Part shown: one piece after another, positions 1-64,000 of the stretch
How the letters are laid out: each line of letters opens with the position of its first letter
Numbering within the stretch: position 1 is the first letter of the stretch
Assembly: GCA_963674755.2 (NCBI GenBank)
Contig: CAXXVS010000003.1
Span: 1,280,001-1,344,000 of the forward strand
Length of the DNA stretch: 64,000 nt
From: Desulfobacterales bacterium
GTDB lineage: Bacteria; Desulfobacterota; Desulfobacteria; Desulfobacterales; UBA5852
Direction: 5' to 3'
Position numbers and translations under genes: made by a program
The notes under the pieces: generated by a model
Seen by the model: the letters and a program-made list of their open reading frames with translations, nothing else
What the model was told of the DNA's origin: nothing
The model's database searches: none

Positions 1-2
1 TG

Positions 3-2252
3 GTGTTTGTGATGATGATCTGGGGGCTGGGCGGGTGCGCCACCTCCACGCTGCCGGAGGGCGGCCGGAGCGGCGATCCCGCGGCCGAGGCCCCCCCCAG
101 GGCGGCGATCCGAACTGCACAGGCAGCGCCGGCCGCCGAAGGGGAACATCATCCGATGGCCCCGATAAAGCCGGGGATTTCGGTCACGCCGAGTAGCGCC
201 AAACAGCCTGCGGCACCACGCCTGGCAGGCCCGGTTGTTACACCGGCAAGGCCGGCAACGGAACGGATGCCGGGAAGCGCTTTAGCGGTCGGAGACAGCT
301 ATTACCCCGGCACGCTGATTCCGGTGGCGAATGAGGATGCGGCCGGGTCCCAGGGCGGTGCCGTGTCATCCGGCAGCGGGAGCACGGTTGAAATCAATTT
401 CGATAATGCCGACCTGATCGAAGTGATTCGCACCCTGGCGGATATCCTTGAGATCCAATACATCCTGGATCCCGGTGTGCAGGGCAGCGTTACGATTCAC
501 ACCGCCGGCGGGATGGCACGCGAGAATCTGTTGCCCCTCTTTTTTAAAATCCTTGAGGTCAACGGGCTTACCGCCGTGAAGGACGGGCCGCTGTTCCGCA
601 TCACGCCCACCACCGACGCCTCGCGATTGCCGATCATGTTCGGTCGCGGCGGCGGGATGGGCGAACACGTACCGCCCGGCGAAAGGATCATGATCCAGAT
701 TATCCCCTTGAAGCATATTTCGGCCGGCGAAATGAGCAAACTGCTGGTGCCGTTCACCTCCGAGGGCGCTACGATCGTTGCCCACGAGGCCACCAATACG
801 CTGGTGGTGGTGGACAAGGGCGACAATATCCTCAAGGTTCTCAAAATGGCGGCGGCGTTTGACATCGGGCTGTTCGAGCGGCTGGAGCACCGCTTTTATC
901 TTCTGGACAATGCCTCGGCCACGGAAACCGCCCCCATGTTGCAGGAGATATTCGCCGTAAACGGGAAAAAAGGGACGGTGCGCTTTATCCCCATCGAACG
1001 TCTCAATGCGATCCTGGCCCTGAGCGCCGACCCGCAGGTCTTCGTCAAGGCCGATCAGCTCATGATTCAACTGGATGCGCCGGGAGGGGGAACCGAACCG
1101 CAGATTTACGTCTATTTCGTGAAAAACGGCGGGGCTGAAGAACTCGCCGGATTGCTCAATTCCGTATTCGGCAACAAGGTCGCTCAAAGCCGCATGGCCG
1201 TTCAAGACGCAAAATACCGCTTTTCACGCAATCCCTTCGCCGTGCAGCCCACACCGCCGGTGGTGGTGGAAGAGATCCCGCCGGCCACCACACCGGCCGC
1301 TGCACCGGAGGCATCGGCAGACACCTCCCTCGCCGCCACACCGCGGGGCACGATTACCATTGTTCCAGACCTGGTACGCAATGCGCTGCTCGTGGAATGC
1401 GCTCCCATGGATTATCGCGTCATTTCGGGCATCCTGGACCGGATCGACGTCCTGCCCCGCCAGGTGTTGATCGAGGCCGTGATCGCGGAAATCTCTTTGG
1501 GCGACCGCTTCGAGCTGGGGGTGGAGTGGGAGTACACCCGGGAGCGTGCAAGCAATAAAACCGGTCTCTTGAGCGGTACCATCAACGGCGACGGGCTGAG
1601 TTATGCCATCGCCTTCTCCCAGGATCTGCTCCACAACCTGGATACCCTGGCGTCGAAGAACAAAGTGAACATTCTCTCCTCGCCGCACGTGCTGGCTTCC
1701 GACGGCAAGGAGGCCAAAATAGACGTATCCAACGAAGTGCCCATCATCAGCTCCGAAACCGTGATTTCGAGTTCCGCCGAGCCGCTGGTGACCACCGACA
1801 TCCAGTACCGGGATACGGGTGTGCTGCTGGCGGTGACGCCCCACATCAACGAAAACGGCCTGGTAACGATGGATGTCTACCAGGAAACGAGCGAGCAGGG
1901 CGAAGACGTCAATGTGGCCGGGGCAAATTATCCCTCCTTTTTTAAGCGCTCGGTGGATACCACCCTCACCGTGGGAAACGACCAGACCATCGTGCTGGGT
2001 GGGTTGATCCGCGAAAACAAAAATTCGGGACGCAGCGGGGTGCCCGGCCTGATCGACATCCCCGGTCTGGGCTGGCTCTTCGGCGACCGCAGCACGACCC
2101 AGGACAAAGCGGAACTGATCATCCTGCTCACCCCGCGCGTGATCACCTCCCTGGACGAAGTCCGGGCGGTCACCGAGGAATTCGAAAAGAAGGTCGTCGA
2201 GACCATCCAGTACATCCGAAGCAAACAGCCGGCCGATTACTACAACCCCTGA
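3..2252 (+). CDS. gspD: Type II secretion secretin (GspD family), possibly 5'-truncated by the window edge
   Basis: N0 motif INFDNADLIEVIRTLA, repeated N domains, secretin C-domain (LDVLPRQVLIEAVIAE-like DVLPRQVLIEAVIAE, ILSSPHVLASDG, YRDTGVLLAVTPHIN, GVPGLIDIPGLGWLF); N-terminal GGC lipobox-like segment. Confidence 0.9.
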   Translation: MFVMMIWGLGGCATSTLPEGGRSGDPAAEAPPRAAIRTAQAAPAAEGEHHPMAPIKPGISVTPSSAKQPAAPRLAGPVVTPARPATERMPGSALAVGDSYYPGTLIPVANEDAAGSQGGAVSSGSGSTVEINFDNADLIEVIRTLADILEIQYILDPGVQGSVTIHTAGGMARENLLPLFFKILEVNGLTAVKDGPLFRITPTTDASRLPIMFGRGGGMGEHVPPGERIMIQIIPLKHISAGEMSKLLVPFTSEGATIVAHEATNTLVVVDKGDNILKVLKMAAAFDIGLFERLEHRFYLLDNASATETAPMLQEIFAVNGKKGTVRFIPIERLNAILALSADPQVFVKADQLMIQLDAPGGGTEPQIYVYFVKNGGAEELAGLLNSVFGNKVAQSRMAVQDAKYRFSRNPFAVQPTPPVVVEEIPPATTPAAAPEASADTSLAATPRGTITIVPDLVRNALLVECAPMDYRVISGILDRIDVLPRQVLIEAVIAEISLGDRFELGVEWEYTRERASNKTGLLSGTINGDGLSYAIAFSQDLLHNLDTLASKNKVNILSSPHVLASDGKEAKIDVSNEVPIISSETVISSSAEPLVTTDIQYRDTGVLLAVTPHINENGLVTMDVYQETSEQGEDVNVAGANYPSFFKRSVDTTLTVGNDQTIVLGGLIRENKNSGRSGVPGLIDIPGLGWLFGDRSTTQDKAELIILLTPRVITSLDEVRAVTEEFEKKVVETIQYIRSKQPADYYNP

Positions 2253-2280
2253 CGCTATCGTCTACTTAAGCCGTGCAAAC

Positions 2281-2305
2281 AAAGAGGTCCCGTGCGGGCC
2301 TCTTT
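2281..2305 (+). terminator. Intrinsic terminator-like hairpin after gspD
   Basis: aaagaggtcccg-tg-cgggcctcttt followed by an AT/T-rich tract. Confidence 0.65.
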
Positions 2306-2362
2306 ATATTTGAGGTTAACGGACAGGAACCGTAAACTCTTGGTAGATTGCCCTTCACTTTA

Positions 2363-3451
2363 GGGGACGTTCTTTCTTATTTACCTTGTTATACCCATAC
2401 CGTCATGCTATCTTTCCAGTATGCCACGCCAATCACGCATAGATGCTCCGGGCGCTGTCCATCACATCATCGTCCGCGGTATTGCCCACCGTGCGATCTT
2501 TCGGGATGATTACGATCGCCACACATTTCTTGCGAGGTTAGGAACGTTGCTTATCGAAACGGAAACCCCTTGCTTCGCGTGGGCCCTGATGTCCAATCAC
2601 TTTCACCTGCTGCTGCGAACAGGCTGTGTTCCTATCGCGAGCCTGATGCGGCGGTTGCTCACTGGCCATGCGGTGCGTTTCAACCGCCGTCATAACCGTT
2701 ATGGGCATCTGTTTCAGAATCGTTACAAATCGATTCTATGCCAGGAAGAAACGTATTTGCTGGAGTTGGTGCGCTATATCCACCTGAACCCTCTTCGCGC
2801 AGGATTGGCAAAGGATATGGGCGCTTTGGATGACTATCCATACAGCGGTCACAGTGTACTTGTGGGGCGTTATCGAAATGACTGGCAGGAAACGGACTAT
2901 ATCCTTAAGCGATTTGGCAAACGTAAAACTCAGTCCCGTAGGGCCTATAGGGCTTTTGTTGAAAAGGGGGTTGAAAGGGGCAGGCGGCCGGAACTGATCG
3001 GGGGCGGTATGATACGCAGTGCAGGCGGTTGGGAGAAGATCAAGGCGGCGCGTGCGAATAAAGTATACCTGAAAGGTGACGAAAGGATTTTAGGTGACAG
3101 TGATTTCGTTGGGACGGTTCTGGCCCAGACAAGGGAAGAGCAGGATAAACGCAACAAGTTGAAGGCTCAAGGCGTTACCGTCGATCAGGCAGCCCGGAAA
3201 GTGGCGGAACTGATGGGGATATCAGTTGAGACGGTATGGGCGGCCGGTCGATATCCCCAGGTGGTCCGGGCGCGGAGTGTGCTGTGCTATTGGGCGGTCA
3301 GAAAATTGGGAATCAGTATGACGGATATGGCCAAACGGTTGGGGATGTCGGTGCCAACGGTGAGCAAGTCTGTGCGGCGGGGGGAGGGGATAGCACGGGA
3401 GGGAGGATTTGAGTTGAAGGGGGGGTAAGTTAATAAAGAAAGAATGTCCCC
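2363..3451 (+). mobile_element. TIR-flanked tyrosine (Y1/HUH) transposase element (TIRYT/RAYT-like)
   Basis: Inverted repeats ggggacgttctttctt (2363-2378) and aagaaagaatgtcccc (3436-3451), 15/16 match, bracket the transposase ORF. Confidence 0.75.
2421..3428 (+). CDS. REP-associated-type Y1 tyrosine transposase with C-terminal DnaA_C-like HTH
   Basis: MPRQSRID...HHIIVRG, HUH motif LMSNHFHLLL, GHLFQNRYKS, YIHLNP, C-terminal ARSVLCYWAVRKLG...DMAKRLGMS helix-turn-helix. Confidence 0.88.
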   Translation: MPRQSRIDAPGAVHHIIVRGIAHRAIFRDDYDRHTFLARLGTLLIETETPCFAWALMSNHFHLLLRTGCVPIASLMRRLLTGHAVRFNRRHNRYGHLFQNRYKSILCQEETYLLELVRYIHLNPLRAGLAKDMGALDDYPYSGHSVLVGRYRNDWQETDYILKRFGKRKTQSRRAYRAFVEKGVERGRRPELIGGGMIRSAGGWEKIKAARANKVYLKGDERILGDSDFVGTVLAQTREEQDKRNKLKAQGVTVDQAARKVAELMGISVETVWAAGRYPQVVRARSVLCYWAVRKLGISMTDMAKRLGMSVPTVSKSVRRGEGIAREGGFELKGG

Positions 3452-3464
3452 TTGACGTCCCGGA

Positions 3465-3492
3465 AATGCCGCGGGGGTGGCCCCGCGGCATT
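3465..3492. terminator. Hairpin between convergent genes, probably a bidirectional terminator
   Basis: aatgccgcgggg-gtgg-ccccgcggcatt, perfect 12-bp stem. Confidence 0.7.
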
Positions 3493-3529
3493 GGTTTTTG
3501 GTTGAAGTGATATAAAAGTCAGGTATCGA

Positions 3530-6500
3530 TCAACGACTTTTCTTGCCTTTGACGACCACAGTGGTGGTTGTCGTTATTGAGGTTGTAGTGTCGACGGTTG
3601 AGGTCCTGCTTTTTCCTGGTTTAGTGGGAGTAGGTGCGGGGTCGTCATCCCCGGGATCTACTGGGTCAACAACAGGATCCTCGGGTTCTTCACCTGGATC
3701 ACCGCTGTCATCGTCGACAGTGGGGACGTAATCATCGAGGAACAGAACTCGACGGAACCAGGCGTCGGCGCCGACTTCTTCGCCATCTCTATCGAAATCC
3801 CACTGGTTCCAAACTGAATAGAAGAACTGGCCACCCGGACTGCTTGTGATGGAAGCCTCTCCAGATTCATCAAACTGGCTGCCCTCAAGGGCGTCGAACT
3901 CGTTGCAGAAAAGGTATGTGCCACTATCTGTTGTTATTTCGCCGGGCAAACAGTCGGTGGTAGGTTCATCCTGCCACACCAGGTAGTCGTCACCCCAGTT
4001 AACCGCCCTGCTATAGAAAAGATCAAGCGGTTCGGCTTCACCGACTGCTACGGTAGTGTTGTCGCCTGTTTCATAGACCATGAAGAAGCGCGAAGGATCG
4101 CGGGTGTCATCGTCATAAAGCGGGGCGGTGAAGCCTTCAGGTAACGCTGTACTGACCGAGGTTTTTGTTATGCTGCGAGTGGTGGGCGAGTAGCGCGGAT
4201 CGAGGATGGTTTCCTTCGTGCCCACGAGCTGCGACAGGTTGCGAGCCTGCTCGAAGTCGCCGGCGCCATAGGTGGTGCATACCAGCTCTTCGGTGTCCGA
4301 CCCTGCCGGACCCATCCACTCGCAGGTGGTTGTGCCGTCAGCGGTCCAAGAAACGTCTTCGTCGATCCCGTCCGGACTCCAAGCCGAGGGCGTGGTCGTC
4401 CACGTCTTGCCACCGTCGAAGGAGCGGCGGGCGTAGAGGTTGTAGTTATCGTGCCCTACGGTGTTGGCCATCCAGTTAGGGGACCAGGCGTACATGGCCA
4501 GTATATAATCACCCGCCATAAAGCCGCGGTGGCCTTTGGCCACATCATAGGGATTCTCCCAAGAGGTGTCATCGAGATTGGTTAGAGTCGGATTGGTGAT
4601 GGTTTCTCCGTAATCCGGGCCAGTCTGCTCCCAGGTCAAGATTTTGGCAAGTCCATCCGTAGCTTGCGTCATGTCGAGATCGTCGAAGTATTCGCTGAAC
4701 GGAAAGGCATCCTGACAGGATGTTGCGTCAGTACAGGGGTCCCCGGTGAGGATGGTGTTCCCGGAGAGATTAATTGCTGGGTCTGCACACAAGCCTTTAA
4801 CATAGCGAGGGTTGGACCCGTCGGTGAAGGCCCAGGTTTCGCAGGCCATATTGCCGTAGTCATAAGGATTGTCAACGATGGAGTTGAATTCGTCCGGGAT
4901 CACGAAGCGCCGGCCCATGATGTCGGCCGGGCCGCCGCGCCGGATGATACCCTGCTTCCAGAGTTGGAGGGCCACCGTACCGGTTGTTCCGGCGTCGTAC
5001 CAGTCCTGGGTGATGGGACTCGGTCGTCGGGCTATCTCGGTCTGATATAGTATAGAGGCCGTATCCTCCTGGCCGGTCAAGGTTTCGTAGATCGGATCGG
5101 GGTCGATCTGGTAAAAGTTGTACCCACCAAGCGAAGTATCCTGGAATAGCACCCCTAATGGGTCAGTAAAGTCCTCTGGATAAACTGCGGGTTGATTAAG
5201 CATCAACCCCTGGGAAACTACCTCAGGATTGAACATGTCGAAGGTGTGGTACCAGACGTTTTTACCCATATCAATTTTTTCTAGTGGATCAGTGGATAGA
5301 ATAGCTTCTTCGCCGTCTTCTCCCAAACCTTTGTTCTCCTCATAGGCCATGGAGAACCAGGCGCTGTCGATAGAGTCGTAGAAATCTGTGTTGTCTTCAC
5401 CCGAAACGAATGCCACCGTCGTTGAGTAGCCATGCAGGCCGAGTCGGGCACGGGTAGAAGCCGTGTTCCCTCGCATTAGGCGACCATCTTCGGTCACGCA
5501 CATGTTGAGGCCTTGAGTTGGCCCTTCGGGAGTTACGATCGTAACTTCAACCGTGCTCGCACAATAGTCAGGAGTACCGTTGCCATCAAAGTCAATATGG
5601 CAGAAGGGAGCCGTGGAGGTGTCTGTACACATCGCATTGTCGGTCAGGCGCACCGGGATGGACATCGGGATTGCGGCTTGGGGAGTACCATTGGCATTGT
5701 CAGCTACCCAAGTGGTAAGATCCCCGGCTTCGTCGGATAAAGATCCGTAGCCCTCATCCCCGATGACCAAGTCGAAATCGTCCCAGTCGATGTAAGAGTA
5801 CCAGGTGTCGGTCTGGTGGTGAGCGATGGCGCCGCTCCAGCCCTCGCCAGGTCCTTCACCCTCGCCGGGCCGGATCCCTTCTGGATCTTCCTGCCAGGTG
5901 ACCACGCAGCCGGCCCCTTTGACGCAGACCGCCTCGGGCCGGTTCGCGTCCCGGACAGCGGAGCTGAGGCGTTCGGCCTTGAACCAGACAAAGGTGCTGC
6001 TTTCGCCTTCTGCGGCAGGCGGCAAGATTACGCCGCGTGCCACCCAGACGGCGGCGTAGGGCAGTTCACCAACTAGCGGATAGCCCTCATCGGCAAGATC
6101 GGAGGATCCTTGGGATCCTGCCACACCGAAGTGGTCCTCGAGATAGAGGCAGGGTGTGTCGATCAGGTTTTCGTCCGTGCAGGCTTCCACATCGAGGCCC
6201 AGGTACTCTGCTACTACTCCCCGCTCATCGTTGGTCATGGCGTAGTTGGGATTGCCACCCCGGGCGTAGCGGCTCACCCAGACCATTAATACCTTGTTGC
6301 CATCCGAGGCGGCAAAGGTGCGGCCGACATCGCCAGGGTACGGGACCTTCATTTTCCCATCTTTTATTTTGAATGACGACAGATCCGCTGACTTGGACAG
6401 ATTGGTGCGCTTCCAGGAGGCACCGTCGTCCAGGCTCACCGCACCGTAGGCGTCGCGTTTACCATGGCCGGGGAAGCCGCCGTAGCCTTCTTCTTCGATT

Positions 6501-6796
6501 CCCTCGACATGGCCGTCAGTGTAGAGTGTGATCAGGGGGCGGGCATAGAGCCGATTCTCAGGTTGCTGCTCTGTAGACCCGTCAACTAATGGATATTCGA
6601 TCCCCTCTTCTCCCAGCAGTGTTCCGTCGGACGTCTGTGCCGGAACATAAAGCGGCAGCATACGTAGGGCCGCATGCTCAGTTTCTAGTTCCGGTGTTTT
6701 CGAGACGTTTTTGCGGAACATTTCGCCGTCGTCGGACCAGGCCGTGGCTGCCAGCATGAGTGCCAGGATGATTGTCAAATAGCGTAAGTAACGCAT
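3530..6796 (-). CDS. Large secreted acidic Cys-containing protein with Asp-box/BNR motifs; resembles choice-of-anchor O family
   Basis: Probable start MRYLRYLTIILALMLAATAWS (signal peptide, GGGGA RBS). Asp-boxes SLDDGASW and SFDGGKTW, motif WQEDPEGIRPGEGEGPGEGWSGA, Pro/Asp-rich C-terminal linker. Family name recalled, not searched. Confidence 0.65.
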   Translation of the reverse strand: MRYLRYLTIILALMLAATAWSDDGEMFRKNVSKTPELETEHAALRMLPLYVPAQTSDGTLLGEEGIEYPLVDGSTEQQPENRLYARPLITLYTDGHVEGIEEEGYGGFPGHGKRDAYGAVSLDDGASWKRTNLSKSADLSSFKIKDGKMKVPYPGDVGRTFAASDGNKVLMVWVSRYARGGNPNYAMTNDERGVVAEYLGLDVEACTDENLIDTPCLYLEDHFGVAGSQGSSDLADEGYPLVGELPYAAVWVARGVILPPAAEGESSTFVWFKAERLSSAVRDANRPEAVCVKGAGCVVTWQEDPEGIRPGEGEGPGEGWSGAIAHHQTDTWYSYIDWDDFDLVIGDEGYGSLSDEAGDLTTWVADNANGTPQAAIPMSIPVRLTDNAMCTDTSTAPFCHIDFDGNGTPDYCASTVEVTIVTPEGPTQGLNMCVTEDGRLMRGNTASTRARLGLHGYSTTVAFVSGEDNTDFYDSIDSAWFSMAYEENKGLGEDGEEAILSTDPLEKIDMGKNVWYHTFDMFNPEVVSQGLMLNQPAVYPEDFTDPLGVLFQDTSLGGYNFYQIDPDPIYETLTGQEDTASILYQTEIARRPSPITQDWYDAGTTGTVALQLWKQGIIRRGGPADIMGRRFVIPDEFNSIVDNPYDYGNMACETWAFTDGSNPRYVKGLCADPAINLSGNTILTGDPCTDATSCQDAFPFSEYFDDLDMTQATDGLAKILTWEQTGPDYGETITNPTLTNLDDTSWENPYDVAKGHRGFMAGDYILAMYAWSPNWMANTVGHDNYNLYARRSFDGGKTWTTTPSAWSPDGIDEDVSWTADGTTTCEWMGPAGSDTEELVCTTYGAGDFEQARNLSQLVGTKETILDPRYSPTTRSITKTSVSTALPEGFTAPLYDDDTRDPSRFFMVYETGDNTTVAVGEAEPLDLFYSRAVNWGDDYLVWQDEPTTDCLPGEITTDSGTYLFCNEFDALEGSQFDESGEASITSSPGGQFFYSVWNQWDFDRDGEEVGADAWFRRVLFLDDYVPTVDDDSGDPGEEPEDPVVDPVDPGDDDPAPTPTKPGKSRTSTVDTTTSITTTTTVVVKGKKSR

Positions 6797-7293
6797 GGCT
6801 TCCCCCTTCTGATTGAATGTTGTTTTTAAAATCCCAAATTCGGCGGCGAGAAACCGGCGGAGTACGCTTGATGTGCGGAAACGGCCGCGGGTTTTTCGCG
6901 AATCAGTGCCTAACAACGGGCGGCGGCGTGAAAGAGAGAAAAGCGGGGTGGCCGACTTCTGATAAAGGACATAAATCACCTGTCCGACCCTTTGCCGCGG
7001 AAGCGCGATTCGAAGCCGAAAGGTGCGCTGAATTGTCGAGGCTGCCTGATGCAGGCCGCAGTTGAGGTGCCGCCTGTCCTACGATGTAAATCCCCTGTGT
7101 ATCCTGTTACCTATCGAAAAACGTGCCATAATCGCCCGGATGGGCAAAATATTTGGGTGTGTTGGTTTCTGGTTGAAAACATAACGTTATTTTGGAGGGG
7201 AGAGAGGATCAGGGCGATAAGTAAGGTCGTAAGGAAAGGATAGGGAGTGGGTCGGGTGGGACAGTGGGGCGTCCACAACTGTGTCATGACCCA

Positions 7294-7419
7294 GGGTGGG
7301 TTTGTGATTTCACCAATTTCGGCGTTGCGCGGCGTCGCGGTGTCGCTGCGGCGTACCGATGTACGCCTCACTCTCCACGACTTGCGCGCCTTGAACTTGG
7401 CGAAATCACAAACCCACCC
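7294..7419. repeat. Nested-hairpin intergenic element, copy A
   Basis: 23-bp outer IR with 1 mismatch; tcggcgtt ... gcggcgtac-cgat-gtacgcct ... cgccttga. Confidence 0.85.
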
Positions 7420-7535
7420 GGTTATATTGTAAAATTTGCTCTATGCGTTTACATCGGCCTGCGTCTTGTTCTCGGAGACGATCTCATCCATGGCAAAGCC
7501 CCCAAGAATGGATACGACTTCTTCATTTCGTCAAT

Positions 7536-8711
7536 TCAGTCGCTTGGTTTTGTTCCAAGCGACTCCTCAATGACCTTTTCAGGGATGCTTCCGGGGTAGG
7601 TTTGATCGCCTATCACGTAGGTCGGTGTTCCCCTCAATTTTAATTCATGGCCGGCGGCAATGTCTTTGAGGACCGCCGATTTGGCGTCCTCACTAGCCAT
7701 GCAGGCGCGCAGCGCTTCAGGATCTATGCCGATGGCCTCGGCCAGTTCTTCGGCAGTAACCGGATTTTTACGGCGGCCATTCGCATACAGATAGTCGTTG
7801 GCCTCCCAAAAACGCTTTTGTTCGCCGGCACAGTGGGCCATGACCGCATAGACGAACGAATACCGATGGCGCTTCAAAGGATAGTTCCGGTGGACAAGTC
7901 GGATTTGGTCCGGATGCCGGCTGACCAGCGCTCTGACCTTGTGGTGACCCCGGCTGCAATAGGGGCACTGGTAGTCACTGAACTCGGTGATCTCGAGAAC
8001 CGGTTGGCGGGCGCCGATCCAGTCAAACCCCTCGGCTGTTTTGCCAACCAGCAACCCTCCGGGACCGGTCGTGATGTTGGCCTCCCAGTAAGCGGGTAGG
8101 GTGACCCACACGATTCCCAACAGCGCCATAAAGCTCGCAAGATATAAAGAAGCCGTCAGCCTTTTGCCGGAAACGGCCTTGGTGTCCATACCAAATGCCT
8201 TAAACGGCCCGCATTTCAAGCGGCGCAGATCGAGGATCGTAAGGCCCAATAGCAGGCCGTTGATGACGTAGGTGGCCATGCACAGGAGGCACAGGGAGTG
8301 GATCTCCCGGTGGGAAATGAAAAACAGGACCGCGCTTACAAGAACGGAAACAAGGCTCAGCCAGAACAAAAACCCAAGGGGCCAGGTATGGGGCGGCTGT
8401 TTCCGGCGGGCAAGCCCCCACAGGCACAGGCCGCCCATGAACAGATAGCCGACGATACCCCACAGGGCCACGGGAAGGCCGGCAATAACCGCGTAGGGGC
8501 TTAGCGCAACCGTTTCGCAATTGAATTGCTCGTTCACGGCGCAAAGGGCGTGATAGGCGGGGTCGGTGTAGACCTTCACATGCAGCCGCAGCAGTTCGGC
8601 ACTGAAGCAGGCGCCTAGGACACAGAGCACCAAGAAAAGGATGCGCCACACAGGAAGCGGCCCGGATGTATCGGTAGAATGTCGGTTGGCGCTTAGCGGA
8701 TGAGGTGTCAT
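7536..8711 (-). CDS. Vitamin K epoxide reductase (VKOR)-DsbA fusion
   Basis: CAVNEQFNCETV loop cysteines, CLLC active site, TM helices; thioredoxin domain FSDYQCPYC and cis-Pro GTPT. Confidence 0.9.
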   Translation of the reverse strand: MTPHPLSANRHSTDTSGPLPVWRILFLVLCVLGACFSAELLRLHVKVYTDPAYHALCAVNEQFNCETVALSPYAVIAGLPVALWGIVGYLFMGGLCLWGLARRKQPPHTWPLGFLFWLSLVSVLVSAVLFFISHREIHSLCLLCMATYVINGLLLGLTILDLRRLKCGPFKAFGMDTKAVSGKRLTASLYLASFMALLGIVWVTLPAYWEANITTGPGGLLVGKTAEGFDWIGARQPVLEITEFSDYQCPYCSRGHHKVRALVSRHPDQIRLVHRNYPLKRHRYSFVYAVMAHCAGEQKRFWEANDYLYANGRRKNPVTAEELAEAIGIDPEALRACMASEDAKSAVLKDIAAGHELKLRGTPTYVIGDQTYPGSIPEKVIEESLGTKPSD

Positions 8712-8805
8712 GGAATAATTTTCCTGCATCGACTTTTGACGGGATGATAAAAGGAAAGGGGGAGGATGTCCAGCCGGAAAACTTGTCGGTGATGGGGTCC
8801 CAATA

Positions 8806-8837
8806 CAAAAGGCGGAGATCAAGCGCTCCGCCTTTTG
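8806..8837 (-). terminator. Intrinsic terminator after the acylase gene
   Basis: caaaaggcggag-atcaagcg-ctccgccttttg. Confidence 0.7.
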
Positions 8838-8863
8838 TTTCAGATCCGGTTATCGGATGCAAA

Positions 8864-11632
8864 TTATCGCTTTTTCCCGCCCTTTTCCCCGGTGAATAGG
8901 GGGAATTCCCGCGGAGTGAAATCGTCGAAGATCTCTTTCATGCTGAGGAAATTGTCATCGAAGATGGGCACACCGTATTCCAATGTAATGTTACCGGATT
9001 CACCTAGCGGAAACATGCTTTCGATGCGGATCGGTCCCTTACGACCGAACTCAACCACATGCGCGTAAGTTGAACGGGAAGCGAAGGGCGTGGTCCACTC
9101 AATAGGTGTCGCATTAATTTTTTCTAGATATGTATTCAGCAGGTCGTGCCTGTACTCGATGTTTCCACGAGGCACGTCGATGGGGATCGATCCCCCATAG
9201 GTAGCCATGACATTTTCAAAGGCCCTTATGACAATGGCTTCCAGAGTTTGGGGTGCGTTTTGGTTGCTGTTGCTGAACCAGTTGTAGGTGGTTTTAATGC
9301 CGTCGTCATCTTCATTCATGGCATGCAGGATCACATTGAAAAGCAATGTGTTGTTGCACGCCAGATATCCTCCCTCTCCGTCTCCCAACTCGTCATCGAA
9401 TGTCAGGTGGATGATTTCCTTTAGCCAGTCGTTCATCAGGACCCAACCCTGGGCGCGGGTGTCTCCATTGACCCAGTTGCCTTCCACGAAATGTCCATCA
9501 TCATTATTCCACTTTTCAAGGATTTCTAAAACTCCTGGGAAATCTTCATCGAGCTTGTCATCTTTGGCATATTGAATGAACTTATTCGCCACAAAGGCCC
9601 AGGGGTTGCCCCCGCCGTTAAAAGAATCTGTTGCGGCGATGTTGAGGGCCAGGTCTCGGATGTCCTCGAAGGTCAGGTCGTTGTTAGTGGTCAAATAATT
9701 ATAGATTACGTGGGCTCGTTGGAAGGGGCCGTAGATGTCGTTGTTGCTGTTAAAAGCATTAAAATAGGTGGGACTGGTCTTGTTGTTCCAGCCGGCGAAA
9801 AAGTCCCTTTTAGGATTTCGGGCGTGGGAGCGGGGCACGAGTTCATTGTCCACCCAATCTGTCACAGGCTCACCTTCAGTTGCATCCTGGGGTAGGAAAA
9901 AGAGGTAGCGCATCTTTGGGTCGTCCATCCCTTTACGCGCGGGATCACGGCCGGACATCCAGTAAGCGATATTGCCGTCCCGGTCGGCGTAGCAGAAATG
10001 CTGGCTGACGGCGATCTCTTCGATGGCCGTGCCGAAATCATTCATGCTTTCGGCACGGGCAAGGCCCAGGAAAGCTTTGACGACATTGAACTCATATCCC
10101 CAATGAGCATAGCGCCAGGAGATGAACGGATCAGTTTTTATGACCGGGCCATATTCTGTTCGGAATACGTTAAAAGTTTTCTTATCCATTTGGTAGGTTT
10201 TGAGGTTGATAACTTTTATTGTCTCTTCCCTGCCCTCATCTAGCGAGCCTCCTACAGTGTAGTCGGTGGTGTGTGCGTGGCCTACTTGCATAGACCAGGC
10301 ATGATGGGGGGTGCGCCCGATAATAATGCCCGGGATGCCGGGCACCGTCATGCCGGATATGTTCAGCCCGGCGGCTCGGATGGAACCCTCGCAGACGATG
10401 GAAGGCACTGAGAAACCCATCTGGGGGCCTGAGTAGATGATGGGGTTGCCCGAAGCGGTCTTCTTGCCGGACACCACCCAAGCGTAGCTTCCCATCTTGA
10501 CCTTGGCGTTGATCTTCTTTAGGTTTTCTTTGATTTTATCTATGCGTTTCGCAAACTCATTGCAGGCTTTTCCAAGCCCAGGGACAATCTTTGGGACTAT
10601 GTCTGTATCATCGGCATTTTCTATCGCTTCTTTGGTATCAACAATATAGGTCTGTGCTTCTGGATCGTTAGACCAGCGGAGATCTTTGAACATGGCCATA
10701 GCCTGATAGACGTCTTCGTCTGAAAAAGCGGTTAGATGCTCCAGCAAAGCGGCATTTTTCAGCTGAGCTTGGTCCAGAGCTTCGGGATCGAATTCGCGCT
10801 GGAGCAAGGCGCACCAAGCCAGGATATCCTCAACGGTCCACTCTGTCAGAACAGATTCCAGGGGTAGCTCCGATAATTGAAGAAATTCAAATTCGAATGG
10901 GAGAATGGTTGTATCTTCATAAATTTGCCATATTCGCCGGTTGATGCCGGCCGCATAACCCGCAATGATAGCCTTGCTTTCGTCATCCAAATCGGCAAAG
11001 CCTGCGCTCAGTTCATCATCGGAATAGCCTATGGTCCGCATGAAGACATCGCTTTTGAGCTGGCTCTCGCCGAAAATTTCCGCCAGCCGTCCCCGGGCCG
11101 TACGGCGGTAAAGCTCCATCTGCCAGAGGCGGTCGGTGGCGATGGCATAACCCATGGCCTCGAACGTATTGTATAGGCTGCTGTTGACCTCGAAGGTGCA
11201 GGCCGCCACGTCCACACGCTTTTTAGCACCGCGGACCTTGGCCCGCAGCCGGTTGAAGCGGGCTTTCTTGGAGCGGTATTTGTGCCTGCGGCCCTCGATG
11301 AACCACACGCCCTTGTCGTCCCGGCTGGTTTCGATGGTTTCAGAATAGGAGCGCACACCGTCGTCGGGGTCGATCACGGCCGTCATGGTGCTGCCCGTCA
11401 ATGTGAAGCGGTCGGTAATCTCTTTGCTGTTGAGCCAGGCCCGAAAGGTGGACGGATCGGCACCGTTTTTCAATTCCACTACGACCTCGACGGTATCCTG
11501 CAGGCAGGTCTGGCGTTTGGTCGGGGATTGGATGGTCAGTAGCTGGTGTTGCTTGGCCTCGGTCGTGGCGGTTTGGCCTGGCATGACCAACATGATCACG
11601 GCCAGTGCGGTGATCAGAAATCGTTTGTGCAT
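8864..11632 (-). CDS. Secreted penicillin acylase family Ntn-hydrolase with an extra N-terminal beta-rich domain
   Basis: Signal peptide; GYAIATDRLWQMELYRRTARGRLAEIFG; beta-chain start GSYAWVVSGKKTASGNPI; YADRDGNIAY; GWNNK. Confidence 0.88.
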   Translation of the reverse strand: MHKRFLITALAVIMLVMPGQTATTEAKQHQLLTIQSPTKRQTCLQDTVEVVVELKNGADPSTFRAWLNSKEITDRFTLTGSTMTAVIDPDDGVRSYSETIETSRDDKGVWFIEGRRHKYRSKKARFNRLRAKVRGAKKRVDVAACTFEVNSSLYNTFEAMGYAIATDRLWQMELYRRTARGRLAEIFGESQLKSDVFMRTIGYSDDELSAGFADLDDESKAIIAGYAAGINRRIWQIYEDTTILPFEFEFLQLSELPLESVLTEWTVEDILAWCALLQREFDPEALDQAQLKNAALLEHLTAFSDEDVYQAMAMFKDLRWSNDPEAQTYIVDTKEAIENADDTDIVPKIVPGLGKACNEFAKRIDKIKENLKKINAKVKMGSYAWVVSGKKTASGNPIIYSGPQMGFSVPSIVCEGSIRAAGLNISGMTVPGIPGIIIGRTPHHAWSMQVGHAHTTDYTVGGSLDEGREETIKVINLKTYQMDKKTFNVFRTEYGPVIKTDPFISWRYAHWGYEFNVVKAFLGLARAESMNDFGTAIEEIAVSQHFCYADRDGNIAYWMSGRDPARKGMDDPKMRYLFFLPQDATEGEPVTDWVDNELVPRSHARNPKRDFFAGWNNKTSPTYFNAFNSNNDIYGPFQRAHVIYNYLTTNNDLTFEDIRDLALNIAATDSFNGGGNPWAFVANKFIQYAKDDKLDEDFPGVLEILEKWNNDDGHFVEGNWVNGDTRAQGWVLMNDWLKEIIHLTFDDELGDGEGGYLACNNTLLFNVILHAMNEDDDGIKTTYNWFSNSNQNAPQTLEAIVIRAFENVMATYGGSIPIDVPRGNIEYRHDLLNTYLEKINATPIEWTTPFASRSTYAHVVEFGRKGPIRIESMFPLGESGNITLEYGVPIFDDNFLSMKEIFDDFTPREFPLFTGEKGGKKR

Positions 11633-12283
11633 GGTGTCCTCCTTTCGCGGGCAATCGATGTGTGGATTAACAGCGGGTTGATGGTTGCTTGAAAAAGATC
11701 GTGGTTGTCACGGGAAGGTCGTCTCCGGGATAAAGTCGGTCGGCGGTGGAAGGTGGAAACGCGACGGGCGACGGCGGGAGAGGTTTTGTCAAACCACAGC
11801 GCAAACCTGTCCGCATGGCCTGTTCAGGAGGTACCCCACCATCACTATGACTTTGTGCCTATACCTTGTGACGCGAGCTGCTTTCCCGATTGGGCCCCTG
11901 CGGCCCACCAGGTGGTTCCGGGAAGAGAGGGGTCCGGGAAACACCGTCACGGGAGGATCATGCATTTTATCTTTTGATGAATGAAAGGAAAACGAATGAA
12001 TGAGAATCACTCGCTGAAATCTATCTTTAAAGGAAACCGCCTGCGCGCGTCAACCCAAAATTTGCATCCGATAATCGTCCGGGAATACGCCTACGATCAG
12101 CCCTCGCGTAAGAACTAGGTGGTATTGGAAATCCTCAAAAATACAAAAACGTATTTCAATGATTTTTTTTCAACATAATTGTATTTATACGATTGTATTT
12201 TCTATTCCTGCATCTGGCGATAAAATCATAAATTAAGTTTAATATCAAATAGTTAAAAAATTTCTGGGGGTTTTCGGGCTGGA

Positions 12284-12298
12284 TGGCACGTCCCTTGC
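12284..12298 (+). promoter_or_regulatory. Sigma54 promoter of amtB
   Basis: TGGCACGTCCCTTGC matches TGGCAC-N5-TTGC; preceded by an AT-rich tract. Confidence 0.85.
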
Positions 12299-12413
12299 CA
12301 GTATGTCACTACCAAAAAACAAGCATGTCTCGGCCATCGCCGCAGAACGAGCAGGTCGGACTCAAAAATGATGATCAACCCTATAACCTGATGGAATGAG
12401 TGAGGAACAGATC

Positions 12414-13814
12414 ATGAAACGAATTTTGACAATGCTGATTTTTCTTCTATCTGTCGCATCGGTCTGCTGGGCGGGCGACGAGGTGCCGACGACCCTGTCG
12501 AACAAGGCCGCCATCGATCTCGTGCAGGTGCACGCCAACTTCCTGTGGACGCTGGTGGCCGCGGCCCTGGTCTTTTTCATGCAGGCCGGATTTGCCATGG
12601 TAGAGACCGGTTTTACCCGGGCCAAGAACGCCGTCAATATCATGATGAAAAACCTGATGGACTTTTCCATCGGCTCCATTGCTTTTTGGGCTATCGGTTT
12701 CGGCCTCATGTTCGGGGCCACCACCACCGGCTGGTTCGGGACGACGGGCTTTTTCCTGAGCGACTTCACGGGCGAAGGCACCGAATGGATCCTGGCGTTC
12801 TGGATGTTTCAAGTGGTGTTTTGTGCGACAGCCGCCACCATCGTCTCCGGCGCCATGGCCGAACGCACCAAATTTGTCGGGTATCTGTGCTACAGCGTGG
12901 TCCTGAGCGCCATTATCTATCCGATTTTCGGCAGTTGGGCCTGGGGCAGCCTGCTAAACGGCGATGGCTGGCTGGAAGGCCTGGGTTTCATCGATTTCGC
13001 CGGCTCCACCGTGGTGCATTCGGTAGGCGGCTGGGCCGCCCTGGCCGGCGCCATGGTATTGGGACCCCGCATCGGCAAATACACCAAAGACGGCAAGATC
13101 CGTCCGATCCTAGGCCACAACATGCCCCTGGCCGCTTTGGGGGTGTTCATTCTCTGGCTGGGCTGGTTCGGGTTCAATCCCGGTTCCACCACCACGGCGG
13201 ACAAGAGCATCGCCATGATCTTTGTGAACACCAACCTGGCGGCGGCGGCCGGCGCGATTCTGGCGATGGTCATCTCGTGGATGAAGTTCGGCAAGCCGGA
13301 AGTGGGCATGAGCCTCAACGGCGCTCTGGCGGGCCTGGTGGGCATCACGGCCGGCTGCGCCAATGTGACCCCCGGCAGTGCGATCATCATCGGGTCGGTG
13401 GCCGGTGTTATCGTGGTCTACTCGGTGGTGTTTTTTGACAAGATCAAGATCGACGACCCGGTGGGTGCCATTTCGGTGCATGGGGTCTGTGGTGCCTGGG
13501 GCACCCTGGGTGCCGGGATCTTCGATATGGCCGGTTTCTCCCTGAAGACGATCGGGGTGCAGCTGGTGGGCATCGGGGCCTGCTTCCTGTGGGTCTTCCC
13601 GCTGGCCTTCCTGATGTTCAAGCTGATCGACCTGACCATCGGCCTGCGCGTATCGCCTGAAGAAGAACTGGAAGGGCTCGATTGGGCCGAGCACGGCGGG
13701 ACCGCCTACCCGGACTTCGAGGTTTCCAGCTACACGACCAGCCCCGGAATTTCCGGCGGTCCCGGCGGTCCCAAACGCGCCCCGGTCGGCAAGCCGGTGC
13801 CGGAAATGAGTTAG
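12414..13814 (+). CDS. amtB: Ammonium transporter
   Basis: FFMQAGFAMVETG, ATIVSGAMAER, DFAGSTVVH, GWFGFNPGS, DDPVGAISVHG; start after GAGGA RBS. Confidence 0.97.
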   Translation: MKRILTMLIFLLSVASVCWAGDEVPTTLSNKAAIDLVQVHANFLWTLVAAALVFFMQAGFAMVETGFTRAKNAVNIMMKNLMDFSIGSIAFWAIGFGLMFGATTTGWFGTTGFFLSDFTGEGTEWILAFWMFQVVFCATAATIVSGAMAERTKFVGYLCYSVVLSAIIYPIFGSWAWGSLLNGDGWLEGLGFIDFAGSTVVHSVGGWAALAGAMVLGPRIGKYTKDGKIRPILGHNMPLAALGVFILWLGWFGFNPGSTTTADKSIAMIFVNTNLAAAAGAILAMVISWMKFGKPEVGMSLNGALAGLVGITAGCANVTPGSAIIIGSVAGVIVVYSVVFFDKIKIDDPVGAISVHGVCGAWGTLGAGIFDMAGFSLKTIGVQLVGIGACFLWVFPLAFLMFKLIDLTIGLRVSPEEELEGLDWAEHGGTAYPDFEVSSYTTSPGISGGPGGPKRAPVGKPVPEMS

Positions 13815-14180
13815 TACCTTAGTACGTCTAATGGATGACGCTCGCCAGCGTCTACGATGTCATGGCCGGCCGAAGCTCCTTGAACCCTCTCCCTCAACGG
13901 GGCTTCAGCCGGCTGACAACCAGCAGGAAGAGGTTGGTCTCCCAAATCGGTACCGGATACGGAGGTGCTCCGGCCGGCTGCTGGAACACCTGCCCGGATG
14001 CCGAGCCATAGTGTCCGCTAAATGGTCTGTTCCTCCCTACCGCCCAACCTCTTCCTGCCCCTCATTCGCGCGGCCCGGCGCATTTTTCAGCCACCCGTTG
14101 CCGCCCCCTTCTTCCCCCGGATGTCCCAACGGATTTCCCTGTCGGAAGATCCGCATCCGCCCGGCCGGGCCAAAGAGACG

Positions 14181-15191
14181 TCACGCATCGAAGTCGATGT
14201 CCGGATAATGTTTTGCGGCGCATTCCGGACAGAGGCCGTGACTGATATCGGCCTGGGAATGACTGCGAATATAGACATCCACAGGCTCCCAACGCCCGGT
14301 GTCGTCCCTGATTTTTTTGCAGAAGGAACACACCGGCAATATGCCCCGCAAGGTATTGATTTCCGCGAGCGCCTCCCTGAGTTCGGTGATAAGCTGTTCG
14401 CGCTCCCTTTCCGCCTGCTTGCGCAGCGTGATGTCCCGACAAATACAGAAAATGAGCTTCTGGCCCCTGTAAAACGTTGCACTGGTGCTGATCGCGACTT
14501 CGTAGAAGGTGCCGTCTTTACGCTTGTGTAAGGTTTCGAAATGATCGCCGGTCCCGTCGATTGATCGGATCATTTCCAGCAGCGTCTCCCTGGGATAGTT
14601 GCTGTCCCAATCCCAGACGGAAAGCGCCCGAATTTCCTCCATGGTATAGCCCAACATGGCCGCGTATTGCCGATTGGCCTCATAAACCTTGCCCTTTTGA
14701 TCGATGACCACAATGCCGTCCCGGGATTGTTCCACCAGCATGCGCCGTTGGGCTATTTCATCCTTCAACAGCGCCTCGGAACGTTTCTGCTCGGTAATAT
14801 CGCTAATGAAGCCTTCGATAAGAGGGATGTCGTCGGGCTTATGGCCGAAAATGGCCTGGCCTTTTTCCAGGACCCATTTTTCTGTGCCATCAGCGGTTAT
14901 TATACGATATTCGATTTGAAAGGAGCGCTTGGCGCCAACGGCATCGGCGACGGTATCGTATACCATCGGCCGATCTTCCGGATGGATAAGTGAAGCGTAG
15001 GTAGCGCAGGCATTGTGCATCAGGTCCTGGGGACGATGGCCGGTCACCGCATGGCAGCCCGCACTGACGAATTCCATCGTCCAATCGCGGTCCATTTGGC
15101 AGCGATAGGCCATGCCGGGTACATGGTGCAGCAGTGCGGCCAATTGCCGTCGGCATTCGCGCAGGGCTTTTCGATGAGTATCAGATTCCAT
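14181..15191 (-). CDS. PAS-PAS sensor with C-terminal CxxC...HGLCxxC module
   Basis: PAS/PAC motifs (IHPEDR, EYRIITADGTEKWV); ILPVCSFCKKIRD...SHGLCPEC. Confidence 0.85.
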   Translation of the reverse strand: MESDTHRKALRECRRQLAALLHHVPGMAYRCQMDRDWTMEFVSAGCHAVTGHRPQDLMHNACATYASLIHPEDRPMVYDTVADAVGAKRSFQIEYRIITADGTEKWVLEKGQAIFGHKPDDIPLIEGFISDITEQKRSEALLKDEIAQRRMLVEQSRDGIVVIDQKGKVYEANRQYAAMLGYTMEEIRALSVWDWDSNYPRETLLEMIRSIDGTGDHFETLHKRKDGTFYEVAISTSATFYRGQKLIFCICRDITLRKQAEREREQLITELREALAEINTLRGILPVCSFCKKIRDDTGRWEPVDVYIRSHSQADISHGLCPECAAKHYPDIDFDA

Positions 15192-15438
15192 GCCAAAATG
15201 TCTCGTTTATTAAAGGGATCGGTTCCTGCCATACCATATCGGACGGATGGCCTGGCCACTAAAGACAATTTTGTTCGCATTAAGTCTAATACGCGTGCGC
15301 GGGGTGTGGAAGATATGGGGGGGAACGAAAGGCTTGCAGGTCACAATGATCCGGACCACGCTGCATTGACCCCACGTGGTTCCAACGCATTTTAGAGCCT
15401 GCACAATGGTTGCGGATCATGGCCTATTTTTCAAACCG

Positions 15439-15476
15439 CAAGCACCCGGAGGGGCCTTCAGCCCCTCGGGTGCTTG
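15439..15476 (-). terminator. Hairpin at the end of the hdr-met operon
   Basis: caagcaccc-g-gagggg...cccctc-gggtgcttg. Confidence 0.6.
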
Positions 15477-15503
15477 AAGCAGGTGGTCGCCGACCGGAAG
15501 GCT

Positions 15504-16613
15504 TCAGGCGGACTGACCTTTCACCAGTTGGTCATGCATTTGTCGGGAGTGGGTTTTCTTGCGGTCCGAAGCCTCCCTGATGGTCTTGAAGATGGCGGCC
15601 GGTTTGTTCTCGACCCCATCGAAGTCGTACAATTCGATGGTTTTGTCCCGAGCGTCGGCCATGATGGCACGACCCACGGGCGAACGGGTGATGACGGTGG
15701 TCCAGCCTTCCTCGGCGCCCAGTCCGCCAAAGGAGATATCCGCGTATTCGGCGGAATAGTCCGGGCAGTAATGGCAGGCATAGCGCTTCATGAACTCCAG
15801 CTTGTCCAGCGGAATCAATTTCTTCCCGCCCGTATTGAGCTTGATGATCAGGTGGCTGCGCAGGTTGACTTTGACCACATCCTCCCACTTAAACCCGCCG
15901 ATGGTCTCCAACTCTTCCTTTTCCTTGGCATCGAAAAGGAAATTGCCTGAACAGAAGAGGCCCAGGGTGTAGCGGATCGAATCCGAGGGCACGATGCCCA
16001 GGGCTTCGATTTTGCGCAGGGCCTTGATCTGGCAGGGCGTACCCACCAGGGCCACCCGGCGCAGCCCCCGTTGCACCATGGGCCGGAACTCCTGCACGGT
16101 GGGGGCATAGGTGGAGTAGTCATGCCCGAAATGCTTCATGCCGTGGGAGCTGTCCAGGTAAAAGCCGGCGGCATCGATGATTTCCTGGCGGGACGTGGCC
16201 AGCAAGGGATCGCGCTCGAACGGCCCGGTTTGGCGGGTGACGATGGCCCCGTCGATGTGGCCCCGGTCGAACAGGTGCACCAACAGGGCGGTCACCACGC
16301 CGCCGTCGGTGGCCTTCTGCCGGATGGCGGGATCCTTGGCCCGGGCTACGGTGGTGTCCAGGACATGTCCCATGGGGGGTTCCCAGCCGGCGACCTTTTT
16401 GGTTTCCTCCTGGAGTTCGTCGATTTCAGGGCAGATGCTGTAGCACAGCCCGCACTCGATGCATTTGTCACGGTCGGCAAAGCGCGGCACGCCTTCTTCG
16501 CTCAATTCCAGGGCCCCGTAGTTGATGGAGGTGCAGAAGGTGACGCAGCCGCCGCAATGGTGGCAAAGCCCGGGTTCCTGGACTTCCTTGATCAGGTTTT
16601 CAAAGGTCTTCAT
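15504..16613 (-). CDS. Coenzyme F420 hydrogenase/dehydrogenase beta-subunit-like (FrhB/FdhB family) Fe-S flavoprotein
   Basis: CHHCGGCVTFC and CIECGLCYSICP ferredoxin motifs; DGGVVTALL, VGTPCQ, GLFC, ACHYCPDYSAEYADISFG. Confidence 0.88.
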   Translation of the reverse strand: MKTFENLIKEVQEPGLCHHCGGCVTFCTSINYGALELSEEGVPRFADRDKCIECGLCYSICPEIDELQEETKKVAGWEPPMGHVLDTTVARAKDPAIRQKATDGGVVTALLVHLFDRGHIDGAIVTRQTGPFERDPLLATSRQEIIDAAGFYLDSSHGMKHFGHDYSTYAPTVQEFRPMVQRGLRRVALVGTPCQIKALRKIEALGIVPSDSIRYTLGLFCSGNFLFDAKEKEELETIGGFKWEDVVKVNLRSHLIIKLNTGGKKLIPLDKLEFMKRYACHYCPDYSAEYADISFGGLGAEEGWTTVITRSPVGRAIMADARDKTIELYDFDGVENKPAAIFKTIREASDRKKTHSRQMHDQLVKGQSA

Positions 16614-16621
16614 GTCGCCTC

Positions 16622-17551
16622 CTACACTTCAGGCCTGGGGTAAAGACCGGCGGCTTCGACGATGCCCGGGACTTTCTCTTCCCATTCGATGGCCATGATG
16701 TGGAATCCCCGGACGCCTTCACATTCCTTTAGGCGCTGGATGGATTCGATGCACATTTTGATGCCCTCGTCGGCCTGCTTGTCCTTGGGGGTGTCCGCCA
16801 GGCGTTTGACCACCTCATCCGGCACATCCATGCCCGGTACGCGGTTTTTCATGTAGCGCGCCATGCCGGCCGATTTCATGGGTGTCAGCCCGGCCATGAT
16901 GGCACACTTTTCATGCAGGCCGCGATCCACGACGCCCTTCATCCATTCCTCGAACTTGTCGAGGTTGTAAATGCACTGGGTCTGGATGAATTGGGCCCCG
17001 GCCTTGACTTTCTTGGCCAGGCGGGCGACGCGGATTTCAAAGGGATCGGCAAAGGGGTTGGCGGCCGCGCCCACGAACATCTGGGGCGGACGTTTGATAT
17101 CGTCGCCCCCCAGGAATTTGCCCTGGTCGCACATGAGGCGCACGGTTTGCAGCAGCTGCATGGAGTCCAGGTCATGCACGTTCTGCCCTTGGCTGCTGTC
17201 CCCGAAACTCTGATGGTCGCCCGACAGGCATAAAATGTTGTTGATATCCCAGGAGGCCGCCCCCAGAATGTCGCTTTGCAGGGCGATGCGGTTGCGGTCG
17301 CGGGTCACCATCTGCAGCACCGGCTCCAGCCCCAGGGTCTTCAAGCGGATGCAGACCGCGAGCGAACAGGTGCGACAGACCGAGGTCTGATTGTCGGTGA
17401 TATTGATGGCGTCCACGTAATCCTTGATCATTTCGGCCTTTTCAACGATGGCCGTGGGATCGCTGCCGCGGGGAGGACCGCATTCGGACGTTACGGCGAA
17501 GTGACCCGCAGCCAGGACTTTTTCCAGTTTGCTCGGTGTTTTAGCTGTCAT
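16622..17551 (-). CDS. metF: Methylenetetrahydrofolate reductase catalytic subunit
   Basis: ECGPPRG, INITDN, RDRNRIALQSD, LSGD, KKVKAGAQFIQTQ, GFHIM. Confidence 0.93.
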   Translation of the reverse strand: MTAKTPSKLEKVLAAGHFAVTSECGPPRGSDPTAIVEKAEMIKDYVDAINITDNQTSVCRTCSLAVCIRLKTLGLEPVLQMVTRDRNRIALQSDILGAASWDINNILCLSGDHQSFGDSSQGQNVHDLDSMQLLQTVRLMCDQGKFLGGDDIKRPPQMFVGAAANPFADPFEIRVARLAKKVKAGAQFIQTQCIYNLDKFEEWMKGVVDRGLHEKCAIMAGLTPMKSAGMARYMKNRVPGMDVPDEVVKRLADTPKDKQADEGIKMCIESIQRLKECEGVRGFHIMAIEWEEKVPGIVEAAGLYPRPEV

Positions 17552-18212
17552 GCTGCACATCCTCCCTGACGAGTTTGCGTGGACCTCCGGCGCGATCGGA
17601 AGACCAGTCCTTGATGGGGGTGAGTTTTTCGTAGTCGTCCATGCGGCCCAATAGCTTCAAGCGGTCCACAATGAGCTGCCAGGCGCAGTCGACATCTTTG
17701 CTGATTTCGCATTTCCCGTTGGTGGAGCCCCCGCAGGGGCCGTTCATGACGCGTTTGGCGCAGCGGGCAATGGGGCAGATGCCGCCGGTCTGGGCCAGGA
17801 TGCACTGGCCGCAGGCCTGGCAGCGCTCGGTATAGAGTCCCAGTTTCTCGACCGCACCCAAAAAGGTGGTGTTCAGGCCCGGGTAGATCGGTTTGGGGTA
17901 TTTCTCCGCCATGAACTGCACACCGATGCCGCAGGCCGTGCTCAACACGGCATCCGCCCACTCGACGTGCGCTTCGGTCTTTTCGAAAAATTCATGCTCG
18001 CACTGGCGTTCGATGCCGGAATCCTGAATTTCCATCTCGACGCCTTCCTGGGTGGCCTTCATGCGCAGCAGGGAGGCCAGGATTTCGGCTTCCTTGTTGC
18101 CCCCTTGCTGACAAACGGCGACACAGGTGTTGCAACCGAACACCAGGACCTTTTTGTGGCCTTTGATGGTCTCCCATAGCTCTTCAAGAGGTTTCTGTTC
18201 GCCCACGATCAT
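17541..18212 (-). CDS. metV: Methylenetetrahydrofolate reductase Fe-S/Zn subunit
   Basis: GCNTCVAVC, ACGIGVQ, CQACGQC...GGICPIARCAK..NGPCGG...KCE...CAW; overlaps metF. Confidence 0.9.
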   Translation of the reverse strand: MIVGEQKPLEELWETIKGHKKVLVFGCNTCVAVCQQGGNKEAEILASLLRMKATQEGVEMEIQDSGIERQCEHEFFEKTEAHVEWADAVLSTACGIGVQFMAEKYPKPIYPGLNTTFLGAVEKLGLYTERCQACGQCILAQTGGICPIARCAKRVMNGPCGGSTNGKCEISKDVDCAWQLIVDRLKLLGRMDDYEKLTPIKDWSSDRAGGPRKLVREDVQHDS

Positions 18213-18718
18213 GGCTGTTTTCTCCTTTCCTGCGCCTGAAGTGCAAGCCGTATGGGAGAAGGACCGAGTTGCTGGATCCTTTCCGTGAATTCATTGCAGA
18301 TTTCCGCCCATCTCGGCCCCATGGCGGCCGACAAATTATACATCGCGAGGCGTTCGGGATCGAGGCCGACCTTGGGGAGAATGGTTTTCAGATAATTGAC
18401 GCGCTTGGCTGCATTGAGATTTCCTTCCAGGAAATGGCATTGGCCCTCCAGTCAGCCGGCGACGAACAAGCCGTCCACGCCCCGTTCAAATGCGCGCAGC
18501 ACATAGCTGTGGTCCAGCTTGCCCGTGCAGGGCATGCGGATGATTTTGACGTTGTGAGCGTAGGACAACCGCATGACGCCGGCCAGATCGGCTGCGGCGA
18601 AGGCACAGTAATGGCAGGCAAACGCGAGAATGCTGGGGTCCCAGTCGGCCGGGATTTCCCTCGGGGGTTCTATGGGGGGGGCTTCCTCAGCGACGGCCGC
18701 TTGCGCTTGTACGGTCAT
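18209..18718 (-). CDS. mvhD: MvhD-family [2Fe-2S] subunit, selenoprotein (in-frame UGA at 18452-18454), 169 aa
   Basis: FACHYC..AAD.AG, RMPCTGK, DGLFVAG-UGA-LEGQCHF; the frame continues GNLNAAKRV...PERL..FTERIQQLGPSP to a TGA overlapping the metV ATG. Confidence 0.9.
18410..18451 (-). promoter_or_regulatory. Bacterial SECIS-like hairpin
   Basis: After the UGA: CTGGAGGGCCAATGCC-ATTTCC-TGGAA-GGAAAT; stem starts 16 nt downstream, G-containing loop. Confidence 0.7.
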
Positions 18719-18759
18719 GGTGATCGTTCTCCCTGTGGGTGTGATTGAGGGTTGTTCAT

Positions 18760-21700
18760 TCAGGCCTTTTCAAAGACATCTTCCGTGGCGGCATCGACCA
18801 TGGCACGGATCTGTTCATCCGTGAAGTTGTTCACCTGGAAGGCCTTGGCCGGGCAGATGCCGGCGCAGATACCGCAGCCGGTGCAGATGACCTCGTTGTG
18901 GCTCACCTTGCCGTCCTCGTCGATAAAGGGCGAGCCGAAAGGGCAGACCCGGAAACAGGCCAGGCAGGACATGCAGATATCCCGGTTGTGTTTGGAGATG
19001 ATGCCCGAAACGCTCAGCCGGTCGTGGGAGAGCAGTACCCCCGCCCGCCCGGCCGCGGCCAGGGCCTGACTGATCGTCTCATCAAGATTTTTGGGGGCAT
19101 GTGCCAGACCGGCCACATAGAGCCCTTCACTGGGGAAATCCACCGGCCGCAGTTTGACATGCGCCTCCAGAAAGAACCCATCCGGGTTGCGGGTGAGTTT
19201 GTACTGTTTGCCGATTTTTTCCGTCAGCGGGTGGGGCCGCAGTCCGGTGGAGAGGACGACCATATCGGGGTGCAGGCGAATATCCCGGTTCAGCACGTAG
19301 TCGAAGGTCGTGACCTGGAGACGCTCGCCGCCGGTCTCCACCTGGGGTTTGTTCTCCGGCTCAAATCGGACGAAGAGGACTCCGACTTCCCGGGCCTTCT
19401 GATAGTAGTCCTCGCGCAGGCCATAGGTGCGGATATCGCGATAGAGAATCGTGACCTGGGCCGACGGCGATTTCTCCTTGATGGCGATGGCGTTTTTAAT
19501 CGCGTCCTGGCAGCAGACCCGCGAGCAGTAGTTCAGCGGTTCCTCGCGGGATCCGACACACTGGATCATGAGATAGTGTTTCCCTCCCGGGTCGAGCCCT
19601 TCGGCGATTTGTTTCTCAAGCTCACGCTGGGTAATGACGCGGTCGCTGTCCTTGTAGCCGTATTCCTCAGGTTCATATTCGGTACCCCCGGAGGCCACCA
19701 CGATGGCGCCATGATCGAATTTGTCGCCGTTTGTCAGGGTGGTTTTAAAGCCCCCCACAAATCCACCGGTGGTTGCCACTTCCGATCCCAGGTGGACATT
19801 GATCTTGGGGTGGTTTTCCACGGCGGCGATTTTTTCTTTAACAAAGGCCTGGACATCGCTGCCGTCCAAGGTGCGGTAGACATTCCCGGCCAACCCGCCC
19901 AAACGCTCGTTCTTTTCGACGATATGGATATCGAATCCCTGGTCGGCCAGGGCGATAGCGGAGGTCATGCCGGCCACACCGCCGCCGATGATCATGGCGG
20001 CCGGGGTAACGGGTACCGAATCGGTTTGCACCGGCTGCAGGTAGCGGGCCTTGGCCACGTTCATTTTGACGATTTCAGTGGCTTTTTTGGTCGCAATCTC
20101 CTTCTGTCCCATATGGCACCAGCTGCACTGCTCGCGAATATCGGCCAGCTCGAACAGGTATTTGTTCAGACCGACTTCCCGGATGGTGTCCTGAAACAGG
20201 GGGGCATGGGTGCGGGGTGTGCAAGAGGCCACAATGACACGGTTGAGCTTGTGTTCGTTGATCAACGCCTTGATTTTCTCCTGGCCGTCGGGCGCACAGG
20301 CGTACATCAGATCGTCGGAATAGGCCACATTCGGCACGGAGCGCATTTCTTCCGCGACACCTTTAACATCCACGGTCTGGGAAATGTTGATGCCGCAGTG
20401 GCAGACAAAGACGCCGATGCGCGGTTCTTCGCCGGCCACCTCCTTTTCATCGGGCAGTTCCTGAACGGTGATTTCCGTACCCCGGGCTTCCCCCAGGAGG
20501 GCCATGCTGCGGCCGGCCACGGCGCTGCCCTGGGCTACGGTCTCCGGGATGTCCTTGGGCCCCTGGTAGGTGCCGGTGACGTAGATCCCCGGCCGCGTGG
20601 TTTCCACCGGCCCGAAGGTTGTCGTCTTGGCAAAGCCGTGGATGTTGGGTTCAATGCCGAAGGTGCGGGCAAATTCAGCTGCATCGGCATGGGGTTGAAA
20701 CCCGATGGAGAGCACCACCATGTCGAAGATTTCCTCGATCAGAGTGCCGTCTTCGGTGGCAAATCGCAGAATCAGGCTGCCGGTGTCCGGATCTTGCTTG
20801 ACGTCGGAGATCATGGTGCGGCGGTAGACCACGCCATATTGGTTTTTGGCTCGATCGACGTATTTGTCGAAATCTTTGCCGAAAGCCCGCATTTCCATGT
20901 AAAAAACCGTGGGCTGAATGCGGCCGTCGTGTTCCTTGGCGATGACGGCCTGTTTGGTGGCGTACATGCAGCACACCGACGAGCACCAGGGGTTGGCGTT
21001 GTGCGGGTCCCGCGATCCGACACATTGGATCCAGGCCACCTTGCGGGGGTGTCGTTCGTCGGAGGGGCGTTTGATTTCGCCGGCGAAAGGGCCGGAAGCG
21101 GACAAAATGCGTTCGAACTGGAGCGAGGTGACGACGTTGGGCCAGCGGCCGAATCCCAGTTCCTGGCGCACCCGCGGGTTGTAGCGATCCAGGCCGGGGC
21201 TCAGGATGATGGCGCCCACTTGCAGGTCATAGTTCTTGGCTTCATCCTCGAAGTTGATGGCGCCGGCGTCGCAGAATTTCTCACAGGCCTTGCAGCGGCC
21301 CCGCTGCAGGTAGAGGCAGTTGTCGGGATCGATGACACGGGTGTTGGGAACGGCCTGGGGCAGGAGGGAGTAGATGGCCTTGCGTTTGCTTAAGCCCTGC
21401 TCGAATTCGCTGACCACCAGCTTGGGACATTTTTTCTCGCAGGCGCCGCAGCCGGTGCATTTTTCGGCATCCACATAGCGGGGCTTCTCGTGCACGGTGA
21501 CGGTGAAGTCGCCCGGTTCGCCTTCCACGGCGGTCACTTCCGCCAGGGTATGGAGGACGATGTTGGGGTGCCGTCCGACTTCCACCATTTTGGGGGAGAT
21601 CATGCACATGGAGCAGTCGCCGGTGGGGAAGGTCTTGTCCAGCATGGACATGGTCCCGCCGATGGAGGGATCCCGCTGGATCATGTGGACCTTGAAGCCA

Positions 21701-21795
21701 CTGTCGGCCAGATCGAGGGCGGCCTGCATCCCGCCGATGCCGCCCCCGGCAATCAATACCGATCCGCGTTTGGTGCTAGTTCCCTTTTTCGTCAT
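18760..21795 (-). CDS. hdrA: Heterodisulfide reductase subunit A-like, large (two FAD modules)
   Basis: GGGIGG and GGGVAG dinucleotide folds, LDKTFPTGDCSMC, QCVGSR..CSSVCC/CSRVCC, GVFVCHCG, IREQCSW, several CxxCxxC ferredoxin motifs. Confidence 0.95.
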   Translation of the reverse strand: MTKKGTSTKRGSVLIAGGGIGGMQAALDLADSGFKVHMIQRDPSIGGTMSMLDKTFPTGDCSMCMISPKMVEVGRHPNIVLHTLAEVTAVEGEPGDFTVTVHEKPRYVDAEKCTGCGACEKKCPKLVVSEFEQGLSKRKAIYSLLPQAVPNTRVIDPDNCLYLQRGRCKACEKFCDAGAINFEDEAKNYDLQVGAIILSPGLDRYNPRVRQELGFGRWPNVVTSLQFERILSASGPFAGEIKRPSDERHPRKVAWIQCVGSRDPHNANPWCSSVCCMYATKQAVIAKEHDGRIQPTVFYMEMRAFGKDFDKYVDRAKNQYGVVYRRTMISDVKQDPDTGSLILRFATEDGTLIEEIFDMVVLSIGFQPHADAAEFARTFGIEPNIHGFAKTTTFGPVETTRPGIYVTGTYQGPKDIPETVAQGSAVAGRSMALLGEARGTEITVQELPDEKEVAGEEPRIGVFVCHCGINISQTVDVKGVAEEMRSVPNVAYSDDLMYACAPDGQEKIKALINEHKLNRVIVASCTPRTHAPLFQDTIREVGLNKYLFELADIREQCSWCHMGQKEIATKKATEIVKMNVAKARYLQPVQTDSVPVTPAAMIIGGGVAGMTSAIALADQGFDIHIVEKNERLGGLAGNVYRTLDGSDVQAFVKEKIAAVENHPKINVHLGSEVATTGGFVGGFKTTLTNGDKFDHGAIVVASGGTEYEPEEYGYKDSDRVITQRELEKQIAEGLDPGGKHYLMIQCVGSREEPLNYCSRVCCQDAIKNAIAIKEKSPSAQVTILYRDIRTYGLREDYYQKAREVGVLFVRFEPENKPQVETGGERLQVTTFDYVLNRDIRLHPDMVVLSTGLRPHPLTEKIGKQYKLTRNPDGFFLEAHVKLRPVDFPSEGLYVAGLAHAPKNLDETISQALAAAGRAGVLLSHDRLSVSGIISKHNRDICMSCLACFRVCPFGSPFIDEDGKVSHNEVICTGCGICAGICPAKAFQVNNFTDEQIRAMVDAATEDVFEKA

Positions 21796-22666
21796 CTTGC
21801 TCCAACTCCTTCAAGAGTGTTGTGCCGTCGATGAAATGTCGATCGGTCTGCAATTCCTCCGGCGGAATGCCTATGGCCGCCCCGATGATCTCCGTGATGA
21901 AAAATACCGGCAGGCGCTCTTCGATGTCGTTTTTCAGGCAGAAGGTCTCCTGCTGGGCATCCAGATTCATCTGACACATGGGGCAGGTGGTCACGAAGCT
22001 GTTGGCGCCGCGGGTCACGGCGTCCTTCATGATCCGCGCCATCAAGTTGTGGGACGTCTCCGGGTCGTTCACGGCGGCCGAGGCGCCGCAGCAGGCCGTC
22101 TTGTGATTCCAGTCCACGGTCTTTATTTTCAGCGCCCCCAGGACCCGTTCCATCCCCTGGGGGTTTTCCACATCGTCGGGCACTGGCACGGTGTAGGGAA
22201 ATCGTGTCAGCATGCACCCGTAGTAGCAGACCGGCCGCAATCCGGTGAGTTTCTGGACCACGCGGTCCTTCAGCGCCCCGGCTGCGATGCGGGCTTCGAG
22301 GGCTTCCAAAATGGAGGAGACCTTGAGAGCGCCGTTGACGGGGGCCCCGAGCTCGCTGTTGATCTCGGCCTTCAGGGTCCCATCATCGGCCATGCGCTGC
22401 TGGGCCACCAGGGTGCGCGAGTAGCAGGCCGAGCAGGGGATGACCATCTCCGCGAACCCGGCACGCTGGGCGATGCCGATATTGCGGGCCGGCATGGCCG
22501 TGGCCATGAAATCGTCCACCTTGCCGGCCGAAGTGGCGCCGCAGCAGTTCCAGTCCTCGATTTCCACGAGTTCCGCGCCCAGCTCCGCGAAGATGCGCCG
22601 GCTCTGGACGTCGTAGAGGGCCGACGACTGCTGCAGGGAACATCCAGGGTAGTAGGCTAGTTGCAT
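21776..22666 (-). CDS. hdrB: Heterodisulfide reductase subunit B
   Basis: YYPGCSL, WNCCGA, PCSAC, YYGC, CCGA, CPMCQ (CCG domains); GAGGAG RBS. Confidence 0.93.
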   Translation of the reverse strand: MQLAYYPGCSLQQSSALYDVQSRRIFAELGAELVEIEDWNCCGATSAGKVDDFMATAMPARNIGIAQRAGFAEMVIPCSACYSRTLVAQQRMADDGTLKAEINSELGAPVNGALKVSSILEALEARIAAGALKDRVVQKLTGLRPVCYYGCMLTRFPYTVPVPDDVENPQGMERVLGALKIKTVDWNHKTACCGASAAVNDPETSHNLMARIMKDAVTRGANSFVTTCPMCQMNLDAQQETFCLKNDIEERLPVFFITEIIGAAIGIPPEELQTDRHFIDGTTLLKELEQDDEKGN

Positions 22667-22738
22667 GATGCTCCTCTTCTCCTCCGAGCCATTTTCAAAA
22701 CGCTCCATCGGAAACGCCCTGCAAACGGCCCCTGTACG

Positions 22739-23353
22739 TTAATGAGTGGCACGTTGTTTGGATTTTCGTTGCAGCGCTTTGATTTCCTTGCGTCCCTTGG
22801 CCACCAGAAAGCCGAAGTGCATTCGCCGCAGGCGTGTCATTTCCAGGCCGAGGTGGGCCTGGGCCTTGATTTCATCGAAAATAGCGCCGAACGCTCTGGT
22901 TTTGATGTTGCGCAGGGCGAACTTCATTTCGTAGGCCCCCATGAATTCCATCTCGTTCACCCGTCCCCAGCGCAGACCGGAGTGGACGAAGGCATCGTGG
23001 AAATCGGCAATCTTGGGCTGCAGCGGTTCGAGATGTTCTTCTTTGGCCATCTTCTTCAGCGTTTCGGTGATGCGGGCCGTCTGGATGTCGTTGGGGCATC
23101 TTGTGCCGCAGGTGTAACAAGAGACACATTTCCAAACGAGCTGGTTGCTCAAGGCCTGATCGCGGTCGCCCAGGACCACCATCCGGATCAGCAGGTTGGG
23201 GGTGAAATAGTCGGTTTCATCCCCCACGCTGCAGCCGGCCGCACAGCGGCGGCACTGATAGCACGCACTGAGGTTCTGGCCGGAGCGCGCCATTACCTCG
23301 GCCAGAAAGGGTTGGGTTTGAGCGGGATTGATGTCGATAGCGGGTGCGGCCAT
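22739..23353 (-). CDS. hdrC: Heterodisulfide reductase subunit C
   Basis: CYQCRRCAAGC and WKCVSCYTCGTRCP. Confidence 0.92.
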   Translation of the reverse strand: MAAPAIDINPAQTQPFLAEVMARSGQNLSACYQCRRCAAGCSVGDETDYFTPNLLIRMVVLGDRDQALSNQLVWKCVSCYTCGTRCPNDIQTARITETLKKMAKEEHLEPLQPKIADFHDAFVHSGLRWGRVNEMEFMGAYEMKFALRNIKTRAFGAIFDEIKAQAHLGLEMTRLRRMHFGFLVAKGRKEIKALQRKSKQRATH

Positions 23354-23538
23354 GAATGATTCCTCCCCGTTGCGGGATGCGAAGGCTTTACCTGACGGCG
23401 GGGCGCCTTCCATGGGAATGACACACTGAACAGACCGGCATGCGCGGAAAACCATGTTCAGTCGTGCTGACGATCACTGGCGGACAACGGCAGTTTACCG
23501 GGATTTAAAGGTCCGGAAAATCCTGGGAGGTCAAAAAA

Positions 23539-23553
23539 GCAACCATTATGCCA
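23539..23553 (-). promoter_or_regulatory. Sigma54 promoter of the hdr-met operon
   Basis: Minus strand TGGCATAATGGTTGC; upstream AT-rich tract (23575-23607) and two similar boxes ccaatttggaacgg/ccattttggaacgg. Confidence 0.8.
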
Positions 23554-23839
23554 GCGCGCTTGATGGCGCGGGCAATTATGGATAATATATAAATATTAAA
23601 TGGTTATGTCGTTTCGGTCGGGAGGGGAGGGAGGTCGGGCGGCGCCGGCGGGCAGGTGGGGCTGTCCCAATTTGGAACGGTATGGATTAAATTGGTAGGG
23701 ATCGCAATAAGTTATTGGTGATATGCCATTTTGGAACGGTCTATTTTGGCAGATATTCGCTTTTTAAACGGCCGGATGGGACGGATCGACTGTCCGGCGG
23801 AGGGGCGACCCCTTTTACAGCGGGCCGCCCGGATCCAAT

Positions 23840-24331
23840 TCAATTCCGGTGCTTTTCCTGCTCCTCCTTGGACATCGTCCAGAAGGGGGTGCCGTCGCTG
23901 GTGACCCGCACCTTGAAATCAAAAAAGTCGCCTTTTTTGATCTTGGCCGCCATAAAAACGAACTCGCCGTCAATTTCCGCCCAAACGCCTTTGACCTTGA
24001 CCCGGTCACCCCGCCGTATCCCGATATCCTGGGGACCCGCAAACCACTCCGGGCACACTTCAACCAGATTGACGCTGCCTTCGCCCTCCTCCACCAATAG
24101 GGCGGTGGCCGGCGACATGCCCGGCATGGGCACGACGGTAAAGACTTTTTTGACATAGCCCTTGAAAGAATCCAGTTCCCGGGGATCATAGAGTTTGTTG
24201 TAAGGGGAATCCTTGCCCCAGCCCCCCATGTCGCGCGGGTCTTCGGCCATGGCGGTTCCCGAGGCCATCAGCATCATGGTGATGATGGTCACAGCAAGCC
24301 AGCGTCGGGTAAGATCTACGGGTCGCTTCAT
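23840..24331 (-). CDS. Exported small OB-fold-like protein
   Basis: Signal peptide; YNKLYDP...GDRVKVKG...DGTPFW; GGAGG RBS. Confidence 0.7.
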   Translation of the reverse strand: MKRPVDLTRRWLAVTIITMMLMASGTAMAEDPRDMGGWGKDSPYNKLYDPRELDSFKGYVKKVFTVVPMPGMSPATALLVEEGEGSVNLVEVCPEWFAGPQDIGIRRGDRVKVKGVWAEIDGEFVFMAAKIKKGDFFDFKVRVTSDGTPFWTMSKEEQEKHRN

Positions 24332-24586
24332 TGTTCCTCCAGTTCGTCTATCATCTGATGGGCACGGGGCATTGCCGCCTTGCGACCGTGATTCGGCCGC
24401 TGCACGCGTTCACCCTCTTCTCTGCGGGATGGGTGGGTCTCCGCGCTGCTTGACGCTTCTCCTCCACGGCTATCCCGATCGATATACGGTTCAACCCGCC
24501 GTCTGGGGGACATTTATAGACCCCGCGCAATGCCTTTTCATCACTATAGGACGTCTTGAACAGATAACAAGTCGACATTGCAGACA

Positions 24587-25072
24587 TTATTCGGGGGTTG
24601 CGGGGGAGTGTCCGTCGGTGGGCACGGGTTCCATGTGCAGGCCGCTGGCCTGCATTTCCCAGTAGAAAATGAATTCGTCGAGCCTGTTAAGGGGGTTGTC
24701 GCTGTCCCAGTAGGCGTATTGCCCTAAGTCCTGGCTTAGAAAGTCATTCCAGAAAAGGTCCACCAGGGTTTCTTCGGTAATGGTGGCGTAAATGAAGGTC
24801 GGGCGCAGTTCAAAGCACTTCATGTTGGCAATCAGGTTGCATTCCGGAACCCAGGTGGTTTCCCGTGTGTTCTGATCCTCGGCTTTGCGGAAGGTCACGG
24901 GGCTGCCCGAGTTGAAGACAAACTCCAGCAGCTTGTTGCGATGGTCGCAAAACCACCACCAGTCCGATTCGCTGTCATGAATAATATGACGCGCCAGCCC
25001 ATTGATCTTGAGATGATGGCGCAGATCCTCAGGGGTTTTCAGCTTGAGTTGGATGACGTCGTTATAGTCCAC
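24587..25072 (-). CDS. Hypothetical protein
   Basis: 161-aa ORF, GTG start after GGAGG; no recognised motif. Confidence 0.6.
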   Translation of the reverse strand: MDYNDVIQLKLKTPEDLRHHLKINGLARHIIHDSESDWWWFCDHRNKLLEFVFNSGSPVTFRKAEDQNTRETTWVPECNLIANMKCFELRPTFIYATITEETLVDLFWNDFLSQDLGQYAYWDSDNPLNRLDEFIFYWEMQASGLHMEPVPTDGHSPATPE

Positions 25073-25148
25073 AATGTGGTCCTCCAGGATTCGTTTTCAG
25101 ACAAGCCTTAACTATCATTTACCGTCAACCGGCGACAAGATTATTCAA

Positions 25149-27284
25149 TCAGAGCACTTTGACCACCGCCAAGGTGATGTCGTCCTCCTGGTGGGGGCCG
25201 GAAAAGGCGTTTACGGCACTGAATACGGCATCCCGGATGGTGTGCGCATCGCAGTCGTGATGCTCCCGGACGATCTGGCAGAGACGATCCTTGCCGAACA
25301 TTTCCCCCTGGGGATTGAAGGCTTCCCAGATGCCGTCGGTTCCGATGACGATGACTTGCCCGGCGGCACCCATCGGCCTGGAGGAAGTTACGAAATCATA
25401 GTCCGCTTCAATCCCCAGCGCCATTCCCTCGCCGGTCAGCTCCGCGAACTGGTCGGTACGGGGGTCATACAGCAGGGCCGGGTCGTGGCCGGCCCGCACC
25501 CAGTGCAACCGGCGGTGGGCCATGTCGAATTCCAGATAGAAGAGCGTGATGAAGTCGCCGGTTTTCGACGTGTCCGGAAACAGCAGGCGATTGACCAGGG
25601 TGATCCGACGGGCCGGGTCGGCCTCCAGGATCGACATACTGCGAATCATGGCGCGCGCTGTGGTCATCAGGAGGGCTGCGGACACTCCATGGCCGGAAAC
25701 ATCGCCCACCACCACGGCCATGGACGTATTGCCGTCGGCGCCGCTTGGGAAGACATCATAGTAATCACCGCCGGTTTGGTCGCAATAATGGCTGTCGCCG
25801 GCCAGATCCAGACCGGGCAGCTTGGGGGCCTGGACCGGGAGCAGGTTGCGCTGAACCTGGCGGGCGAGTTCCATGGATTGGCTGAGATACCAATGGGCTT
25901 CGAGCCGGGGCACGATGTCGTTGAAAGCATTGATCAGGGTGTCGCGCTCGTCGCCGGTATGCTCGTTGATGCGTACCGTGAAGTCCCCGGTGGATAATCT
26001 GTTCCAGGCCCTGACCATAACGTAAAGCGGTCGCAGAATGGTTCGGGTGCCGATCCATCCCACCAGGAGGACCAGCACCAGCAGCAGGGCCGCGATGATG
26101 CCGGTCACGCGATAGATGTGATGCGTGTGGTCCAGAACGTTTTTGCCCACCTGATCCGCGAGGGAGGAAACCAAACTTTTGGGGACGATCAGAATAATCC
26201 AGAGGGCTGTATCCACCGGGGCGTGAAATCGGGCGAAGGCCCAGATGGAGGGGCGGGTGTTGTAAGGCAACTCCATGGCGCCGCTGCCCTGCTTCTCAAG
26301 GGCGTCGACCAAGGCCTTATCCTGGGACGGGTCGGAAAAGCGGAAAAAGGTCTCCCGGCTTTCATTCGGGAAGTCGCGATTGCCATCGCGTGGACTGCCG
26401 CTGGCGATGATTTCGAGCTTCTGGAGGCCCTCGTCGTTTTCGGTTTCGGGGATGACAAGGAAGGCCAGCGTGTCTTGGGACCACTGGGATTGCAGTTGAT
26501 CCATCTGCATAAATTCGCCGGGCAGCATATCGATGGCGGCGACGCCGATAAAGCGGCCCTGTCCGTCGCGAATCGGTTCGGCCACGGTAAAAACCAGATC
26601 TTGTGTCGAGCTGTCCTTATGGGACAGCCAGGTCAGCTTTCCGTGCTGTTTGGTCTCCACATACCAGGGGCGTTTCCGGGGATCGAATCCCGCGCCAATA
26701 TGACCGTGTCCGGGAAAGGAGATATGCAGTCCGTTCGCCAGACCGATGTATACCCGGTGGGCTACCGCCTGGTTGACCTGGAAGATATCCTTGATAATCG
26801 GCGTGAGCTTCTGAAGGCGTACAATTTGCGGCTTCAGAACATTTTCCTTGCCGGCCGGTATCACGACCACCGGGGCGCTGGTGCTGACGGCCGACGGCAT
26901 CAGGACGCCGCCGGCCGTTGCACGGCTGTAGCGCCATGACATCTGCACGTCCGGCGGTGCTGTTTCGGGGTGGTCGAAATCGTGCGGGGTATAGAACGGC
27001 TCCTCCGACGGAAGGGCCGGCGAGGCCAGAGCATTCGCGGTGCTGCCCGCGAGATACTGGAGGGAGAGTTGCAGGCTGGCGACATGCTGGCTGATCGCAT
27101 CGGCGGATACCCGGGCGCTTCGTGTCAGATCCCGACTGAGGGCGGCGGTCTGCTGGGTCCGGGCGTCGTGTGAGAGCGCCGCTCCCAGACGGTTGATGCT
27201 CTGTCGGCTGGTGACGGTGATGATCAGCAGCGGTGTCAGGCTGAAGGCCAGCAGAATGATGAAGACTTTGTAGCGGATGCTCAT
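25149..27284 (-). CDS. Membrane Cache-HAMP-PP2C (SpoIIE/RsbU-like) phosphatase
   Basis: Two TMs, FDPRKRPWY dCache motif, HAMP, GGDYYD, GDVSGHG, RAGH, TDGIWE, DDIT. Confidence 0.9.
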   Translation of the reverse strand: MSIRYKVFIILLAFSLTPLLIITVTSRQSINRLGAALSHDARTQQTAALSRDLTRSARVSADAISQHVASLQLSLQYLAGSTANALASPALPSEEPFYTPHDFDHPETAPPDVQMSWRYSRATAGGVLMPSAVSTSAPVVVIPAGKENVLKPQIVRLQKLTPIIKDIFQVNQAVAHRVYIGLANGLHISFPGHGHIGAGFDPRKRPWYVETKQHGKLTWLSHKDSSTQDLVFTVAEPIRDGQGRFIGVAAIDMLPGEFMQMDQLQSQWSQDTLAFLVIPETENDEGLQKLEIIASGSPRDGNRDFPNESRETFFRFSDPSQDKALVDALEKQGSGAMELPYNTRPSIWAFARFHAPVDTALWIILIVPKSLVSSLADQVGKNVLDHTHHIYRVTGIIAALLLVLVLLVGWIGTRTILRPLYVMVRAWNRLSTGDFTVRINEHTGDERDTLINAFNDIVPRLEAHWYLSQSMELARQVQRNLLPVQAPKLPGLDLAGDSHYCDQTGGDYYDVFPSGADGNTSMAVVVGDVSGHGVSAALLMTTARAMIRSMSILEADPARRITLVNRLLFPDTSKTGDFITLFYLEFDMAHRRLHWVRAGHDPALLYDPRTDQFAELTGEGMALGIEADYDFVTSSRPMGAAGQVIVIGTDGIWEAFNPQGEMFGKDRLCQIVREHHDCDAHTIRDAVFSAVNAFSGPHQEDDITLAVVKVL

Positions 27285-27446
27285 GGCGCGGTCCCCGGTC
27301 TATGTATTCAAAGCGCTCAAGCGTCATGTCAATTCCATGACGAGGGGCGATCTTATGACAGGACGTGGCGTTTGGTCATTTCTGATATGGCAATATAACT
27401 ATTTGGAAATAAGGCAATTAATATGAAACGAGGGTCGTGTGCCAGA

Positions 27447-27462
27447 TGGCCTGGATCTTGCT
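27447..27462 (+). promoter_or_regulatory. Probable sigma54 promoter of the actin-like/PBP operon
   Basis: TGGCCTGGATCTTGCT (GG-N10-GC with TTGC); AT-rich tract at 27390-27425. Confidence 0.65.
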
Positions 27463-27551
27463 AATCCCTATTTCCGATCATTTTTCGGCCCATGCATAGC
27501 CAAGTGCTGCGGTTTGCCGGGCGGTATGACAATTTGTTGTGAGGTGATTCC

Positions 27552-28598
27552 ATGTCTTCTGGTACCATTGCGGCAGGGAAAAAGACAAGCCCATCTTCCG
27601 GCGGGTCGCGGCAGCCCATCGGCGTGGATATCGGTACGGCCAATATCGTCGTTTACATGAACGGTCAAGCCGGCGCCAAGGCCCAGATGGAAGCCAATGC
27701 CTTTTTTACGGTGCCGGCCCTGCCCAACACGCGCAAGATTCTGGAAACCAAGGCGGTACGATTCTTTGAAAAGGACGACCGCCTGCATGTCATTGGCAAC
27801 GCGGCCGAGGAGTTTGCCAGCATCCTGGGAGGAACGACCCGTCGTCCCATGGAAAGCGGCCTGGTCAACCTGAAGGAGAGCGACAGCATCCGTGTCATCC
27901 AGGCCATTTTGGATCCCATGATCCCGCCGCCGGCCCAAAAAGACCAACCGCTCTGGTTCAGCGTGCCGGGGGAGCCGGTGGGCCAGTCCGGCGCCATCAT
28001 TTTCAACGAATCGATTTTCAAATCCTATCTCAAAGGGCGCGGATATGCGCCACGCGGCATCAACGAGGCCATGGCCGTAATCATCGCGGAACTGACCGAT
28101 CAGAACGCCACCGGGATCGGCATCTCCCTGGGGGGCGGGATGTGCAATATCTGTTTTTCCTATCTGTCGATTCCGGCGGTCACCTTCAGCATTCCGAAAG
28201 GGGGCGACTCCATCGACCAGACCGTGGGCCTTTCGGTGGGGGAGTCCGCCACCAAGATCAAAGGCATCAAAGAGCAGGAACTGGATCTGAGGGCTGCCCC
28301 CCGGAACAACATCGAACATGGGCTGCATGCGGCCTATGACGACCTTTTCACCCGTCTGGCCCGGAGCCTGGCGGAAGTTTTCAGGGGGGCCGATACCATG
28401 CCGCGCCTTAAGCAGGCCGTGCCGCTGGTGTTGAGCGGCGGTACCGTGCTTCCGCCTGGCAGTCGGGAGCGATTTGAAGCGATTCTGGACGAGGTGGAAC
28501 TGCCGGTCCGGATCGCGAAGGTCATCCAGGCCAGGGAACCGCTGTTGGCCACCGCCAAAGGCGCTTATATGATGGCCGTTGCCGAAGATGAAAAGTGA
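27552..28598 (+). CDS. Actin-fold ATPase, volactin/MamK-like rather than MreB/FtsA
   Basis: Phosphate-1 IGVDIGTANI, RRPMESG, connect INEAMAV, phosphate-2 GISLGGGMCN, GGDSID, adenosine VLSGGT, EPLLATAKGA; GAGGTG RBS. Confidence 0.85.
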   Translation: MSSGTIAAGKKTSPSSGGSRQPIGVDIGTANIVVYMNGQAGAKAQMEANAFFTVPALPNTRKILETKAVRFFEKDDRLHVIGNAAEEFASILGGTTRRPMESGLVNLKESDSIRVIQAILDPMIPPPAQKDQPLWFSVPGEPVGQSGAIIFNESIFKSYLKGRGYAPRGINEAMAVIIAELTDQNATGIGISLGGGMCNICFSYLSIPAVTFSIPKGGDSIDQTVGLSVGESATKIKGIKEQELDLRAAPRNNIEHGLHAAYDDLFTRLARSLAEVFRGADTMPRLKQAVPLVLSGGTVLPPGSRERFEAILDEVELPVRIAKVIQAREPLLATAKGAYMMAVAEDEK

Positions 28599-30933
28599 TC
28601 CGCCCAAAAGCGTCGCCATCTATGCCGCTAAAACCGTGCGGGGGCAGATCATTGCCCGGTCATTGGCCCTGTGCGGCATTGCGGTGAGCCTCGATACGCG
28701 GCCGGAAGCAGCCCTTGCCAGGATCGAAAAGGGCGAAGCCGGGCTCCTGCTGGTGGATGTCAACAATCACTTGCAGGCGGAAAGCGAACTCATTGGCTCC
28801 CTTGCCCGCCACCTGGCGGACAGTCTGCTGATCACGCATACGGATCCTCATGACCGGGCCACCCTGGAAGCGTTGGGCATCGATTCCCAAAATTGCATTG
28901 AGGGCCCCCTGGACCCGGAGCAGATCTATGTTGCCGTGGAGGCGTTTTTTGCCGCGGGGGGTGGTTCGGGGTCTGCCGCGCGCCAGCTCCATGGAAAACA
29001 GTGGCGCATGGGTGAGCGGGGTCGGAGGATGCGACGCCGGGCCGGTAAGGTATTCCAGCGCGCTTTGCAGGCTTCGGGTCACAGGGTCGGACGGTGGCGC
29101 ATGACCATCATGCCGTGGATGACGGCGCTGCGGCCGGTGCGTCATTTTCTCATGGTTACGGGTTTTCTGGCCGCCGGCGGGGCGGCCGGCTATCTCTTCT
29201 GGTGCCTCTCCACCCTGCCCGACATCGATCGCCTGAACCATTTCTCACCGTTCAAAGCCTCCAAGCTGTACTCCTATGACAACCAGCTTTTGGCCGAGCT
29301 CTACGAACAGCGGCGCACCCCGGTGGTCCTCAAGGACGTGCCGCCGCATGTGCGCAAGGCCTTCATCGCCGTGGAGGACGCCCGTTATTTCCAACACAGC
29401 GGTATTGATCCCATCCGTATTGCCGGAGCCCTGTGGGCGGATATCAAAGCCGGTGAATATCGTCAGGGCGGCAGCACCATCACCCAGCAGCTCTCCAAGA
29501 TGATCTTTCTGGAATCTGAGAAAACGATTACCCGCAAGATCAAGGAGATGGCCATCGCGATCCAGATGGAACGGCGCTATTCCAAGGACCGTATTCTGGA
29601 GCTCTACCTCAACCAGGCCTACTTCGGCAGTCAAACCTACGGACTCCAATCGGCCGCCGAAGCCTATTTCGGGAAATCGGTGGGGCAATTGACGCTGGCC
29701 GAAGGGGCCTTGCTGGCGGCCCTGCCCAAAGCGCCGAGCGCCTACTCCCCCTTCCAGAACCCCGAGCGATCGCGCTACCGGCGAAATTTCGTCCTGCAGC
29801 GCATGCAGGCCAACGGGTTGATCTCCCGGGCGGAGTGCCAGGCGGCCATGCAGGCGCCCCTGCCCACCGTGTTCCATGGCCGCGTCTTCCAATCGCCTTA
29901 TTTCGTCGACTTTTGTCAAAAACGTCTGGAAGAAACCTATGGCGACCGTCTCGCCACCAGTGGTCTCACGGTTTACACCACCCTCGATGCCCGGCTGCAG
30001 GCCGCCGCGGAAAGCGCTATTCAACACGGCGTGGGGGCGCTCGCGGAACGGGGAATCGCGAATGTCCAGACAGCTTTGGTGGCTCTGGCCCTCGACACGG
30101 GCCAGATCAAGGCGATGGTGGGCGGCACGGACTATGGCCGCACCCAGTTCAATCGTGCCACCCAGGCTCTGCGGCAGCCGGGTTCGGCCTTCAAACCGTT
30201 TGTTTATCTGGCGGCCTTGCAGAAAGGATTGCGACCGGATTCACGCATCCAGGATCTGCCGGTGGCCGTATCGGTGAACAACGGCCGGCAGACCTGGCGG
30301 CCCCGCAATTACACCGGGCGCTTCAGCGGCGAAGTGACCCTGAAAGAAGCCCTGACACGATCCCTCAACGCGGCAACCGTTCATCTGGCCCTGCAAGTGG
30401 GGCTCACGGACATCATTGAAACAGCCCGCCTGGTGGGGATTCAGAGCAAATTGCATGCGGTCTATCCGACGGTATTGGGGGCCTCGGAGGTGACCTTGCT
30501 CGAACTGGTGGCCGCCTATGGGGCCCTGGCCACCGGCCGGCGGATCGTGCCGGTTTGCATGGATCGGATTATCGACAAGGGGGCCGCCACCATCTGGGAC
30601 CCCGGCATCCCGCCGACCGCCATTCTGCCGGCTACCTCGGTTGCGGCGATCCGCGAGATGCTGGCCGCGGTGATCAGCGACGGAACGGCGCGGCGTGCCC
30701 TTAGCTTGGGGCGCCCGGTCTACGGCAAGACGGGCACCACCAATGGCAATGCCGATGCCTTGTTTGTCGGATTCGACGCATCGCTGGTGGTCGGGGTATG
30801 GGTGGGGCGGGACGATCGTCTTCCCATCGGACCCAAAGAAACCGGCGCTCGCGCGGCGCTGCCCATATGGATCGAATTCATGAAACGGGTTCCGGCCGCC
30901 GGGATGCGGATGGCCGCCGTCAACATTCGGTAG
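28588..30933 (+). CDS. Class A penicillin-binding protein (PBP1A family) with N-terminal receiver-like domain
   Basis: GT51 motifs EDARYFQHSG, GGSTITQQLSK, RKIKE, ILELYLN; transpeptidase SAFK, SLN, KTG; single TM; start overlaps the upstream stop. Confidence 0.92.
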   Translation: MKSDPPKSVAIYAAKTVRGQIIARSLALCGIAVSLDTRPEAALARIEKGEAGLLLVDVNNHLQAESELIGSLARHLADSLLITHTDPHDRATLEALGIDSQNCIEGPLDPEQIYVAVEAFFAAGGGSGSAARQLHGKQWRMGERGRRMRRRAGKVFQRALQASGHRVGRWRMTIMPWMTALRPVRHFLMVTGFLAAGGAAGYLFWCLSTLPDIDRLNHFSPFKASKLYSYDNQLLAELYEQRRTPVVLKDVPPHVRKAFIAVEDARYFQHSGIDPIRIAGALWADIKAGEYRQGGSTITQQLSKMIFLESEKTITRKIKEMAIAIQMERRYSKDRILELYLNQAYFGSQTYGLQSAAEAYFGKSVGQLTLAEGALLAALPKAPSAYSPFQNPERSRYRRNFVLQRMQANGLISRAECQAAMQAPLPTVFHGRVFQSPYFVDFCQKRLEETYGDRLATSGLTVYTTLDARLQAAAESAIQHGVGALAERGIANVQTALVALALDTGQIKAMVGGTDYGRTQFNRATQALRQPGSAFKPFVYLAALQKGLRPDSRIQDLPVAVSVNNGRQTWRPRNYTGRFSGEVTLKEALTRSLNAATVHLALQVGLTDIIETARLVGIQSKLHAVYPTVLGASEVTLLELVAAYGALATGRRIVPVCMDRIIDKGAATIWDPGIPPTAILPATSVAAIREMLAAVISDGTARRALSLGRPVYGKTGTTNGNADALFVGFDASLVVGVWVGRDDRLPIGPKETGARAALPIWIEFMKRVPAAGMRMAAVNIR

Positions 30934-30979
30934 CTGACGGGTTTGCCCGTGCCAACCCGCCGGTCGCTGTTTTCTGGTT

Positions 30980-31558
30980 TTAGATCGCCTTGGCTTGCGG
31001 AGCGATAGGCCCGCTCACGATGGATGCATGTGCGATCGCTTTCGTTGCCGGATCGGCATCCATGGCCGCGAAGGCGTCTGCCAGCTGGACCTGATTCCGG
31101 CCCCCGGTTTTGGCCTTATAGAGGGCCTGGCCGGCCCAGCCGACCAGCGCCTCCGCGGGCGTAAGGTGGTCGGGCACACCGCCGGCCACGCCCAGGCTGA
31201 CGGTGGCTTTCAAGATGGCCTGTCCGCTCTTCAACCGATGGGCCGCTATTTCCTGCCGCAGGGATTCCGCCAGGACGGCGGCATCTTCCAGCGGTGTGCC
31301 CGGGAGCAGGATGGCAAATTCCTCGCCGCCATAGCGGGCGATCACATCGGTGCAGCGTTTAAAGGACGTCCGCAGGATGCCGCAAAATAGGAATGCCAGC
31401 CAGGCCGGGTAGGCGATGGAAGGCTGCTGCTGGTGGAAGCCCGTCGCGAAGACGATAATGCTCCAGATGGCCACATAGACCGGAATCCCGGGGATCGAGC
31501 GTTCCACCAGATCCCGGGACAATCGTTCCCTGAATTGCGCTTTCAGACCGTGTGTCAT
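30980..31558 (-). pseudogene. Internally deleted membrane diguanylate cyclase
   Basis: Two N-terminal TM segments joined directly to DVIARYGGEEF...ATVSLGV...ALYKAKTGGRN; the N-terminal half of the GGDEF domain is absent. Confidence 0.75.
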
Positions 31559-31621
31559 ATGTTGTCTATACCGGTTTCCGCTGCACCGGTTCCCCTTTTG
31601 ACACCATTGCGCGAGGTTGCC

Positions 31622-32098
31622 ATGGACCAGGATTCCCCGAAACCTGCCGGGACCGTTATCGCCCTCTCCGTGAGCAAATCCAAAGGTGAGAAAAAAAGCA
31701 ATATCGACTCCGGCCGGTTTATCGTAAATCACGGCCTGGCAGGCGATGCCCATGCCGCCGACTGGCACCGTCAGGTTAGTTTGCTGGGCGTCGAGAGCAT
31801 TGCCAAAATTCAGGCGGCCGGCATGGATGTGACGCCCGGTAATTTCGCTGAAAACGTGACCACCGCCGGGTTGCGCCTTTGGGAGCTGCCCATCGGCACC
31901 CGGCTCCACCTCGGCGACGAGGTCCGGCTCGCGGTCACCCAGATCGGCAAGACCTGCCATCGACGCTGTCAGATCTTTCATCAGGTCGGCGACTGCGTGA
32001 TGCCCCGCGAAGGCATTTTCGCCAGGGTGCTGCAAGGGGGCACGGTTCGGGTCGGCGATGCCATTGCGATCGTTGATGGGGCGTCTGACCCACAATAA
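31622..32098 (+). CDS. MOSC domain protein
   Basis: GLAGDAHA..WHRQVSLL, PGNFAENVTT, QIGKTCH..C, DCVMPREGIF. Confidence 0.9.
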   Translation: MDQDSPKPAGTVIALSVSKSKGEKKSNIDSGRFIVNHGLAGDAHAADWHRQVSLLGVESIAKIQAAGMDVTPGNFAENVTTAGLRLWELPIGTRLHLGDEVRLAVTQIGKTCHRRCQIFHQVGDCVMPREGIFARVLQGGTVRVGDAIAIVDGASDPQ

Positions 32099-32237
32099 CG
32101 CCTCCCGTTGAGGGGCTCCCGCCCTAGGTTGTCATAAATCCTATCGGTTGTTTGGCGGTTAGGCTTGATTGGAAAATTCAGATCGTAATTGACGCGCAGG
32201 ATAATGAGGGGCGTTTATTCCTGTTGGAGGTTGCGGG

Positions 32238-32891
32238 ATGTCGAAAGCAAACCCCATGGAAACACTTGCAGCAACGGTGCTCAATTCCCTTTCAGCCCAT
32301 ATCGCCATCCTGGACGCCGATGGCGTCATCCTGGAAACCAATGAGGCCTGGCGCAGGTTTGCAGCGGAAAGCAGCGCTGCAACGGATACCGAACAGGGCA
32401 TGGGGATGAACTACCTTTCCATCTGCGATGCCGCCCAAGGCCCGGGGTCCCGCGATGCCCAACGGGTGGCGGAGGGCATCCGGCAGGTGATCCGGGGCGA
32501 TCTAGGCGAATTCCTCTATGACTATCCCTGCCACTCACCATCCGGCAAGCACTGGTACTACATGCGGGCGGTCCGTAGCGCCGGTGAGGATCCCCTGCGG
32601 GTGGTGGTCAGCCATGAGGACATTACCGCCTTGAAGCTGACCGAAGAGGCGCTGCGCCGCAGCCGCCAGGCCCTGAACGAGCAGGCCCGTAGTCTCGAGG
32701 AATCCAACATTGCCCTCAAGGTCTTGCTGGATCAGCGGGACAAGGACCGGGAAGCGCTGAAGCGCAAAGTGCTGTCGAACGTCAAAGGTTTGGTGATGCC
32801 CTATGTTGCGAAATTGAAGGGCGCACGCCTGAACCCCCCCGAGCGTACCCTGGTCGAGATCGTGGAATCCCATCTCCTGACCATGTCTTGA
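32238..32891 (+). CDS. PAS-domain protein, probably a truncated PAS-LuxR regulator
   Basis: PAS_4-like (AILDADGVI..NEAW, YPCHSP) plus LEESNIALKVLL coiled coil; stops where an HTH usually follows. Confidence 0.65.
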   Translation: MSKANPMETLAATVLNSLSAHIAILDADGVILETNEAWRRFAAESSAATDTEQGMGMNYLSICDAAQGPGSRDAQRVAEGIRQVIRGDLGEFLYDYPCHSPSGKHWYYMRAVRSAGEDPLRVVVSHEDITALKLTEEALRRSRQALNEQARSLEESNIALKVLLDQRDKDREALKRKVLSNVKGLVMPYVAKLKGARLNPPERTLVEIVESHLLTMS

Positions 32892-33023
32892 GGCAAGAAG
32901 GGTGGGAGGATTACAGGGCTGACAAAGATCGAGAAATGTGTATTGAATCTATGTGTTAGGGGCTTAGGGATGATCCGCAATCAACAAAACCCTTGCGCTT
33001 AAAATAGGTGGATACTAGTTTTT

Positions 33024-33081
33024 AGCATCCAGCATCCAGCATCCAGCATCCAGCATCCAGCATCCAGCATCCAGCATCCAG
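33024..33081 (+). repeat. Heptamer tandem repeat (AGCATCC)x8
   Basis: Eight perfect copies plus AG. Confidence 0.97.
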
Positions 33082-33098
33082 AGAAATCCGCAAGGATC

Positions 33099-34298
33099 TC
33101 AGATGTCCAGCCGGTCAGATCGCAGGGCGTAGGCCATGGCGATGCCGATCACGAAACCCACCGCCAGATTGATGGCCAGGGTGATGCCCAGTATGGTGAG
33201 GGCCACGAAAAGATCCTTGCGGGCTTTGACGTCCATGACGGTCAAGGCCAGCTGACTGCCGGCAAACAGCAGCATGACGCCCAGAACGGCCATGGGAATG
33301 AGATAGATCACGGCCAGGGCATGAACGCCCAGAAGAACGGCCAGCAGGATGAAGACCGCCCCGATGATCAGGTTGGAGCCGGCCGTGCGGGCCCCGAAGC
33401 GGTAGTGGGCGGCCAGTCCTCCGGCCCCATGGCAGATGGGCATGCCACCCAGCACAGCGCTGGCCAGGTTGGCGAACGCCATGCTGATGGTCAGGGCCCG
33501 ATAGGTCACCCGGCGGGAAGCTTGGCCGAAGTATTCCTGTGACAGGTCGGCGTTGGCCACGACGGCATTGCCAAGGGTCATGGGCAGCTGGGGCAGGACC
33601 AGCACAAAAAGCGCCATGGCCCAGTCGGTTTGATCCGGCCAGCCGAAGGGCAGCCAGTGCGGCAGGTTCAATCCGACTTCCAGCCGGTTGAATCCGTCGT
33701 GGGTGCCGAGGATCAGGCCCACGACGGCGCCGCCCAATATCACCATCAGCCCGGCCGGAAAGCGCCGGTCGCTGACAAACCGCATGACGATCCCTCCGGC
33801 CAGGATGCCCAGGAAAATGCCGATGGGGATGCCGCCAAGGGCTTGGAGGCTGAGATGGGGTTCAGCCGTCCCGGCCATGGCCTGGAATTTGGACTGCCCC
33901 ACGATGAAGCGGGTTCCCTCCGTCATGAGCAGCACCCCGGTGGAGAGCTGCACGCCCCGGATAACGGCTTTGGGGGTGTAGCGGCCGATGACGTCGACCA
34001 GCCCCGTCACCCCGACGAGAAACAGCAGCCCGGCCATCCAAAAGCCGGAGGCGGCGATTTCCTGGGCGGACAGTCCGGTGGCGATGGCGTAGGCGCCGAT
34101 GACCTTCATGGGTTGGACCGGCACCGTAACGCCGAAATACAGGCCGGAGCCGATGTAGAACAGACCGATGGTGAGCAAAAGCCCCATGGGATCGAGGCCG
34201 TTGATCAAGATCATGCCGATCAGCATGGGGAGCAGGGTGCCCAGGTCGCCGAGGGAGCCGGCGAACTCCAGGCGGTTGAACGCAAAGCGCTGCGACAT
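33099..34298 (-). CDS. Putative molybdate/sulfate transporter (MOT1 family)
   Basis: GSLGDLGTLLP, PVQPMK, QLPMTLGNAV, PICHGAGGLAAHYRFGART. Confidence 0.9.
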   Translation of the reverse strand: MSQRFAFNRLEFAGSLGDLGTLLPMLIGMILINGLDPMGLLLTIGLFYIGSGLYFGVTVPVQPMKVIGAYAIATGLSAQEIAASGFWMAGLLFLVGVTGLVDVIGRYTPKAVIRGVQLSTGVLLMTEGTRFIVGQSKFQAMAGTAEPHLSLQALGGIPIGIFLGILAGGIVMRFVSDRRFPAGLMVILGGAVVGLILGTHDGFNRLEVGLNLPHWLPFGWPDQTDWAMALFVLVLPQLPMTLGNAVVANADLSQEYFGQASRRVTYRALTISMAFANLASAVLGGMPICHGAGGLAAHYRFGARTAGSNLIIGAVFILLAVLLGVHALAVIYLIPMAVLGVMLLFAGSQLALTVMDVKARKDLFVALTILGITLAINLAVGFVIGIAMAYALRSDRLDI

Positions 34299-34375
34299 CG
34301 TCTACTCCTGCTGAGGGTTCACCCTATAGCGATATATGATCTATCGATCATTTCTACTGTGCTTTAGGGGGAAAA

Positions 34376-35224
34376 TCAATTGCTATGGTGGTTGTCTCCC
34401 GGAGGGGCTATCGGAAACCCATGGGCAGTCATAAAGTTCCGCATAAGAACAGCCAGTTGACGGGGACGCTCGATCGGCAACGCATGGCCGGTATCCGGTA
34501 CGACGGCCAGAGTCGCCTCAGGGAGAGCGGCAACCATGGCGGCGGCCTGGGCCGGATCGGCGATCGCGTCCTGTTCGCCGCAAGCCACCAGCACCGGGAT
34601 GGCGATTTCCCCCAACCGGCGCATGACAGACGGCCGTGCCCCTACGGCATGGAGCGCGTGCAGGAGCGCGTGTTTGGGCATGGCACGCCATCGGCGGCAC
34701 CAGGCGGCGGCGCATTCGGGGTTGGCTGCGCGGAATTGCGGGCTGAAAAAGCCTTCGGCCGCGATCCGGAGCATTCCCTTGCGGAGGCCGGTGAACCGGA
34801 TCGCGAGGGCCAGTGATTCCAGTTGGGCCTTGCGTTTCGGCGCTTCTTCTTCCGCCGAGGTGGCGATCAGCACCATGGCGCTGATGCGATGGGGTGCGAG
34901 GAGGGCCGCCTGCAAGGCGGCCATGCCGCCCAGACTATGGCCCACCAGCGCCGTCCGCTCAAGGCCAAGGCGGTCCATCACCGTCAGGATGTCGCCGGCG
35001 ATATCCTTCACGGACCAGGGACGGCGGGAATCGTCACTGCCACCATGCCCCCTGAGCGCCATCCTAACGACGCGAAAAGAAGGCGATAATTCATGGGACA
35101 AATCATCGAACATATGATGATCGCACCCCAGGCCGTGAAGACAGAGCAGCGGCTGCCCCCGACCGGATTCAATAACCCGGAGGGCGAGACCCTGCGATAT
35201 GATGCGGTATTCTTTTTGATCCAT
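34376..35224 (-). CDS. Alpha/beta hydrolase (PcaD-like)
   Basis: LHGLG, LRGHGGS, GHSLGG nucleophile elbow, GEQD, GH; start at MDQKEY inferred. Confidence 0.88.
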   Translation of the reverse strand: MDQKEYRIISQGLALRVIESGRGQPLLCLHGLGCDHHMFDDLSHELSPSFRVVRMALRGHGGSDDSRRPWSVKDIAGDILTVMDRLGLERTALVGHSLGGMAALQAALLAPHRISAMVLIATSAEEEAPKRKAQLESLALAIRFTGLRKGMLRIAAEGFFSPQFRAANPECAAAWCRRWRAMPKHALLHALHAVGARPSVMRRLGEIAIPVLVACGEQDAIADPAQAAAMVAALPEATLAVVPDTGHALPIERPRQLAVLMRNFMTAHGFPIAPPGDNHHSN

Positions 35225-35457
35225 CCCGACGACAGAGAAATGGTTGTGGAAAGACACCGCCAAAGACTGACTGGGGAGCGTCCGCCTTCCGACAATTCCT
35301 TCCGGATCATCGACAAGGCCGGTCCCAATTATGGGTTCAGATCAATGCGGCGCCGATCGCATGGGAGGGCCGGCCGGCGACGATCAGTCTCATCCGGGAC
35401 ATTACGGAACAGCGGCGGCTGGAAGAGCCACTGCGACAATCACAGAAAATCGAATCC
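35217..35457 (+). pseudogene. Frameshifted fragment duplicated from the PAS region of the kinase at 42444-44471
   Basis: Visibly colinear with ~43108-43349 (gacgacagagaaatggttgt...cagaaaatcgaatcc), with a 1-nt deletion near 35327. Confidence 0.85.
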
Positions 35458-35531
35458 CGCAACCGCTAAACCATAGACGGCGTCCACCCCCTTCGGCCAA
35501 TAACTGTGGTTTGGAGGCCTCGTCACGATTC

Positions 35532-37985
35532 TCACCCCAGGTTTTTTGCAAGAACCCTTCGGATCGCATCTGTCAGTCGATAGGCATTAATCGGTTTTAT
35601 GATCAACTCCGATATGCCCGTGTCGCGGGCCGCCCTTTCAATGGTTTCGCTAATAAATCCGGAGGTAAGAATCACCGGAATCGATATCCCGGCTTCTCTA
35701 AGCGCCTTCGCAATCTCCAGCCCGGTGATTTGCGGCATGGCATAGTCGGTAATCACGATGTCAAAGGCGAGCGGATGTTTTTTTAGGACCCTCAGTGCCG
35801 TCACGCCATCGGTAAAAGCGGTCACGCTGTAGCCGATATTGCTCAGGATCGACTGAATCACCGTGGCGATGGCTTTTTCATCGTCGATGACGGCAATCTT
35901 TTCGGTTCCCGGCTTTAGCAAGGGCACGATTTGGGATCCTCCGGCCACCTCGACATCGCTGACGGGGAAAAAGATATCGAAACGCGTGCCCTTCCCGACA
36001 GTGCTGCGCGCCGTAATGATCCCACCGATTTTCTTGACAATGCCGTGGACGACGGAAAGCCCCAAGCCGGTGCCTTCTCCTTGCGTTTTAGTTGTAAAAA
36101 ACGGCAGAAATATTTGGTCAAGGACCTCCGGGGCGATACCCGCCCCCGTATCGGACACTCCCAACCGAAGGTGCTTGCCCTGTTTGACATCGGGATGCGT
36201 CTTGGTGAATGTTTCATCAAGGAAAACATCGTCAAGGGCCAATGTGATGGTACCGCGGCTTTCCCCGATGGCATGCACGGCATTCGTGAAGAGGTTCATG
36301 ACGACTTGATGGATCTGCGTCGGCTCGGCCAAAATAGCGGCATCGCTGGTTAGGTCCGCTTCGATATGGATCGTGGCCGGTATGGAAGCACGCAGCAGTT
36401 TCAGGGCTTCTTTTAGAACCGGCTTGACCGAGATGGGTCTGAGCTCGACTTCGGTCTGTCGGCTGAACGTCAGGATTTGGTTCACGAGCTCGCGCGCCCT
36501 TTCCGAAGCACGAATGATCTCCCGCATGTAATATTCAGTTTCCGGATCGTTGCCTTCCGCCATCAACGACAGCTCGGCATAGCCGAATATCCCGCTCAAG
36601 ATATTGTTGAAGTCATGGGCGATCCCCCCGGCCAGGGTGCCGATGGCTTCTAACTTCTGTGCCTGCTGCAACCGTTTTTCAGACATCAATTCGCTGCTGA
36701 TATCCCGCCCGATTTCAAGATAGCCGCCGATCGCCCCGCTGGCGTCCCGCAAAGGCACGAACATGACATCGAGGGTAACGGTGCCGTTGTCGTCTCTTTT
36801 GAGTTGCATCCGGCCTGACCATGGAATCCCGGATTCAAGCGCTTCCCAAATTTCTTCGGCGGAAATGTTGCCGGCCCCGCTGAGGTCGGGCTCCGTTCCA
36901 ATGAGTCTCTCCGGTTTCGACCCGGCGATTTTGCCAAACGCCGGGTTAGCAAAAACGATCCGGCGATCGACACCGATTTGCAGAATCATTTCGGTCGAAT
37001 GCTGCGTCACTTGATTCACCATCTCCATCACTTCCTGAACGGGCGTACTGATTCGGTTCGTATAGATGTTGATGGTTGCGACGATGACAAGGCAGAAAAC
37101 CGCCCCGCAGACGACAATCAAGGACAGGACTTTCGTCACCGGAGACATGACCTCATATTGGTCCTGCGAAAAAACAACCGTCCAGCCGGTGAGGGCCACA
37201 TCGGTTAATGCGACGATCTTTTCCGATCCCTTGAACCGATAGGATGTGGCGCCGGTCGCCCGGGCCGCCACTAATTTTTTGATCTCCTCCGTGCCGGGTA
37301 GATCCAGGAGACGCAATTTGAAATTATAGTCCTTGTTCGGGTGCATCAGAACGAGGCCGTCCGAATCAATGAGAAAGGTGAATCCGGTGCTTCCGACGCT
37401 TCCATGGGCAAGGTTATTGACGACAAAATCGCTGTTGAAAGGGATGCCGACGACTCCGTAAAAGGCCTCCTTTTCTCGGATGGGGGCGCAGACAACAATG
37501 ATTGCCTCATTTAGTGTGGCAATTCCTTTAGATAACAGGGGGCCTCCCACATTGGCCTGGCCCTGTTTGGCTTTGAGAAAATAATCCCGGTCCGATAGGT
37601 CGAGACCGATTTGTTGGTGGGAATGGGCATTTGCCCTGGTAATACCGTTTTGGTCCAGCAGGAAGATTGTGAAATAGTCGCTGCCGATGCCCTGGTAGAC
37701 GGACTCCAGTTCTTTTTGGGCGGCTGTGTAATCGCCGTTCCTGGAGGCCGCAATGACATCCGGATCGGCCGCTATGCTACGTGCAAGCTCGATTTTCTGT
37801 GTGAGGAGCGCCCCGATGTGATCGGCGACATCCTCGACATTATGCACCGCTCTATCCGCAGTGATCGCCACAAGGGATTCGGACAGCTGCAAATAGACGA
37901 TCAGCCCGATGCAGAAAAAGGGAATCAGGACCGCGGTGATCCCCCCCACTATCATCCGGGTTTTCAAGGTCTTGCTGTTGATCAT
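35532..37985 (-). CDS. Hybrid histidine kinase (Cache-PAS-HisKA-HATPase-REC), paralog 1
   Basis: GIAHDFNN, NLFTNA, DTGAG, PFFTTK, GTGLGL, REC (DDE, ITD, KP). Confidence 0.93.
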   Translation of the reverse strand: MINSKTLKTRMIVGGITAVLIPFFCIGLIVYLQLSESLVAITADRAVHNVEDVADHIGALLTQKIELARSIAADPDVIAASRNGDYTAAQKELESVYQGIGSDYFTIFLLDQNGITRANAHSHQQIGLDLSDRDYFLKAKQGQANVGGPLLSKGIATLNEAIIVVCAPIREKEAFYGVVGIPFNSDFVVNNLAHGSVGSTGFTFLIDSDGLVLMHPNKDYNFKLRLLDLPGTEEIKKLVAARATGATSYRFKGSEKIVALTDVALTGWTVVFSQDQYEVMSPVTKVLSLIVVCGAVFCLVIVATINIYTNRISTPVQEVMEMVNQVTQHSTEMILQIGVDRRIVFANPAFGKIAGSKPERLIGTEPDLSGAGNISAEEIWEALESGIPWSGRMQLKRDDNGTVTLDVMFVPLRDASGAIGGYLEIGRDISSELMSEKRLQQAQKLEAIGTLAGGIAHDFNNILSGIFGYAELSLMAEGNDPETEYYMREIIRASERARELVNQILTFSRQTEVELRPISVKPVLKEALKLLRASIPATIHIEADLTSDAAILAEPTQIHQVVMNLFTNAVHAIGESRGTITLALDDVFLDETFTKTHPDVKQGKHLRLGVSDTGAGIAPEVLDQIFLPFFTTKTQGEGTGLGLSVVHGIVKKIGGIITARSTVGKGTRFDIFFPVSDVEVAGGSQIVPLLKPGTEKIAVIDDEKAIATVIQSILSNIGYSVTAFTDGVTALRVLKKHPLAFDIVITDYAMPQITGLEIAKALREAGISIPVILTSGFISETIERAARDTGISELIIKPINAYRLTDAIRRVLAKNLG

Positions 37986-38054
37986 GGTTGCTCCGGGATT
38001 AAACCAGGTTATCGGCAGCGCCTAGCGCGTATTGGGTTCATATCGGTTGGGCCT

Positions 38055-38458
38055 CTATTTTACTTGACCCCCCGGTGAGCCTGCCGGACCAATGGAGCCG
38101 CCCACGACCCGGTTAGGCGCGACTGCCAGCGCCCTTCCTTCTTCCCGCAAGGCGCGGCGCAGAATTTTGCCGACGGCGGATTTCGGCTGCTCTTTGCGGA
38201 ATACGACGGTTTTGGGGGCCTTGTAGGCCGCCAGCTTCTGGCGGCAAAATTCGATGACCTTCTCTTCGGTCAGCTCGACAGCCGCACGGGGGACGACAAA
38301 GGCCTTTACGGTTTCGCCCCGGTAGGCGTCCGGCACCCCTATGGTGCAGGTATCGACGATATCCGGATGCTGAGAAAATGGTAGGCGGATACCTGGGGAT
38401 AACGGATCGTCGCGGGAACGTCGAAATCATAATGCCGCTGCCAAGGTCGAGCATTCAT
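38055..38458 (-). pseudogene. Long-chain acyl-CoA ligase remnant with large out-of-frame internal deletion
   Basis: AGGAGG RBS and MNARPWQRHYDFDVPATIRYP N-terminus joined in another frame to QHPDIV...GVPDAYRGETVKAF...LAAYKAP...GKILRRALRE. Confidence 0.85.
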
Positions 38459-38808
38459 GGGCAACCTCCTCTCTTGAAGATCCAAATGGATCGGGCGCAC
38501 AAGTTTGCGATGCGAATTGCGTGGGGAACTGATCGGCGGAGGAGATCGCACGGCACGGGGGTCCAAAAGGAAGCTTGCGCAATTGGTGCATCTAATACCT
38601 GCTGGTATGGGGGGGGATACTAACCCGATGATGTGGCCGGGCGCAAGCTTCACCATAGCCGCCAGCGATTGTCAAGATTCTCAGTCGAGGAAGGATCTTT
38701 TAATCCCCGTGACGGTAAGACCCGACAGCTATGCGGGGCATCCGGCAGGATCGGTGGATTTGGGGGCGGCCGAATGGCGAGGGATAGGGTCGGGGGGAAG
38801 CCGGTGCC

Positions 38809-38955
38809 TCAGCGCTCCTTTTGCTGTTCTTCCAGCAAGGCTTTCATCATTACCGCGTCTTCAAACGGTTCAGGCGATTCACAGATGAGGGTTGTCTGCT
38901 TGCCGTGGTGAATGAGGGCCTCCCGCAGAGGGCGGAAATGTGCGGGCTGCAGGCT
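38809..38955 (-). pseudogene. 3' remnant of a second endonuclease IV-like gene
   Basis: FRPLREALIHHGKQTTLICESPEPFEDAVMMKALLE is nearly identical to the C-terminus encoded at 44521-44655. Confidence 0.85.
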
Positions 38956-39622
38956 GCAGAAAGGTCGTGCTGAAGTGACCCTGATGATGCCGTTATCCAT
39001 GATTTGCGAGGATTCAATCAGGAATAGGATTCTCGCATACCATGCCCTTTTCCCCTTGACAACCAAAGGTCGGCCTACGTTATATGCGGATATAGACATC
39101 ACAAAGACAGGGACGTACGCACAGTCCTAAAGACTCTACCACGTTCGAACAGCCGATCTTGCCGCGGGATTTCAATTCGATCATTATAGTCCATCTGCGT
39201 GATCGAAGTCTATTGGGTAGCGTAGTCCTGACAACCCGCGGGGCCCTCCCGATGGAGTAAAGCGGACTGGAACAGCCGGCGTTTGCTCCGATACCCCCCC
39301 CCTCGGCAACCAAGCCTCGGCCGACAGCGCCGAGGGGGTCTGCGACCTCAACGACTTGGCTGTGGCTCCGATCCGATTGAAGGAAGAAGGACATATCCAC
39401 AGCGTTGTTCTTTCGGATTTCGCCCCCTATTTCGGCGACGGCCTTCATTCTGGATCACCGGTCCCCAATGCCAAAGGGGCTGGCCGGCCCCAGACCGATT
39501 CGTGGACGGCGCGGCGGTGCTCGTAGGCGCGTTGGATAATTACGAAAACCGGACGCATGACCGATATGAGGCGTACGCGTGATAGATGCCGCCGATAACC
39601 CGGTTGCAGCCCCGGAGCGACC

Positions 39623-42076
39623 ATGATCAACAGCAAAACCTTAAAAACGCGAATGTTGGTGGGAGGGATCGCTGCGGTCCTGATCCCCTTTTTCATTATC
39701 GGTCTGATCGTCTATGGGCAGCTTTCCAAATCCCTGTTGGCGTTGACCATGGAAAGAGCGGTCCACCATGTGGAGGATGCGGCTGAACGCATCGAGACCG
39801 TTCTCAAACAAAAAATCGAATTGGCCCGCAGCATTGCAGCCGATCCGGATATCATCGCGGCCTCCAGAAACGGCGCCTATGCGACAGCCCAAAAAGAGCT
39901 GGAATCCATTTATCAAGGTATCGGCAGAGATTATTTCACGATTTTCCTGCTGGACCAAAACGGTATCGCCCGGGCGGATGCCCGTTTCCCCCGGCAAATC
40001 GGTACGGATCTGTCGGATCGCGACTATTTTTTGAAGGCTAAGCAGGGCCGGGCCAATGTGGGGGGGCCTTTGCCGGCCCGGGGCAGCGCCACACCGGGCG
40101 CGTCGGTCATCATTGTCAGCGCTCCCATCCTGGATAAAGGCCGTTTTTATGGCATGGTCGGCATTCCTTTCAATAATGATTTTGTCGTCAATAGCCTTGC
40201 AAAGGGAGAATTCGGGACGACCGGTTTTACCTTTTTAATCAATGCGGAAGGGGTTGTCCTCATGCATCCGCAGGAGGCCTATAATTTTAAATTGCGCTTT
40301 TTGGACCAACCCGGCACGGAGAGCATCAAAAGGTTGGCGGAAGCCAAAACGACAGGGGCCACTTCCTATCGGATCAACAGTTTGGAAAAGATTGCCGGGC
40401 TGGCTCATGTGGCGGCTACCGGCTGGACGGTTGTTTTTTCCCAGGACCGGCAAGAAGCCATGGCACCAATGACGAAAATCCTGTCCCTCATTGTCATCTG
40501 CGCCGTGGCTTTCTGCATCGTTATCATCGTTGCCATCAATATTTATACGAACCGAATCAGCACGCCTGTCCAGGAAGTCATGGAGGTGGTGCATCAGGTC
40601 ACGCAGCATTCGGCTGAAATGATTCTGCAAATGGGCGTCGATCGCCGGATCGTTTCCACCAACCCGGCGTTTGAGGAAGTTACCGGTTTGAAAGCGGAAC
40701 GGATCATCGGCACGGAGCCCGACCTCAGCGGCGCCCTGAATGCCTCTGCCGACCAGATTTGGGAAGCGCTGGAATCCGGAATTCCATGGTCGGGTCGCCT
40801 GCGGTTTCAAAAGAACGCCGACCTCAACCTTACCCTCGATGTCATGTTCGTGCCCTTGCGGGACAGTAACGGAGCAATCGGCGGTTACCTTGAGATCGGA
40901 CGGGACATCACCGACGAGCTTATGGTTGAAAAAAGATTGCAACAGGCTCAAAAAATGGAAGCCATCGGCACCCTGGCCGGTGGCATCGCCCATGATTTCA
41001 ACAATATCTTGAGCGGAATCTTAGGGTATGCCGAGCTGGCTTTGATGGAAACTACAAACAATCCTGAGACCGAGACTTATATGCGGGAGGTCATCCGCGC
41101 CTCGGAAAGGGCGCGCGCGTTGGTCAACCAAATACTGACTTTCAGCCGGCAGACCGAGGTCAACCTCAGGCCCATTTCGGTTAAACCGATTTTAAAGGAA
41201 GCCCTGAAACTGCTGCGGGCTTCTTTGCCGGCTACGGTTGCCATCAAGGCGAACCTCACCAGTGATGCGGTCATAATGGCCGAACCGACACAGATCCATC
41301 AGATCATTATGAATCTGTTTACGAATGCTGTTCATGCCATCGCTGACAGGTGCGGAACCATCACTTTATGGGCGGAAGATTTTATGGTGGATGAAGAATT
41401 CGCCCAGACCCATCCCGGTATCAGACCGGGAAACCACCTTCGGCTGGCGGTGGCCGATACGGGCGGCGGTATCGCACCACACCTGCAGGACCAGATTTTC
41501 TTGCCGTTCTTTACCACCAAAAGCCAGGGCGAAGGCACCGGTTTAGGACTTTCGGTTGTCCATGGCATCATCAGCAAAATTGGCGGCATTATTACGGTGA
41601 GCAGCAGGGAGGGGCAGGGCACACGCTTCGATATTGTCATCCCGGTCTGCGAGTCCGGTGATGCCGGAGAGGGACCCAACACGTTTTGCTTAACGCCGGG
41701 AAACGCCAGCATTGCCGTTATTGATGATGAAGAAACCATTGCCGCCGTCATTCGCGCTATTTTGAGTAATGTCGGCTACCGCGTGACGGCTTTTACAGAT
41801 GGTATGGCAGCATTAAAGGCCCTAAGGAGCGATCCGGAAGCATTTGACGTCGTCATCACCGATTATGCCATGCCGCAAACCACCGGTCTGGAAATTGCGA
41901 AGGCTCTCAAAGAAAGCGGGATCATCATCCCGATGATTATCATTACCGGATATGTGAATGAAACGATCGAAAAAGCGGCCCGCGCCACCGGTATAGCGGA
42001 GTTGATCATAAAACCGATCAATGCTTATCAGTTGACGGATGCGATTCAGCGTGTCCTAGCCAAAGCAATCGTGTGA
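39623..42076 (+). CDS. Hybrid histidine kinase, paralog 2
   Basis: Same length (817 aa), same start MINSKTLKTRM and same motifs as paralog 1. Confidence 0.93.
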   Translation: MINSKTLKTRMLVGGIAAVLIPFFIIGLIVYGQLSKSLLALTMERAVHHVEDAAERIETVLKQKIELARSIAADPDIIAASRNGAYATAQKELESIYQGIGRDYFTIFLLDQNGIARADARFPRQIGTDLSDRDYFLKAKQGRANVGGPLPARGSATPGASVIIVSAPILDKGRFYGMVGIPFNNDFVVNSLAKGEFGTTGFTFLINAEGVVLMHPQEAYNFKLRFLDQPGTESIKRLAEAKTTGATSYRINSLEKIAGLAHVAATGWTVVFSQDRQEAMAPMTKILSLIVICAVAFCIVIIVAINIYTNRISTPVQEVMEVVHQVTQHSAEMILQMGVDRRIVSTNPAFEEVTGLKAERIIGTEPDLSGALNASADQIWEALESGIPWSGRLRFQKNADLNLTLDVMFVPLRDSNGAIGGYLEIGRDITDELMVEKRLQQAQKMEAIGTLAGGIAHDFNNILSGILGYAELALMETTNNPETETYMREVIRASERARALVNQILTFSRQTEVNLRPISVKPILKEALKLLRASLPATVAIKANLTSDAVIMAEPTQIHQIIMNLFTNAVHAIADRCGTITLWAEDFMVDEEFAQTHPGIRPGNHLRLAVADTGGGIAPHLQDQIFLPFFTTKSQGEGTGLGLSVVHGIISKIGGIITVSSREGQGTRFDIVIPVCESGDAGEGPNTFCLTPGNASIAVIDDEETIAAVIRAILSNVGYRVTAFTDGMAALKALRSDPEAFDVVITDYAMPQTTGLEIAKALKESGIIIPMIIITGYVNETIEKAARATGIAELIIKPINAYQLTDAIQRVLAKAIV

Positions 42077-42234
42077 TTCGCCTGAGAGGCGTTGCCGTAT
42101 GGTCTCAAGAAGATTCTTAGCTTTGAAATTATACAGATCGGGCCAAATCTATCCGAAGAGGGTCGATAAACGAAAAATGAAGCCTCAAGCATTGAGGGTT
42201 CGTCCAAACAGCCACCGCCTTTTCGGATCTTCTA

Positions 42235-42407
42235 AGACGGTTTCGTAAAAAGTCCGATATCGGCGTTACGCGTATCTTTCGTCACTGCGGCGTACGCAAA
42301 GTACACGCCCTTCGGGCCCCGCGACAGCGGTATTCCTCAAGATTCGCAAGCCTTGACCTCGAACAGTTTACGAAACCGTCTAAACAGTGACTTTTTACGA
42401 GTCCATC
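42235..42407. repeat. Nested-hairpin element, copy B, with an extra outer arm
   Basis: agacggtttcgtaaa / tttacgaaaccgtct IR; tcggcgtt, gcggcgtac-gcaaa-gtac, gccttga; extra arm gactttttacgagtccatc. Confidence 0.85.
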
Positions 42408-42443
42408 TTCTAACCAATATACTGCGATGACACGAGGTTTCCA

Positions 42444-44471
42444 TTGGCAGCGCTGAATCCAAAATTCAGCTTGTGGACGGCTCCCGCCAAGATCAAGACG
42501 CCCTATAAATGGGTGATCTTCGCCTTGCTGCTGTCAGGCTACCTGGTATCGGCGCCGTGGCTGCTGACGCAATTGGGAGACGTAGCGCGTATCTTCGTCT
42601 TCGTGTTCACTTTGCCGGTGGCCTTCTTCTGGGGAATGAGGGGGGGCATTGTTGTTTCACTGGCGACCTCGTTTCTGGCCTTCACGCTGCATGTCACTAT
42701 AGGAGTGCCATTCAGCGGCGGCGCCATCGGCCCCATTTTCCTCTTGCTTATAAACGTCATCGTCGGACGGATGTGCGACTTGAGTTTGCGACTCGAAACG
42801 GAGCTTGAGGAAAAACATGAGACGGAAATGGAACTGCAGCGGCACCAAGCCCATCTGGAGAAAAGGATCAGAGAGCGCACCGGCGAATTGACGCGAACCA
42901 ATCGGGAGCTTCAACAGGAGATCGCCGAACGCCGGCAGGTGGCGAACGCACTGAGGGAAAGCGAGGAAAAATACCGTCTCCTGGTCGAAACCGCCAACGA
43001 GGCGATTTTTATCGCACAGGACGGCGTTATCAAGTTCCCAAATCCAAAAACCATCGAGATGACGGGATACTCAGAGCGTGAAGTGGTAGCGATGCCGTTC
43101 GTGAACCTGATCCATCCGGACGACAGAGAAATGGTTGTCGAAAGACACCTCCAAAGACTGAACGGGGAGCGCCCGCCTTCCGACTATTTCTTCCGGATCA
43201 TCGACAAGGCCTGTTCCGAACTGTGGGTTCAGATCAATGCGGCGCCGATCACATGGGAGGGTCGCCCGGCGACGATCAATCTCATCCGGGATGTTACGGA
43301 ACAAAAGCAGTTGGAAGAGCGACTGCGGCAATCCCAGAAAATCGAATCCATCGGCACCTTGGCGGGTGGAATCGCCCACGAGTTCAACAACATCTTGAGC
43401 ATCATCATCGGCAATACCGAACTGGCTCTCTATGAGGTCTCCGAGCAGAGCACGGCGGCAAATCATCTTCAGGAGATCCGCAACGCATCGTTGCGGGCCA
43501 AGGACGTGGTGAACGGAATTCTGAGTTTCGCCCGCATCGCACCGGCGGAGCGCAAACCGGTGCGGGTAGGCGACGCGGCCAGAGAATCCTTGAAGCTGCT
43601 GCGGGCGACCATTCCCGCCACCATCGATATCCGGCCGCACATCACCTGCGATGGGGAAATGATCCTGGCGGATCAAACCGAGATCCATCAGGTGCTCATG
43701 AACCTTTGCACCAACGCGGCTCATGCCATGGGAGGCGCCCCCGGAATACTGCGCGTTACCCTGACGCCCGTTCACCTCGACCGTCCGACAGCTATGGCCT
43801 ACGACGGCCTGAATCCTGGACGCCATGTGCGGTTGTCCGTCGCGGATTCCGGCCAGGGCATCGATCCGAAGGTCAAGGACCGCATTTTCGACCCCTATTT
43901 TACCACCAAGGAGATCGGCCAGGGGATCGGCATGGGGCTGGCGATCGTGTACGGCATCGTAAAGAAAAATGAAGGCGCGGTCCGAATCGAAAGTAAGCGG
44001 GAGCATGGGACCACCGTCGAGGTGCTGTTTCCCCTGATCGAAACCCACATCGCAGCCGAAGCCCCGGAGGGTGGTGTCCTGCCGGTTGGAATCGAACGGA
44101 TTCTGGTCGTGGACGATGAGGCCTCCCTGGTGAAAATGATGACCCAGATGCTTGAAAAACTGGGCTACACGGTTGTCGGCACAACCAGCAGCACGGAAGC
44201 ATTGAGGCTTTTTCAAGCCCAGCCGGAACGCTTCGATCTGGTCATAACGGACATGGCCATGCCGGAAATGGCGGGGGATCGGCTGGCACGGGAATTGTTC
44301 GGCTTACGCCCCACCATACCGGTCATTCTCTGCACAGGCTACAGCGACCGGATCGATGAAAAAAGGGCTGCAGATCTCGGGATCGCTGCTTATTGCATGA
44401 AGCCCGTTGCCACGGATACCCTGGCCAAAGCGGTGCGCAAGGTATTGGATGAAGCCCAACGGCCAAGGTGA
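42444..44471 (+). CDS. Membrane PAS hybrid histidine kinase
   Basis: N-terminal TMs, coiled coil, PAS, GIAHEFNN, NLCTNA, PYFTTK, GMGL, REC. Confidence 0.92.
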   Translation: MAALNPKFSLWTAPAKIKTPYKWVIFALLLSGYLVSAPWLLTQLGDVARIFVFVFTLPVAFFWGMRGGIVVSLATSFLAFTLHVTIGVPFSGGAIGPIFLLLINVIVGRMCDLSLRLETELEEKHETEMELQRHQAHLEKRIRERTGELTRTNRELQQEIAERRQVANALRESEEKYRLLVETANEAIFIAQDGVIKFPNPKTIEMTGYSEREVVAMPFVNLIHPDDREMVVERHLQRLNGERPPSDYFFRIIDKACSELWVQINAAPITWEGRPATINLIRDVTEQKQLEERLRQSQKIESIGTLAGGIAHEFNNILSIIIGNTELALYEVSEQSTAANHLQEIRNASLRAKDVVNGILSFARIAPAERKPVRVGDAARESLKLLRATIPATIDIRPHITCDGEMILADQTEIHQVLMNLCTNAAHAMGGAPGILRVTLTPVHLDRPTAMAYDGLNPGRHVRLSVADSGQGIDPKVKDRIFDPYFTTKEIGQGIGMGLAIVYGIVKKNEGAVRIESKREHGTTVEVLFPLIETHIAAEAPEGGVLPVGIERILVVDDEASLVKMMTQMLEKLGYTVVGTTSSTEALRLFQAQPERFDLVITDMAMPEMAGDRLARELFGLRPTIPVILCTGYSDRIDEKRAADLGIAAYCMKPVATDTLAKAVRKVLDEAQRPR

Positions 44472-44520
44472 GGCGGATGATCCCATTCGCTTCATTCGGC
44501 CTTGCCTGAGGCTTCCTTTT

Positions 44521-45312
44521 TTATTGCTTTTCTAACAAGGCTTTCATCATGACCGCATCTTCAAAAGGTTCAGGCGATTCACAAATAAGGGTTATCCGTT
44601 TGCCGTGGCGGATGAGGGCTTCCCTTAGAGGGCGGAAATAGCCGGGCTGGAGGCGGATGTGCTTTTTTTCGCCCTTGGCCGTGTATTCGATGCCTGAAAA
44701 ATGGGCATGAAAGCTTCCGGGGAGGACCGGCATCAGGGCGTCATAGTCGATTACGCCCTGGTTGCGGGCATAGAGGTGGGCGAAGTCCACGGTGATGCCG
44801 CAGCCGGTATCCTGCATCAGCGCCAGCAGTTCTTCCGTGGCGCCAAACTGGGAGGGCTTGCCGGTAACTTCCGGGCATAGGGTGACCGTCCAGTTTTCGT
44901 GGCGGATGTGTTCCTGGAGATCGAGGATCTGGCGGCGGATCATGCGGTAGGTCTCCCGGAGGGAGCGCTTCTGGTAGAAGCCGGCGTGGAAGACCACCTT
45001 GCGGGCGCCCATCAGGTGCGCACGGTGGCAGCTTTCCAAAATGCGCTGGCGGCTGGCCGCGATCTTTTCTTCCTCGTAGGCGGCCAGGTTGATGTAGTAG
45101 GGCGCGTGCACCGAGAGGATCAGGCCGTGCTCCTTGGCCGCGGCTCCGACGGTCTCGGCTATTTCCGGTTTCATCCGCACACCGTAGGTGAATTCGATTT
45201 CCATACAATTCAGCTTCAGGCGCGCGGCCTCCTGGATGCCCTTCACATGGCCCCGGCCGCCGCTGCCGGCCGGGCCGATCAGAATCGATGGTTTTGTGGC
45301 TACCGTTTTCAT
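44521..45312 (-). CDS. Endonuclease IV-like (AP endonuclease family 2) TIM-barrel protein
   Basis: SVHAPYYINL, VVFHAG, EVTGKPSQFG, DFAH, HFSGIEY..KGEKKH, ICESP. Confidence 0.85.
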   Translation of the reverse strand: MKTVATKPSILIGPAGSGGRGHVKGIQEAARLKLNCMEIEFTYGVRMKPEIAETVGAAAKEHGLILSVHAPYYINLAAYEEEKIAASRQRILESCHRAHLMGARKVVFHAGFYQKRSLRETYRMIRRQILDLQEHIRHENWTVTLCPEVTGKPSQFGATEELLALMQDTGCGITVDFAHLYARNQGVIDYDALMPVLPGSFHAHFSGIEYTAKGEKKHIRLQPGYFRPLREALIRHGKRITLICESPEPFEDAVMMKALLEKQ

Positions 45313-45553
45313 CCGGCCGACCCTATCGAAATTTGGCAGGCATGGCAATGGTCACGGCCGGTCTGGTGGCGTCCCTTTCAGAGCTGCCGCGACATTCACC
45401 TGACAGCCGGCTGTCCTCTATTTCAACTTGCGGGAATGATGGTGTTCAGCCCGCATCCGACGGCAATACCTAACCTCGTCTTCCTGATCTTCTGATGAAT
45501 TCCCAAAGTTGATCCATGGGTTTTTCAAATTCAATTTAGGCGAACGCCAGAAT

Positions 45554-45565
45554 TTGTCTTGACAA
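45554..45565. promoter_or_regulatory. Probable GntR(HutC)-type operator overlapping a TTGACA -35 box
   Basis: Palindrome TTGTC-TT-GACAA about 50 bp upstream of gntR. Confidence 0.6.
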
Positions 45566-45616
45566 CTTAACCAATTTACCTTAATTTGCCCCCTAATTTT
45601 ATAGGTGCCATGTCGT

Positions 45617-46348
45617 ATGCTGAATAATCAATCGCCCATACCCCTCTACCACCAACTGGCCGACCTCCTGACCGCCCGGATTCGGGGAGGCGATTATGCC
45701 GTGGGCGATCGGATTCCTTCCGAGCACCAGCTGGCGGAGGCTTACGGCATCGGGCGGCCTACCGTCCGGCAGGCCATCGATATGCTGGTGCGCCGCCACA
45801 TGTTGGTGCGCCGGCGGGGTTCGGGCACCTATGTGGCCGCGGCCGAACACGAGCTCGACTTGTTTTCCCTGGCCGGCACCACATCGGCCTTTCAGCGCCA
45901 GGGCCTGACGGTGGATACCCGGGTGCGCTGCAAGCTCAAAAGGACGGCCGTCAAACATGACAGCGACAACCCCTTCAACGGAGGAGAGGCCTTTTTCTTC
46001 TCCCGGCGCAGTTTGGTGGACGACGTCCCGGTGCTGATCGAAGACCTCTACCTGCACCCGGACCTCTTCAACGGCATCGACCGGATCGATCTGGAAGGCC
46101 GTTCCATCGCCGATATCGCGGCGGAGCGCTACTATATGCGGCCCACCCGCGGGCGGCAGAATTTTCGAATCGGCTATCTGCAGGGCGCCCGGGCCAAGGA
46201 TCTCGGGGTTTCGTCAACCACACCGATTCTGGCCGTCAAGCGCTACCTGCATTTCCCCCAGGCGGACAACGCCATCTACGCCGAGTTGTTCTGCCGTACG
46301 GATCAATTTGTTTTTTCCCAGACCATCGGAGGACTGGCGGATGAATAG
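45617..46348 (+). CDS. GntR family regulator (HutC/UTRA subfamily)
   Basis: PLYHQL, IPSEHQLAEAYGIGRPTVRQAI, RRGSGTYV. Confidence 0.92.
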   Translation: MLNNQSPIPLYHQLADLLTARIRGGDYAVGDRIPSEHQLAEAYGIGRPTVRQAIDMLVRRHMLVRRRGSGTYVAAAEHELDLFSLAGTTSAFQRQGLTVDTRVRCKLKRTAVKHDSDNPFNGGEAFFFSRRSLVDDVPVLIEDLYLHPDLFNGIDRIDLEGRSIADIAAERYYMRPTRGRQNFRIGYLQGARAKDLGVSSTTPILAVKRYLHFPQADNAIYAELFCRTDQFVFSQTIGGLADE

Positions 46349-47576
46349 AAATGGCTATTATGCAGACTTCGGCGGGGCTTTCCTGCCGGAGATCCTGGTG
46401 TCAACGTTCGATGAATTGACCGCGGCCTTCGCCAAGGCCAAGGCGGACCCGGCCTTCTGGGAGGAATACGCGGCTTTGATGGGATCCTATTCCTGCCGGC
46501 CGACGCCCCTGACCTTTGCCGAAAACCTGACCCGTCAGCTGGGCGGGGCCCGGATTTATGTCAAGCGCGAGGATCTCAACCACACCGGAGCCCACAAGGC
46601 CAACAACGTCATGGGCCAGGGGTTGCTGGTCAAACGCATGGGCAAGACCCGCGTGATCGCGGAAACCGGGGCCGGCCAGCATGGGGTCGCCACGGCCACC
46701 ATGGCGGCGCGCTTCGGCTTCGACTGCACCATCTATATGGGCGAAGTGGACGTGGAACGCCAACGCCCCAACGTCTTCTGGATGGAGCAGCTGGGGGCCA
46801 CGGTCGTCCCGGTCAAGGACGGTACGCGTATTCTAAAGGATGCCATCAATGAGGCGTTCCGCGACTGGGTTTCCAACATGGACAATACCCACTACGTTTT
46901 TGGGACGGCCTGCGGACCCCACCCTTACCCGGAGATGGTGGCCTGGTTTCAGTCCATCATCGGGCGGGAGGCCCGGGAACAAGTGCTGGCCTGTGAAAAA
47001 CGGCTGCCCTCCCGGATCTACGCCTGCGTGGGGGGCGGCTCCAACGCCATGGGGATCTTCAGCGGGTTCCTGGACGATCCCGACGTGGCGCTCGTGGGCG
47101 TCGAAGCCGGTGGGCGTGGTTTGGATTCCGGTGCCCACGCTTCCCGCCTGTGCTCCGACGATGCATCCGTAGGCGTTGCCCAGGGCTATAAGACCTATTT
47201 TCTCCAGAACGTCGAAGGCCAGATGAAGGAGACCCACAGCATCGCGGCGGGGCTGGACTACGTCGGGGTTTCCCCGATTCTCTCCCATTTAAAGGAAACC
47301 GGCCGGGTCCGCTTTGCGGTGGCCACGGACGGGGAGGTGGTGGAGGCCATGCGCCTGGCCATCCGCAAGGAGGGACTGATCCCGGCCCTGGAATCGGCCC
47401 ATGCCTTTGTACAGGCCTTCAAGGACGCCCCCACCATGGGTCCCGAAGAGGTCATCATCATCAACCAGTCAGGCCGCGGCGACAAGGATATCTTCACGGT
47501 GGCGGATGCTTTCCAGGATCCGGGCTGGCGTGAGTTCATCATTAAGAAAGCGGCGCAGTACCAGGGGATGGCGTAG
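46341..47576 (+). CDS. trpB: Tryptophan synthase beta subunit
   Basis: KREDLNHTGAHK, AETGAGQHG, CVGGGSN, HSIAAGLDY, PALESAHA, SGRGDKD. Confidence 0.96.
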   Translation: MNRNGYYADFGGAFLPEILVSTFDELTAAFAKAKADPAFWEEYAALMGSYSCRPTPLTFAENLTRQLGGARIYVKREDLNHTGAHKANNVMGQGLLVKRMGKTRVIAETGAGQHGVATATMAARFGFDCTIYMGEVDVERQRPNVFWMEQLGATVVPVKDGTRILKDAINEAFRDWVSNMDNTHYVFGTACGPHPYPEMVAWFQSIIGREAREQVLACEKRLPSRIYACVGGGSNAMGIFSGFLDDPDVALVGVEAGGRGLDSGAHASRLCSDDASVGVAQGYKTYFLQNVEGQMKETHSIAAGLDYVGVSPILSHLKETGRVRFAVATDGEVVEAMRLAIRKEGLIPALESAHAFVQAFKDAPTMGPEEVIIINQSGRGDKDIFTVADAFQDPGWREFIIKKAAQYQGMA

Positions 47577-47674
47577 GTTCTACAGCCTCTGGGAATGCCT
47601 CGGAGAGGTTCTGCCAATCCGGGGTGCTTTTCATCGAAGGTTTCTTCCTTAAATCTCATTTTTCCGAGGCGATC

Positions 47675-48436
47675 ATGCTTGAAGCATATTTAAAGCAGCG
47701 GCGGCAAGAGAAGGATATTCTCCTGATGACCCATATCGTGGCGGGCTACCCGAGCTGGGAGGCCTGCACCGCGATGGTGGACGCCATGGTGGCGGCCGGC
47801 GTGGATCTGATGGAAATGCAAATTCCCTTTTCGGAGCCCATGGCCGACGGCCCCGTGATCCTCAAGGCCAATCAGGATGCCCTGGAGCGCGGGGTGACGG
47901 TGGCCCGCTGTTTGGCATTCGGCCGGGAAATGGCCCGGCGCCACAAAATCCCGTTTCTCTACATGACCTATTACAATATTCTCTTCCGCCACGGTGTCGA
48001 CGAGTTCGTGGCCGAGATGGCCGACAGCGGCATCCAAGGCGCCATCGTGCCGGATCTGCCACCCGAGGAGGGCGAAGATTATCTTCAGGCCATGAACCGT
48101 CACAGGCGCCATCCGATATTCATTTTTTCCCCCACGACTTCGGATGAACGTCTTCACTATCTGGCGTCCTTTGCGAAGGGCTTTGTCTACTGTGTGGCCC
48201 GCAAGGGCGTCACCGGTATGGATACACGGTTTACGGATGAACTAGGCGCCTATCTGGCCCGCTGCCGCCGCGTCACCGATCTCCCCTTAGCCCTTGGTTT
48301 CGGGGTCAAAGACAAGACGGATGTGGCGTTTCTCAAGGGCAAGGCCGACATCGCGGTGATCGGCACCCAGACCCTGCGCCTGGTGGATAGTCAGGGGGTC
48401 GGCGCCGTGGGGGATTTTATCCGGGAATTGCAGTAA
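47675..48436 (+). CDS. trpA: Tryptophan synthase alpha subunit
   Basis: EMQIPFSEPMADGPVI, MTYYN, IVPDLPPEE, GVTG, LGFGV. Confidence 0.95.
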   Translation: MLEAYLKQRRQEKDILLMTHIVAGYPSWEACTAMVDAMVAAGVDLMEMQIPFSEPMADGPVILKANQDALERGVTVARCLAFGREMARRHKIPFLYMTYYNILFRHGVDEFVAEMADSGIQGAIVPDLPPEEGEDYLQAMNRHRRHPIFIFSPTTSDERLHYLASFAKGFVYCVARKGVTGMDTRFTDELGAYLARCRRVTDLPLALGFGVKDKTDVAFLKGKADIAVIGTQTLRLVDSQGVGAVGDFIRELQ

Positions 48437-48591
48437 CGATCGCACGCTACAGGTGCGGCAAGATCATAAGGCGTCGCGGGGCTGAGGAGGCAAGGGCCCG
48501 AGAAAAGATCGACATTGCAGCTGGATCATATTCACAAGAAGCGCGCCGCGGCATAGGGACCGGCGGTGCTCTTCTAAAAAGGAGGACGACA

Positions 48592-49764
48592 ATGGGTAGA
48601 CGGCTTCTGATAGTGCTGTGTGCGGTGGCGGTGTTGGCCGCAGTGCCGGTCCAGGCGGTGGAACCGGTTAAAATCGGCATGATAACGACCTTGTCCACCA
48701 AGGCCGGTTATCTGGGGGAAGACATCCGGGACGGTTTTCAGCTCGCCATCCAGCAGGAAGACGGCAAGCTGGGCGGTGTGCCGGTGGACCTGCTCGTGGA
48801 AGACGACGGCCGCAAACCGGGAAAAGCCAAGCAGATCGCCGAGCGTTTCATGCAGCGGGACAAGGTGAAGCTCATGACCGGCATCGTATTTTCCAACGTG
48901 GCCATCGCCGTGGTGCCCAAAGTGGTGCAAGATGGCGTGATCTATATCAGCGCCAATGCCGGACCGTCCCTGTTGGCGGGCAAGGGCTGCCACCCGAATT
49001 ACTTCAATGTGGCCTACCAGAACGACAATATCGACGAGGTGGTGGGCAAGTATGTGACCGAATCCGGCTTCAAAAACGTTTATCTGTTGGCGCCCAACTA
49101 TCCGGCCGGCAAGGATCATCTGACCGGCTTCAAGCGGTACTACGAAGGCGCCATCGCGGGGGAGGTCTACACCAAGCTGGGTCAATCGGACTATGCCGCC
49201 GAAATCGCCGCCCTGCGGGCCGCCAAGCCCGATGCGGTTTACTTTTTTCTGCCCGGCGGGATGGGCATCAATTTCATCAAACAATACGCCCAGGCCGGGC
49301 TGAGTCAGGATATCCCGGTTTTCGGACCGGCCTTTTCCTTTGACGAACGCCTGCTCCAGGCCGTCAAGGATTCGGCTCTGGGGGTCAAAAACGGATCCCA
49401 GTGGAGCCACGACCTGGACAATCCGGCCAACCGGCAATTCGTGGCGGCCTTCCGCAAGGCCTACGGCCGGACGCCTACCCTTTACGCCAGCCAGGGGTAT
49501 GATGCCGCCCGGCTCATCGGAAGCGCCCTCAAAGCGGTGGGCGGCGACGTGTCCAAGACGGACGCCCTGCGTCAGGCCATCCGCCTGGCCGACTTTGAGA
49601 GTGTGCGCGGCAAGTTCGCCTTCTCCGCCAACCAGCACCCGGTGCAGGACCTCTACATCCGCGAGGTGGTCAAAGCGCCCGACGGCACTTACACCAACAA
49701 GACCTTGAAGGCGGTCTTCACGGACCACAGCAATGTGTACGTCGAAGAGTGCAAAATGAAATAG
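48592..49764 (+). CDS. LIV-type ABC transporter substrate-binding protein
   Basis: Signal peptide; KIGMITTLS, EDDGRKP, PNYPAGKD, YASQGYDAA. Confidence 0.9.
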   Translation: MGRRLLIVLCAVAVLAAVPVQAVEPVKIGMITTLSTKAGYLGEDIRDGFQLAIQQEDGKLGGVPVDLLVEDDGRKPGKAKQIAERFMQRDKVKLMTGIVFSNVAIAVVPKVVQDGVIYISANAGPSLLAGKGCHPNYFNVAYQNDNIDEVVGKYVTESGFKNVYLLAPNYPAGKDHLTGFKRYYEGAIAGEVYTKLGQSDYAAEIAALRAAKPDAVYFFLPGGMGINFIKQYAQAGLSQDIPVFGPAFSFDERLLQAVKDSALGVKNGSQWSHDLDNPANRQFVAAFRKAYGRTPTLYASQGYDAARLIGSALKAVGGDVSKTDALRQAIRLADFESVRGKFAFSANQHPVQDLYIREVVKAPDGTYTNKTLKAVFTDHSNVYVEECKMK

Positions 49765-49910
49765 TGCCTTTTCAGAAGGGGCATCTGGCAGCCCAGGCCG
49801 GCGTTCTCGCGTTTTCGCAATCCTCGACGTAGCCTGCTACGCCTGCGGTCTGCGAAAACGCTGCGGCCTTGGCCTGAACCACCATCTACCGCTTCTGAAA
49901 AGGCGCACTA
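49762..49910. repeat. Nested-hairpin element, copy D (divergent)
   Basis: tagtgccttttcagaag / cttctgaaaaggcgcacta; ccggcgtt, gcgttttcgca/tgcgaaaacgc, cgacgtag-cctg-ctacgcct, gccttgg. Confidence 0.75.
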
Positions 49911-50066
49911 TACTGGCTGACCAGAACTGAAAATCCTCATTTCTGGAGCGAACACAGCGATCCATTGTCATCGGTTGTTTAAGGAGAAATTCTCCAACCT
50001 AAACCATAGGACGTCCGACCCACTATCGGGGCGGACAGTCTGCTGGTATGCCGCATTGCAGGTTTC

Positions 50067-50978
50067 ATGCTGCTTTTTATCGAACAATTGTTAAACGGGC
50101 TCCAGTTGGGGATCATGCTGTTTTTGATGTCCACCGGGTTGACCCTGGTGTTCGGGATCATGCAGGTGATCAATCTGGCCCACGGCTCGTTTTACATGAT
50201 CGGGGCCTATGTGGGGGCCACGGTTGCGGCGCGAACGGGCTCTTTTCTTCTGGGGCTCCTGGCCGCGCTGCCGGCGGCCGCCCTGGCGGGGATGCTGGTG
50301 GAGACGACCGTGCTGCGGCGCCTTTATAAAAAGGACCACCTGGACCAGGTGCTGGCCACCTTTGGCCTGATCATGTTTTTCAACGAATTGACGCGCATCA
50401 TCTGGGGCCGTCAGCCCTTGTTCATGGATGTGCCCGCCTGGCTGGCGGGCAGCATCGAACTCATCCCGGGAGTGCCGTATCCCAGCTATCGGTTGGCCGT
50501 GATTGCGGTGGGCATCCTGGTGGGGGTGCTGCTCTACCTGCTCTTTACCCGCACCCGCATCGGCATGCAGATCCGGGCCGGGGCCAGCAACCGGGAGATG
50601 GCCGGCGCCCTGGGGGTGAACATCAAACTCCTGTATACGCTTGTTTTCGGTCTGGGAACCCTGCTGGCCGGACTGGCCGGCGTGATGGCGGGTCCCATCC
50701 TGGCGGTGGAGGCCGGCATGGGGGAAAGTGTTTTGATCCTGACCTTCGTGGTGATCGTCATCGGCGGGATCGGCTCCATTCGCGGCGCCCTGGTGGGGGC
50801 CCTCCTGGTGGGTATGGTGGACACCCTGGGACGGGCCTTCCTGCCCGCTCTGCTGCGGCTGTTTCTCTCCCCGGCCTATGCTGACGGGGCGGCCGCGTCT
50901 CTGGCGTCCATGTCGGTCTACCTGCTGATGGCGGGGATCCTGGTATGGCGCCCCAAAGGCCTCCTGCCGGCTTCGTGA
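50067..50978 (+). CDS. LIV-type ABC permease (LivH-like)
   Basis: GLTLVFGIMQVINLAHG, GMQIRA, VIGGIGSIRG. Confidence 0.92.
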   Translation: MLLFIEQLLNGLQLGIMLFLMSTGLTLVFGIMQVINLAHGSFYMIGAYVGATVAARTGSFLLGLLAALPAAALAGMLVETTVLRRLYKKDHLDQVLATFGLIMFFNELTRIIWGRQPLFMDVPAWLAGSIELIPGVPYPSYRLAVIAVGILVGVLLYLLFTRTRIGMQIRAGASNREMAGALGVNIKLLYTLVFGLGTLLAGLAGVMAGPILAVEAGMGESVLILTFVVIVIGGIGSIRGALVGALLVGMVDTLGRAFLPALLRLFLSPAYADGAAASLASMSVYLLMAGILVWRPKGLLPAS

Positions 50979-51089
50979 GATGACCAATATCGGCGTGGTG
51001 CGGCGTTCCTCGTCAGTGCGGCGTACCTGATGTACGCCTTCCTCCTCGGAACTTGCACGCCTTGATCTTGGTCATCTCACGAAGCCGGC
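50966..51089. repeat. Nested-hairpin element, copy C
   Basis: Perfect 22-bp IR gccggcttcgtgagatgaccaa; tcggcgtg, gcggcgtac-ctgat-gtacgcct, cgccttga. Confidence 0.88.
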
Positions 51090-51128
51090 TAAGACTATTT
51101 TTATTGCGTAATGTCCGATTTTGGACCA

Positions 51129-52122
<994 letters not shown>

Positions 52123-52130
<8 letters not shown>

Positions 52131-52896
52131 ACCGCTGCTTGCCGCTCGCTCCCTTTACAAGCACTTCGGTGCGGTCCAGGCCAGCAACAACTTTTCCCTG
52201 GAGGTGGCCCGGGGTGAACTGCATGCCCTGATCGGTCCCAACGGCGCCGGCAAGACCACGGCCCTCAATCAGTTGAGCGGCGAGCTGGCGCCGAACAGGG
52301 GCGAGATCTATTTCGACGGCCGTCGGATTACTCACCTGCCGGTCCACCGGCGGGCCCGCCGGGGCCTGGCGCGTTCCTATCAGATCACTTCGGTGTTCGA
52401 TCAGCTCACGGTTGAGCAAAACCTGGCCCTGGCCATCCAGGCCCACAACGGCCACAGTTTCCGCTTCTGGCGCAAGGCGGTCGACGATCCGGTGATCCGG
52501 CAGGCCATCGGGCCGGCCCTGGAACGGGTGGGGCTGGAGGCGCGCGCGCCTATACCGGCGGCTAATCTGTCCCATGGCGAAAAGCGGCAACTGGAAGTGG
52601 GTATGGCCCTGGCCGGCCACCCGAAAATGCTCCTTCTGGACGAGCCCTATGCCGGCATGGGCCCCGGCGGCGCCGTGGAATTGACCAAACTGTTCCGGCG
52701 CCTGAAAACCGAAGTGACCATTTTGCTGGTGGAACACGACATGCAGGCCGTTTTCGCCCTGGCCGACCGCATTACGGTGCTGGTCTATGGCACCGCTATC
52801 GCCAGCGGTACGCCGGACGAAATCCGCAACCATCCCGAGGTCCGGCAGGCCTACCTGGGTGATGAAGTCGTTCCCGAAGGAAGCGTCCATGCTTGA
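52123..52896 (+). CDS. ABC ATPase (LivG-like)
   Basis: GPNGAGKT, LSHGE, LLLDEP, VEHDM. Confidence 0.93.
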
Positions 52897-53590
52897 TGTC
52901 GCCCAAATCGAGACCTTCTACGGTGCCAGCCAGGCCCTGTTCGGCATCAGCCTTACAGTGCCGGAGGGCGAGGTGGCGGCCCTGCTGGGCCGCAACGGCA
53001 TGGGCAAGAGCACCACCCTGCGCTCCATTATGGGCCTGACGCCAATCCGGGCTGGGCGGATCGTCTTTCACGGAAAAGAGATCCACCGCAAGCCGGCCTA
53101 TGCCATTGCCCGCTCGGGGATCGGGCTCGTGCCCGAAGGGCGGCAAATTTTTCCCAGCCTTACGGTGGTGGAAAACATGCTGGCCACGGCCACCCGGCCC
53201 ACCGGACACGGCACCCGCTGGACCCTGGACGCCATTTACGACCTGTTTCCGTCTTTGAAAGCGCGCGAACGCCATTTCGGCAACCAGCTTTCGGGGGGAG
53301 AGCAGCAAATGCTCGCCATCGGCCGGGCCCTCATGACCCATCCCCAATTGCTGTTGCTGGACGAAGCCACCGAAGGCCTGGCCCCGAAGATCCGCAGTCA
53401 GATCTGGCGCTGCCTGGAAATCTTAAAACAACAGGGCCTTTCCATTTTGGTGGTCGATAAAAACGTGGAGGCCCTGCTGCGGATTTGCGACCGGCTGTTT
53501 GTCATTCAGAAAGGCCGCAACGTTTGGCAGGGAACACCGGCCCAGTTCCAGGCCGATCCGGCCATCCGGCAGGATTATTTAGGGATTTGA
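52889..53590 (+). CDS. ABC ATPase (LivF-like)
   Basis: GRNGMGKS, LSGGEQQM, LDEATEGLAP. Confidence 0.93.
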   Translation: MLDVAQIETFYGASQALFGISLTVPEGEVAALLGRNGMGKSTTLRSIMGLTPIRAGRIVFHGKEIHRKPAYAIARSGIGLVPEGRQIFPSLTVVENMLATATRPTGHGTRWTLDAIYDLFPSLKARERHFGNQLSGGEQQMLAIGRALMTHPQLLLLDEATEGLAPKIRSQIWRCLEILKQQGLSILVVDKNVEALLRICDRLFVIQKGRNVWQGTPAQFQADPAIRQDYLGI

Positions 53591-53616
53591 GGCGGCCGTT
53601 CCGGACGGGCGCCGGA

Positions 53617-55191
53617 TCACAGGCGTTGGACCGCGATCATGGTGACATCATCCAGCCGCGGCGCCTTGCCGATAAACCGGAAAAGGTTTTCCTTGACCTG
53701 CTCCAACAGATCCGCCGCGGTGGCCGCCGGCTCGACCAGGAGGTCCCGCAGGCGCTGTCGGGAAAACATTTCATCGTCCGGTGAGCGGGCGTCGATGACC
53801 CCGTCCGTATACCCCATGAGCAGTTCGCCGGGCATGAGGGTGATCTGCGCGCTGCGGTAGACGATCTCTTCCGAAATGCCCAGGGCGGGTCCGGTGGGGG
53901 AGAGTTTATGGCGGATCTGGCCGGCCCGTACGACATAGAGCGGCTCATGGCCGGCATTGATGTAGTGCAGACGGCCGCTGGCCGGATCCAGGACGCCGAA
54001 AAAGGCAGTGGCGAACATGGCATCCTGGCCGTGATTGCGGGCGATGTAGTCGTTGGTGCGCTTCATGGCCCGCAGAATTTCTTCAGGATTCATGACCTTG
54101 CCGTCGGCTTGCAGCGTCGGTTGCTCGGCATAGATGCGGATCAGGCTGCGAAAGAGCGCCATGTAAAAGGCCGATCCGACCCCCTTGTCGCAGACATCGG
54201 CAATGACCAGCCCCATATTTTCCCCGGCCAGAGAGAAGACGTCGTAGAAATCGCCTGACACCTGGCGGGCGGGATCGAAGAAGGCGGCAATATTCCAGTC
54301 CGGCAATTGGGGAAGTTGGCGTGGCAGGAAGTCGCGTTGAATCTGGCGGCCTTTTTCCAGTTCGAATTCGAGCAGGCGCGTCTGCTCTCTTTCCTGCAAT
54401 CCCATGACCATCTGGTTGAAATTCCGCGACAGCTTCCCGATCTCGTCATCCGCTTCAGCAGGAACCCGCACCGAGAGGTCGCCCCGGGCCACTTCTTCCG
54501 CGCTGCGGGAAAGCACTTCGATGGGGCGTGCCAGTCGGCGGGCGAAGAAATACCCCACGATACGAAGCAGCACCAGCGCCAAAAGCGTCATCCACAGCAG
54601 ATGGACGAGCTTGCGATTGATCAACCCCGCCATGCCCTGCTTGTCGACACCAAGGCGCAAAAAATAGCGGTTGTGATCACCGGGGCGGGTGATATCAAAA
54701 AACAGGGCCAGGGTTTGGCTGGACAGGGCGAACCCGGAGCCTTCCCATCCCACGCGGGACGTGCCTTGTTGCAGGCTTTGGGCCTGTTCGGCGGAAACCG
54801 GGCTTTTACGGAGCACGTGATCGGGCCCGATGTCAAACCGATACCAGTCGGCCCCGTTATCGTGAAGGCTGTAGAACGCAATGTCCTGCACGGTATAAAA
54901 ATTGGAGGATAGGGCTTTGAGGGTATGGGTCACTTCATAGAGTCCGGGCTGGTCTGTTCCACTTCGGTACCAGATGAAATCAGGCTCCCGGCTGCCTGCC
55001 ACCCGATCCAATTGATGCCGTACCAGGCGGTGGGCCGAATCGATGAAGTGCTTCTTGGTCGCAATCATGTAGACCAGCGTGCTGGCATAGAACACGATCA
55101 GTCCGAAAATGACGAAATAGACCGTCATGCGGCGCGCCATGGAAGGGCGCCAGAAGCAGAAACAGGACTGAACATGGGTTTTGACATTCAT
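53617..55191 (-). CDS. Membrane HAMP-PP2C (RsbU-like) phosphatase
   Basis: SGDFYD, ADVCDKG, NAGH, YTDG, DDVT. Confidence 0.9.
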   Translation of the reverse strand: MNVKTHVQSCFCFWRPSMARRMTVYFVIFGLIVFYASTLVYMIATKKHFIDSAHRLVRHQLDRVAGSREPDFIWYRSGTDQPGLYEVTHTLKALSSNFYTVQDIAFYSLHDNGADWYRFDIGPDHVLRKSPVSAEQAQSLQQGTSRVGWEGSGFALSSQTLALFFDITRPGDHNRYFLRLGVDKQGMAGLINRKLVHLLWMTLLALVLLRIVGYFFARRLARPIEVLSRSAEEVARGDLSVRVPAEADDEIGKLSRNFNQMVMGLQEREQTRLLEFELEKGRQIQRDFLPRQLPQLPDWNIAAFFDPARQVSGDFYDVFSLAGENMGLVIADVCDKGVGSAFYMALFRSLIRIYAEQPTLQADGKVMNPEEILRAMKRTNDYIARNHGQDAMFATAFFGVLDPASGRLHYINAGHEPLYVVRAGQIRHKLSPTGPALGISEEIVYRSAQITLMPGELLMGYTDGVIDARSPDDEMFSRQRLRDLLVEPAATAADLLEQVKENLFRFIGKAPRLDDVTMIAVQRL

Positions 55192-55823
55192 GGCCGGGTT
55201 CTCCGCTGCTGCGCCCCTTCAGGCGCGATGGTCAGGCCGTCCAACATCAACCCGACGGTATAGACGACATCTTTTTCAACGGTGGTATAGTCGATGGCAT
55301 CCGGTAGCCCCTGCGCCGGAGCGGTGCCGGTATTGTGCTTGAGGGCATCGGTGACGGTAAGCATGATCCGGGCCAGCCTGCGGGCATCGTCGGTTTTGAT
55401 TTCACCGCTTTGCATGCCGTCTTGCAGCCGTTGGCCGATAAAGTCGATTTCGCGTTCCAGCACGTCCTGGTAAAGGCCCCTGAAGGAGGGCTGGATGCGT
55501 TGCAAGGTTTCGATGGAGAGGTTGTGCAGGTTGACGACGTGCTGGTAGTAACGCAAGCGCTCCGTCAGATAGCTCAGGATCCGGTTGCGGCACCCGCGGG
55601 CTTTGAGGGCTTTGGCCTGCAGGGCGCCCAGGAATTTTTCGGCCTCCTGGACGATGACGGCGATAAAGATCGACTCCTTGTTGGGGTAGTAATAATAAAG
55701 CGAGGTCTTGTTGAGCCCGATGCGTCCGGCAATGTCCTCCATGGTGGTCTTGCCGTAGCCAAAGCGGGCCAGGCATTCCGAGGCGGCCGCCAAAATCTGC
55801 CGGCGTTTATCGCTAACGTTCAT
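55188..55823 (-). CDS. TetR family regulator
   Basis: GYGKTTMEDIAGRIGLNKTSLYYYYPNKE. Confidence 0.93.
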   Translation of the reverse strand: MNVSDKRRQILAAASECLARFGYGKTTMEDIAGRIGLNKTSLYYYYPNKESIFIAVIVQEAEKFLGALQAKALKARGCRNRILSYLTERLRYYQHVVNLHNLSIETLQRIQPSFRGLYQDVLEREIDFIGQRLQDGMQSGEIKTDDARRLARIMLTVTDALKHNTGTAPAQGLPDAIDYTTVEKDVVYTVGLMLDGLTIAPEGAQQRRTRP

Positions 55824-55883
55824 GGGGGTTACCCTTGACGGTGACGGTTGACAAAGGATGGCGTTGTCCGGAGGGACAAACAA

Positions 55884-55919
55884 TCAAACAAATTTATGAA
55901 TTGTTTGAATTTTTGTCAA
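55884..55919 (-). promoter_or_regulatory. Sigma70 promoter with overlapping inverted-repeat operator
   Basis: Minus strand TTGACA-17-TAAATT; IR tcaaacaa-N9-ttgtttga. Confidence 0.7.
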
Positions 55920-56023
55920 CGCCCGGTGACCGTATGGCGGTATCTTCTGAGAAATGCCGCTTGACCCCACCGGACGGGTCTTCTATCTTGGGCGGGACTT
56001 AAACCGTTCGAAAAGGAGGCGCT

Positions 56024-56443
56024 ATGGTGGCACGGGTTCGGAACACGGCGATCGGTATCGTTATGATCGTGGCGGCAATGGGCTTGACGGGGTGTCCCGC
56101 ATTGTTCGTGGGGGCCGCCGGCGGGGCGGTAGCCGGGGCGCTCTATTACCAAGGCGAGTTGAAGGCGGACGTGGATGCCACACCCCCGGCCACCATCGCG
56201 GCCACGGAAAAAGCCTTTCGGGATTTGATCTGGTCCAAGGAGATTGTTGACGTAACGGACACCGACGGTCTGGCCACGGCCCGCACCGCCACAGGCAAAG
56301 AAGTCAAAGTGACGGTGGCCGCCAAGACGCCCGAGGTTTCCACCGTGGCCATCCGTGTCGGCACCTTCGGCGATGAGAACCTCAGCCGCCTGCTCTACGA
56401 CCGCATTGTAAGTTTTCTCAAACGGGAGGCGGCGGTCGACTAG
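56024..56443 (+). CDS. Lipoprotein, DUF3568-like
   Basis: LTGC lipobox, GAAGGAVAG, IRVGTFGDE. Confidence 0.75.
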   Translation: MVARVRNTAIGIVMIVAAMGLTGCPALFVGAAGGAVAGALYYQGELKADVDATPPATIAATEKAFRDLIWSKEIVDVTDTDGLATARTATGKEVKVTVAAKTPEVSTVAIRVGTFGDENLSRLLYDRIVSFLKREAAVD

Positions 56444-56509
56444 AAAAACCCGCATTCGGCCATCGCCCCCATCTTGACAACGAAAAACGGATCGTCACCC
56501 TAGCCGCCT

Positions 56510-57421
56510 ATGGACAACATCATCGACGTTCAACATCTGATCAAACGCTATGATGGTTTCACCGCGGTGGACGATTTGTCCTTTAGCGTGGCGCCGGGCG
56601 AATTCTTCGGTCTGCTGGGGCCCAACGGGGCCGGTAAAACCACGACCATCCGCACCCTTTACGGATTTTCTCCCATCACCGAAGGCCGGGTGCAGGTTTT
56701 CGGCCGGGACATCGCCTCGGACCGGCGCGTCATCAAGGCCCGCATTGGGGTCTGCCAGCAGGACAACACCCTGGATCCGGACCTGAGCGTGGCGCAGAAT
56801 CTGCTGATCTTTGCCGGCTATTTCAGTATCCCCGCGCCGGAAGCGCAGCGCCGGGCGGAAGAACTGCTGGAATTTTTTGCCCTCGTCCACAAGAAGGACG
56901 CCAAGGTGATGGAATTGTCCGGCGGCATGGCCCGTCGGCTGATTTTGGCCCGCGCCCTGATCAACCAGCCGGATTTGCTGATCCTGGACGAGCCCACCAC
57001 CGGGCTCGATCCCCAATCGCGCCACCAGGTATGGGAAAAGCTGGAATCCCTCAAGGAACGCGGATTGACGGTCCTGATGACTACCCACTACATGGAGGAG
57101 GCCGCCCAACTCTGCGACCGGCTGGTGATCGTCGATCACGGCAAGATCCTGGTGGACGGGACGCCGGAGGAATTGATCGCACGGCACGCCGGGGGCAGCG
57201 TGATCGAGATCGAAGGGCCCGACCCGGCCCTGCGAGATTACATCGCCCGGAACGACGTGGCCTGCGAGGATCTGGAGCGCAAACTAATCATCTACACCAC
57301 CGAGGATTCAGAATTGAACACCATCATCCGGGAACGCTTTTGTGCGGCCCGCTGCACCTTCCGCAGCAGCACCCTGGAAGATGTCTTCCTGCGGCTGACC
57401 GGAAGGGCGCTGCGCGAATGA
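56510..57421 (+). CDS. ABC-2 exporter ATPase (NodI-like)
   Basis: GPNGAGKT, LSGGM, DEPTTGLDP, TTHYMEEA, LEDVFL. Confidence 0.92.
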   Translation: MDNIIDVQHLIKRYDGFTAVDDLSFSVAPGEFFGLLGPNGAGKTTTIRTLYGFSPITEGRVQVFGRDIASDRRVIKARIGVCQQDNTLDPDLSVAQNLLIFAGYFSIPAPEAQRRAEELLEFFALVHKKDAKVMELSGGMARRLILARALINQPDLLILDEPTTGLDPQSRHQVWEKLESLKERGLTVLMTTHYMEEAAQLCDRLVIVDHGKILVDGTPEELIARHAGGSVIEIEGPDPALRDYIARNDVACEDLERKLIIYTTEDSELNTIIRERFCAARCTFRSSTLEDVFLRLTGRALRE

Positions 57422-58203
57422 GAGCTCCTTTCGACATTTCATGGCGTTTTCTAAAGGTTTGGCGGCGCAACCTGGTGACCTACCAGAAAATCTGGAAAGT
57501 CAATTTCATCACCCCCCTGCTGGAACCATTGCTCTATATCCTGGCTTTCGGCCTGGGGTTCAGCGGTTTGGTGGAGGGGGTCGACTATGCCGGCCGGCAA
57601 TTGACCTACACCCAGTTCATCGCCCCGGCCCTGATCGCCACGGCCGTCATGTGGAACGCGTTTTTCGAGACCACCTATGCCTCCTTCGTGCGCATGTACT
57701 ACCAGAAGACCTTTGACGGCATGCTGGCCACGCCCCTGTCCCTGGAAGAGATCATCCTGGCCGAAGTGGTCTGGAGCGCCACCAAGGCCTTCGGGGCGGC
57801 CGCCATCATGATGGTCGTGCTGGGGATTCTGGGGTTCATCGATTTCCCTTCCGGGCTGCTGATCCTCCCCGTGGCATTTCTGGGCGGATTGGCCATGGGG
57901 GCCATCGGCATGTTCTTCACCGGCATTACGCCCACCATCGACATGTTCAACCTGCCCATTTTCCTATTCATCACGCCCATGTTCCTTTTCAGCGGCACCT
58001 TTTTTCCGGTCTCGAACCTGCCGGCCTGGGCCCAGCCCATGGCCCTGGCCTTTCCCCTCTACCACCTGGTGGAGTTGGTCCGGCGCTTCAGTCTGGGGGT
58101 CAGCCAAACGCATCCCGCCATCAGTATGGCCTACTTGTTGATTTTCGCCCTGATCTTTTTGGCGCTGGCGATGCGCAGCATGCGCAAACGATTGATCAGC
58201 TGA
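57418..58203 (+). CDS. ABC-2 exporter permease (NodJ-like)
   Basis: LEPLLY, FIAPAL, PMFLFSGTFFP; ATGA overlap. Confidence 0.9.
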   Translation: MRAPFDISWRFLKVWRRNLVTYQKIWKVNFITPLLEPLLYILAFGLGFSGLVEGVDYAGRQLTYTQFIAPALIATAVMWNAFFETTYASFVRMYYQKTFDGMLATPLSLEEIILAEVVWSATKAFGAAAIMMVVLGILGFIDFPSGLLILPVAFLGGLAMGAIGMFFTGITPTIDMFNLPIFLFITPMFLFSGTFFPVSNLPAWAQPMALAFPLYHLVELVRRFSLGVSQTHPAISMAYLLIFALIFLALAMRSMRKRLIS

Positions 58204-58219
58204 TCGAAGGAGCCGATCC

Positions 58220-58678
58220 GTGCCCACCCGTGCCGTCGCCTGGCTGCAAAAGAAGAAGATTCCCCATGAGATCGTGCACTACGCGCACGCGGAAAAAGGG
58301 GCCGCCTTCGCCGCCCGGGCCACCGGTTTTCCCCTGGCGAACACGATCAAAACCCTGGTGGTGGATCTGGGGGCAAAGACTTACGGACTGGCCCTCATAC
58401 CGGGCGATCGGGAGCTCGCACTCAAAAAAATGGCCCAGGCCTGCGGGGTAAAAAAAGCCGCTATGGCGGATCCGGCCGCTGCCGAACGGCTGACCGGCTA
58501 CCACGTGGGCGGCATCAGCCCCTTCGGCCTGCGGCAACGGCTGCCGGTGGTCATGGAAGAACGTCTCCTGACCCATGCGGCCGTCATGATTAATGCCGGT
58601 CAGCGCGGGATCATGCTGAAGATGGCGCCGGAGGATATCGTGACGGCGACGGGGGGCCGCACGGCAACGCTGGTATGA
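58220..58678 (+). CDS. ybaK: YbaK/EbsC aminoacyl-tRNA deacylase
   Basis: IKTLVV, TGYHVGGISPFG, INAGQRG. Confidence 0.88.
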   Translation: MPTRAVAWLQKKKIPHEIVHYAHAEKGAAFAARATGFPLANTIKTLVVDLGAKTYGLALIPGDRELALKKMAQACGVKKAAMADPAAAERLTGYHVGGISPFGLRQRLPVVMEERLLTHAAVMINAGQRGIMLKMAPEDIVTATGGRTATLV

Positions 58679-59125
58679 TGCCAAAGCCGTCGCGGCGATG
58701 ATGCGATTATTTTGACAGATAGCGCTAATCGTCAAATTGATCGAAGTGCAGATAAGGGAATGTAGTTTGCTATTTCGGTCGGGCTGTTTTTTAGCGCTCG
58801 ACCGCACCACAACACAGACAAAGCGTCAGATAGGGCTGGCCCCTAAGGCCTGTTCACCGCTAAAAATACCCTAACAGAAATGCTTGTATGCGATGATCAC
58901 CCCATATGGGGAAACGATTTTTTCGTTATTCTGTTCGTAATAAAATGCCAAGCGCGTAACCTGGGTATAGAACATAATGCTTTGATTTATCGTAATAATC
59001 GGTCTAAGCATTTTCAAATCCAAACGATCTTCCTGACGTTAATCAAGTTTTCAACGTTTTGTCGGCCGGTGCGCAACGCGTGGCGGTGAAGCACGCCTAC
59101 CGAGGCGAACGGAAAGCATAGCGAC

Positions 59126-61024
59126 ATGAACGACAAGCCAGTTGCCCCTTCTGCGCCGGCACTGAATTCCCAGAGCAAATCCCTCGAAGAGGTTCACCGC
59201 ACGGTCGAGACCCAGCACCCCAACTTATTTAAGCGTATCTTTGCCTTTGCGGGACCGGCCTATCTGGTCAGCGTCGGTTACATGGATCCCGGCAACTGGG
59301 CCACCGACCTGGAGGGCGGCTCGCGTTTCGGCTATGCCCTGATCTGGGTGATCCTGATGTCGAACATGATGGCCGTGCTCCTGCAGACATTGGCGGCGCG
59401 CCTGGGGATTGTCACCGGCAAGGACCTGGCCCAGGCCTGCCGGGCCGAATATTCCAAATTCGCTTCTTTTGTGCTCTGGATCCTGTGCGAGATCGCCATT
59501 GCGGCCTGCGATCTGGCGGAATTGCTGGGCACCATCCTCGGGCTGAATCTTCTTTTCGGCCTGCCCCTGCTTTGGGGGGCATTGGTAACCCTGTTCGATA
59601 CATTTTTGCTGCTTGCGATCCAGCGCTTGGGGATGCGCAAAATGGAAGCGTTCATTCTTTCGTTGATCAGCGTCATTGCGGGCGGGTTCATGATCAATCT
59701 TTTTCTGGCCAAGCCGGACTGGGGTCCGGCGGCCGCCGGATTGATCCCTTCCCTGCCGGCGGGATCGCTTTACATCGCGCTCGGCATCATCGGCGCCACG
59801 GTCATGCCGCACAATCTTTATCTGCATTCCTCCCTGGTGCAGACCCGGCGGGTATCCCGCATTGTTGACTCAAAGGCCGAGGCCTGCCGCTATAACCTGC
59901 TCGATTCCGCCATCGCTTTAAATGCGGCCTTTTTTGTCAACACGGCCATTCTCGTCCTGGCGGCGGCTGTCTTTCATCGTCACGGCATTGTGGTTACCGA
60001 AATTCAGCAGGCCCACAAAATGCTCGACCAGCTTCTGGGCTCCCAGGCCGCACCCATCGCGTTCGGGTTGGCATTATTGGCCGCCGGTCAAAGCTCAACC
60101 CTGACCGGCACCCTGGCGGGGCAAATCGTCATGGAAGGGTTTGTCCGGATTCGCCTCCGACCTCATTTGCGACGTCTGATAACGCGTGTCATCGCGCTGC
60201 TGCCGGCCGTGGTGGTCATTTCGATCTCGGGCGATCAAGGGACCTACCAGCTGTTGATTCTCAGCCAGGTGATTCTGAGCCTGCAATTGCCGTTTGCCAT
60301 CGTTCCCCTGGTGCATTTTACCAGCGACAAGTTGAAAATGGGGTCCTTCGCCAGCAAGCTGTGGGTGAAGGTGTTGGCCTGGATTACGTCCGCCATCATT
60401 ATCGCGCTCAACGGCAAACTGGTTTACGACCAGGTCATGGGATGGATCACGGGGGGCGGTCCCCTGCTATTCTCCATTGCGGCGGTGTTGGGTGCGGCCG
60501 CCATTTCCCTTTTCCTGGTTTACATTATCATCCTTCCGCTGGTACGCGGCGAACGGGGGTGGATCGAAGAAAAGAGCGACGATGCTTCGGCGGTTATCGA
60601 GGGGATCGCAACCCAGCGCATACGCCATATCGCCGCCGCGCTGGGGCGGGATGCGAACGACACGGCCATCGTCAGCCGCGCCCTGTCCCTGGCCAGGGCG
60701 GAAAAGGCCCTGTTGACCCTTATCCATGTGGCCGACACGGCCATGGCACATGTCTACAACACGGATGGCTATGACGCCCATACCCGTGACGACGAGCACT
60801 ACCTGATGGAAATTATGGAAGAGATCCACTCCTCCGACGTGATGGTGGAAATTGCGCTGGCCTATGGTGATCCGGCCAAGGAACTGGTGAAATTCGCGAC
60901 AACGCACAACGTCGATATGTTGGTCATGGGATCCCACGGGCACCGCTTGCTGGGCGACCTTTTGTGGGGCGAAACCGTGGACCCGGTGCGCCACCGGGTC
61001 GATATTCCGGTTTTGGTGGTGTGA
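59126..61024 (+). CDS. mntH: Nramp/MntH divalent metal transporter with C-terminal universal-stress domain
   Basis: YMDPGNW, ATVMPHNLYLHS, GQSSTLTGTLAGQIVMEGF; USP motif LVMGSHGH...G. Confidence 0.93.
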   Translation: MNDKPVAPSAPALNSQSKSLEEVHRTVETQHPNLFKRIFAFAGPAYLVSVGYMDPGNWATDLEGGSRFGYALIWVILMSNMMAVLLQTLAARLGIVTGKDLAQACRAEYSKFASFVLWILCEIAIAACDLAELLGTILGLNLLFGLPLLWGALVTLFDTFLLLAIQRLGMRKMEAFILSLISVIAGGFMINLFLAKPDWGPAAAGLIPSLPAGSLYIALGIIGATVMPHNLYLHSSLVQTRRVSRIVDSKAEACRYNLLDSAIALNAAFFVNTAILVLAAAVFHRHGIVVTEIQQAHKMLDQLLGSQAAPIAFGLALLAAGQSSTLTGTLAGQIVMEGFVRIRLRPHLRRLITRVIALLPAVVVISISGDQGTYQLLILSQVILSLQLPFAIVPLVHFTSDKLKMGSFASKLWVKVLAWITSAIIIALNGKLVYDQVMGWITGGGPLLFSIAAVLGAAAISLFLVYIIILPLVRGERGWIEEKSDDASAVIEGIATQRIRHIAAALGRDANDTAIVSRALSLARAEKALLTLIHVADTAMAHVYNTDGYDAHTRDDEHYLMEIMEEIHSSDVMVEIALAYGDPAKELVKFATTHNVDMLVMGSHGHRLLGDLLWGETVDPVRHRVDIPVLVV

Positions 61025-61041
61025 TCAGAAGATCATAACCG

Positions 61042-62154
61042 CTATTCGATGGCCTGGAATTCTTTCATGAATTTCCGGTCAATATAATCTTTGACCTTAA
61101 ACGCCAGTTTGCCGTCCATCAACAGCCAACGCTTGCGCAACACACCGATGCCGCCCCCCAGATTAAAGATCAGCAGATAGTCGCCCCCCGGATCAAAGGC
61201 CTGCAAGGGGGCGTCTTCCAGGGCCGCCATCAGGTTATGGTACAGCACCGGGTTCTGGCGCACGGCATAAACACCCACCTTGTCGAGCGGTTGTTTTTCA
61301 AAGTAGATGCAATCGCCGCCGCCGAACATGTCGGGGTGATCAACACTCTGAAGGTATTCATTGACCCGCAAACCGCCATTCGGACCCGTGGTCAAGGCCG
61401 AGTTTTTAAAAATGGAGTTGGGTCGAACGCCCATGGCCAGAAAAATAAAATCCAGCGCGTGGGCCTTGCCCGAAGTGAGCGTCACCGCCCCTGTTCCGAT
61501 GGATTCGGCATAGCCGTCGGTATTAATTTCAATGCCCCGCTGGGTGAGCACCCGCTGGATTTTGGCGGCAACCTTTTCAGGAAAGCGTCCCATAAAGCGC
61601 TTGCCGGCGAAGATTTTCACGACGGGTGACGGTCCCTGGATGTGGCGCGTCAATTGCCAGATATTCCCGGCCACTTCCGCCGCAGAAGGGCCGCCCCCCA
61701 GAATACCAATGGTGATGCGCTTCCTGGTCGCCAGTTCGAGAATCCGCGCCTGGGCCTCCATCAGTCGTTCAATGGGCTTGACCGCATAGACGTCCCGGGC
61801 CTCTTCAGGCAGATCGAGGCGGGGGACATGGCTGCCGGCGTTGAAGGAAATGACATCGTAGCCGACCGTCGCACCGGAGGCCAGTTCCACCGTTTTTTCG
61901 CCGGCCCGGATGCCAACCGCCTTGTCGCGGATAAAGGTTCCGCCCTGTTTCTCCACCACATGCCGGGTTTTAAAGCGGATGTCGTCCGGCGCATAGGTCT
62001 TCCCGAGCATCCCGGGCCCCATGCCGGAATAGTAATGGTGGTCGGACGGGCCAATGACGGTGACCCGGTGTCCCTTTTCGATAAAGGTGTGCAATTTTGC
62101 CAGGGTGACCATATGCGCGTGGCCGCCCCCGATCAGAACCAGATGTTTTCCCAT
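61042..62154 (-). CDS. FAD-dependent pyridine nucleotide-disulfide oxidoreductase
   Basis: IGGGHAH, YYSGMGPG, GGGPSAAE, GGGDC, KVGVYAVRQ. Confidence 0.85.
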   Translation of the reverse strand: MGKHLVLIGGGHAHMVTLAKLHTFIEKGHRVTVIGPSDHHYYSGMGPGMLGKTYAPDDIRFKTRHVVEKQGGTFIRDKAVGIRAGEKTVELASGATVGYDVISFNAGSHVPRLDLPEEARDVYAVKPIERLMEAQARILELATRKRITIGILGGGPSAAEVAGNIWQLTRHIQGPSPVVKIFAGKRFMGRFPEKVAAKIQRVLTQRGIEINTDGYAESIGTGAVTLTSGKAHALDFIFLAMGVRPNSIFKNSALTTGPNGGLRVNEYLQSVDHPDMFGGGDCIYFEKQPLDKVGVYAVRQNPVLYHNLMAALEDAPLQAFDPGGDYLLIFNLGGGIGVLRKRWLLMDGKLAFKVKDYIDRKFMKEFQAIE

Positions 62155-62156
62155 TG

Positions 62157-62990
62157 TTAGATCCTGTTATCCATGAGCTTGCCGAGTTGTTCGAGGTGCC
62201 CCCGCTCTTCTTCCGCAATTTTCTGCAAGGCTGCTTTGCTGCGCGGATCACGGCTTCTTTCCGATGCGCGGGTATACAGATCCAGGGCCTGGGCTTCAAT
62301 CGACATGGCCAGGGATATGACATCGACGGCGGAGTCCCAATCCGGTTGATACATTTGGACGTATTCATCCGTGGTCAGGCCGCCTTCCACGGCCTTGACC
62401 ACCAGATCCCGGTCGAAGGTTTCCCGGTCGATCTGTTTCCCTGCCACCTGAAGATATTCATTAAAGATGCGGTCCTGGTGCAGCAATTCGATGTCGGAGA
62501 GCTTGCGAAACAAATCTTTGATATCAGACGGCGGCACCTTTGCGATCATCGAGAGATAAAAGTCACGCAGTCCGGCCTCCAGGGAATAAGCGGCCACCAG
62601 GGTCTCCTCGATCGATTCCTTGCCCGTCAATAGTTCCAGGCCCGTTTCTTCGGACCCGACGGCCACCTGCCCGTCCCAGGCCTTGATGCCCCCTGCGATA
62701 TTGATGACATTGCCAAGCCCCTTGCCTGAAAGCATTTGAGCAGCGACACGGCTCCTCCCGCCGACGGCACAGTAGACGAGGGTGGGCTTGGACGGGTCGA
62801 TCTCGTCCAGGTGTTTATCCAATTCGGCAATGGGGATCAGCTTGGCGCCCGGAATATGGCGGTTTTCATATTCTTTAGGCTGGCGGACATCGATCAGGTT
62901 GAAATCCTCCTGGGATTTGCCCGCCATAAAGGTTCTGGCTTCCGTGGCCGTCATCGATGTCGCAGGGGTAAAAAATTGCTTCCAGCGCAT
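62157..62990 (-). CDS. Rhodanese domain plus ferritin/rubrerythrin-like domain protein
   Basis: DVRQPKEY..HIPGA, YCAVGGRS; E...FY / ELLH and E..A.DLY / EERGH pairs. Confidence 0.85.
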   Translation of the reverse strand: MRWKQFFTPATSMTATEARTFMAGKSQEDFNLIDVRQPKEYENRHIPGAKLIPIAELDKHLDEIDPSKPTLVYCAVGGRSRVAAQMLSGKGLGNVINIAGGIKAWDGQVAVGSEETGLELLTGKESIEETLVAAYSLEAGLRDFYLSMIAKVPPSDIKDLFRKLSDIELLHQDRIFNEYLQVAGKQIDRETFDRDLVVKAVEGGLTTDEYVQMYQPDWDSAVDVISLAMSIEAQALDLYTRASERSRDPRSKAALQKIAEEERGHLEQLGKLMDNRI

Positions 62991-63725
62991 AGGCTCCTCC
63001 TTGCAGTTGCAGTCAAAAAGCGTGTGGCAAACCGCCCCGGGTTGCAGCCCAGCGGGCGGGCGGTTTCCTATGATCTCAAGCGCTGCCATCAACAGGTGCG
63101 CAGCGCCTTATGGCATTATCGAGAAATCGCAGAACGCAAAAGGGATAGAATACCACTCGTGCAGTTTAAGCGAAAAAGAGGCCATCCGTCTCATATTCCA
63201 GCTGAGGTTACGGCATTCTATGCATAGCATATGAGAATCAGATCCGTTTAAACAGTAAACATAGGGGGATGTAAAAACTTCAGCGTACAGGAGCGGATCC
63301 GTTGCGTTCCGGGTCTGTCGCAAGGGGGAAATCGTAACGCCTATTTAGTCGACATGTATGTATTTTGTCAAGATTCACTCATAGTTACGTATTTTTTAGC
63401 GTTGTCTTGTGGCCGACTGATTTTATTGGATATATCTCGATATTGAAAGGGAATGACAAGTTAAGGGCCGTGTAACCGCGCCATCTGCGGCAACCGAATA
63501 GACTGCCGTATCAAGTTCAACATCGATATCCTCCGCGTGAGATACGATCACCACACGCTCTGCGGGTGGCGTGCCATTCCGCCAACACACCCAAACCATC
63601 CCGATTTCCCAGAGATATCCGGACCGTCAAATAGTTCGAGCTCAATTTGGTCTGAGGTTTCGGCACAGGCAAGTCATCACCAGGGGATCTGGTGGCGATT
63701 GGGGCCGGCACCCCCTCGTATCATG

Positions 63726-64000
63726 TCAACGCATGCCCAACTTGTTCATGCGGTTGTACAAGCTGGTGCGTTTCATGCCCAATAAGGCGGCGGCGCCGTC
63801 ATTGCCGGCGATTTTGCCGTTTGTCTGATCGAGTACAAAAGCAATATATCTCCGCTGCAGTTCTTCCATGCTGGGCAGGTCGTCGAAAGGATGGTTGTCA
63901 CCCCTCGTCGCTTTTTCAGCGTTGGGCAGGCTAATGGCCAGGGTATCGTCGGGGGACAGCAGCACGGAGCGTTCGATGATGTTCTCCAGTTCACGGACGT
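63726..64000 (-). CDS. C-terminal part of a sigma54-dependent (NtrC/Fis) regulator, partial
   Basis: VRELENIIERSVLL and GKIAGNDGAAALLGMKRTSLYNRMNKLG HTH. Confidence 0.88.
   Translation of the reverse strand, partial: VRELENIIERSVLLSPDDTLAISLPNAEKATRGDNHPFDDLPSMEELQRRYIAFVLDQTNGKIAGNDGAAALLGMKRTSLYNRMNKLGMR

Follow-up and report, generated by a model that had tools for sequence, protein, structure and literature searches.

A dispersed family of gene-less elements combines transposon-type ends with a common nested hairpin that may act in transcripts

The window, a stretch of 64,000 nucleotides from a Desulfobacterales bacterium, contains four long hairpins with a common interior, which raises the question of how they reached their sites and why this interior is kept. 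We give a probability of about 0.7 to the reading that they are gene-less elements with ends like the terminal repeats of insertion sequences (IS), likely moved in trans by DDE transposases, whose central hairpin likely survives through its action in transcripts. As mobile DNA alone they would be ordinary; what would surprise a specialist is the common core together with its polarity.

All four copies were confirmed as long hairpins on either strand, with the minus strand more stable in 4 of 4, and the apex and the outer CGGCGT...GCCTTG motif named in the initial annotation are present. Copy A (7294..7419, minus strand, which folds better) has a subfamily D core within locus-specific, perfect 18-bp arms, while copy B (42235..42381, minus strand), also of subfamily D, has consensus ends of the type seen in this genome's IS1182-like element and an insert of about 22 nt adjoining the apex. 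Copy C (49764..49908, minus strand; 49762-49910 in the initial annotation) belongs to subfamily C and is bounded by terminal repeats of ISNCY type, GTGCC...GCAC. The upstream binding-protein gene (48592-49764) ends in a TAG stop whose G is the first letter of the copy, and no intact target duplication is left there. The GTAG/CTAC apex, first assigned to the fourth copy, lies in this third one. A fifth fragment (49918..49954, minus strand; E 6.5e-4) is what remains of the right end of a subfamily E copy, and the same site in eight relatives holds a whole E copy (3 of 8) or a C-type copy or nothing (5 of 8). Copy D (50966..51089, minus strand, subfamily D) overlaps with its left arm the last codons and the TGA stop (50976-50978) of a permease gene (50067-50978), to which its right arm is complementary. 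The longest perfect outer-arm match is 18 bp at 7294, 15 bp at 42235, 13 bp at 49762 and 22 bp at 50966. The arms had been taken to be free in sequence, while genome-wide they can be sorted into a small number of conserved end types. Since these are IS-type ends, the idea that the arms are inverted copies of the target was rejected in general, with copy D as a local exception.

The proposal of a dispersed family holds well beyond the four copies first noted, because merging 333 nhmmer matches gave 252 loci in the 6.7-Mb genome, and the reversed genome used as a decoy gave 0. Strict apex matches number 116 genome-wide, and 3 Mb of order-5 Markov sequence yielded 0, so the family is not a product of chance. 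The apex is present in 26 of 41 genomes searched, copies of the family occur in many phyla, and in other phyla the same apex is found within other end types. Generally, the copies are scattered among ordinary genes in all four gene-orientation contexts. A scan of neighbouring genes (80 of 119 scan loci, many phyla) returned only spurious frames overlapping the element and families thinly spread over at most 4 loci each, that is, no recurrent neighbouring family in the 80 loci. Copy D was also searched for in plasmids, with no match.

By sequence, subfamilies C and E have the same terminal repeat as an ISNCY (NF033593) transposon of relatives. Among the 45 IS5-type loci examined, L351 ends in GTGTCCATCCATAAAT, which is the subfamily C end, with a TAGGTA duplication, and four further loci (L352, L358, L362 and L364) have similar ends. 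L351, at 485 bits, and a 60% homolog of it in the sister genome G004, at 445 bits, both exceed the NF033593 cut-off of 325 bits. An exact 6-bp duplication of TANNTA type borders 10 of 56 C/E copies (permuted mean 0.68, maximum 4), and 19 of 56 have one with at most one mismatch, versus 3.4 expected; a 4-bp register (11 of 55) was dropped in favour of the 6-bp one. Empty sites in relatives, which the initial annotation proposed to look for, were found for subfamily C in the sister species: between this genome and G004, copies of one are absent from the other at 16 of 41 orthologous sites in one direction and 16 of 42 in the reverse, in a comparison that covers about 2.3 of the 6 Mb of G004. In the cleanest pair (L317:14245-14431; flanks 96-98% alike), TACTTA occurs once in the empty allele and twice in the filled one. 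For the majority of empty sites, divergence of about 10% leaves the picture blurred. For subfamily E, 0 of 5 and 0 of 10 sites were empty. Read or contig mapping on four runs showed no clean empty joint among the matches listed. Taken together, IS-type ends, target duplication and empty sister-species sites make C/E miniature inverted-repeat elements (MITEs), and we regard their mobility by DDE transposases as very probable. A tblastn search of this genome with five matching ISNCY transposases found no match, although such a gene is present in G004, so C/E are now idle here or are moved by another enzyme, e.g. an IS5 with the same target; a now-idle MITE does not require a transposase in its own genome.

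Insertion duplicates the 6-bp TANNTA-type target for subfamily C and may do so for D and E. The TA of the target and the first G of the element together read TAG, so that a copy can land on a stop codon with the stop preserved.

Subfamily D is less clear. Its ends resemble those of a 1.9-kb IS1182-like element that has four copies in this genome and also occurs in relatives; the protein of this element stays under the family cut-off (135 vs 270 bits). No target duplication was found in 23 D copies, so this subfamily is classed as MITE-like only. Empty sites are few (3 of 16 and 2 of 21 in the same G004 comparison), and the empty/filled pairs carry extra tails. Mobility of D by DDE transposases still seems fairly probable to us.

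The interior is not a piece of the partner transposons: in 75 IS loci it was never found within the IS, a D copy lies next to the IS at one of them, and the same nested hairpin, which folds better on one strand, is common to several end types. The predicted one-strand fold with true covariation was borne out in D-type copies, where 90.7% of 869 cells are paired and 28 of 46 pairs changed on both sides, in 19 sequences with a structure drawn by hand from the same alignment and with kinship that inflates such counts. None of 500 shuffles scored as high, and slid controls were 28-44% paired. The shared apex, thought to be invariant, has compensated variants, namely AAATAG/CTATTC (8 copies), AAATAC/GTATTC (6) and GCATAC/GTATGC (5). 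Elements are 125-180 bp long (125-127 bp in subfamily D), and length and fold are near-constant inside different ends. Across phyla, the MAFFT alignment was poor and RNAalifold gave 5 pairs. Alignment A3 replaced A2 after six rows, three of them E-type, had been removed. New ends for the cores may arise via nested insertion at old copies and recombination between copies.

As for the role of the core, the minus-type strand has the more stable fold in 114 of 117 copies of this genome and in 85 of 90 loci outside it, and computing the folding energies with RNA parameters widens the gap between the strands (-12.6 vs -4.8 kcal/mol). Arm mismatches favour G-T on the better-folding strand in C (133:25) and D (30:3); those of E (8:12) run against this bias. 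Orientation relative to stop codons is strongly polar (45 vs 4 of 117 in this genome; 30 vs 2 of 59 in G004, a count that is not independent because G004 has some sites in common with this genome), and a loose cross-phylum test was weak (28 vs 17 of 61). Where a copy directly follows a stop codon, the mRNA almost always carries its weaker-folding strand. On these sequence patterns, a structured RNA, one of the options named in the initial annotation, appears the likeliest role for the core, which would most likely work in mRNA, and we put an RNA-level role at slightly better than even. The fold would tune the stability or processing of operon transcripts, as reported for ERIC in Yersinia. In a sulfate-reducer-type genome, transcript levels may accordingly be influenced by about 250 intergenic sites, many of which lie on stop codons within operons.

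A rather unlikely alternative accepts the MITEs but has the core kept as a DNA structure, a single-strand hairpin or a cruciform that joins the ends or binds a host protein and raises the copying rate, with stop-codon polarity reflecting purifying selection against a harmful RNA fold, not function. Copies are biased in replication strand (113 vs 46 of 159, p ~1e-7), also in convergent pairs (30:9) and in copies with intact duplications (15:4), and its presence in convergent pairs points to an effect at the DNA level. The near-constant length and fold in different ends agree with such a structure, and a selfish element would presumably need a benefit of its own to keep its core across phyla. 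However, DDE transposases act on double-stranded ends, the energy gap widens with RNA parameters as given above, and D-type ends also enclose unrelated hairpin cargo, so the core is not needed for such shells.

The initial annotation also named a substrate of attC or REP type for HUH enzymes, and the core could be a REP-like single-stranded DNA substrate for a Y1/RAYT or Ssn-type nuclease able by itself to move cores or exchange them, which might apply mainly to subfamily D. As in E. coli REP (PMC8266576, as far as its examined text goes), an AA-type mismatch adjoins a GGC/GCC stem on the folding strand, and GTAG stands near the foot of the stem in the subfamily C consensus. D lacks duplications, and tandem arrays of elements restart 15-25 nt inside the left end. 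Besides, cores at orthologous sites seem to have been replaced in place, with 16 compensated double changes in 504 pairs where about 4 double changes are expected, 13 of the 16 in three D loci. Against this, GTAG is not at the foot of D and E, the apex varies, and copies flank no gene of the Y1, RAYT-like or GIY-YIG kind. Each of the genome's 13 Y1 genes is at least 2.6 kb away from the nearest copy, 0 of 20 RAYT-like loci in relatives contain a copy, and copy number is uncorrelated with RAYT-like gene number (rho 0.04, 41 genomes). The neighbour scan, too, gave no recurrent gene family in its 80 loci. With DDE-IS ends and the 6-bp duplication in C/E, the HUH proposal was not supported, and we consider it improbable, even more so than a DNA structure. 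As for individual candidates, the Y1 gene of the window (2421-3428) was rejected as a partner, having its own short inverted ends and the nearest copy 4.8 kb off, and so was a GIY-YIG partner, with each of five GIY-YIG genes at least 3 kb away from the closest copy. Small RNA regulators transcribed on their own, the proposal made for a Geobacter family (PMC2700814, in the text examined), would agree with the one-strand fold and the wobble bias, but are highly improbable in view of presence/absence at orthologous sites, target duplications, transposon ends, about 250 divergent copies and 0 Rfam matches in the window.

Compared with known systems, our preferred reading of DDE-moved elements comes close to RUP with IS630-Spn1, the model case of bacterial MITEs mobilised in trans (PMC2229807, in the part consulted). 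Both are short, non-coding, intergenic elements with terminal repeats of an autonomous IS, target duplication and a long stem-loop, whereas the partner here is ISNCY NF033593 (6-bp TANNTA duplication) or IS1182-like, and the interior is not partner-derived and is common to several end types and phyla. Integron attC sites form one-orientation single-gene arrays and come with an integrase, while our copies are dispersed between ordinary genes. Ssn/SRM hairpins (PMC11893778, same limitation) come with a small GIY-YIG gene flanked by the repeat, an arrangement seen here at none of five GIY-YIG genes. E. coli group-2 REP/BIME with TnpA-REP (PMC8266576, examined text) likewise has a strand-specific hairpin with a conserved purine mismatch, but our elements are four times longer and have IS ends and target duplication; no REPtron was found for the family, and GTAG stands at the foot in the C consensus only.

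The earlier statement that no named family matches stands for Rfam (0 matches at gathering score over the whole window), but not in full. Gmet_R1 of Geobacter metallireducens, with 24 intergenic copies, was called a predicted short RNA (Aklujkar 2009, PMC2700814), similar sequences were noted in other Geobacter and in Desulfotalea, and its central palindrome is the C-type apex. Subfamily C was thus already noted in 2009, without a mechanism; the text examined mentions neither ends nor a duplication nor a transposase, and no further subfamilies or link to ERIC. Our literature search likewise met no description of ends, partner or ERIC link in the texts covered, and the Geobacter supplementary alignment may overlap more.

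The core also resembles ERIC/IRU/RU-1, described for enterobacteria as about 127 bp long, with mobilisation not demonstrated and an orientation-dependent effect on mRNA reported (PMC2229807, PMC3184786, PMC2759123, in the parts consulted). The length equals that of subfamily D (125-127 vs about 127 bp), both have a one-strand fold (16 of 16 ERIC-type copies), and mid-stem motifs match at equal distance from the apex. Moderate support comes from covariance models that cross-match in both directions. Model R1, which gave 59.9 bits to copy B outside its training set (copy A was inside), picked up 8 of 17 ERIC-type loci with full-length matches of 20-33 bits on one strand, and gave 26.6 bits to one unrelated perfect hairpin. 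The ERIC model R2, which includes one ERIC row (L432) in reverse orientation from alignment A4, had copies A (17.9 bits, E 0.012), D (16.4 bits, E 0.037) and C as its top three window matches; over 62 kb, 10 of 10 matches were family members, versus 0 of 13 control hairpins. The profile score was 30.8 against 16.9±2.9; sequence-only HMMs gave no ERIC cross-matches, and pairwise comparison with one ERIC-type copy gave z at most 1.6. Apex sequence and hosts differ, and the family has 15-20-bp IS-type ends and a 6-bp duplication instead of the 7-bp ends with TA, the short terminal repeat and the TA duplication of ERIC, which makes it a possible relative, not a member. On balance we favour common ancestry of the core. 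Tentatively, ERIC could be a branch of an old cross-phylum structured RNA module that travels within the ends used by whichever IS5-like transposase a lineage provides, exchanges these ends through nested insertion and conversion, sits on stop codons in one orientation and controls ribosome-coupled processing of operon mRNA. Since the core sits in ends with a nameable, clonable autonomous partner, mobility and core role are testable apart, and such a cross-phylum module, if true, would supply ERIC-type repeats with their missing route of movement and their missing ancestry.

The hairpins of the window belong to a real, MITE superfamily-like set (MITEs being gene-less elements moved in trans) with a common one-strand hairpin core. 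All four copies recorded in the initial annotation, A (7294-7419), B (42235-42381), C (49764-49908) and D (50966-51089), were recovered, and each folds into a long hairpin. The copies at 7294, 42235 and 50966 belong to subfamily D (subfamily letters being distinct from copy letters), and the copy at 49764 belongs to subfamily C and is followed by a remnant of subfamily E. The pattern of the apex, the innermost hairpin, occurred 116 times in the 6.7-Mb genome (58% GC), against 0 in 3 Mb of sequence generated by an order-5 Markov model. Profile searches from subfamilies C, E and D gave 333 matches at 252 loci, a number which undercounts further subfamilies of this genome, and the same three profiles had no match in the reversed genome. 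Such further subfamilies were seen at C3:2698936, C1:329356, C3:478535 and C2:34069, with different apex stems and ends and an identical internal loop. The proposed covariation also held for subfamily D, in which 90.7% of cells were paired and 28 of 46 pairs had double-sided changes (0 of 500 shuffles as high), for a structure hand-written from the very alignment tested and among related sequences. Compensated swaps are tolerated in the apex, and the internal loop is kept.

The suggestion that the hairpins are HUH substrates (attC, REP/REPIN) found no support, as copies do not flank any Y1, RAYT-like or GIY-YIG gene, copy counts and gene counts are not correlated across 41 genomes (some incomplete), and the likeness to E. 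coli REP, judged from the available text of PMC8266576, goes no further than a purine mismatch and, for subfamily C, a GTAG. The window does contain a Y1 (HUH) transposase-like gene (2421-3428) with a C-terminal DnaA-type helix-turn-helix, which is below the RAYT cut-off, is flanked by short inverted ends (about 2367-2382 and 3436-3451) and has several paralogs in the genome. It also contains two 817-aa hybrid histidine kinase genes (35563-38047 and 39560-42045), inverted relative to each other, whose sequences are 76% alike along 2.5 kb.

The arms of subfamilies C and E are transposon ends. Of 45 IS5-type loci examined for their ends, L351 starts with GTGTCCATCCATAAAT and has TAGGTA on both flanks; its terminus is the C/E terminus, and four more of the 45 have related ends. 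Both the protein of L351 and a protein of the sister species (G004) that is 60% identical to it score above the threshold for NF033593 (NCBIfam, ISNCY family transposase), a group which we take to be the ISDol1 group of ISfinder. A 6-bp duplication is exact at 10 of 56 C/E copies (permuted mean 0.68). The window's genome was compared with G004 across roughly 2.3 of the latter's 6 Mb. Of 41 and 42 orthologous sites carrying a C-type copy in one genome, 16 in each set lack it in the other. Most junctions are blurred; the empty allele of the cleanest filled/empty pair (flanks 96-98%) holds a lone TACTTA. No NF033593-type transposase matching the C/E ends was found in the window's genome, which holds three copies of an IS5 with the same target as C/E.

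Subfamily D has ends similar to those of an IS1182-like element of 1.9 kb that is present in four copies in the genome, and relatives of this element also have ends resembling D ends. None of 23 D copies has a target duplication, and most are common to both species (empty sites at only 3 of 16 and 2 of 21 in the same comparison), therefore subfamily D is regarded as MITE-like with less certainty.

The core is separate from these ends. It was found in 0 of 75 IS loci, and unrelated hairpin cargo occupies D-type ends in at least six places. The subfamily at orthologous sites sometimes differs from species to species, and at three D loci arms and stems have changed together, far beyond the change in the flanks. 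In tandem arrays the repeated unit is missing 15-25 nt from the start of the left end, and small secondary inserts recur within copies. We infer that ends have been exchanged between cores.

Several individual loci can be described here. A GTCA-type palindromic cargo, unrelated to the family, lies between D-type transposon ends at C1:852183 (L433) and at L434-L438, and in another relative (G008, L052) a GTCA-type cargo hairpin occupies the site of window copy D. Five tandem arrays of 4-6 units (C2:1908270-1908817, C2:2492311-2492900, C3:729705-730416, C3:711354-712192 and C1:873260-874037) have near-identical spacers, decay toward one end and miss the left terminal arm in each repeat. The apex of one subfamily C copy is interrupted by a two-gene IS21-type element (C2:1572998-1575215), and about 14 other copies have a short remnant-like insert in their apex.

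The strand opposite to the one initially read turned out to be the better-folding one, being more stable for 114 of the 117 full copies and for 85 of 90 loci outside this genome. Terminal-arm mismatches are mostly G-T on this strand rather than on the reverse (133:25 in C, 30:3 in D), whereas subfamily E has no such bias (8:12). With replichores assigned from GC skew, the weaker-folding strand is the leading-strand sequence at 113 of 159 strong loci. A long open frame terminates at the left end of 45 and at the right end of 4 of the 117 copies (30 and 2 of 59 in G004); in C/E a stop is equally available at both ends, so the polarity there is no sequence artefact. For called ORFs the excess flips beyond 50 nt (10 vs 35), partly because convergent pairs are counted on both sides.

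Of 41 genomes searched for the apex, 26 have it; among them are all 12 members of the same genus, with 8-88 copies each. A scan of species genomes gave at least 119 stretches with the apex, which is all that the scan pattern itself fixes, and the long hairpin surrounds it in most of these loci. Among the 80 matches listed, record titles name Desulfobacterales, Geobacteraceae, Myxococcales, Acidobacteriota, Bacillota, Cloacimonadota, Planctomycetota and Spirochaetaceae; matches with the same end type as the window copies are labeled Desulfosarcina and Desulfobacterales. In other phyla the same apex lies within different end types; several of these elements are about 182 bp long and have a TTA/TAA duplication, and several end in CTAG. 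The patterns also occur at 30 viral loci, mostly genuine copies in phage-like contigs. In related contigs of this kind, the same large gene has a D copy upstream in some and downstream in others (L016, L021 and L026 versus L033 and L035), indicating more than one entry into these phages.

The initial view that this is no recognised family stands for Rfam, which had 0 matches in the window, but not entirely for the literature, since the available text of PMC2700814 gives 24 elements from Geobacter that share the C-type apex and are predicted there to be short RNAs. The family is not described in the available portions of PMC11602168, PMC3733652, PMC2996986 and PMC11893778. We found its ends, partner or ERIC link named nowhere in the literature searched, although subscription articles or supplements may hold such a name.

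A likeness to ERIC was tested. Copies were obtained via an ERIC-PCR primer and via the apex present in those matches, and their relatives are on enterobacterial plasmids. By primer, length and hosts, the copies so obtained are presumably ERIC. A covariance model of subfamily D matched 8 of 17 ERIC-type copies at 20-33 bits, in full length and on a single strand, a level close to the 27 bits that it reached for subfamily C. With the reciprocal ERIC model, the top matches in the window were copies A, D and C, and in 62 kb including 13 control hairpins it matched only family members. Evidence against the link is that HMMs gave no cross-match between ERIC-type copies and the subfamilies, and that an unrelated perfect hairpin scored 26.6 bits with the subfamily D model. 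ERIC is, according to the available text of PMC2229807, PMC3184786 and PMC2759123, an enterobacterial MITE of unproven mobilisation, with orientation-dependent effects on mRNA. On balance we lean towards a common ancestry of the core and ERIC.

Follow-up and report, generated by a model that had tools for sequence, protein, structure and literature searches.

Can wall synthesis be placed by an actin-like filament other than MreB? Penicillin-binding proteins (PBPs) of class A are generally viewed as acting outside the actin-guided Rod system, and the question is raised by a gene pair in which an actin-like ATPase and a class A PBP are encoded by overlapping genes. The pair lies in a stretch of 64,000 nucleotides from a Desulfobacterales bacterium, the whole of which is called the window here. 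An earlier note on this DNA had interpreted the pair as a conditionally expressed morphogenesis system in which a non-MreB actin positions the PBP.

An actin-like ATPase gene overlapping a class A PBP gene

All parts of the gene pair described here lie on the forward strand. The gene of the actin-like ATPase (27552..28598) starts with ATG, encodes 348 amino acids, and is preceded by a ribosome-binding site, GAGGTG, which was read in the sequence at 27541..27546, five nucleotides before the start codon. Its TGA stop codon is located at 28596-28598, and the PBP gene (28588..30933, 781 amino acids counted from ATG) begins at 28588. The ORF coordinates thus confirm that the stop of the ATPase gene overlaps the start of the PBP gene, as had been claimed, and the overlap comprises 11 nucleotides. 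The longest form of the PBP ORF begins at TTG 28579 and also ends at 30933; ATG 28588 is likely to be the start. An antisense ORF of 383 amino acids (27468-28619) was rejected in favor of the actin gene when genes were chosen by their similarity across loci. The neighbors of the pair include genes for a PP2C phosphatase, a GGDEF protein, and a PAS protein. In agreement with the earlier statement that mreC, mreD, rodA, fts, parR, and mam genes are absent nearby, no member of the mre, rodA, fts, par, or mam families was found among the 14 neighboring ORFs scanned between 15.5 and 38 kb.

The ATPase matched the Pfam model Volactin (PF25216) with 222.1 bits (E 1.6e-65, covering 3-321 of the 321 profile positions; gathering cut-off 35 bits), and the genome-wide search repeated this result. 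The MreB models gave 14 bits (PF06723, cut-off 27) and 15 bits (TIGR00904, cut-off 365.75), and both covered only residues 22-39. The best solved relatives by profile were MamK (4e-11) and MreB (7e-8), and EutJ was also among the fold and profile matches. MreB-type, ParM-type, and FtsA-type identities were rejected on the basis of the Pfam, NCBIfam, and profile scores. The seven motifs that had been listed for the protein are all present in its translation (DIGTANI, NAFF, RRPMESG, INEAMAVIIAEL, GIGISLGGGMCN, GGDSID, and SGGT). The proposed likeness to volactin rather than to MreB agrees with the scores of 222 versus 14 bits, but the earlier note had missed that among bacterial proteins Mad28 of magnetotactic bacteria is most closely related, rather than the archaeal protein.

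The phosphate-2 motif had been read as S-x-GGG in place of DIGGG, and residues 190-196 of the actin are indeed GIS-L-G-G-G. The exchange of Asp for Ser is found throughout the family; an S-x-G-x-G phosphate-2 motif is described as a hallmark of Mad28, whereas MamK has D-x-G-x-G (PMC10653835). Among the conserved ATP-binding residues, D26, G28, T29, G194, G196, D222, G296, and G297 were invariant in a check of the fold and nucleotide motifs, and E172 completes the conserved set. The AF2 model of the actin had a pLDDT of 90.5 and a pTM of 0.88, and its top Foldseek matches were MreB, MamK, and actin (E about 1e-13, TM 0.65-0.68), with entry 2wus also among the fold matches. The actin core comprises residues 23-347, while residues 1-17 are predicted to be disordered (pLDDT <50). 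Mad28 makes filaments in vivo and polymerizes in vitro (PMC10653835, PMC12713370), in vitro polymerization being described for Mad28 of Desulfamplus magnetovallimortis BW-1 (PMC10653835), and volactin forms dynamic filaments in vivo (PMC10869688). By analogy, the window actin may polymerize into ATP-dependent filaments.

The PBP scored 589.4 bits with TIGR02074 (PBP_1a_fam, cut-off 508.75) and thus is a class A PBP of the PBP1A family; the score with the NCBIfam PbpC model was 508 bits, below the cut-off of 900. A glycosyltransferase domain (GT51, Transgly) is encoded at 29281..29808 (residues 235-410 of P0002, the PBP ORF; PF00912, 1.4e-68, 230 bits) and a transpeptidase domain at 30073..30750 (residues 499-724 of P0002; PF00905, 1.4e-25, 91 bits). 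Wall synthases are characterized, by the usual definitions, by the motifs EDxxFxxHxG, GxSTxTQQ, RKxxE, SxxK, SxN, and KTG. All six can be read in the translation, so that the description as a bifunctional PBP with intact catalytic motifs was borne out. A single transmembrane helix, roughly FLMVTGFLAAGGAAGYLFWCL, was read by eye from the translation (29146..29208). It is preceded by an Arg-rich, partly helical linker (28954..29145), for which the translation and the AF2 model indicate helices at residues 129-135, 143-162, and 170-180, with a pLDDT of 45-80.

The N-terminal domain of the synthase and its modeled contact with the actin

Residues 1-122 of the PBP, counted from ATG (28588..28953), constitute a cytoplasmic pseudo-receiver domain of the CheY fold, identified with HMM, AF2, and Foldseek, which is predicted to be an actin-docking module. 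The AF2 model showed a (beta-alpha)5 fold (block pLDDT 83-96), in which strands 8-13, 32-36, 53-57, 80-84, and 103-105 alternate with helices, and receiver domains made up at least 40 of the 50 highest-ranking Foldseek rows. Neither the window domain nor two of its standalone homologs matched any Pfam family, Response_reg included, at E values of up to 0.05. A full phospho-acceptor pocket comprises an acidic pair after strand 1, an Asp after strand 3, and a Lys after strand 5. In the docking domain, D57 after strand 3 was invariant in all 43 sequences; the positions after strand 1 are A-A-K, and the loop after strand 5 is L-D-P-E without a Lys, as placed on the model by eye.

An HMM built from 20 standalone proteins encoded after Mad28-type actins matched the N-terminus of the window PBP with 5.5e-14. 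The same HMM matched the N-terminus in 23 of 23 actin-adjacent full-length PBPs and in none of ten PBPs of about 930 amino acids from Desulfobulbales-type loci. Two docking-domain HMMs were also compared with the collected proteins, N-terminally extended members of the actin family included, and matched the window PBP only; the N-terminal extensions of ten long family members contained a zinc ribbon, a ParB-HTH-like stretch, a coiled coil, or nothing. In magnetotactic Nitrospirota, a small gene of the docking-domain family is situated between mad28 and mad29 (see PMC9376291). Because the N-terminus of the PBP is homologous to this small "hypothetical" gene, the conserved partner of the actin has been fused onto a wall synthase. 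While the earlier note had pointed to the cytoplasmic region of the PBP as a candidate for interaction with the ATPase, it had overlooked that this region contains a pseudo-receiver domain of the kind also encoded between mad28 and mad29. The standalone proteins end in a conserved L-x-x-D-L-K-x-F-L-x-L tail; the PBP fusions carry the membrane helix instead.

Complex prediction, which had been suggested for the ATPase and the cytoplasmic region of the PBP, supports a direct contact in silico. The score for the actin and the PBP was 0.85 (median of three runs), compared with 0.00 for the best control. Of 157 solved complexes, 116 attained the mark applied to this score, as did 2 of 215 mismatched pairs; these counts are rough for custom alignments such as those used in the one structure-prediction job from which the contact is derived. 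The runs agreed in at least 76% of the contacts, and the partner pLDDT was at least 74. Most of the confident interface residues lie in the docking domain, and residues 157-164 of the linker also touch the actin in the model. The predicted interface includes R18 and P110, which are invariant and nearly invariant, respectively, in the alignment of 43 docking-domain sequences. On the side of the actin, it is formed by residues 183-209 and 281-288, which are not unusually conserved (mean frequency of the top residue 0.65 versus 0.67 for the rest of the core). T187, Y204, P208, and P284 are invariant interface residues, but may be structural, because they are equally conserved in the Desulfobulbales clade, where no docking-domain gene adjoins.

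Conservation, expression, and interpretation of the pair

Related loci were searched with the ten closest sequences, and 79 loci were kept from the best 80 of 505 matching stretches, so that the pairing count speaks for the nearest relatives rather than for the family at large. The actin was linked to a PBP in 25 of these 79 loci. It was directly followed by the PBP in 22 loci and the window; in L016 and L073 the order was the same and the docking domain was a separate ORF, and L017 was cut by the contig end. The spacing from stop to start was between -11 nucleotides (overlap) and +10 nucleotides (gap) in all 23 actin-PBP pairs, and these loci belong to four phyla by their record titles. In a tree obtained by a quick search and with SH-aLRT as its sole support measure, the PBP-linked actins formed a single clade (SH-aLRT 98), whose 25 rows, the window among them, were all PBP-linked; one additional PBP-linked row, L037, was placed just outside. 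The reference Mad28 proteins of RS-1 and BW-1 fell into a separate clade of 21 rows together with loci bearing the standalone partner.

The host genome has a canonical mreB-mreC at another locus, the MreB of which scored 505.8 bits, and contains six transglycosylase-domain genes, five of which are of bifunctional size (the window PBP and four others). Within the genus, the actin was present in 5 of 13 genomes, and about ten strong matches were obtained in 401 genomes sampled from the phylum. The separate mreB-mreC, the extra PBPs, and the presence in only part of the genus characterize the actin-PBP module as accessory.

A sigma-54-type -24/-12 element, TGGCCTGGATCTTGCT, is located at 27447..27462 upstream of the actin gene and would put the transcription start near 27472-27474. 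The sigma-54 pattern occurred four times in the window versus 1.33 expected, and 5 of 100 shuffles also reached four, so that the pattern alone is weak evidence. It was, however, found 152-197 nucleotides upstream of the DIGT codon in nine of nine members of the subclade of the window. None of the 15 other PBP-clade loci had the element upstream, a restriction that the earlier note had missed. Conditional expression from a sigma-54 promoter, which had been proposed, is thus consistent with the conservation within the subclade, but does not characterize the module in general. The genome contains rpoN, and among 74 genome-wide matches to sigma-54 enhancer-binding proteins none is encoded inside the window; the nearest lie some 16 kb ahead of the window and immediately beyond it. 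Three metatranscriptome runs yielded short contigs with zero or one difference in both genes, and one of these (28564-28859, one difference) spans the actin-PBP junction. As assembled metatranscriptome contigs, they may include carried-over DNA, and strand and transcript ends cannot be read from them; the uncovered parts, and two runs with a 0.05 share of words, are uninformative about expression level or habitat.

Three outcomes had been named that would speak against the earlier interpretation, and the results point the other way for each of them: the ATPase does not nest within MreB, FtsA, or EutJ (222 bits for Volactin versus 14 for MreB), the pairing is conserved among relatives as a single clade, and contact was modeled while RNA-library contigs bridge the junction. 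The interpretation is therefore supported, with the morphogenetic role itself as an inference. We consider it reasonably probable that actin filaments recruit or position an extra class A synthase, with expression from a sigma-54 promoter whose conservation is limited to the subclade of the window. The pair would be a two-gene cytoskeleton-client module that combines a polymer-forming actin of the Mad28/volactin type with an additional peptidoglycan synthase. The pseudo-receiver at the N-terminus of the synthase, on the cytoplasmic side of the single membrane helix, would bind subdomain IIA of the actin with its phosphorylation-site face; in this way, filaments would capture the synthase so as to concentrate or position it, while the synthase, being anchored in the membrane, would tether the filaments there. 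An MreB-independent filament would thus determine where this PBP builds wall and, in the subclade, the pair would be switched on conditionally. The data show the families, the fold, the gene overlap, the conserved pairing, and a docking domain homologous to the partner that stands alone beside other Mad28-type actins; the contact is supported in silico only, and polymerization, localization, any effect on cell shape, and the inducing signal are inferred.

Three other explanations were considered. It is unlikely that the filament serves a purpose that does not concern the wall, e.g. holding an inclusion, the nucleoid, or a protein complex in position, with the PBP tail as a membrane anchor and the synthase activity incidental. 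This would fit with Mad28, which is reported to position magnetosome chains at the curved membrane, not wall enzymes (PMC12713370; bioRxiv 10.1101/2025.02.24.639979), and with the overproduced membrane anchor of Caulobacter PbpC, which can replace the membrane-targeting peptide of BacA (PMC12448750); the swap of the standalone tail for a membrane helix would also be expected if the basic role of the domain were tethering. However, any membrane helix would suffice for an anchor, yet all 23 full-length fusions retain complete transglycosylase and transpeptidase regions, with 48-81% identity to the window PBP, and the PBP-linked clade has no conserved neighbor of the pair that would be a candidate cargo gene.

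Slightly less credible is a non-filamentous ATP-dependent switch, monomeric or dimeric like Hsp70, EutJ, or FtsA, that toggles the synthase via its cytoplasmic domain. Tested members of the family with the same Ser motif polymerize, BW-1 Mad28 in vitro and volactin in vivo (PMC10653835, PMC10869688), and the fold model resembles MreB, MamK, and actin to the same degree. These points weigh against a switch, although the conserved ATP-binding motifs, the family-wide Ser in phosphate-2 (PMC10653835), the matches to EutJ, and the missing N-terminal region, in the absence of which RS-1 Mad28 failed to form filaments (PMC12713370), would all be compatible with it. Finally, it is very improbable that the genes are co-inherited neighbors without physical contact, for example a stress regulon adding a spare synthase and an unrelated ATPase, because, despite the patchy distribution of the accessory module and the caution of the complex-prediction tool that gene adjacency alone is weak grounds for binding, one domain of the PBP has its homolog in the gene located behind Mad28-type actins in other loci, the narrow spacing is held across four phyla, and the complex prediction passed with all controls at 0.00.

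The positioning of the synthase by the actin can be extended to a broader and rather doubtful proposal, namely a self-contained, MreB-independent wall machine in which curvature-sensing filaments of the Mad28 type place the synthase at certain membrane geometries, so that a curved or differentiated cell form is made or kept on a sigma-54 signal, the pseudo-receiver being the general adaptor of the bacterial Mad28/volactin actins and the mad28-mad29 gene tying Mad28 to the membrane in magnetotactic bacteria. If this were true, one ancestral pair of filament and adaptor would have been put to use both for positioning magnetosomes and for positioning the wall.

Comparison with known systems

In the Rod system (MreB, RodZ, RodA, PBP2), an actin-fold filament is likewise coupled to wall synthesis, and RodZ binds MreB on subdomain IIA. 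The modeled docking domain occupies the corresponding part of the window actin. In contrast to the Rod system, the client is a class A PBP and not a SEDS-bPBP pair, the actin fails the MreB model, and the locus has no mreC, mreD, or rodZ neighbors. Volactin (VolA, HVO_2015) of Haloferax volcanii forms dynamic filaments with a role in cell-shape change (PMC10869688), and the window actin matches PF25216, the Pfam model to which volactin gave its name, over the full length. The likeness is via this model only, and volactin is an archaeal protein that has other partner proteins and acts in a cell without peptidoglycan.

By sequence, Mad28 of magnetotactic bacteria is the closest characterized bacterial relative of the window actin. 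Both belong to PF25216 and have the S-x-G-x-G motif, and in both cases a member of one pseudo-receiver family is encoded next, as a gene or as a domain. Across the whole actin core, the identity is 44-46%: 44% (1e-102) to a PF25216 protein of 395 amino acids from Solidesulfovibrio magneticus RS-1 that was taken as Mad28, and 46% to the BW-1 homolog. The locus tag of the former, DMR_40840, was absent from the literature searched, so that its identity as Mad28 rests on the organism name, the length, and the computed mass of 42.6 kDa, which is the mass given for RS-1 Mad28 (PMC12713370). The window actin differs from Mad28 in its separate, well-supported clade, in a neighborhood without a mad29-type ParA/MinD gene beside the pair, and in the fusion of the partner domain to a wall synthase. 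In addition, MamK was not found in the 97%-complete host genome, where the best match was the host's own MreB (67 bits versus a cut-off of 400). The BLAST alignment begins at residue 22 of the window actin and residue 68 of Mad28, i.e. about 45 N-terminal residues of Mad28 are missing, which leaves the window actin without the N-terminal region, about 65 residues long, that is reported to hold an amphipathic helix and to be needed for filaments (PMC12713370). By tree, genome, and N-terminus, it is not Mad28 in the strict, magnetosome-associated sense.

In the literature searched, Mad28 is treated as magnetosome-specific and the "hypothetical" gene next to mad28 is not named; in a two-hybrid analysis, Mad28 bound only Mad25 among the proteins tried (Russell et al., bioRxiv 10.1101/2025.02.24.639979). 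If the proposed role of the pair is true, a sister clade in non-magnetotactic bacteria works with a wall enzyme, which would bear on the origin of the magnetosome cytoskeleton, and the fusion would turn the "hypothetical" gene into a concrete candidate partner for Mad28-type actins.

A pairing of an actin and a PBP with a fused docking domain was not described in the literature searched, and the pair points to an undescribed way of guiding wall growth from inside the cell. The proposed logic, a cytoplasmic polymer that binds the cytoplasmic N-terminus of a bifunctional synthase, is the same as in Caulobacter crescentus, where the bactofilin BacA binds this region of PbpC and localizes it, and PbpC helps to tether BacA (PMC12448750). 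BacA is a nucleotide-independent bactofilin, whereas the candidate polymer of the window is an actin, and the docking element of PbpC is a peptide of 13 residues, whereas that of the window PBP is a folded receiver-like domain of about 120 residues. A dedicated pair of an actin and a class A PBP with a folded docking domain would, if true, represent a new cytoskeletal route to wall synthesis that parallels bactofilin-PbpC, but is built on an actin.

The gene pair and its relatives

The actin gene, which encodes 348 amino acids, occupies positions 27552-28598 of the forward strand, is preceded 5 nt upstream by the ribosome-binding site GAGGTG, and ends with a TGA at 28596-28598. The likely start codon of the class A PBP gene, an ATG at 28588, lies inside the last actin codons, and the gene extends on the same strand to 30933. 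The overlap of stop and start described in the earlier note was thus verified, and all the actin motifs it had quoted were found in the translation of 27552-28598. A 383-aa antisense ORF (27468-28619, reverse strand) is longer than the actin gene, but was without family support and was taken as an artefact of the high G+C content.

The genes flanking the pair are unrelated signalling genes. A Cache-HAMP-SpoIIE (PP2C) phosphatase is encoded divergently (25149-27284, reverse strand) and a GGDEF protein convergently with the PBP gene (30980-32095, reverse strand); the other flanking genes encode a PAS protein, a transporter of the MFS_MOT1 family (molybdate-type), a hydrolase and a hybrid histidine kinase. 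Among the compared loci, the phosphatase kept its position beside the pair in only two (L010 and L011). A scan of 14 neighbouring ORFs gave no match to the mre, rodA, fts, par or mam families, in agreement with the earlier note, which had seen no such genes nearby. Further away, at 15504-23455 on the reverse strand, lie genes for MTHFR and its C-terminal partner, a 1011-aa flavin/FeS protein, CCG-domain and 4Fe-4S proteins and an FrhB-type subunit; this cluster looks like a methylene-tetrahydrofolate reductase/heterodisulfide-reductase-type electron-transfer module.

For the analysis of conservation, 79 related loci were kept from the best 80 of 505 matching stretches, and their genes were chosen by similarity across loci and then clustered. 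In 22 of these loci, as in the window, the actin gene was directly followed by a PBP gene, and the 22 encoded PBPs were 48-81% identical to the window PBP. In all 23 pairs the actin stop and the PBP start either overlapped, by at most 11 nt, or were separated by up to 10 nt. Two further loci (L016 and L073) had the same gene order with the first PBP domain as a separate ORF, and in a third (L017) the contig end fell inside the PBP gene. Within this sample of the best 80 stretches, the pairing is thus kept in relatives.

A maximum-likelihood tree of 95 actins (quick search, SH-aLRT support without bootstrap) united 25 PBP-linked actins in one clade with an SH-aLRT value of 98, and the actin of a Nitrospirae locus (L037), also PBP-linked, branched just outside. 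The PBP-linked loci carry the labels of Desulfobacteraceae, Syntrophales, Nitrospirae, Aminicenantes and "Eubacteriales" MAGs, and binning errors are possible. A second clade, of 21 actins, contained both Mad28 references. A third, of 35 Desulfobulbales actins, had a different gene context: in these loci (L033, L034, L051, L053, L061, L063, L065, L070, L071 and others) the actin gene lies between a divergent gene for an HrpA-type helicase and a convergent gene for a pentapeptide-repeat protein of about 870 aa. In 10 of them a class A PBP of about 930 aa, which lacks the N-terminal domain described below, is encoded 3-4 kb downstream of the actin gene. This proximity could reflect either a functional linkage or mere synteny within the lineage.

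Kinship of the actin with Mad28

The window actin matched the Pfam family PF25216, "Volactin", with 222 bits across the entire model, whereas the match to MreB_Mbl reached 14 bits over 18 residues only; with the NCBIfam models for MamK and salactin it scored far under both cut-offs. Using a profile of 111 family members, the nearest solved structure was MamK (4e-11), followed by MreB (7e-8). The AF2 model (pLDDT 90.5) resembled MreB, MamK and eukaryotic actin to about the same degree, with TM scores of 0.65-0.68. Together, the Pfam placement, the profile matches and these structural likenesses show that the protein has an actin fold and belongs to a family without a solved member. This family has many members, nearly all of them unannotated: a word search yielded 382 relatives, clustering at 50% identity gave 965 clusters, and 505 stretches were found in species-representative genomes.

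A search from a related locus uncovered two PF25216 proteins of magnetotactic bacteria. One, of 403 aa, belongs to Desulfamplus magnetovallimortis and is annotated as an MreB-domain homologue of a gene of Solidesulfovibrio magneticus RS-1. The other, of 395 aa, is encoded on a 5.25-Mb contig of S. magneticus and has a computed mass of 42.6 kDa; PMC12713370 gives 42.6 kDa for Mad28 of RS-1. Over the entire core, the window actin was 46% identical to the D. magnetovallimortis protein and 44% identical to the S. magneticus protein. Mad28 and the window actin also have in common the phosphate-2 motif S-x-G-x-G, by which Mad28 differs from MamK according to PMC10653835. The likeness to haloarchaeal volactin stated in the earlier note is therefore right at the level of the family. 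The nearest characterised relative is the bacterial Mad28. One difference concerns the N-terminal region of RS-1 Mad28, which contains an amphipathic helix and is required for filament formation (PMC12713370); the window actin lacks this region.

Two observations within the family deserve separate mention. In the 1160-aa relative P0193, residues 33-349 are a volactin-family domain, joined in one protein with a ParA-like ATPase of the tyrosine-kinase type and with Wzz and GNVR regions of polysaccharide co-polymerases; P0193 represents a second case that ties the family to an envelope-polymer enzyme. A Ca. Magnetobacteriaceae MAG contains two tandem, diverged Mad28-type actin genes encoding 435 and 411 aa (L077:4321-7020), which fits the mad28 duplication mentioned in PMC9376291.

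The N-terminal domain of the PBP and its predicted contact

Downstream of the actin gene, loci of the Mad28 clade have a gene for a protein of about 145 aa and then one for a ParA/MinD-type ATPase of about 300 aa. In magnetotactic Nitrospirota the small gene is found between mad28 and mad29 (PMC9376291), and the arrangement also fits the statement in PMC9840458 that Mad29 has an ATPase domain. In five Desulfobacteraceae-type loci, genes for a HEAT-repeat protein and a coiled-coil protein precede the Mad28-type actin gene, which agrees with how Mad23 and Mad25/26 are described in bioRxiv 10.1101/2025.02.24.639979. BLAST revealed that the protein of about 145 aa is homologous to the first 120 or so residues of the PBPs, referred to here as the putative docking domain. 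An HMM built solely from 20 standalone proteins matched the N-terminus of all 23 full-length actin-adjacent PBPs (5.5e-14 for the window PBP) and had no match among the 10 long PBPs from Desulfobulbales-type loci. The host genome contains one convincing copy of the domain (121 bits); the next matches, of at most 33.5 bits, are probably ordinary receivers. Two loci contain, in one array, a Mad28-type actin, the standalone domain, the ParA/MinD ATPase, a PBP-type actin and the domain-PBP fusion (L012:3149-9445 and L014:3183-9400), so that both paralogous actin modules lie side by side.

An AF2 model of PBP residues 1-185 (pLDDT 81.7) contained a five-stranded beta-alpha domain at residues 8-122, followed by helical, Arg-rich linker segments leading to the membrane helix. 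Pfam returned no family at E<=0.05 for the domain, and response-regulator receiver domains ranked top in Foldseek. The Foldseek list also included two CpaE-type pilus assembly proteins, matched in their N-terminal domains (4dn6 and 4dad); the standalone gene and the ParA/MinD gene after it look like a CpaE/TadZ-type protein split in two. In an alignment of 43 sequences R18 and D57 were the sole invariant residues, with G19 and P110 nearly so; D57 lies at the end of strand 3, the place of the phospho-acceptor in receivers. Because, on inspection of the model by eye, strand 1 did not appear to be followed by the acidic pair nor strand 5 by the Lys, we call the domain, with reservation, a pseudo-receiver. 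At the C-terminus of the standalone versions is a conserved tail of amphipathic appearance, L-x-x-D-L-K-x-F-L-x-L (e.g. L049:7019-7453 and L038:7170-7595), and the PBP fusions have the membrane helix instead. The tail could be a membrane-targeting or a ParA/MinD-binding peptide.

Complex prediction for the actin and the docking domain gave scores of 0.84, 0.85 and 0.85 in three runs, compared with 0.00 in three controls; these scores, from one job with two alignments, express model confidence and are no measurement. Of 157 solved complexes, 116 attain the mark applied to these scores, as do 2 of 215 mismatched pairs; with user alignments, such counts hold only roughly. Contacts agreed to at least 76% between the three runs, and the partner pLDDT was at least 74. 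On the docking domain, the confident contacts comprised residues 15-28, 59-60, 85 and 107-112, including R18 and P110, and corresponded to the loops around the phosphorylation site of a true receiver. On the actin, residues 183-187, 204-209 and 281-288 were predicted to be involved, in the second half of the fold near the phosphate-2 and adenosine motifs. This side of the interface was no more conserved than the core, so that conservation backs the model on the domain side only; the residues that are invariant on this side do not vary either in the clade that lacks a neighbouring partner.

Host, expression and comparison with known systems

The host genome (6.7 Mb, 97% complete) contains one volactin-family gene, a canonical mreB followed by mreC at another locus, and six transglycosylase-domain genes, five of them of bifunctional size. 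The pair was present in 5 of 13 genomes of the genus, and three of the eight without a match are 95-98% complete. In a phylum sample of 401 genomes, 15 had matches over the cut-off, about 10 of which were strong. The actin-PBP pair is thus an accessory addition to the host. With the MamK model, the sole match in the host genome was its MreB, at 67 bits and so under the cut-off of 400. According to PMC10653835 and PMC9840458, mamK occurs in all described or analysed magnetotactic bacteria, and by this sequence-based test the host is classed as non-magnetotactic.

The earlier note had placed the pair behind a sigma54-type promoter. As a bare pattern, the -24/-12 element at 27447-27462, from which a transcript would be expected to start near 27472-27474, was without significance. 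In 9 of 9 members of the window's subclade, however, the element recurred at a distance of 152-197 nt before the DIGT codon, but it did so in none of the 15 other PBP-clade loci. In three Syntrophaceae loci (L020, L022 and L023) the pair instead follows a same-strand gene for a GAF-PAS hybrid histidine kinase. The host genome has rpoN, and its roughly 69 full-length genes for enhancer-binding proteins all lie outside the window. Short contigs matching both genes with 0-1 differences were found in three rhizosphere metatranscriptome runs from three studies, and two contigs bridged the actin-PBP junction; such assembled contigs give neither strand, ends nor level, and carry-over of DNA is possible.

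We propose that a filament-forming actin would bind the putative pseudo-receiver on the cytoplasmic tail of an extra class A synthase. The synthase could thereby be gathered along filaments or at filament ends, and the filament would gain a membrane tether via the synthase. Such a tether is plausible because the N-terminal region that RS-1 Mad28 needs for filaments is absent from the window actin. The localisation of Mad28 follows cell curvature (PMC12713370), and from this it is attractive to infer that the actin might direct wall synthesis to sites of particular geometry.

Wall synthesis guided by filaments is already known, as is the Mad28 family; the pairing of an actin with a class A PBP through a fused, putative pseudo-receiver is not known from earlier work. 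A search of mainly open-access main texts on volactin and Mad28 found no pairing of the family with a PBP, and wider searches turned up PBP studies of unrelated content only. In function, the nearest precedent is the bactofilin BacA, which, according to PMC12448750, recruits the class A PBP PbpC via the N-terminal cytoplasmic peptide of PbpC, and whose own membrane-targeting sequence can be replaced by the PbpC anchor.
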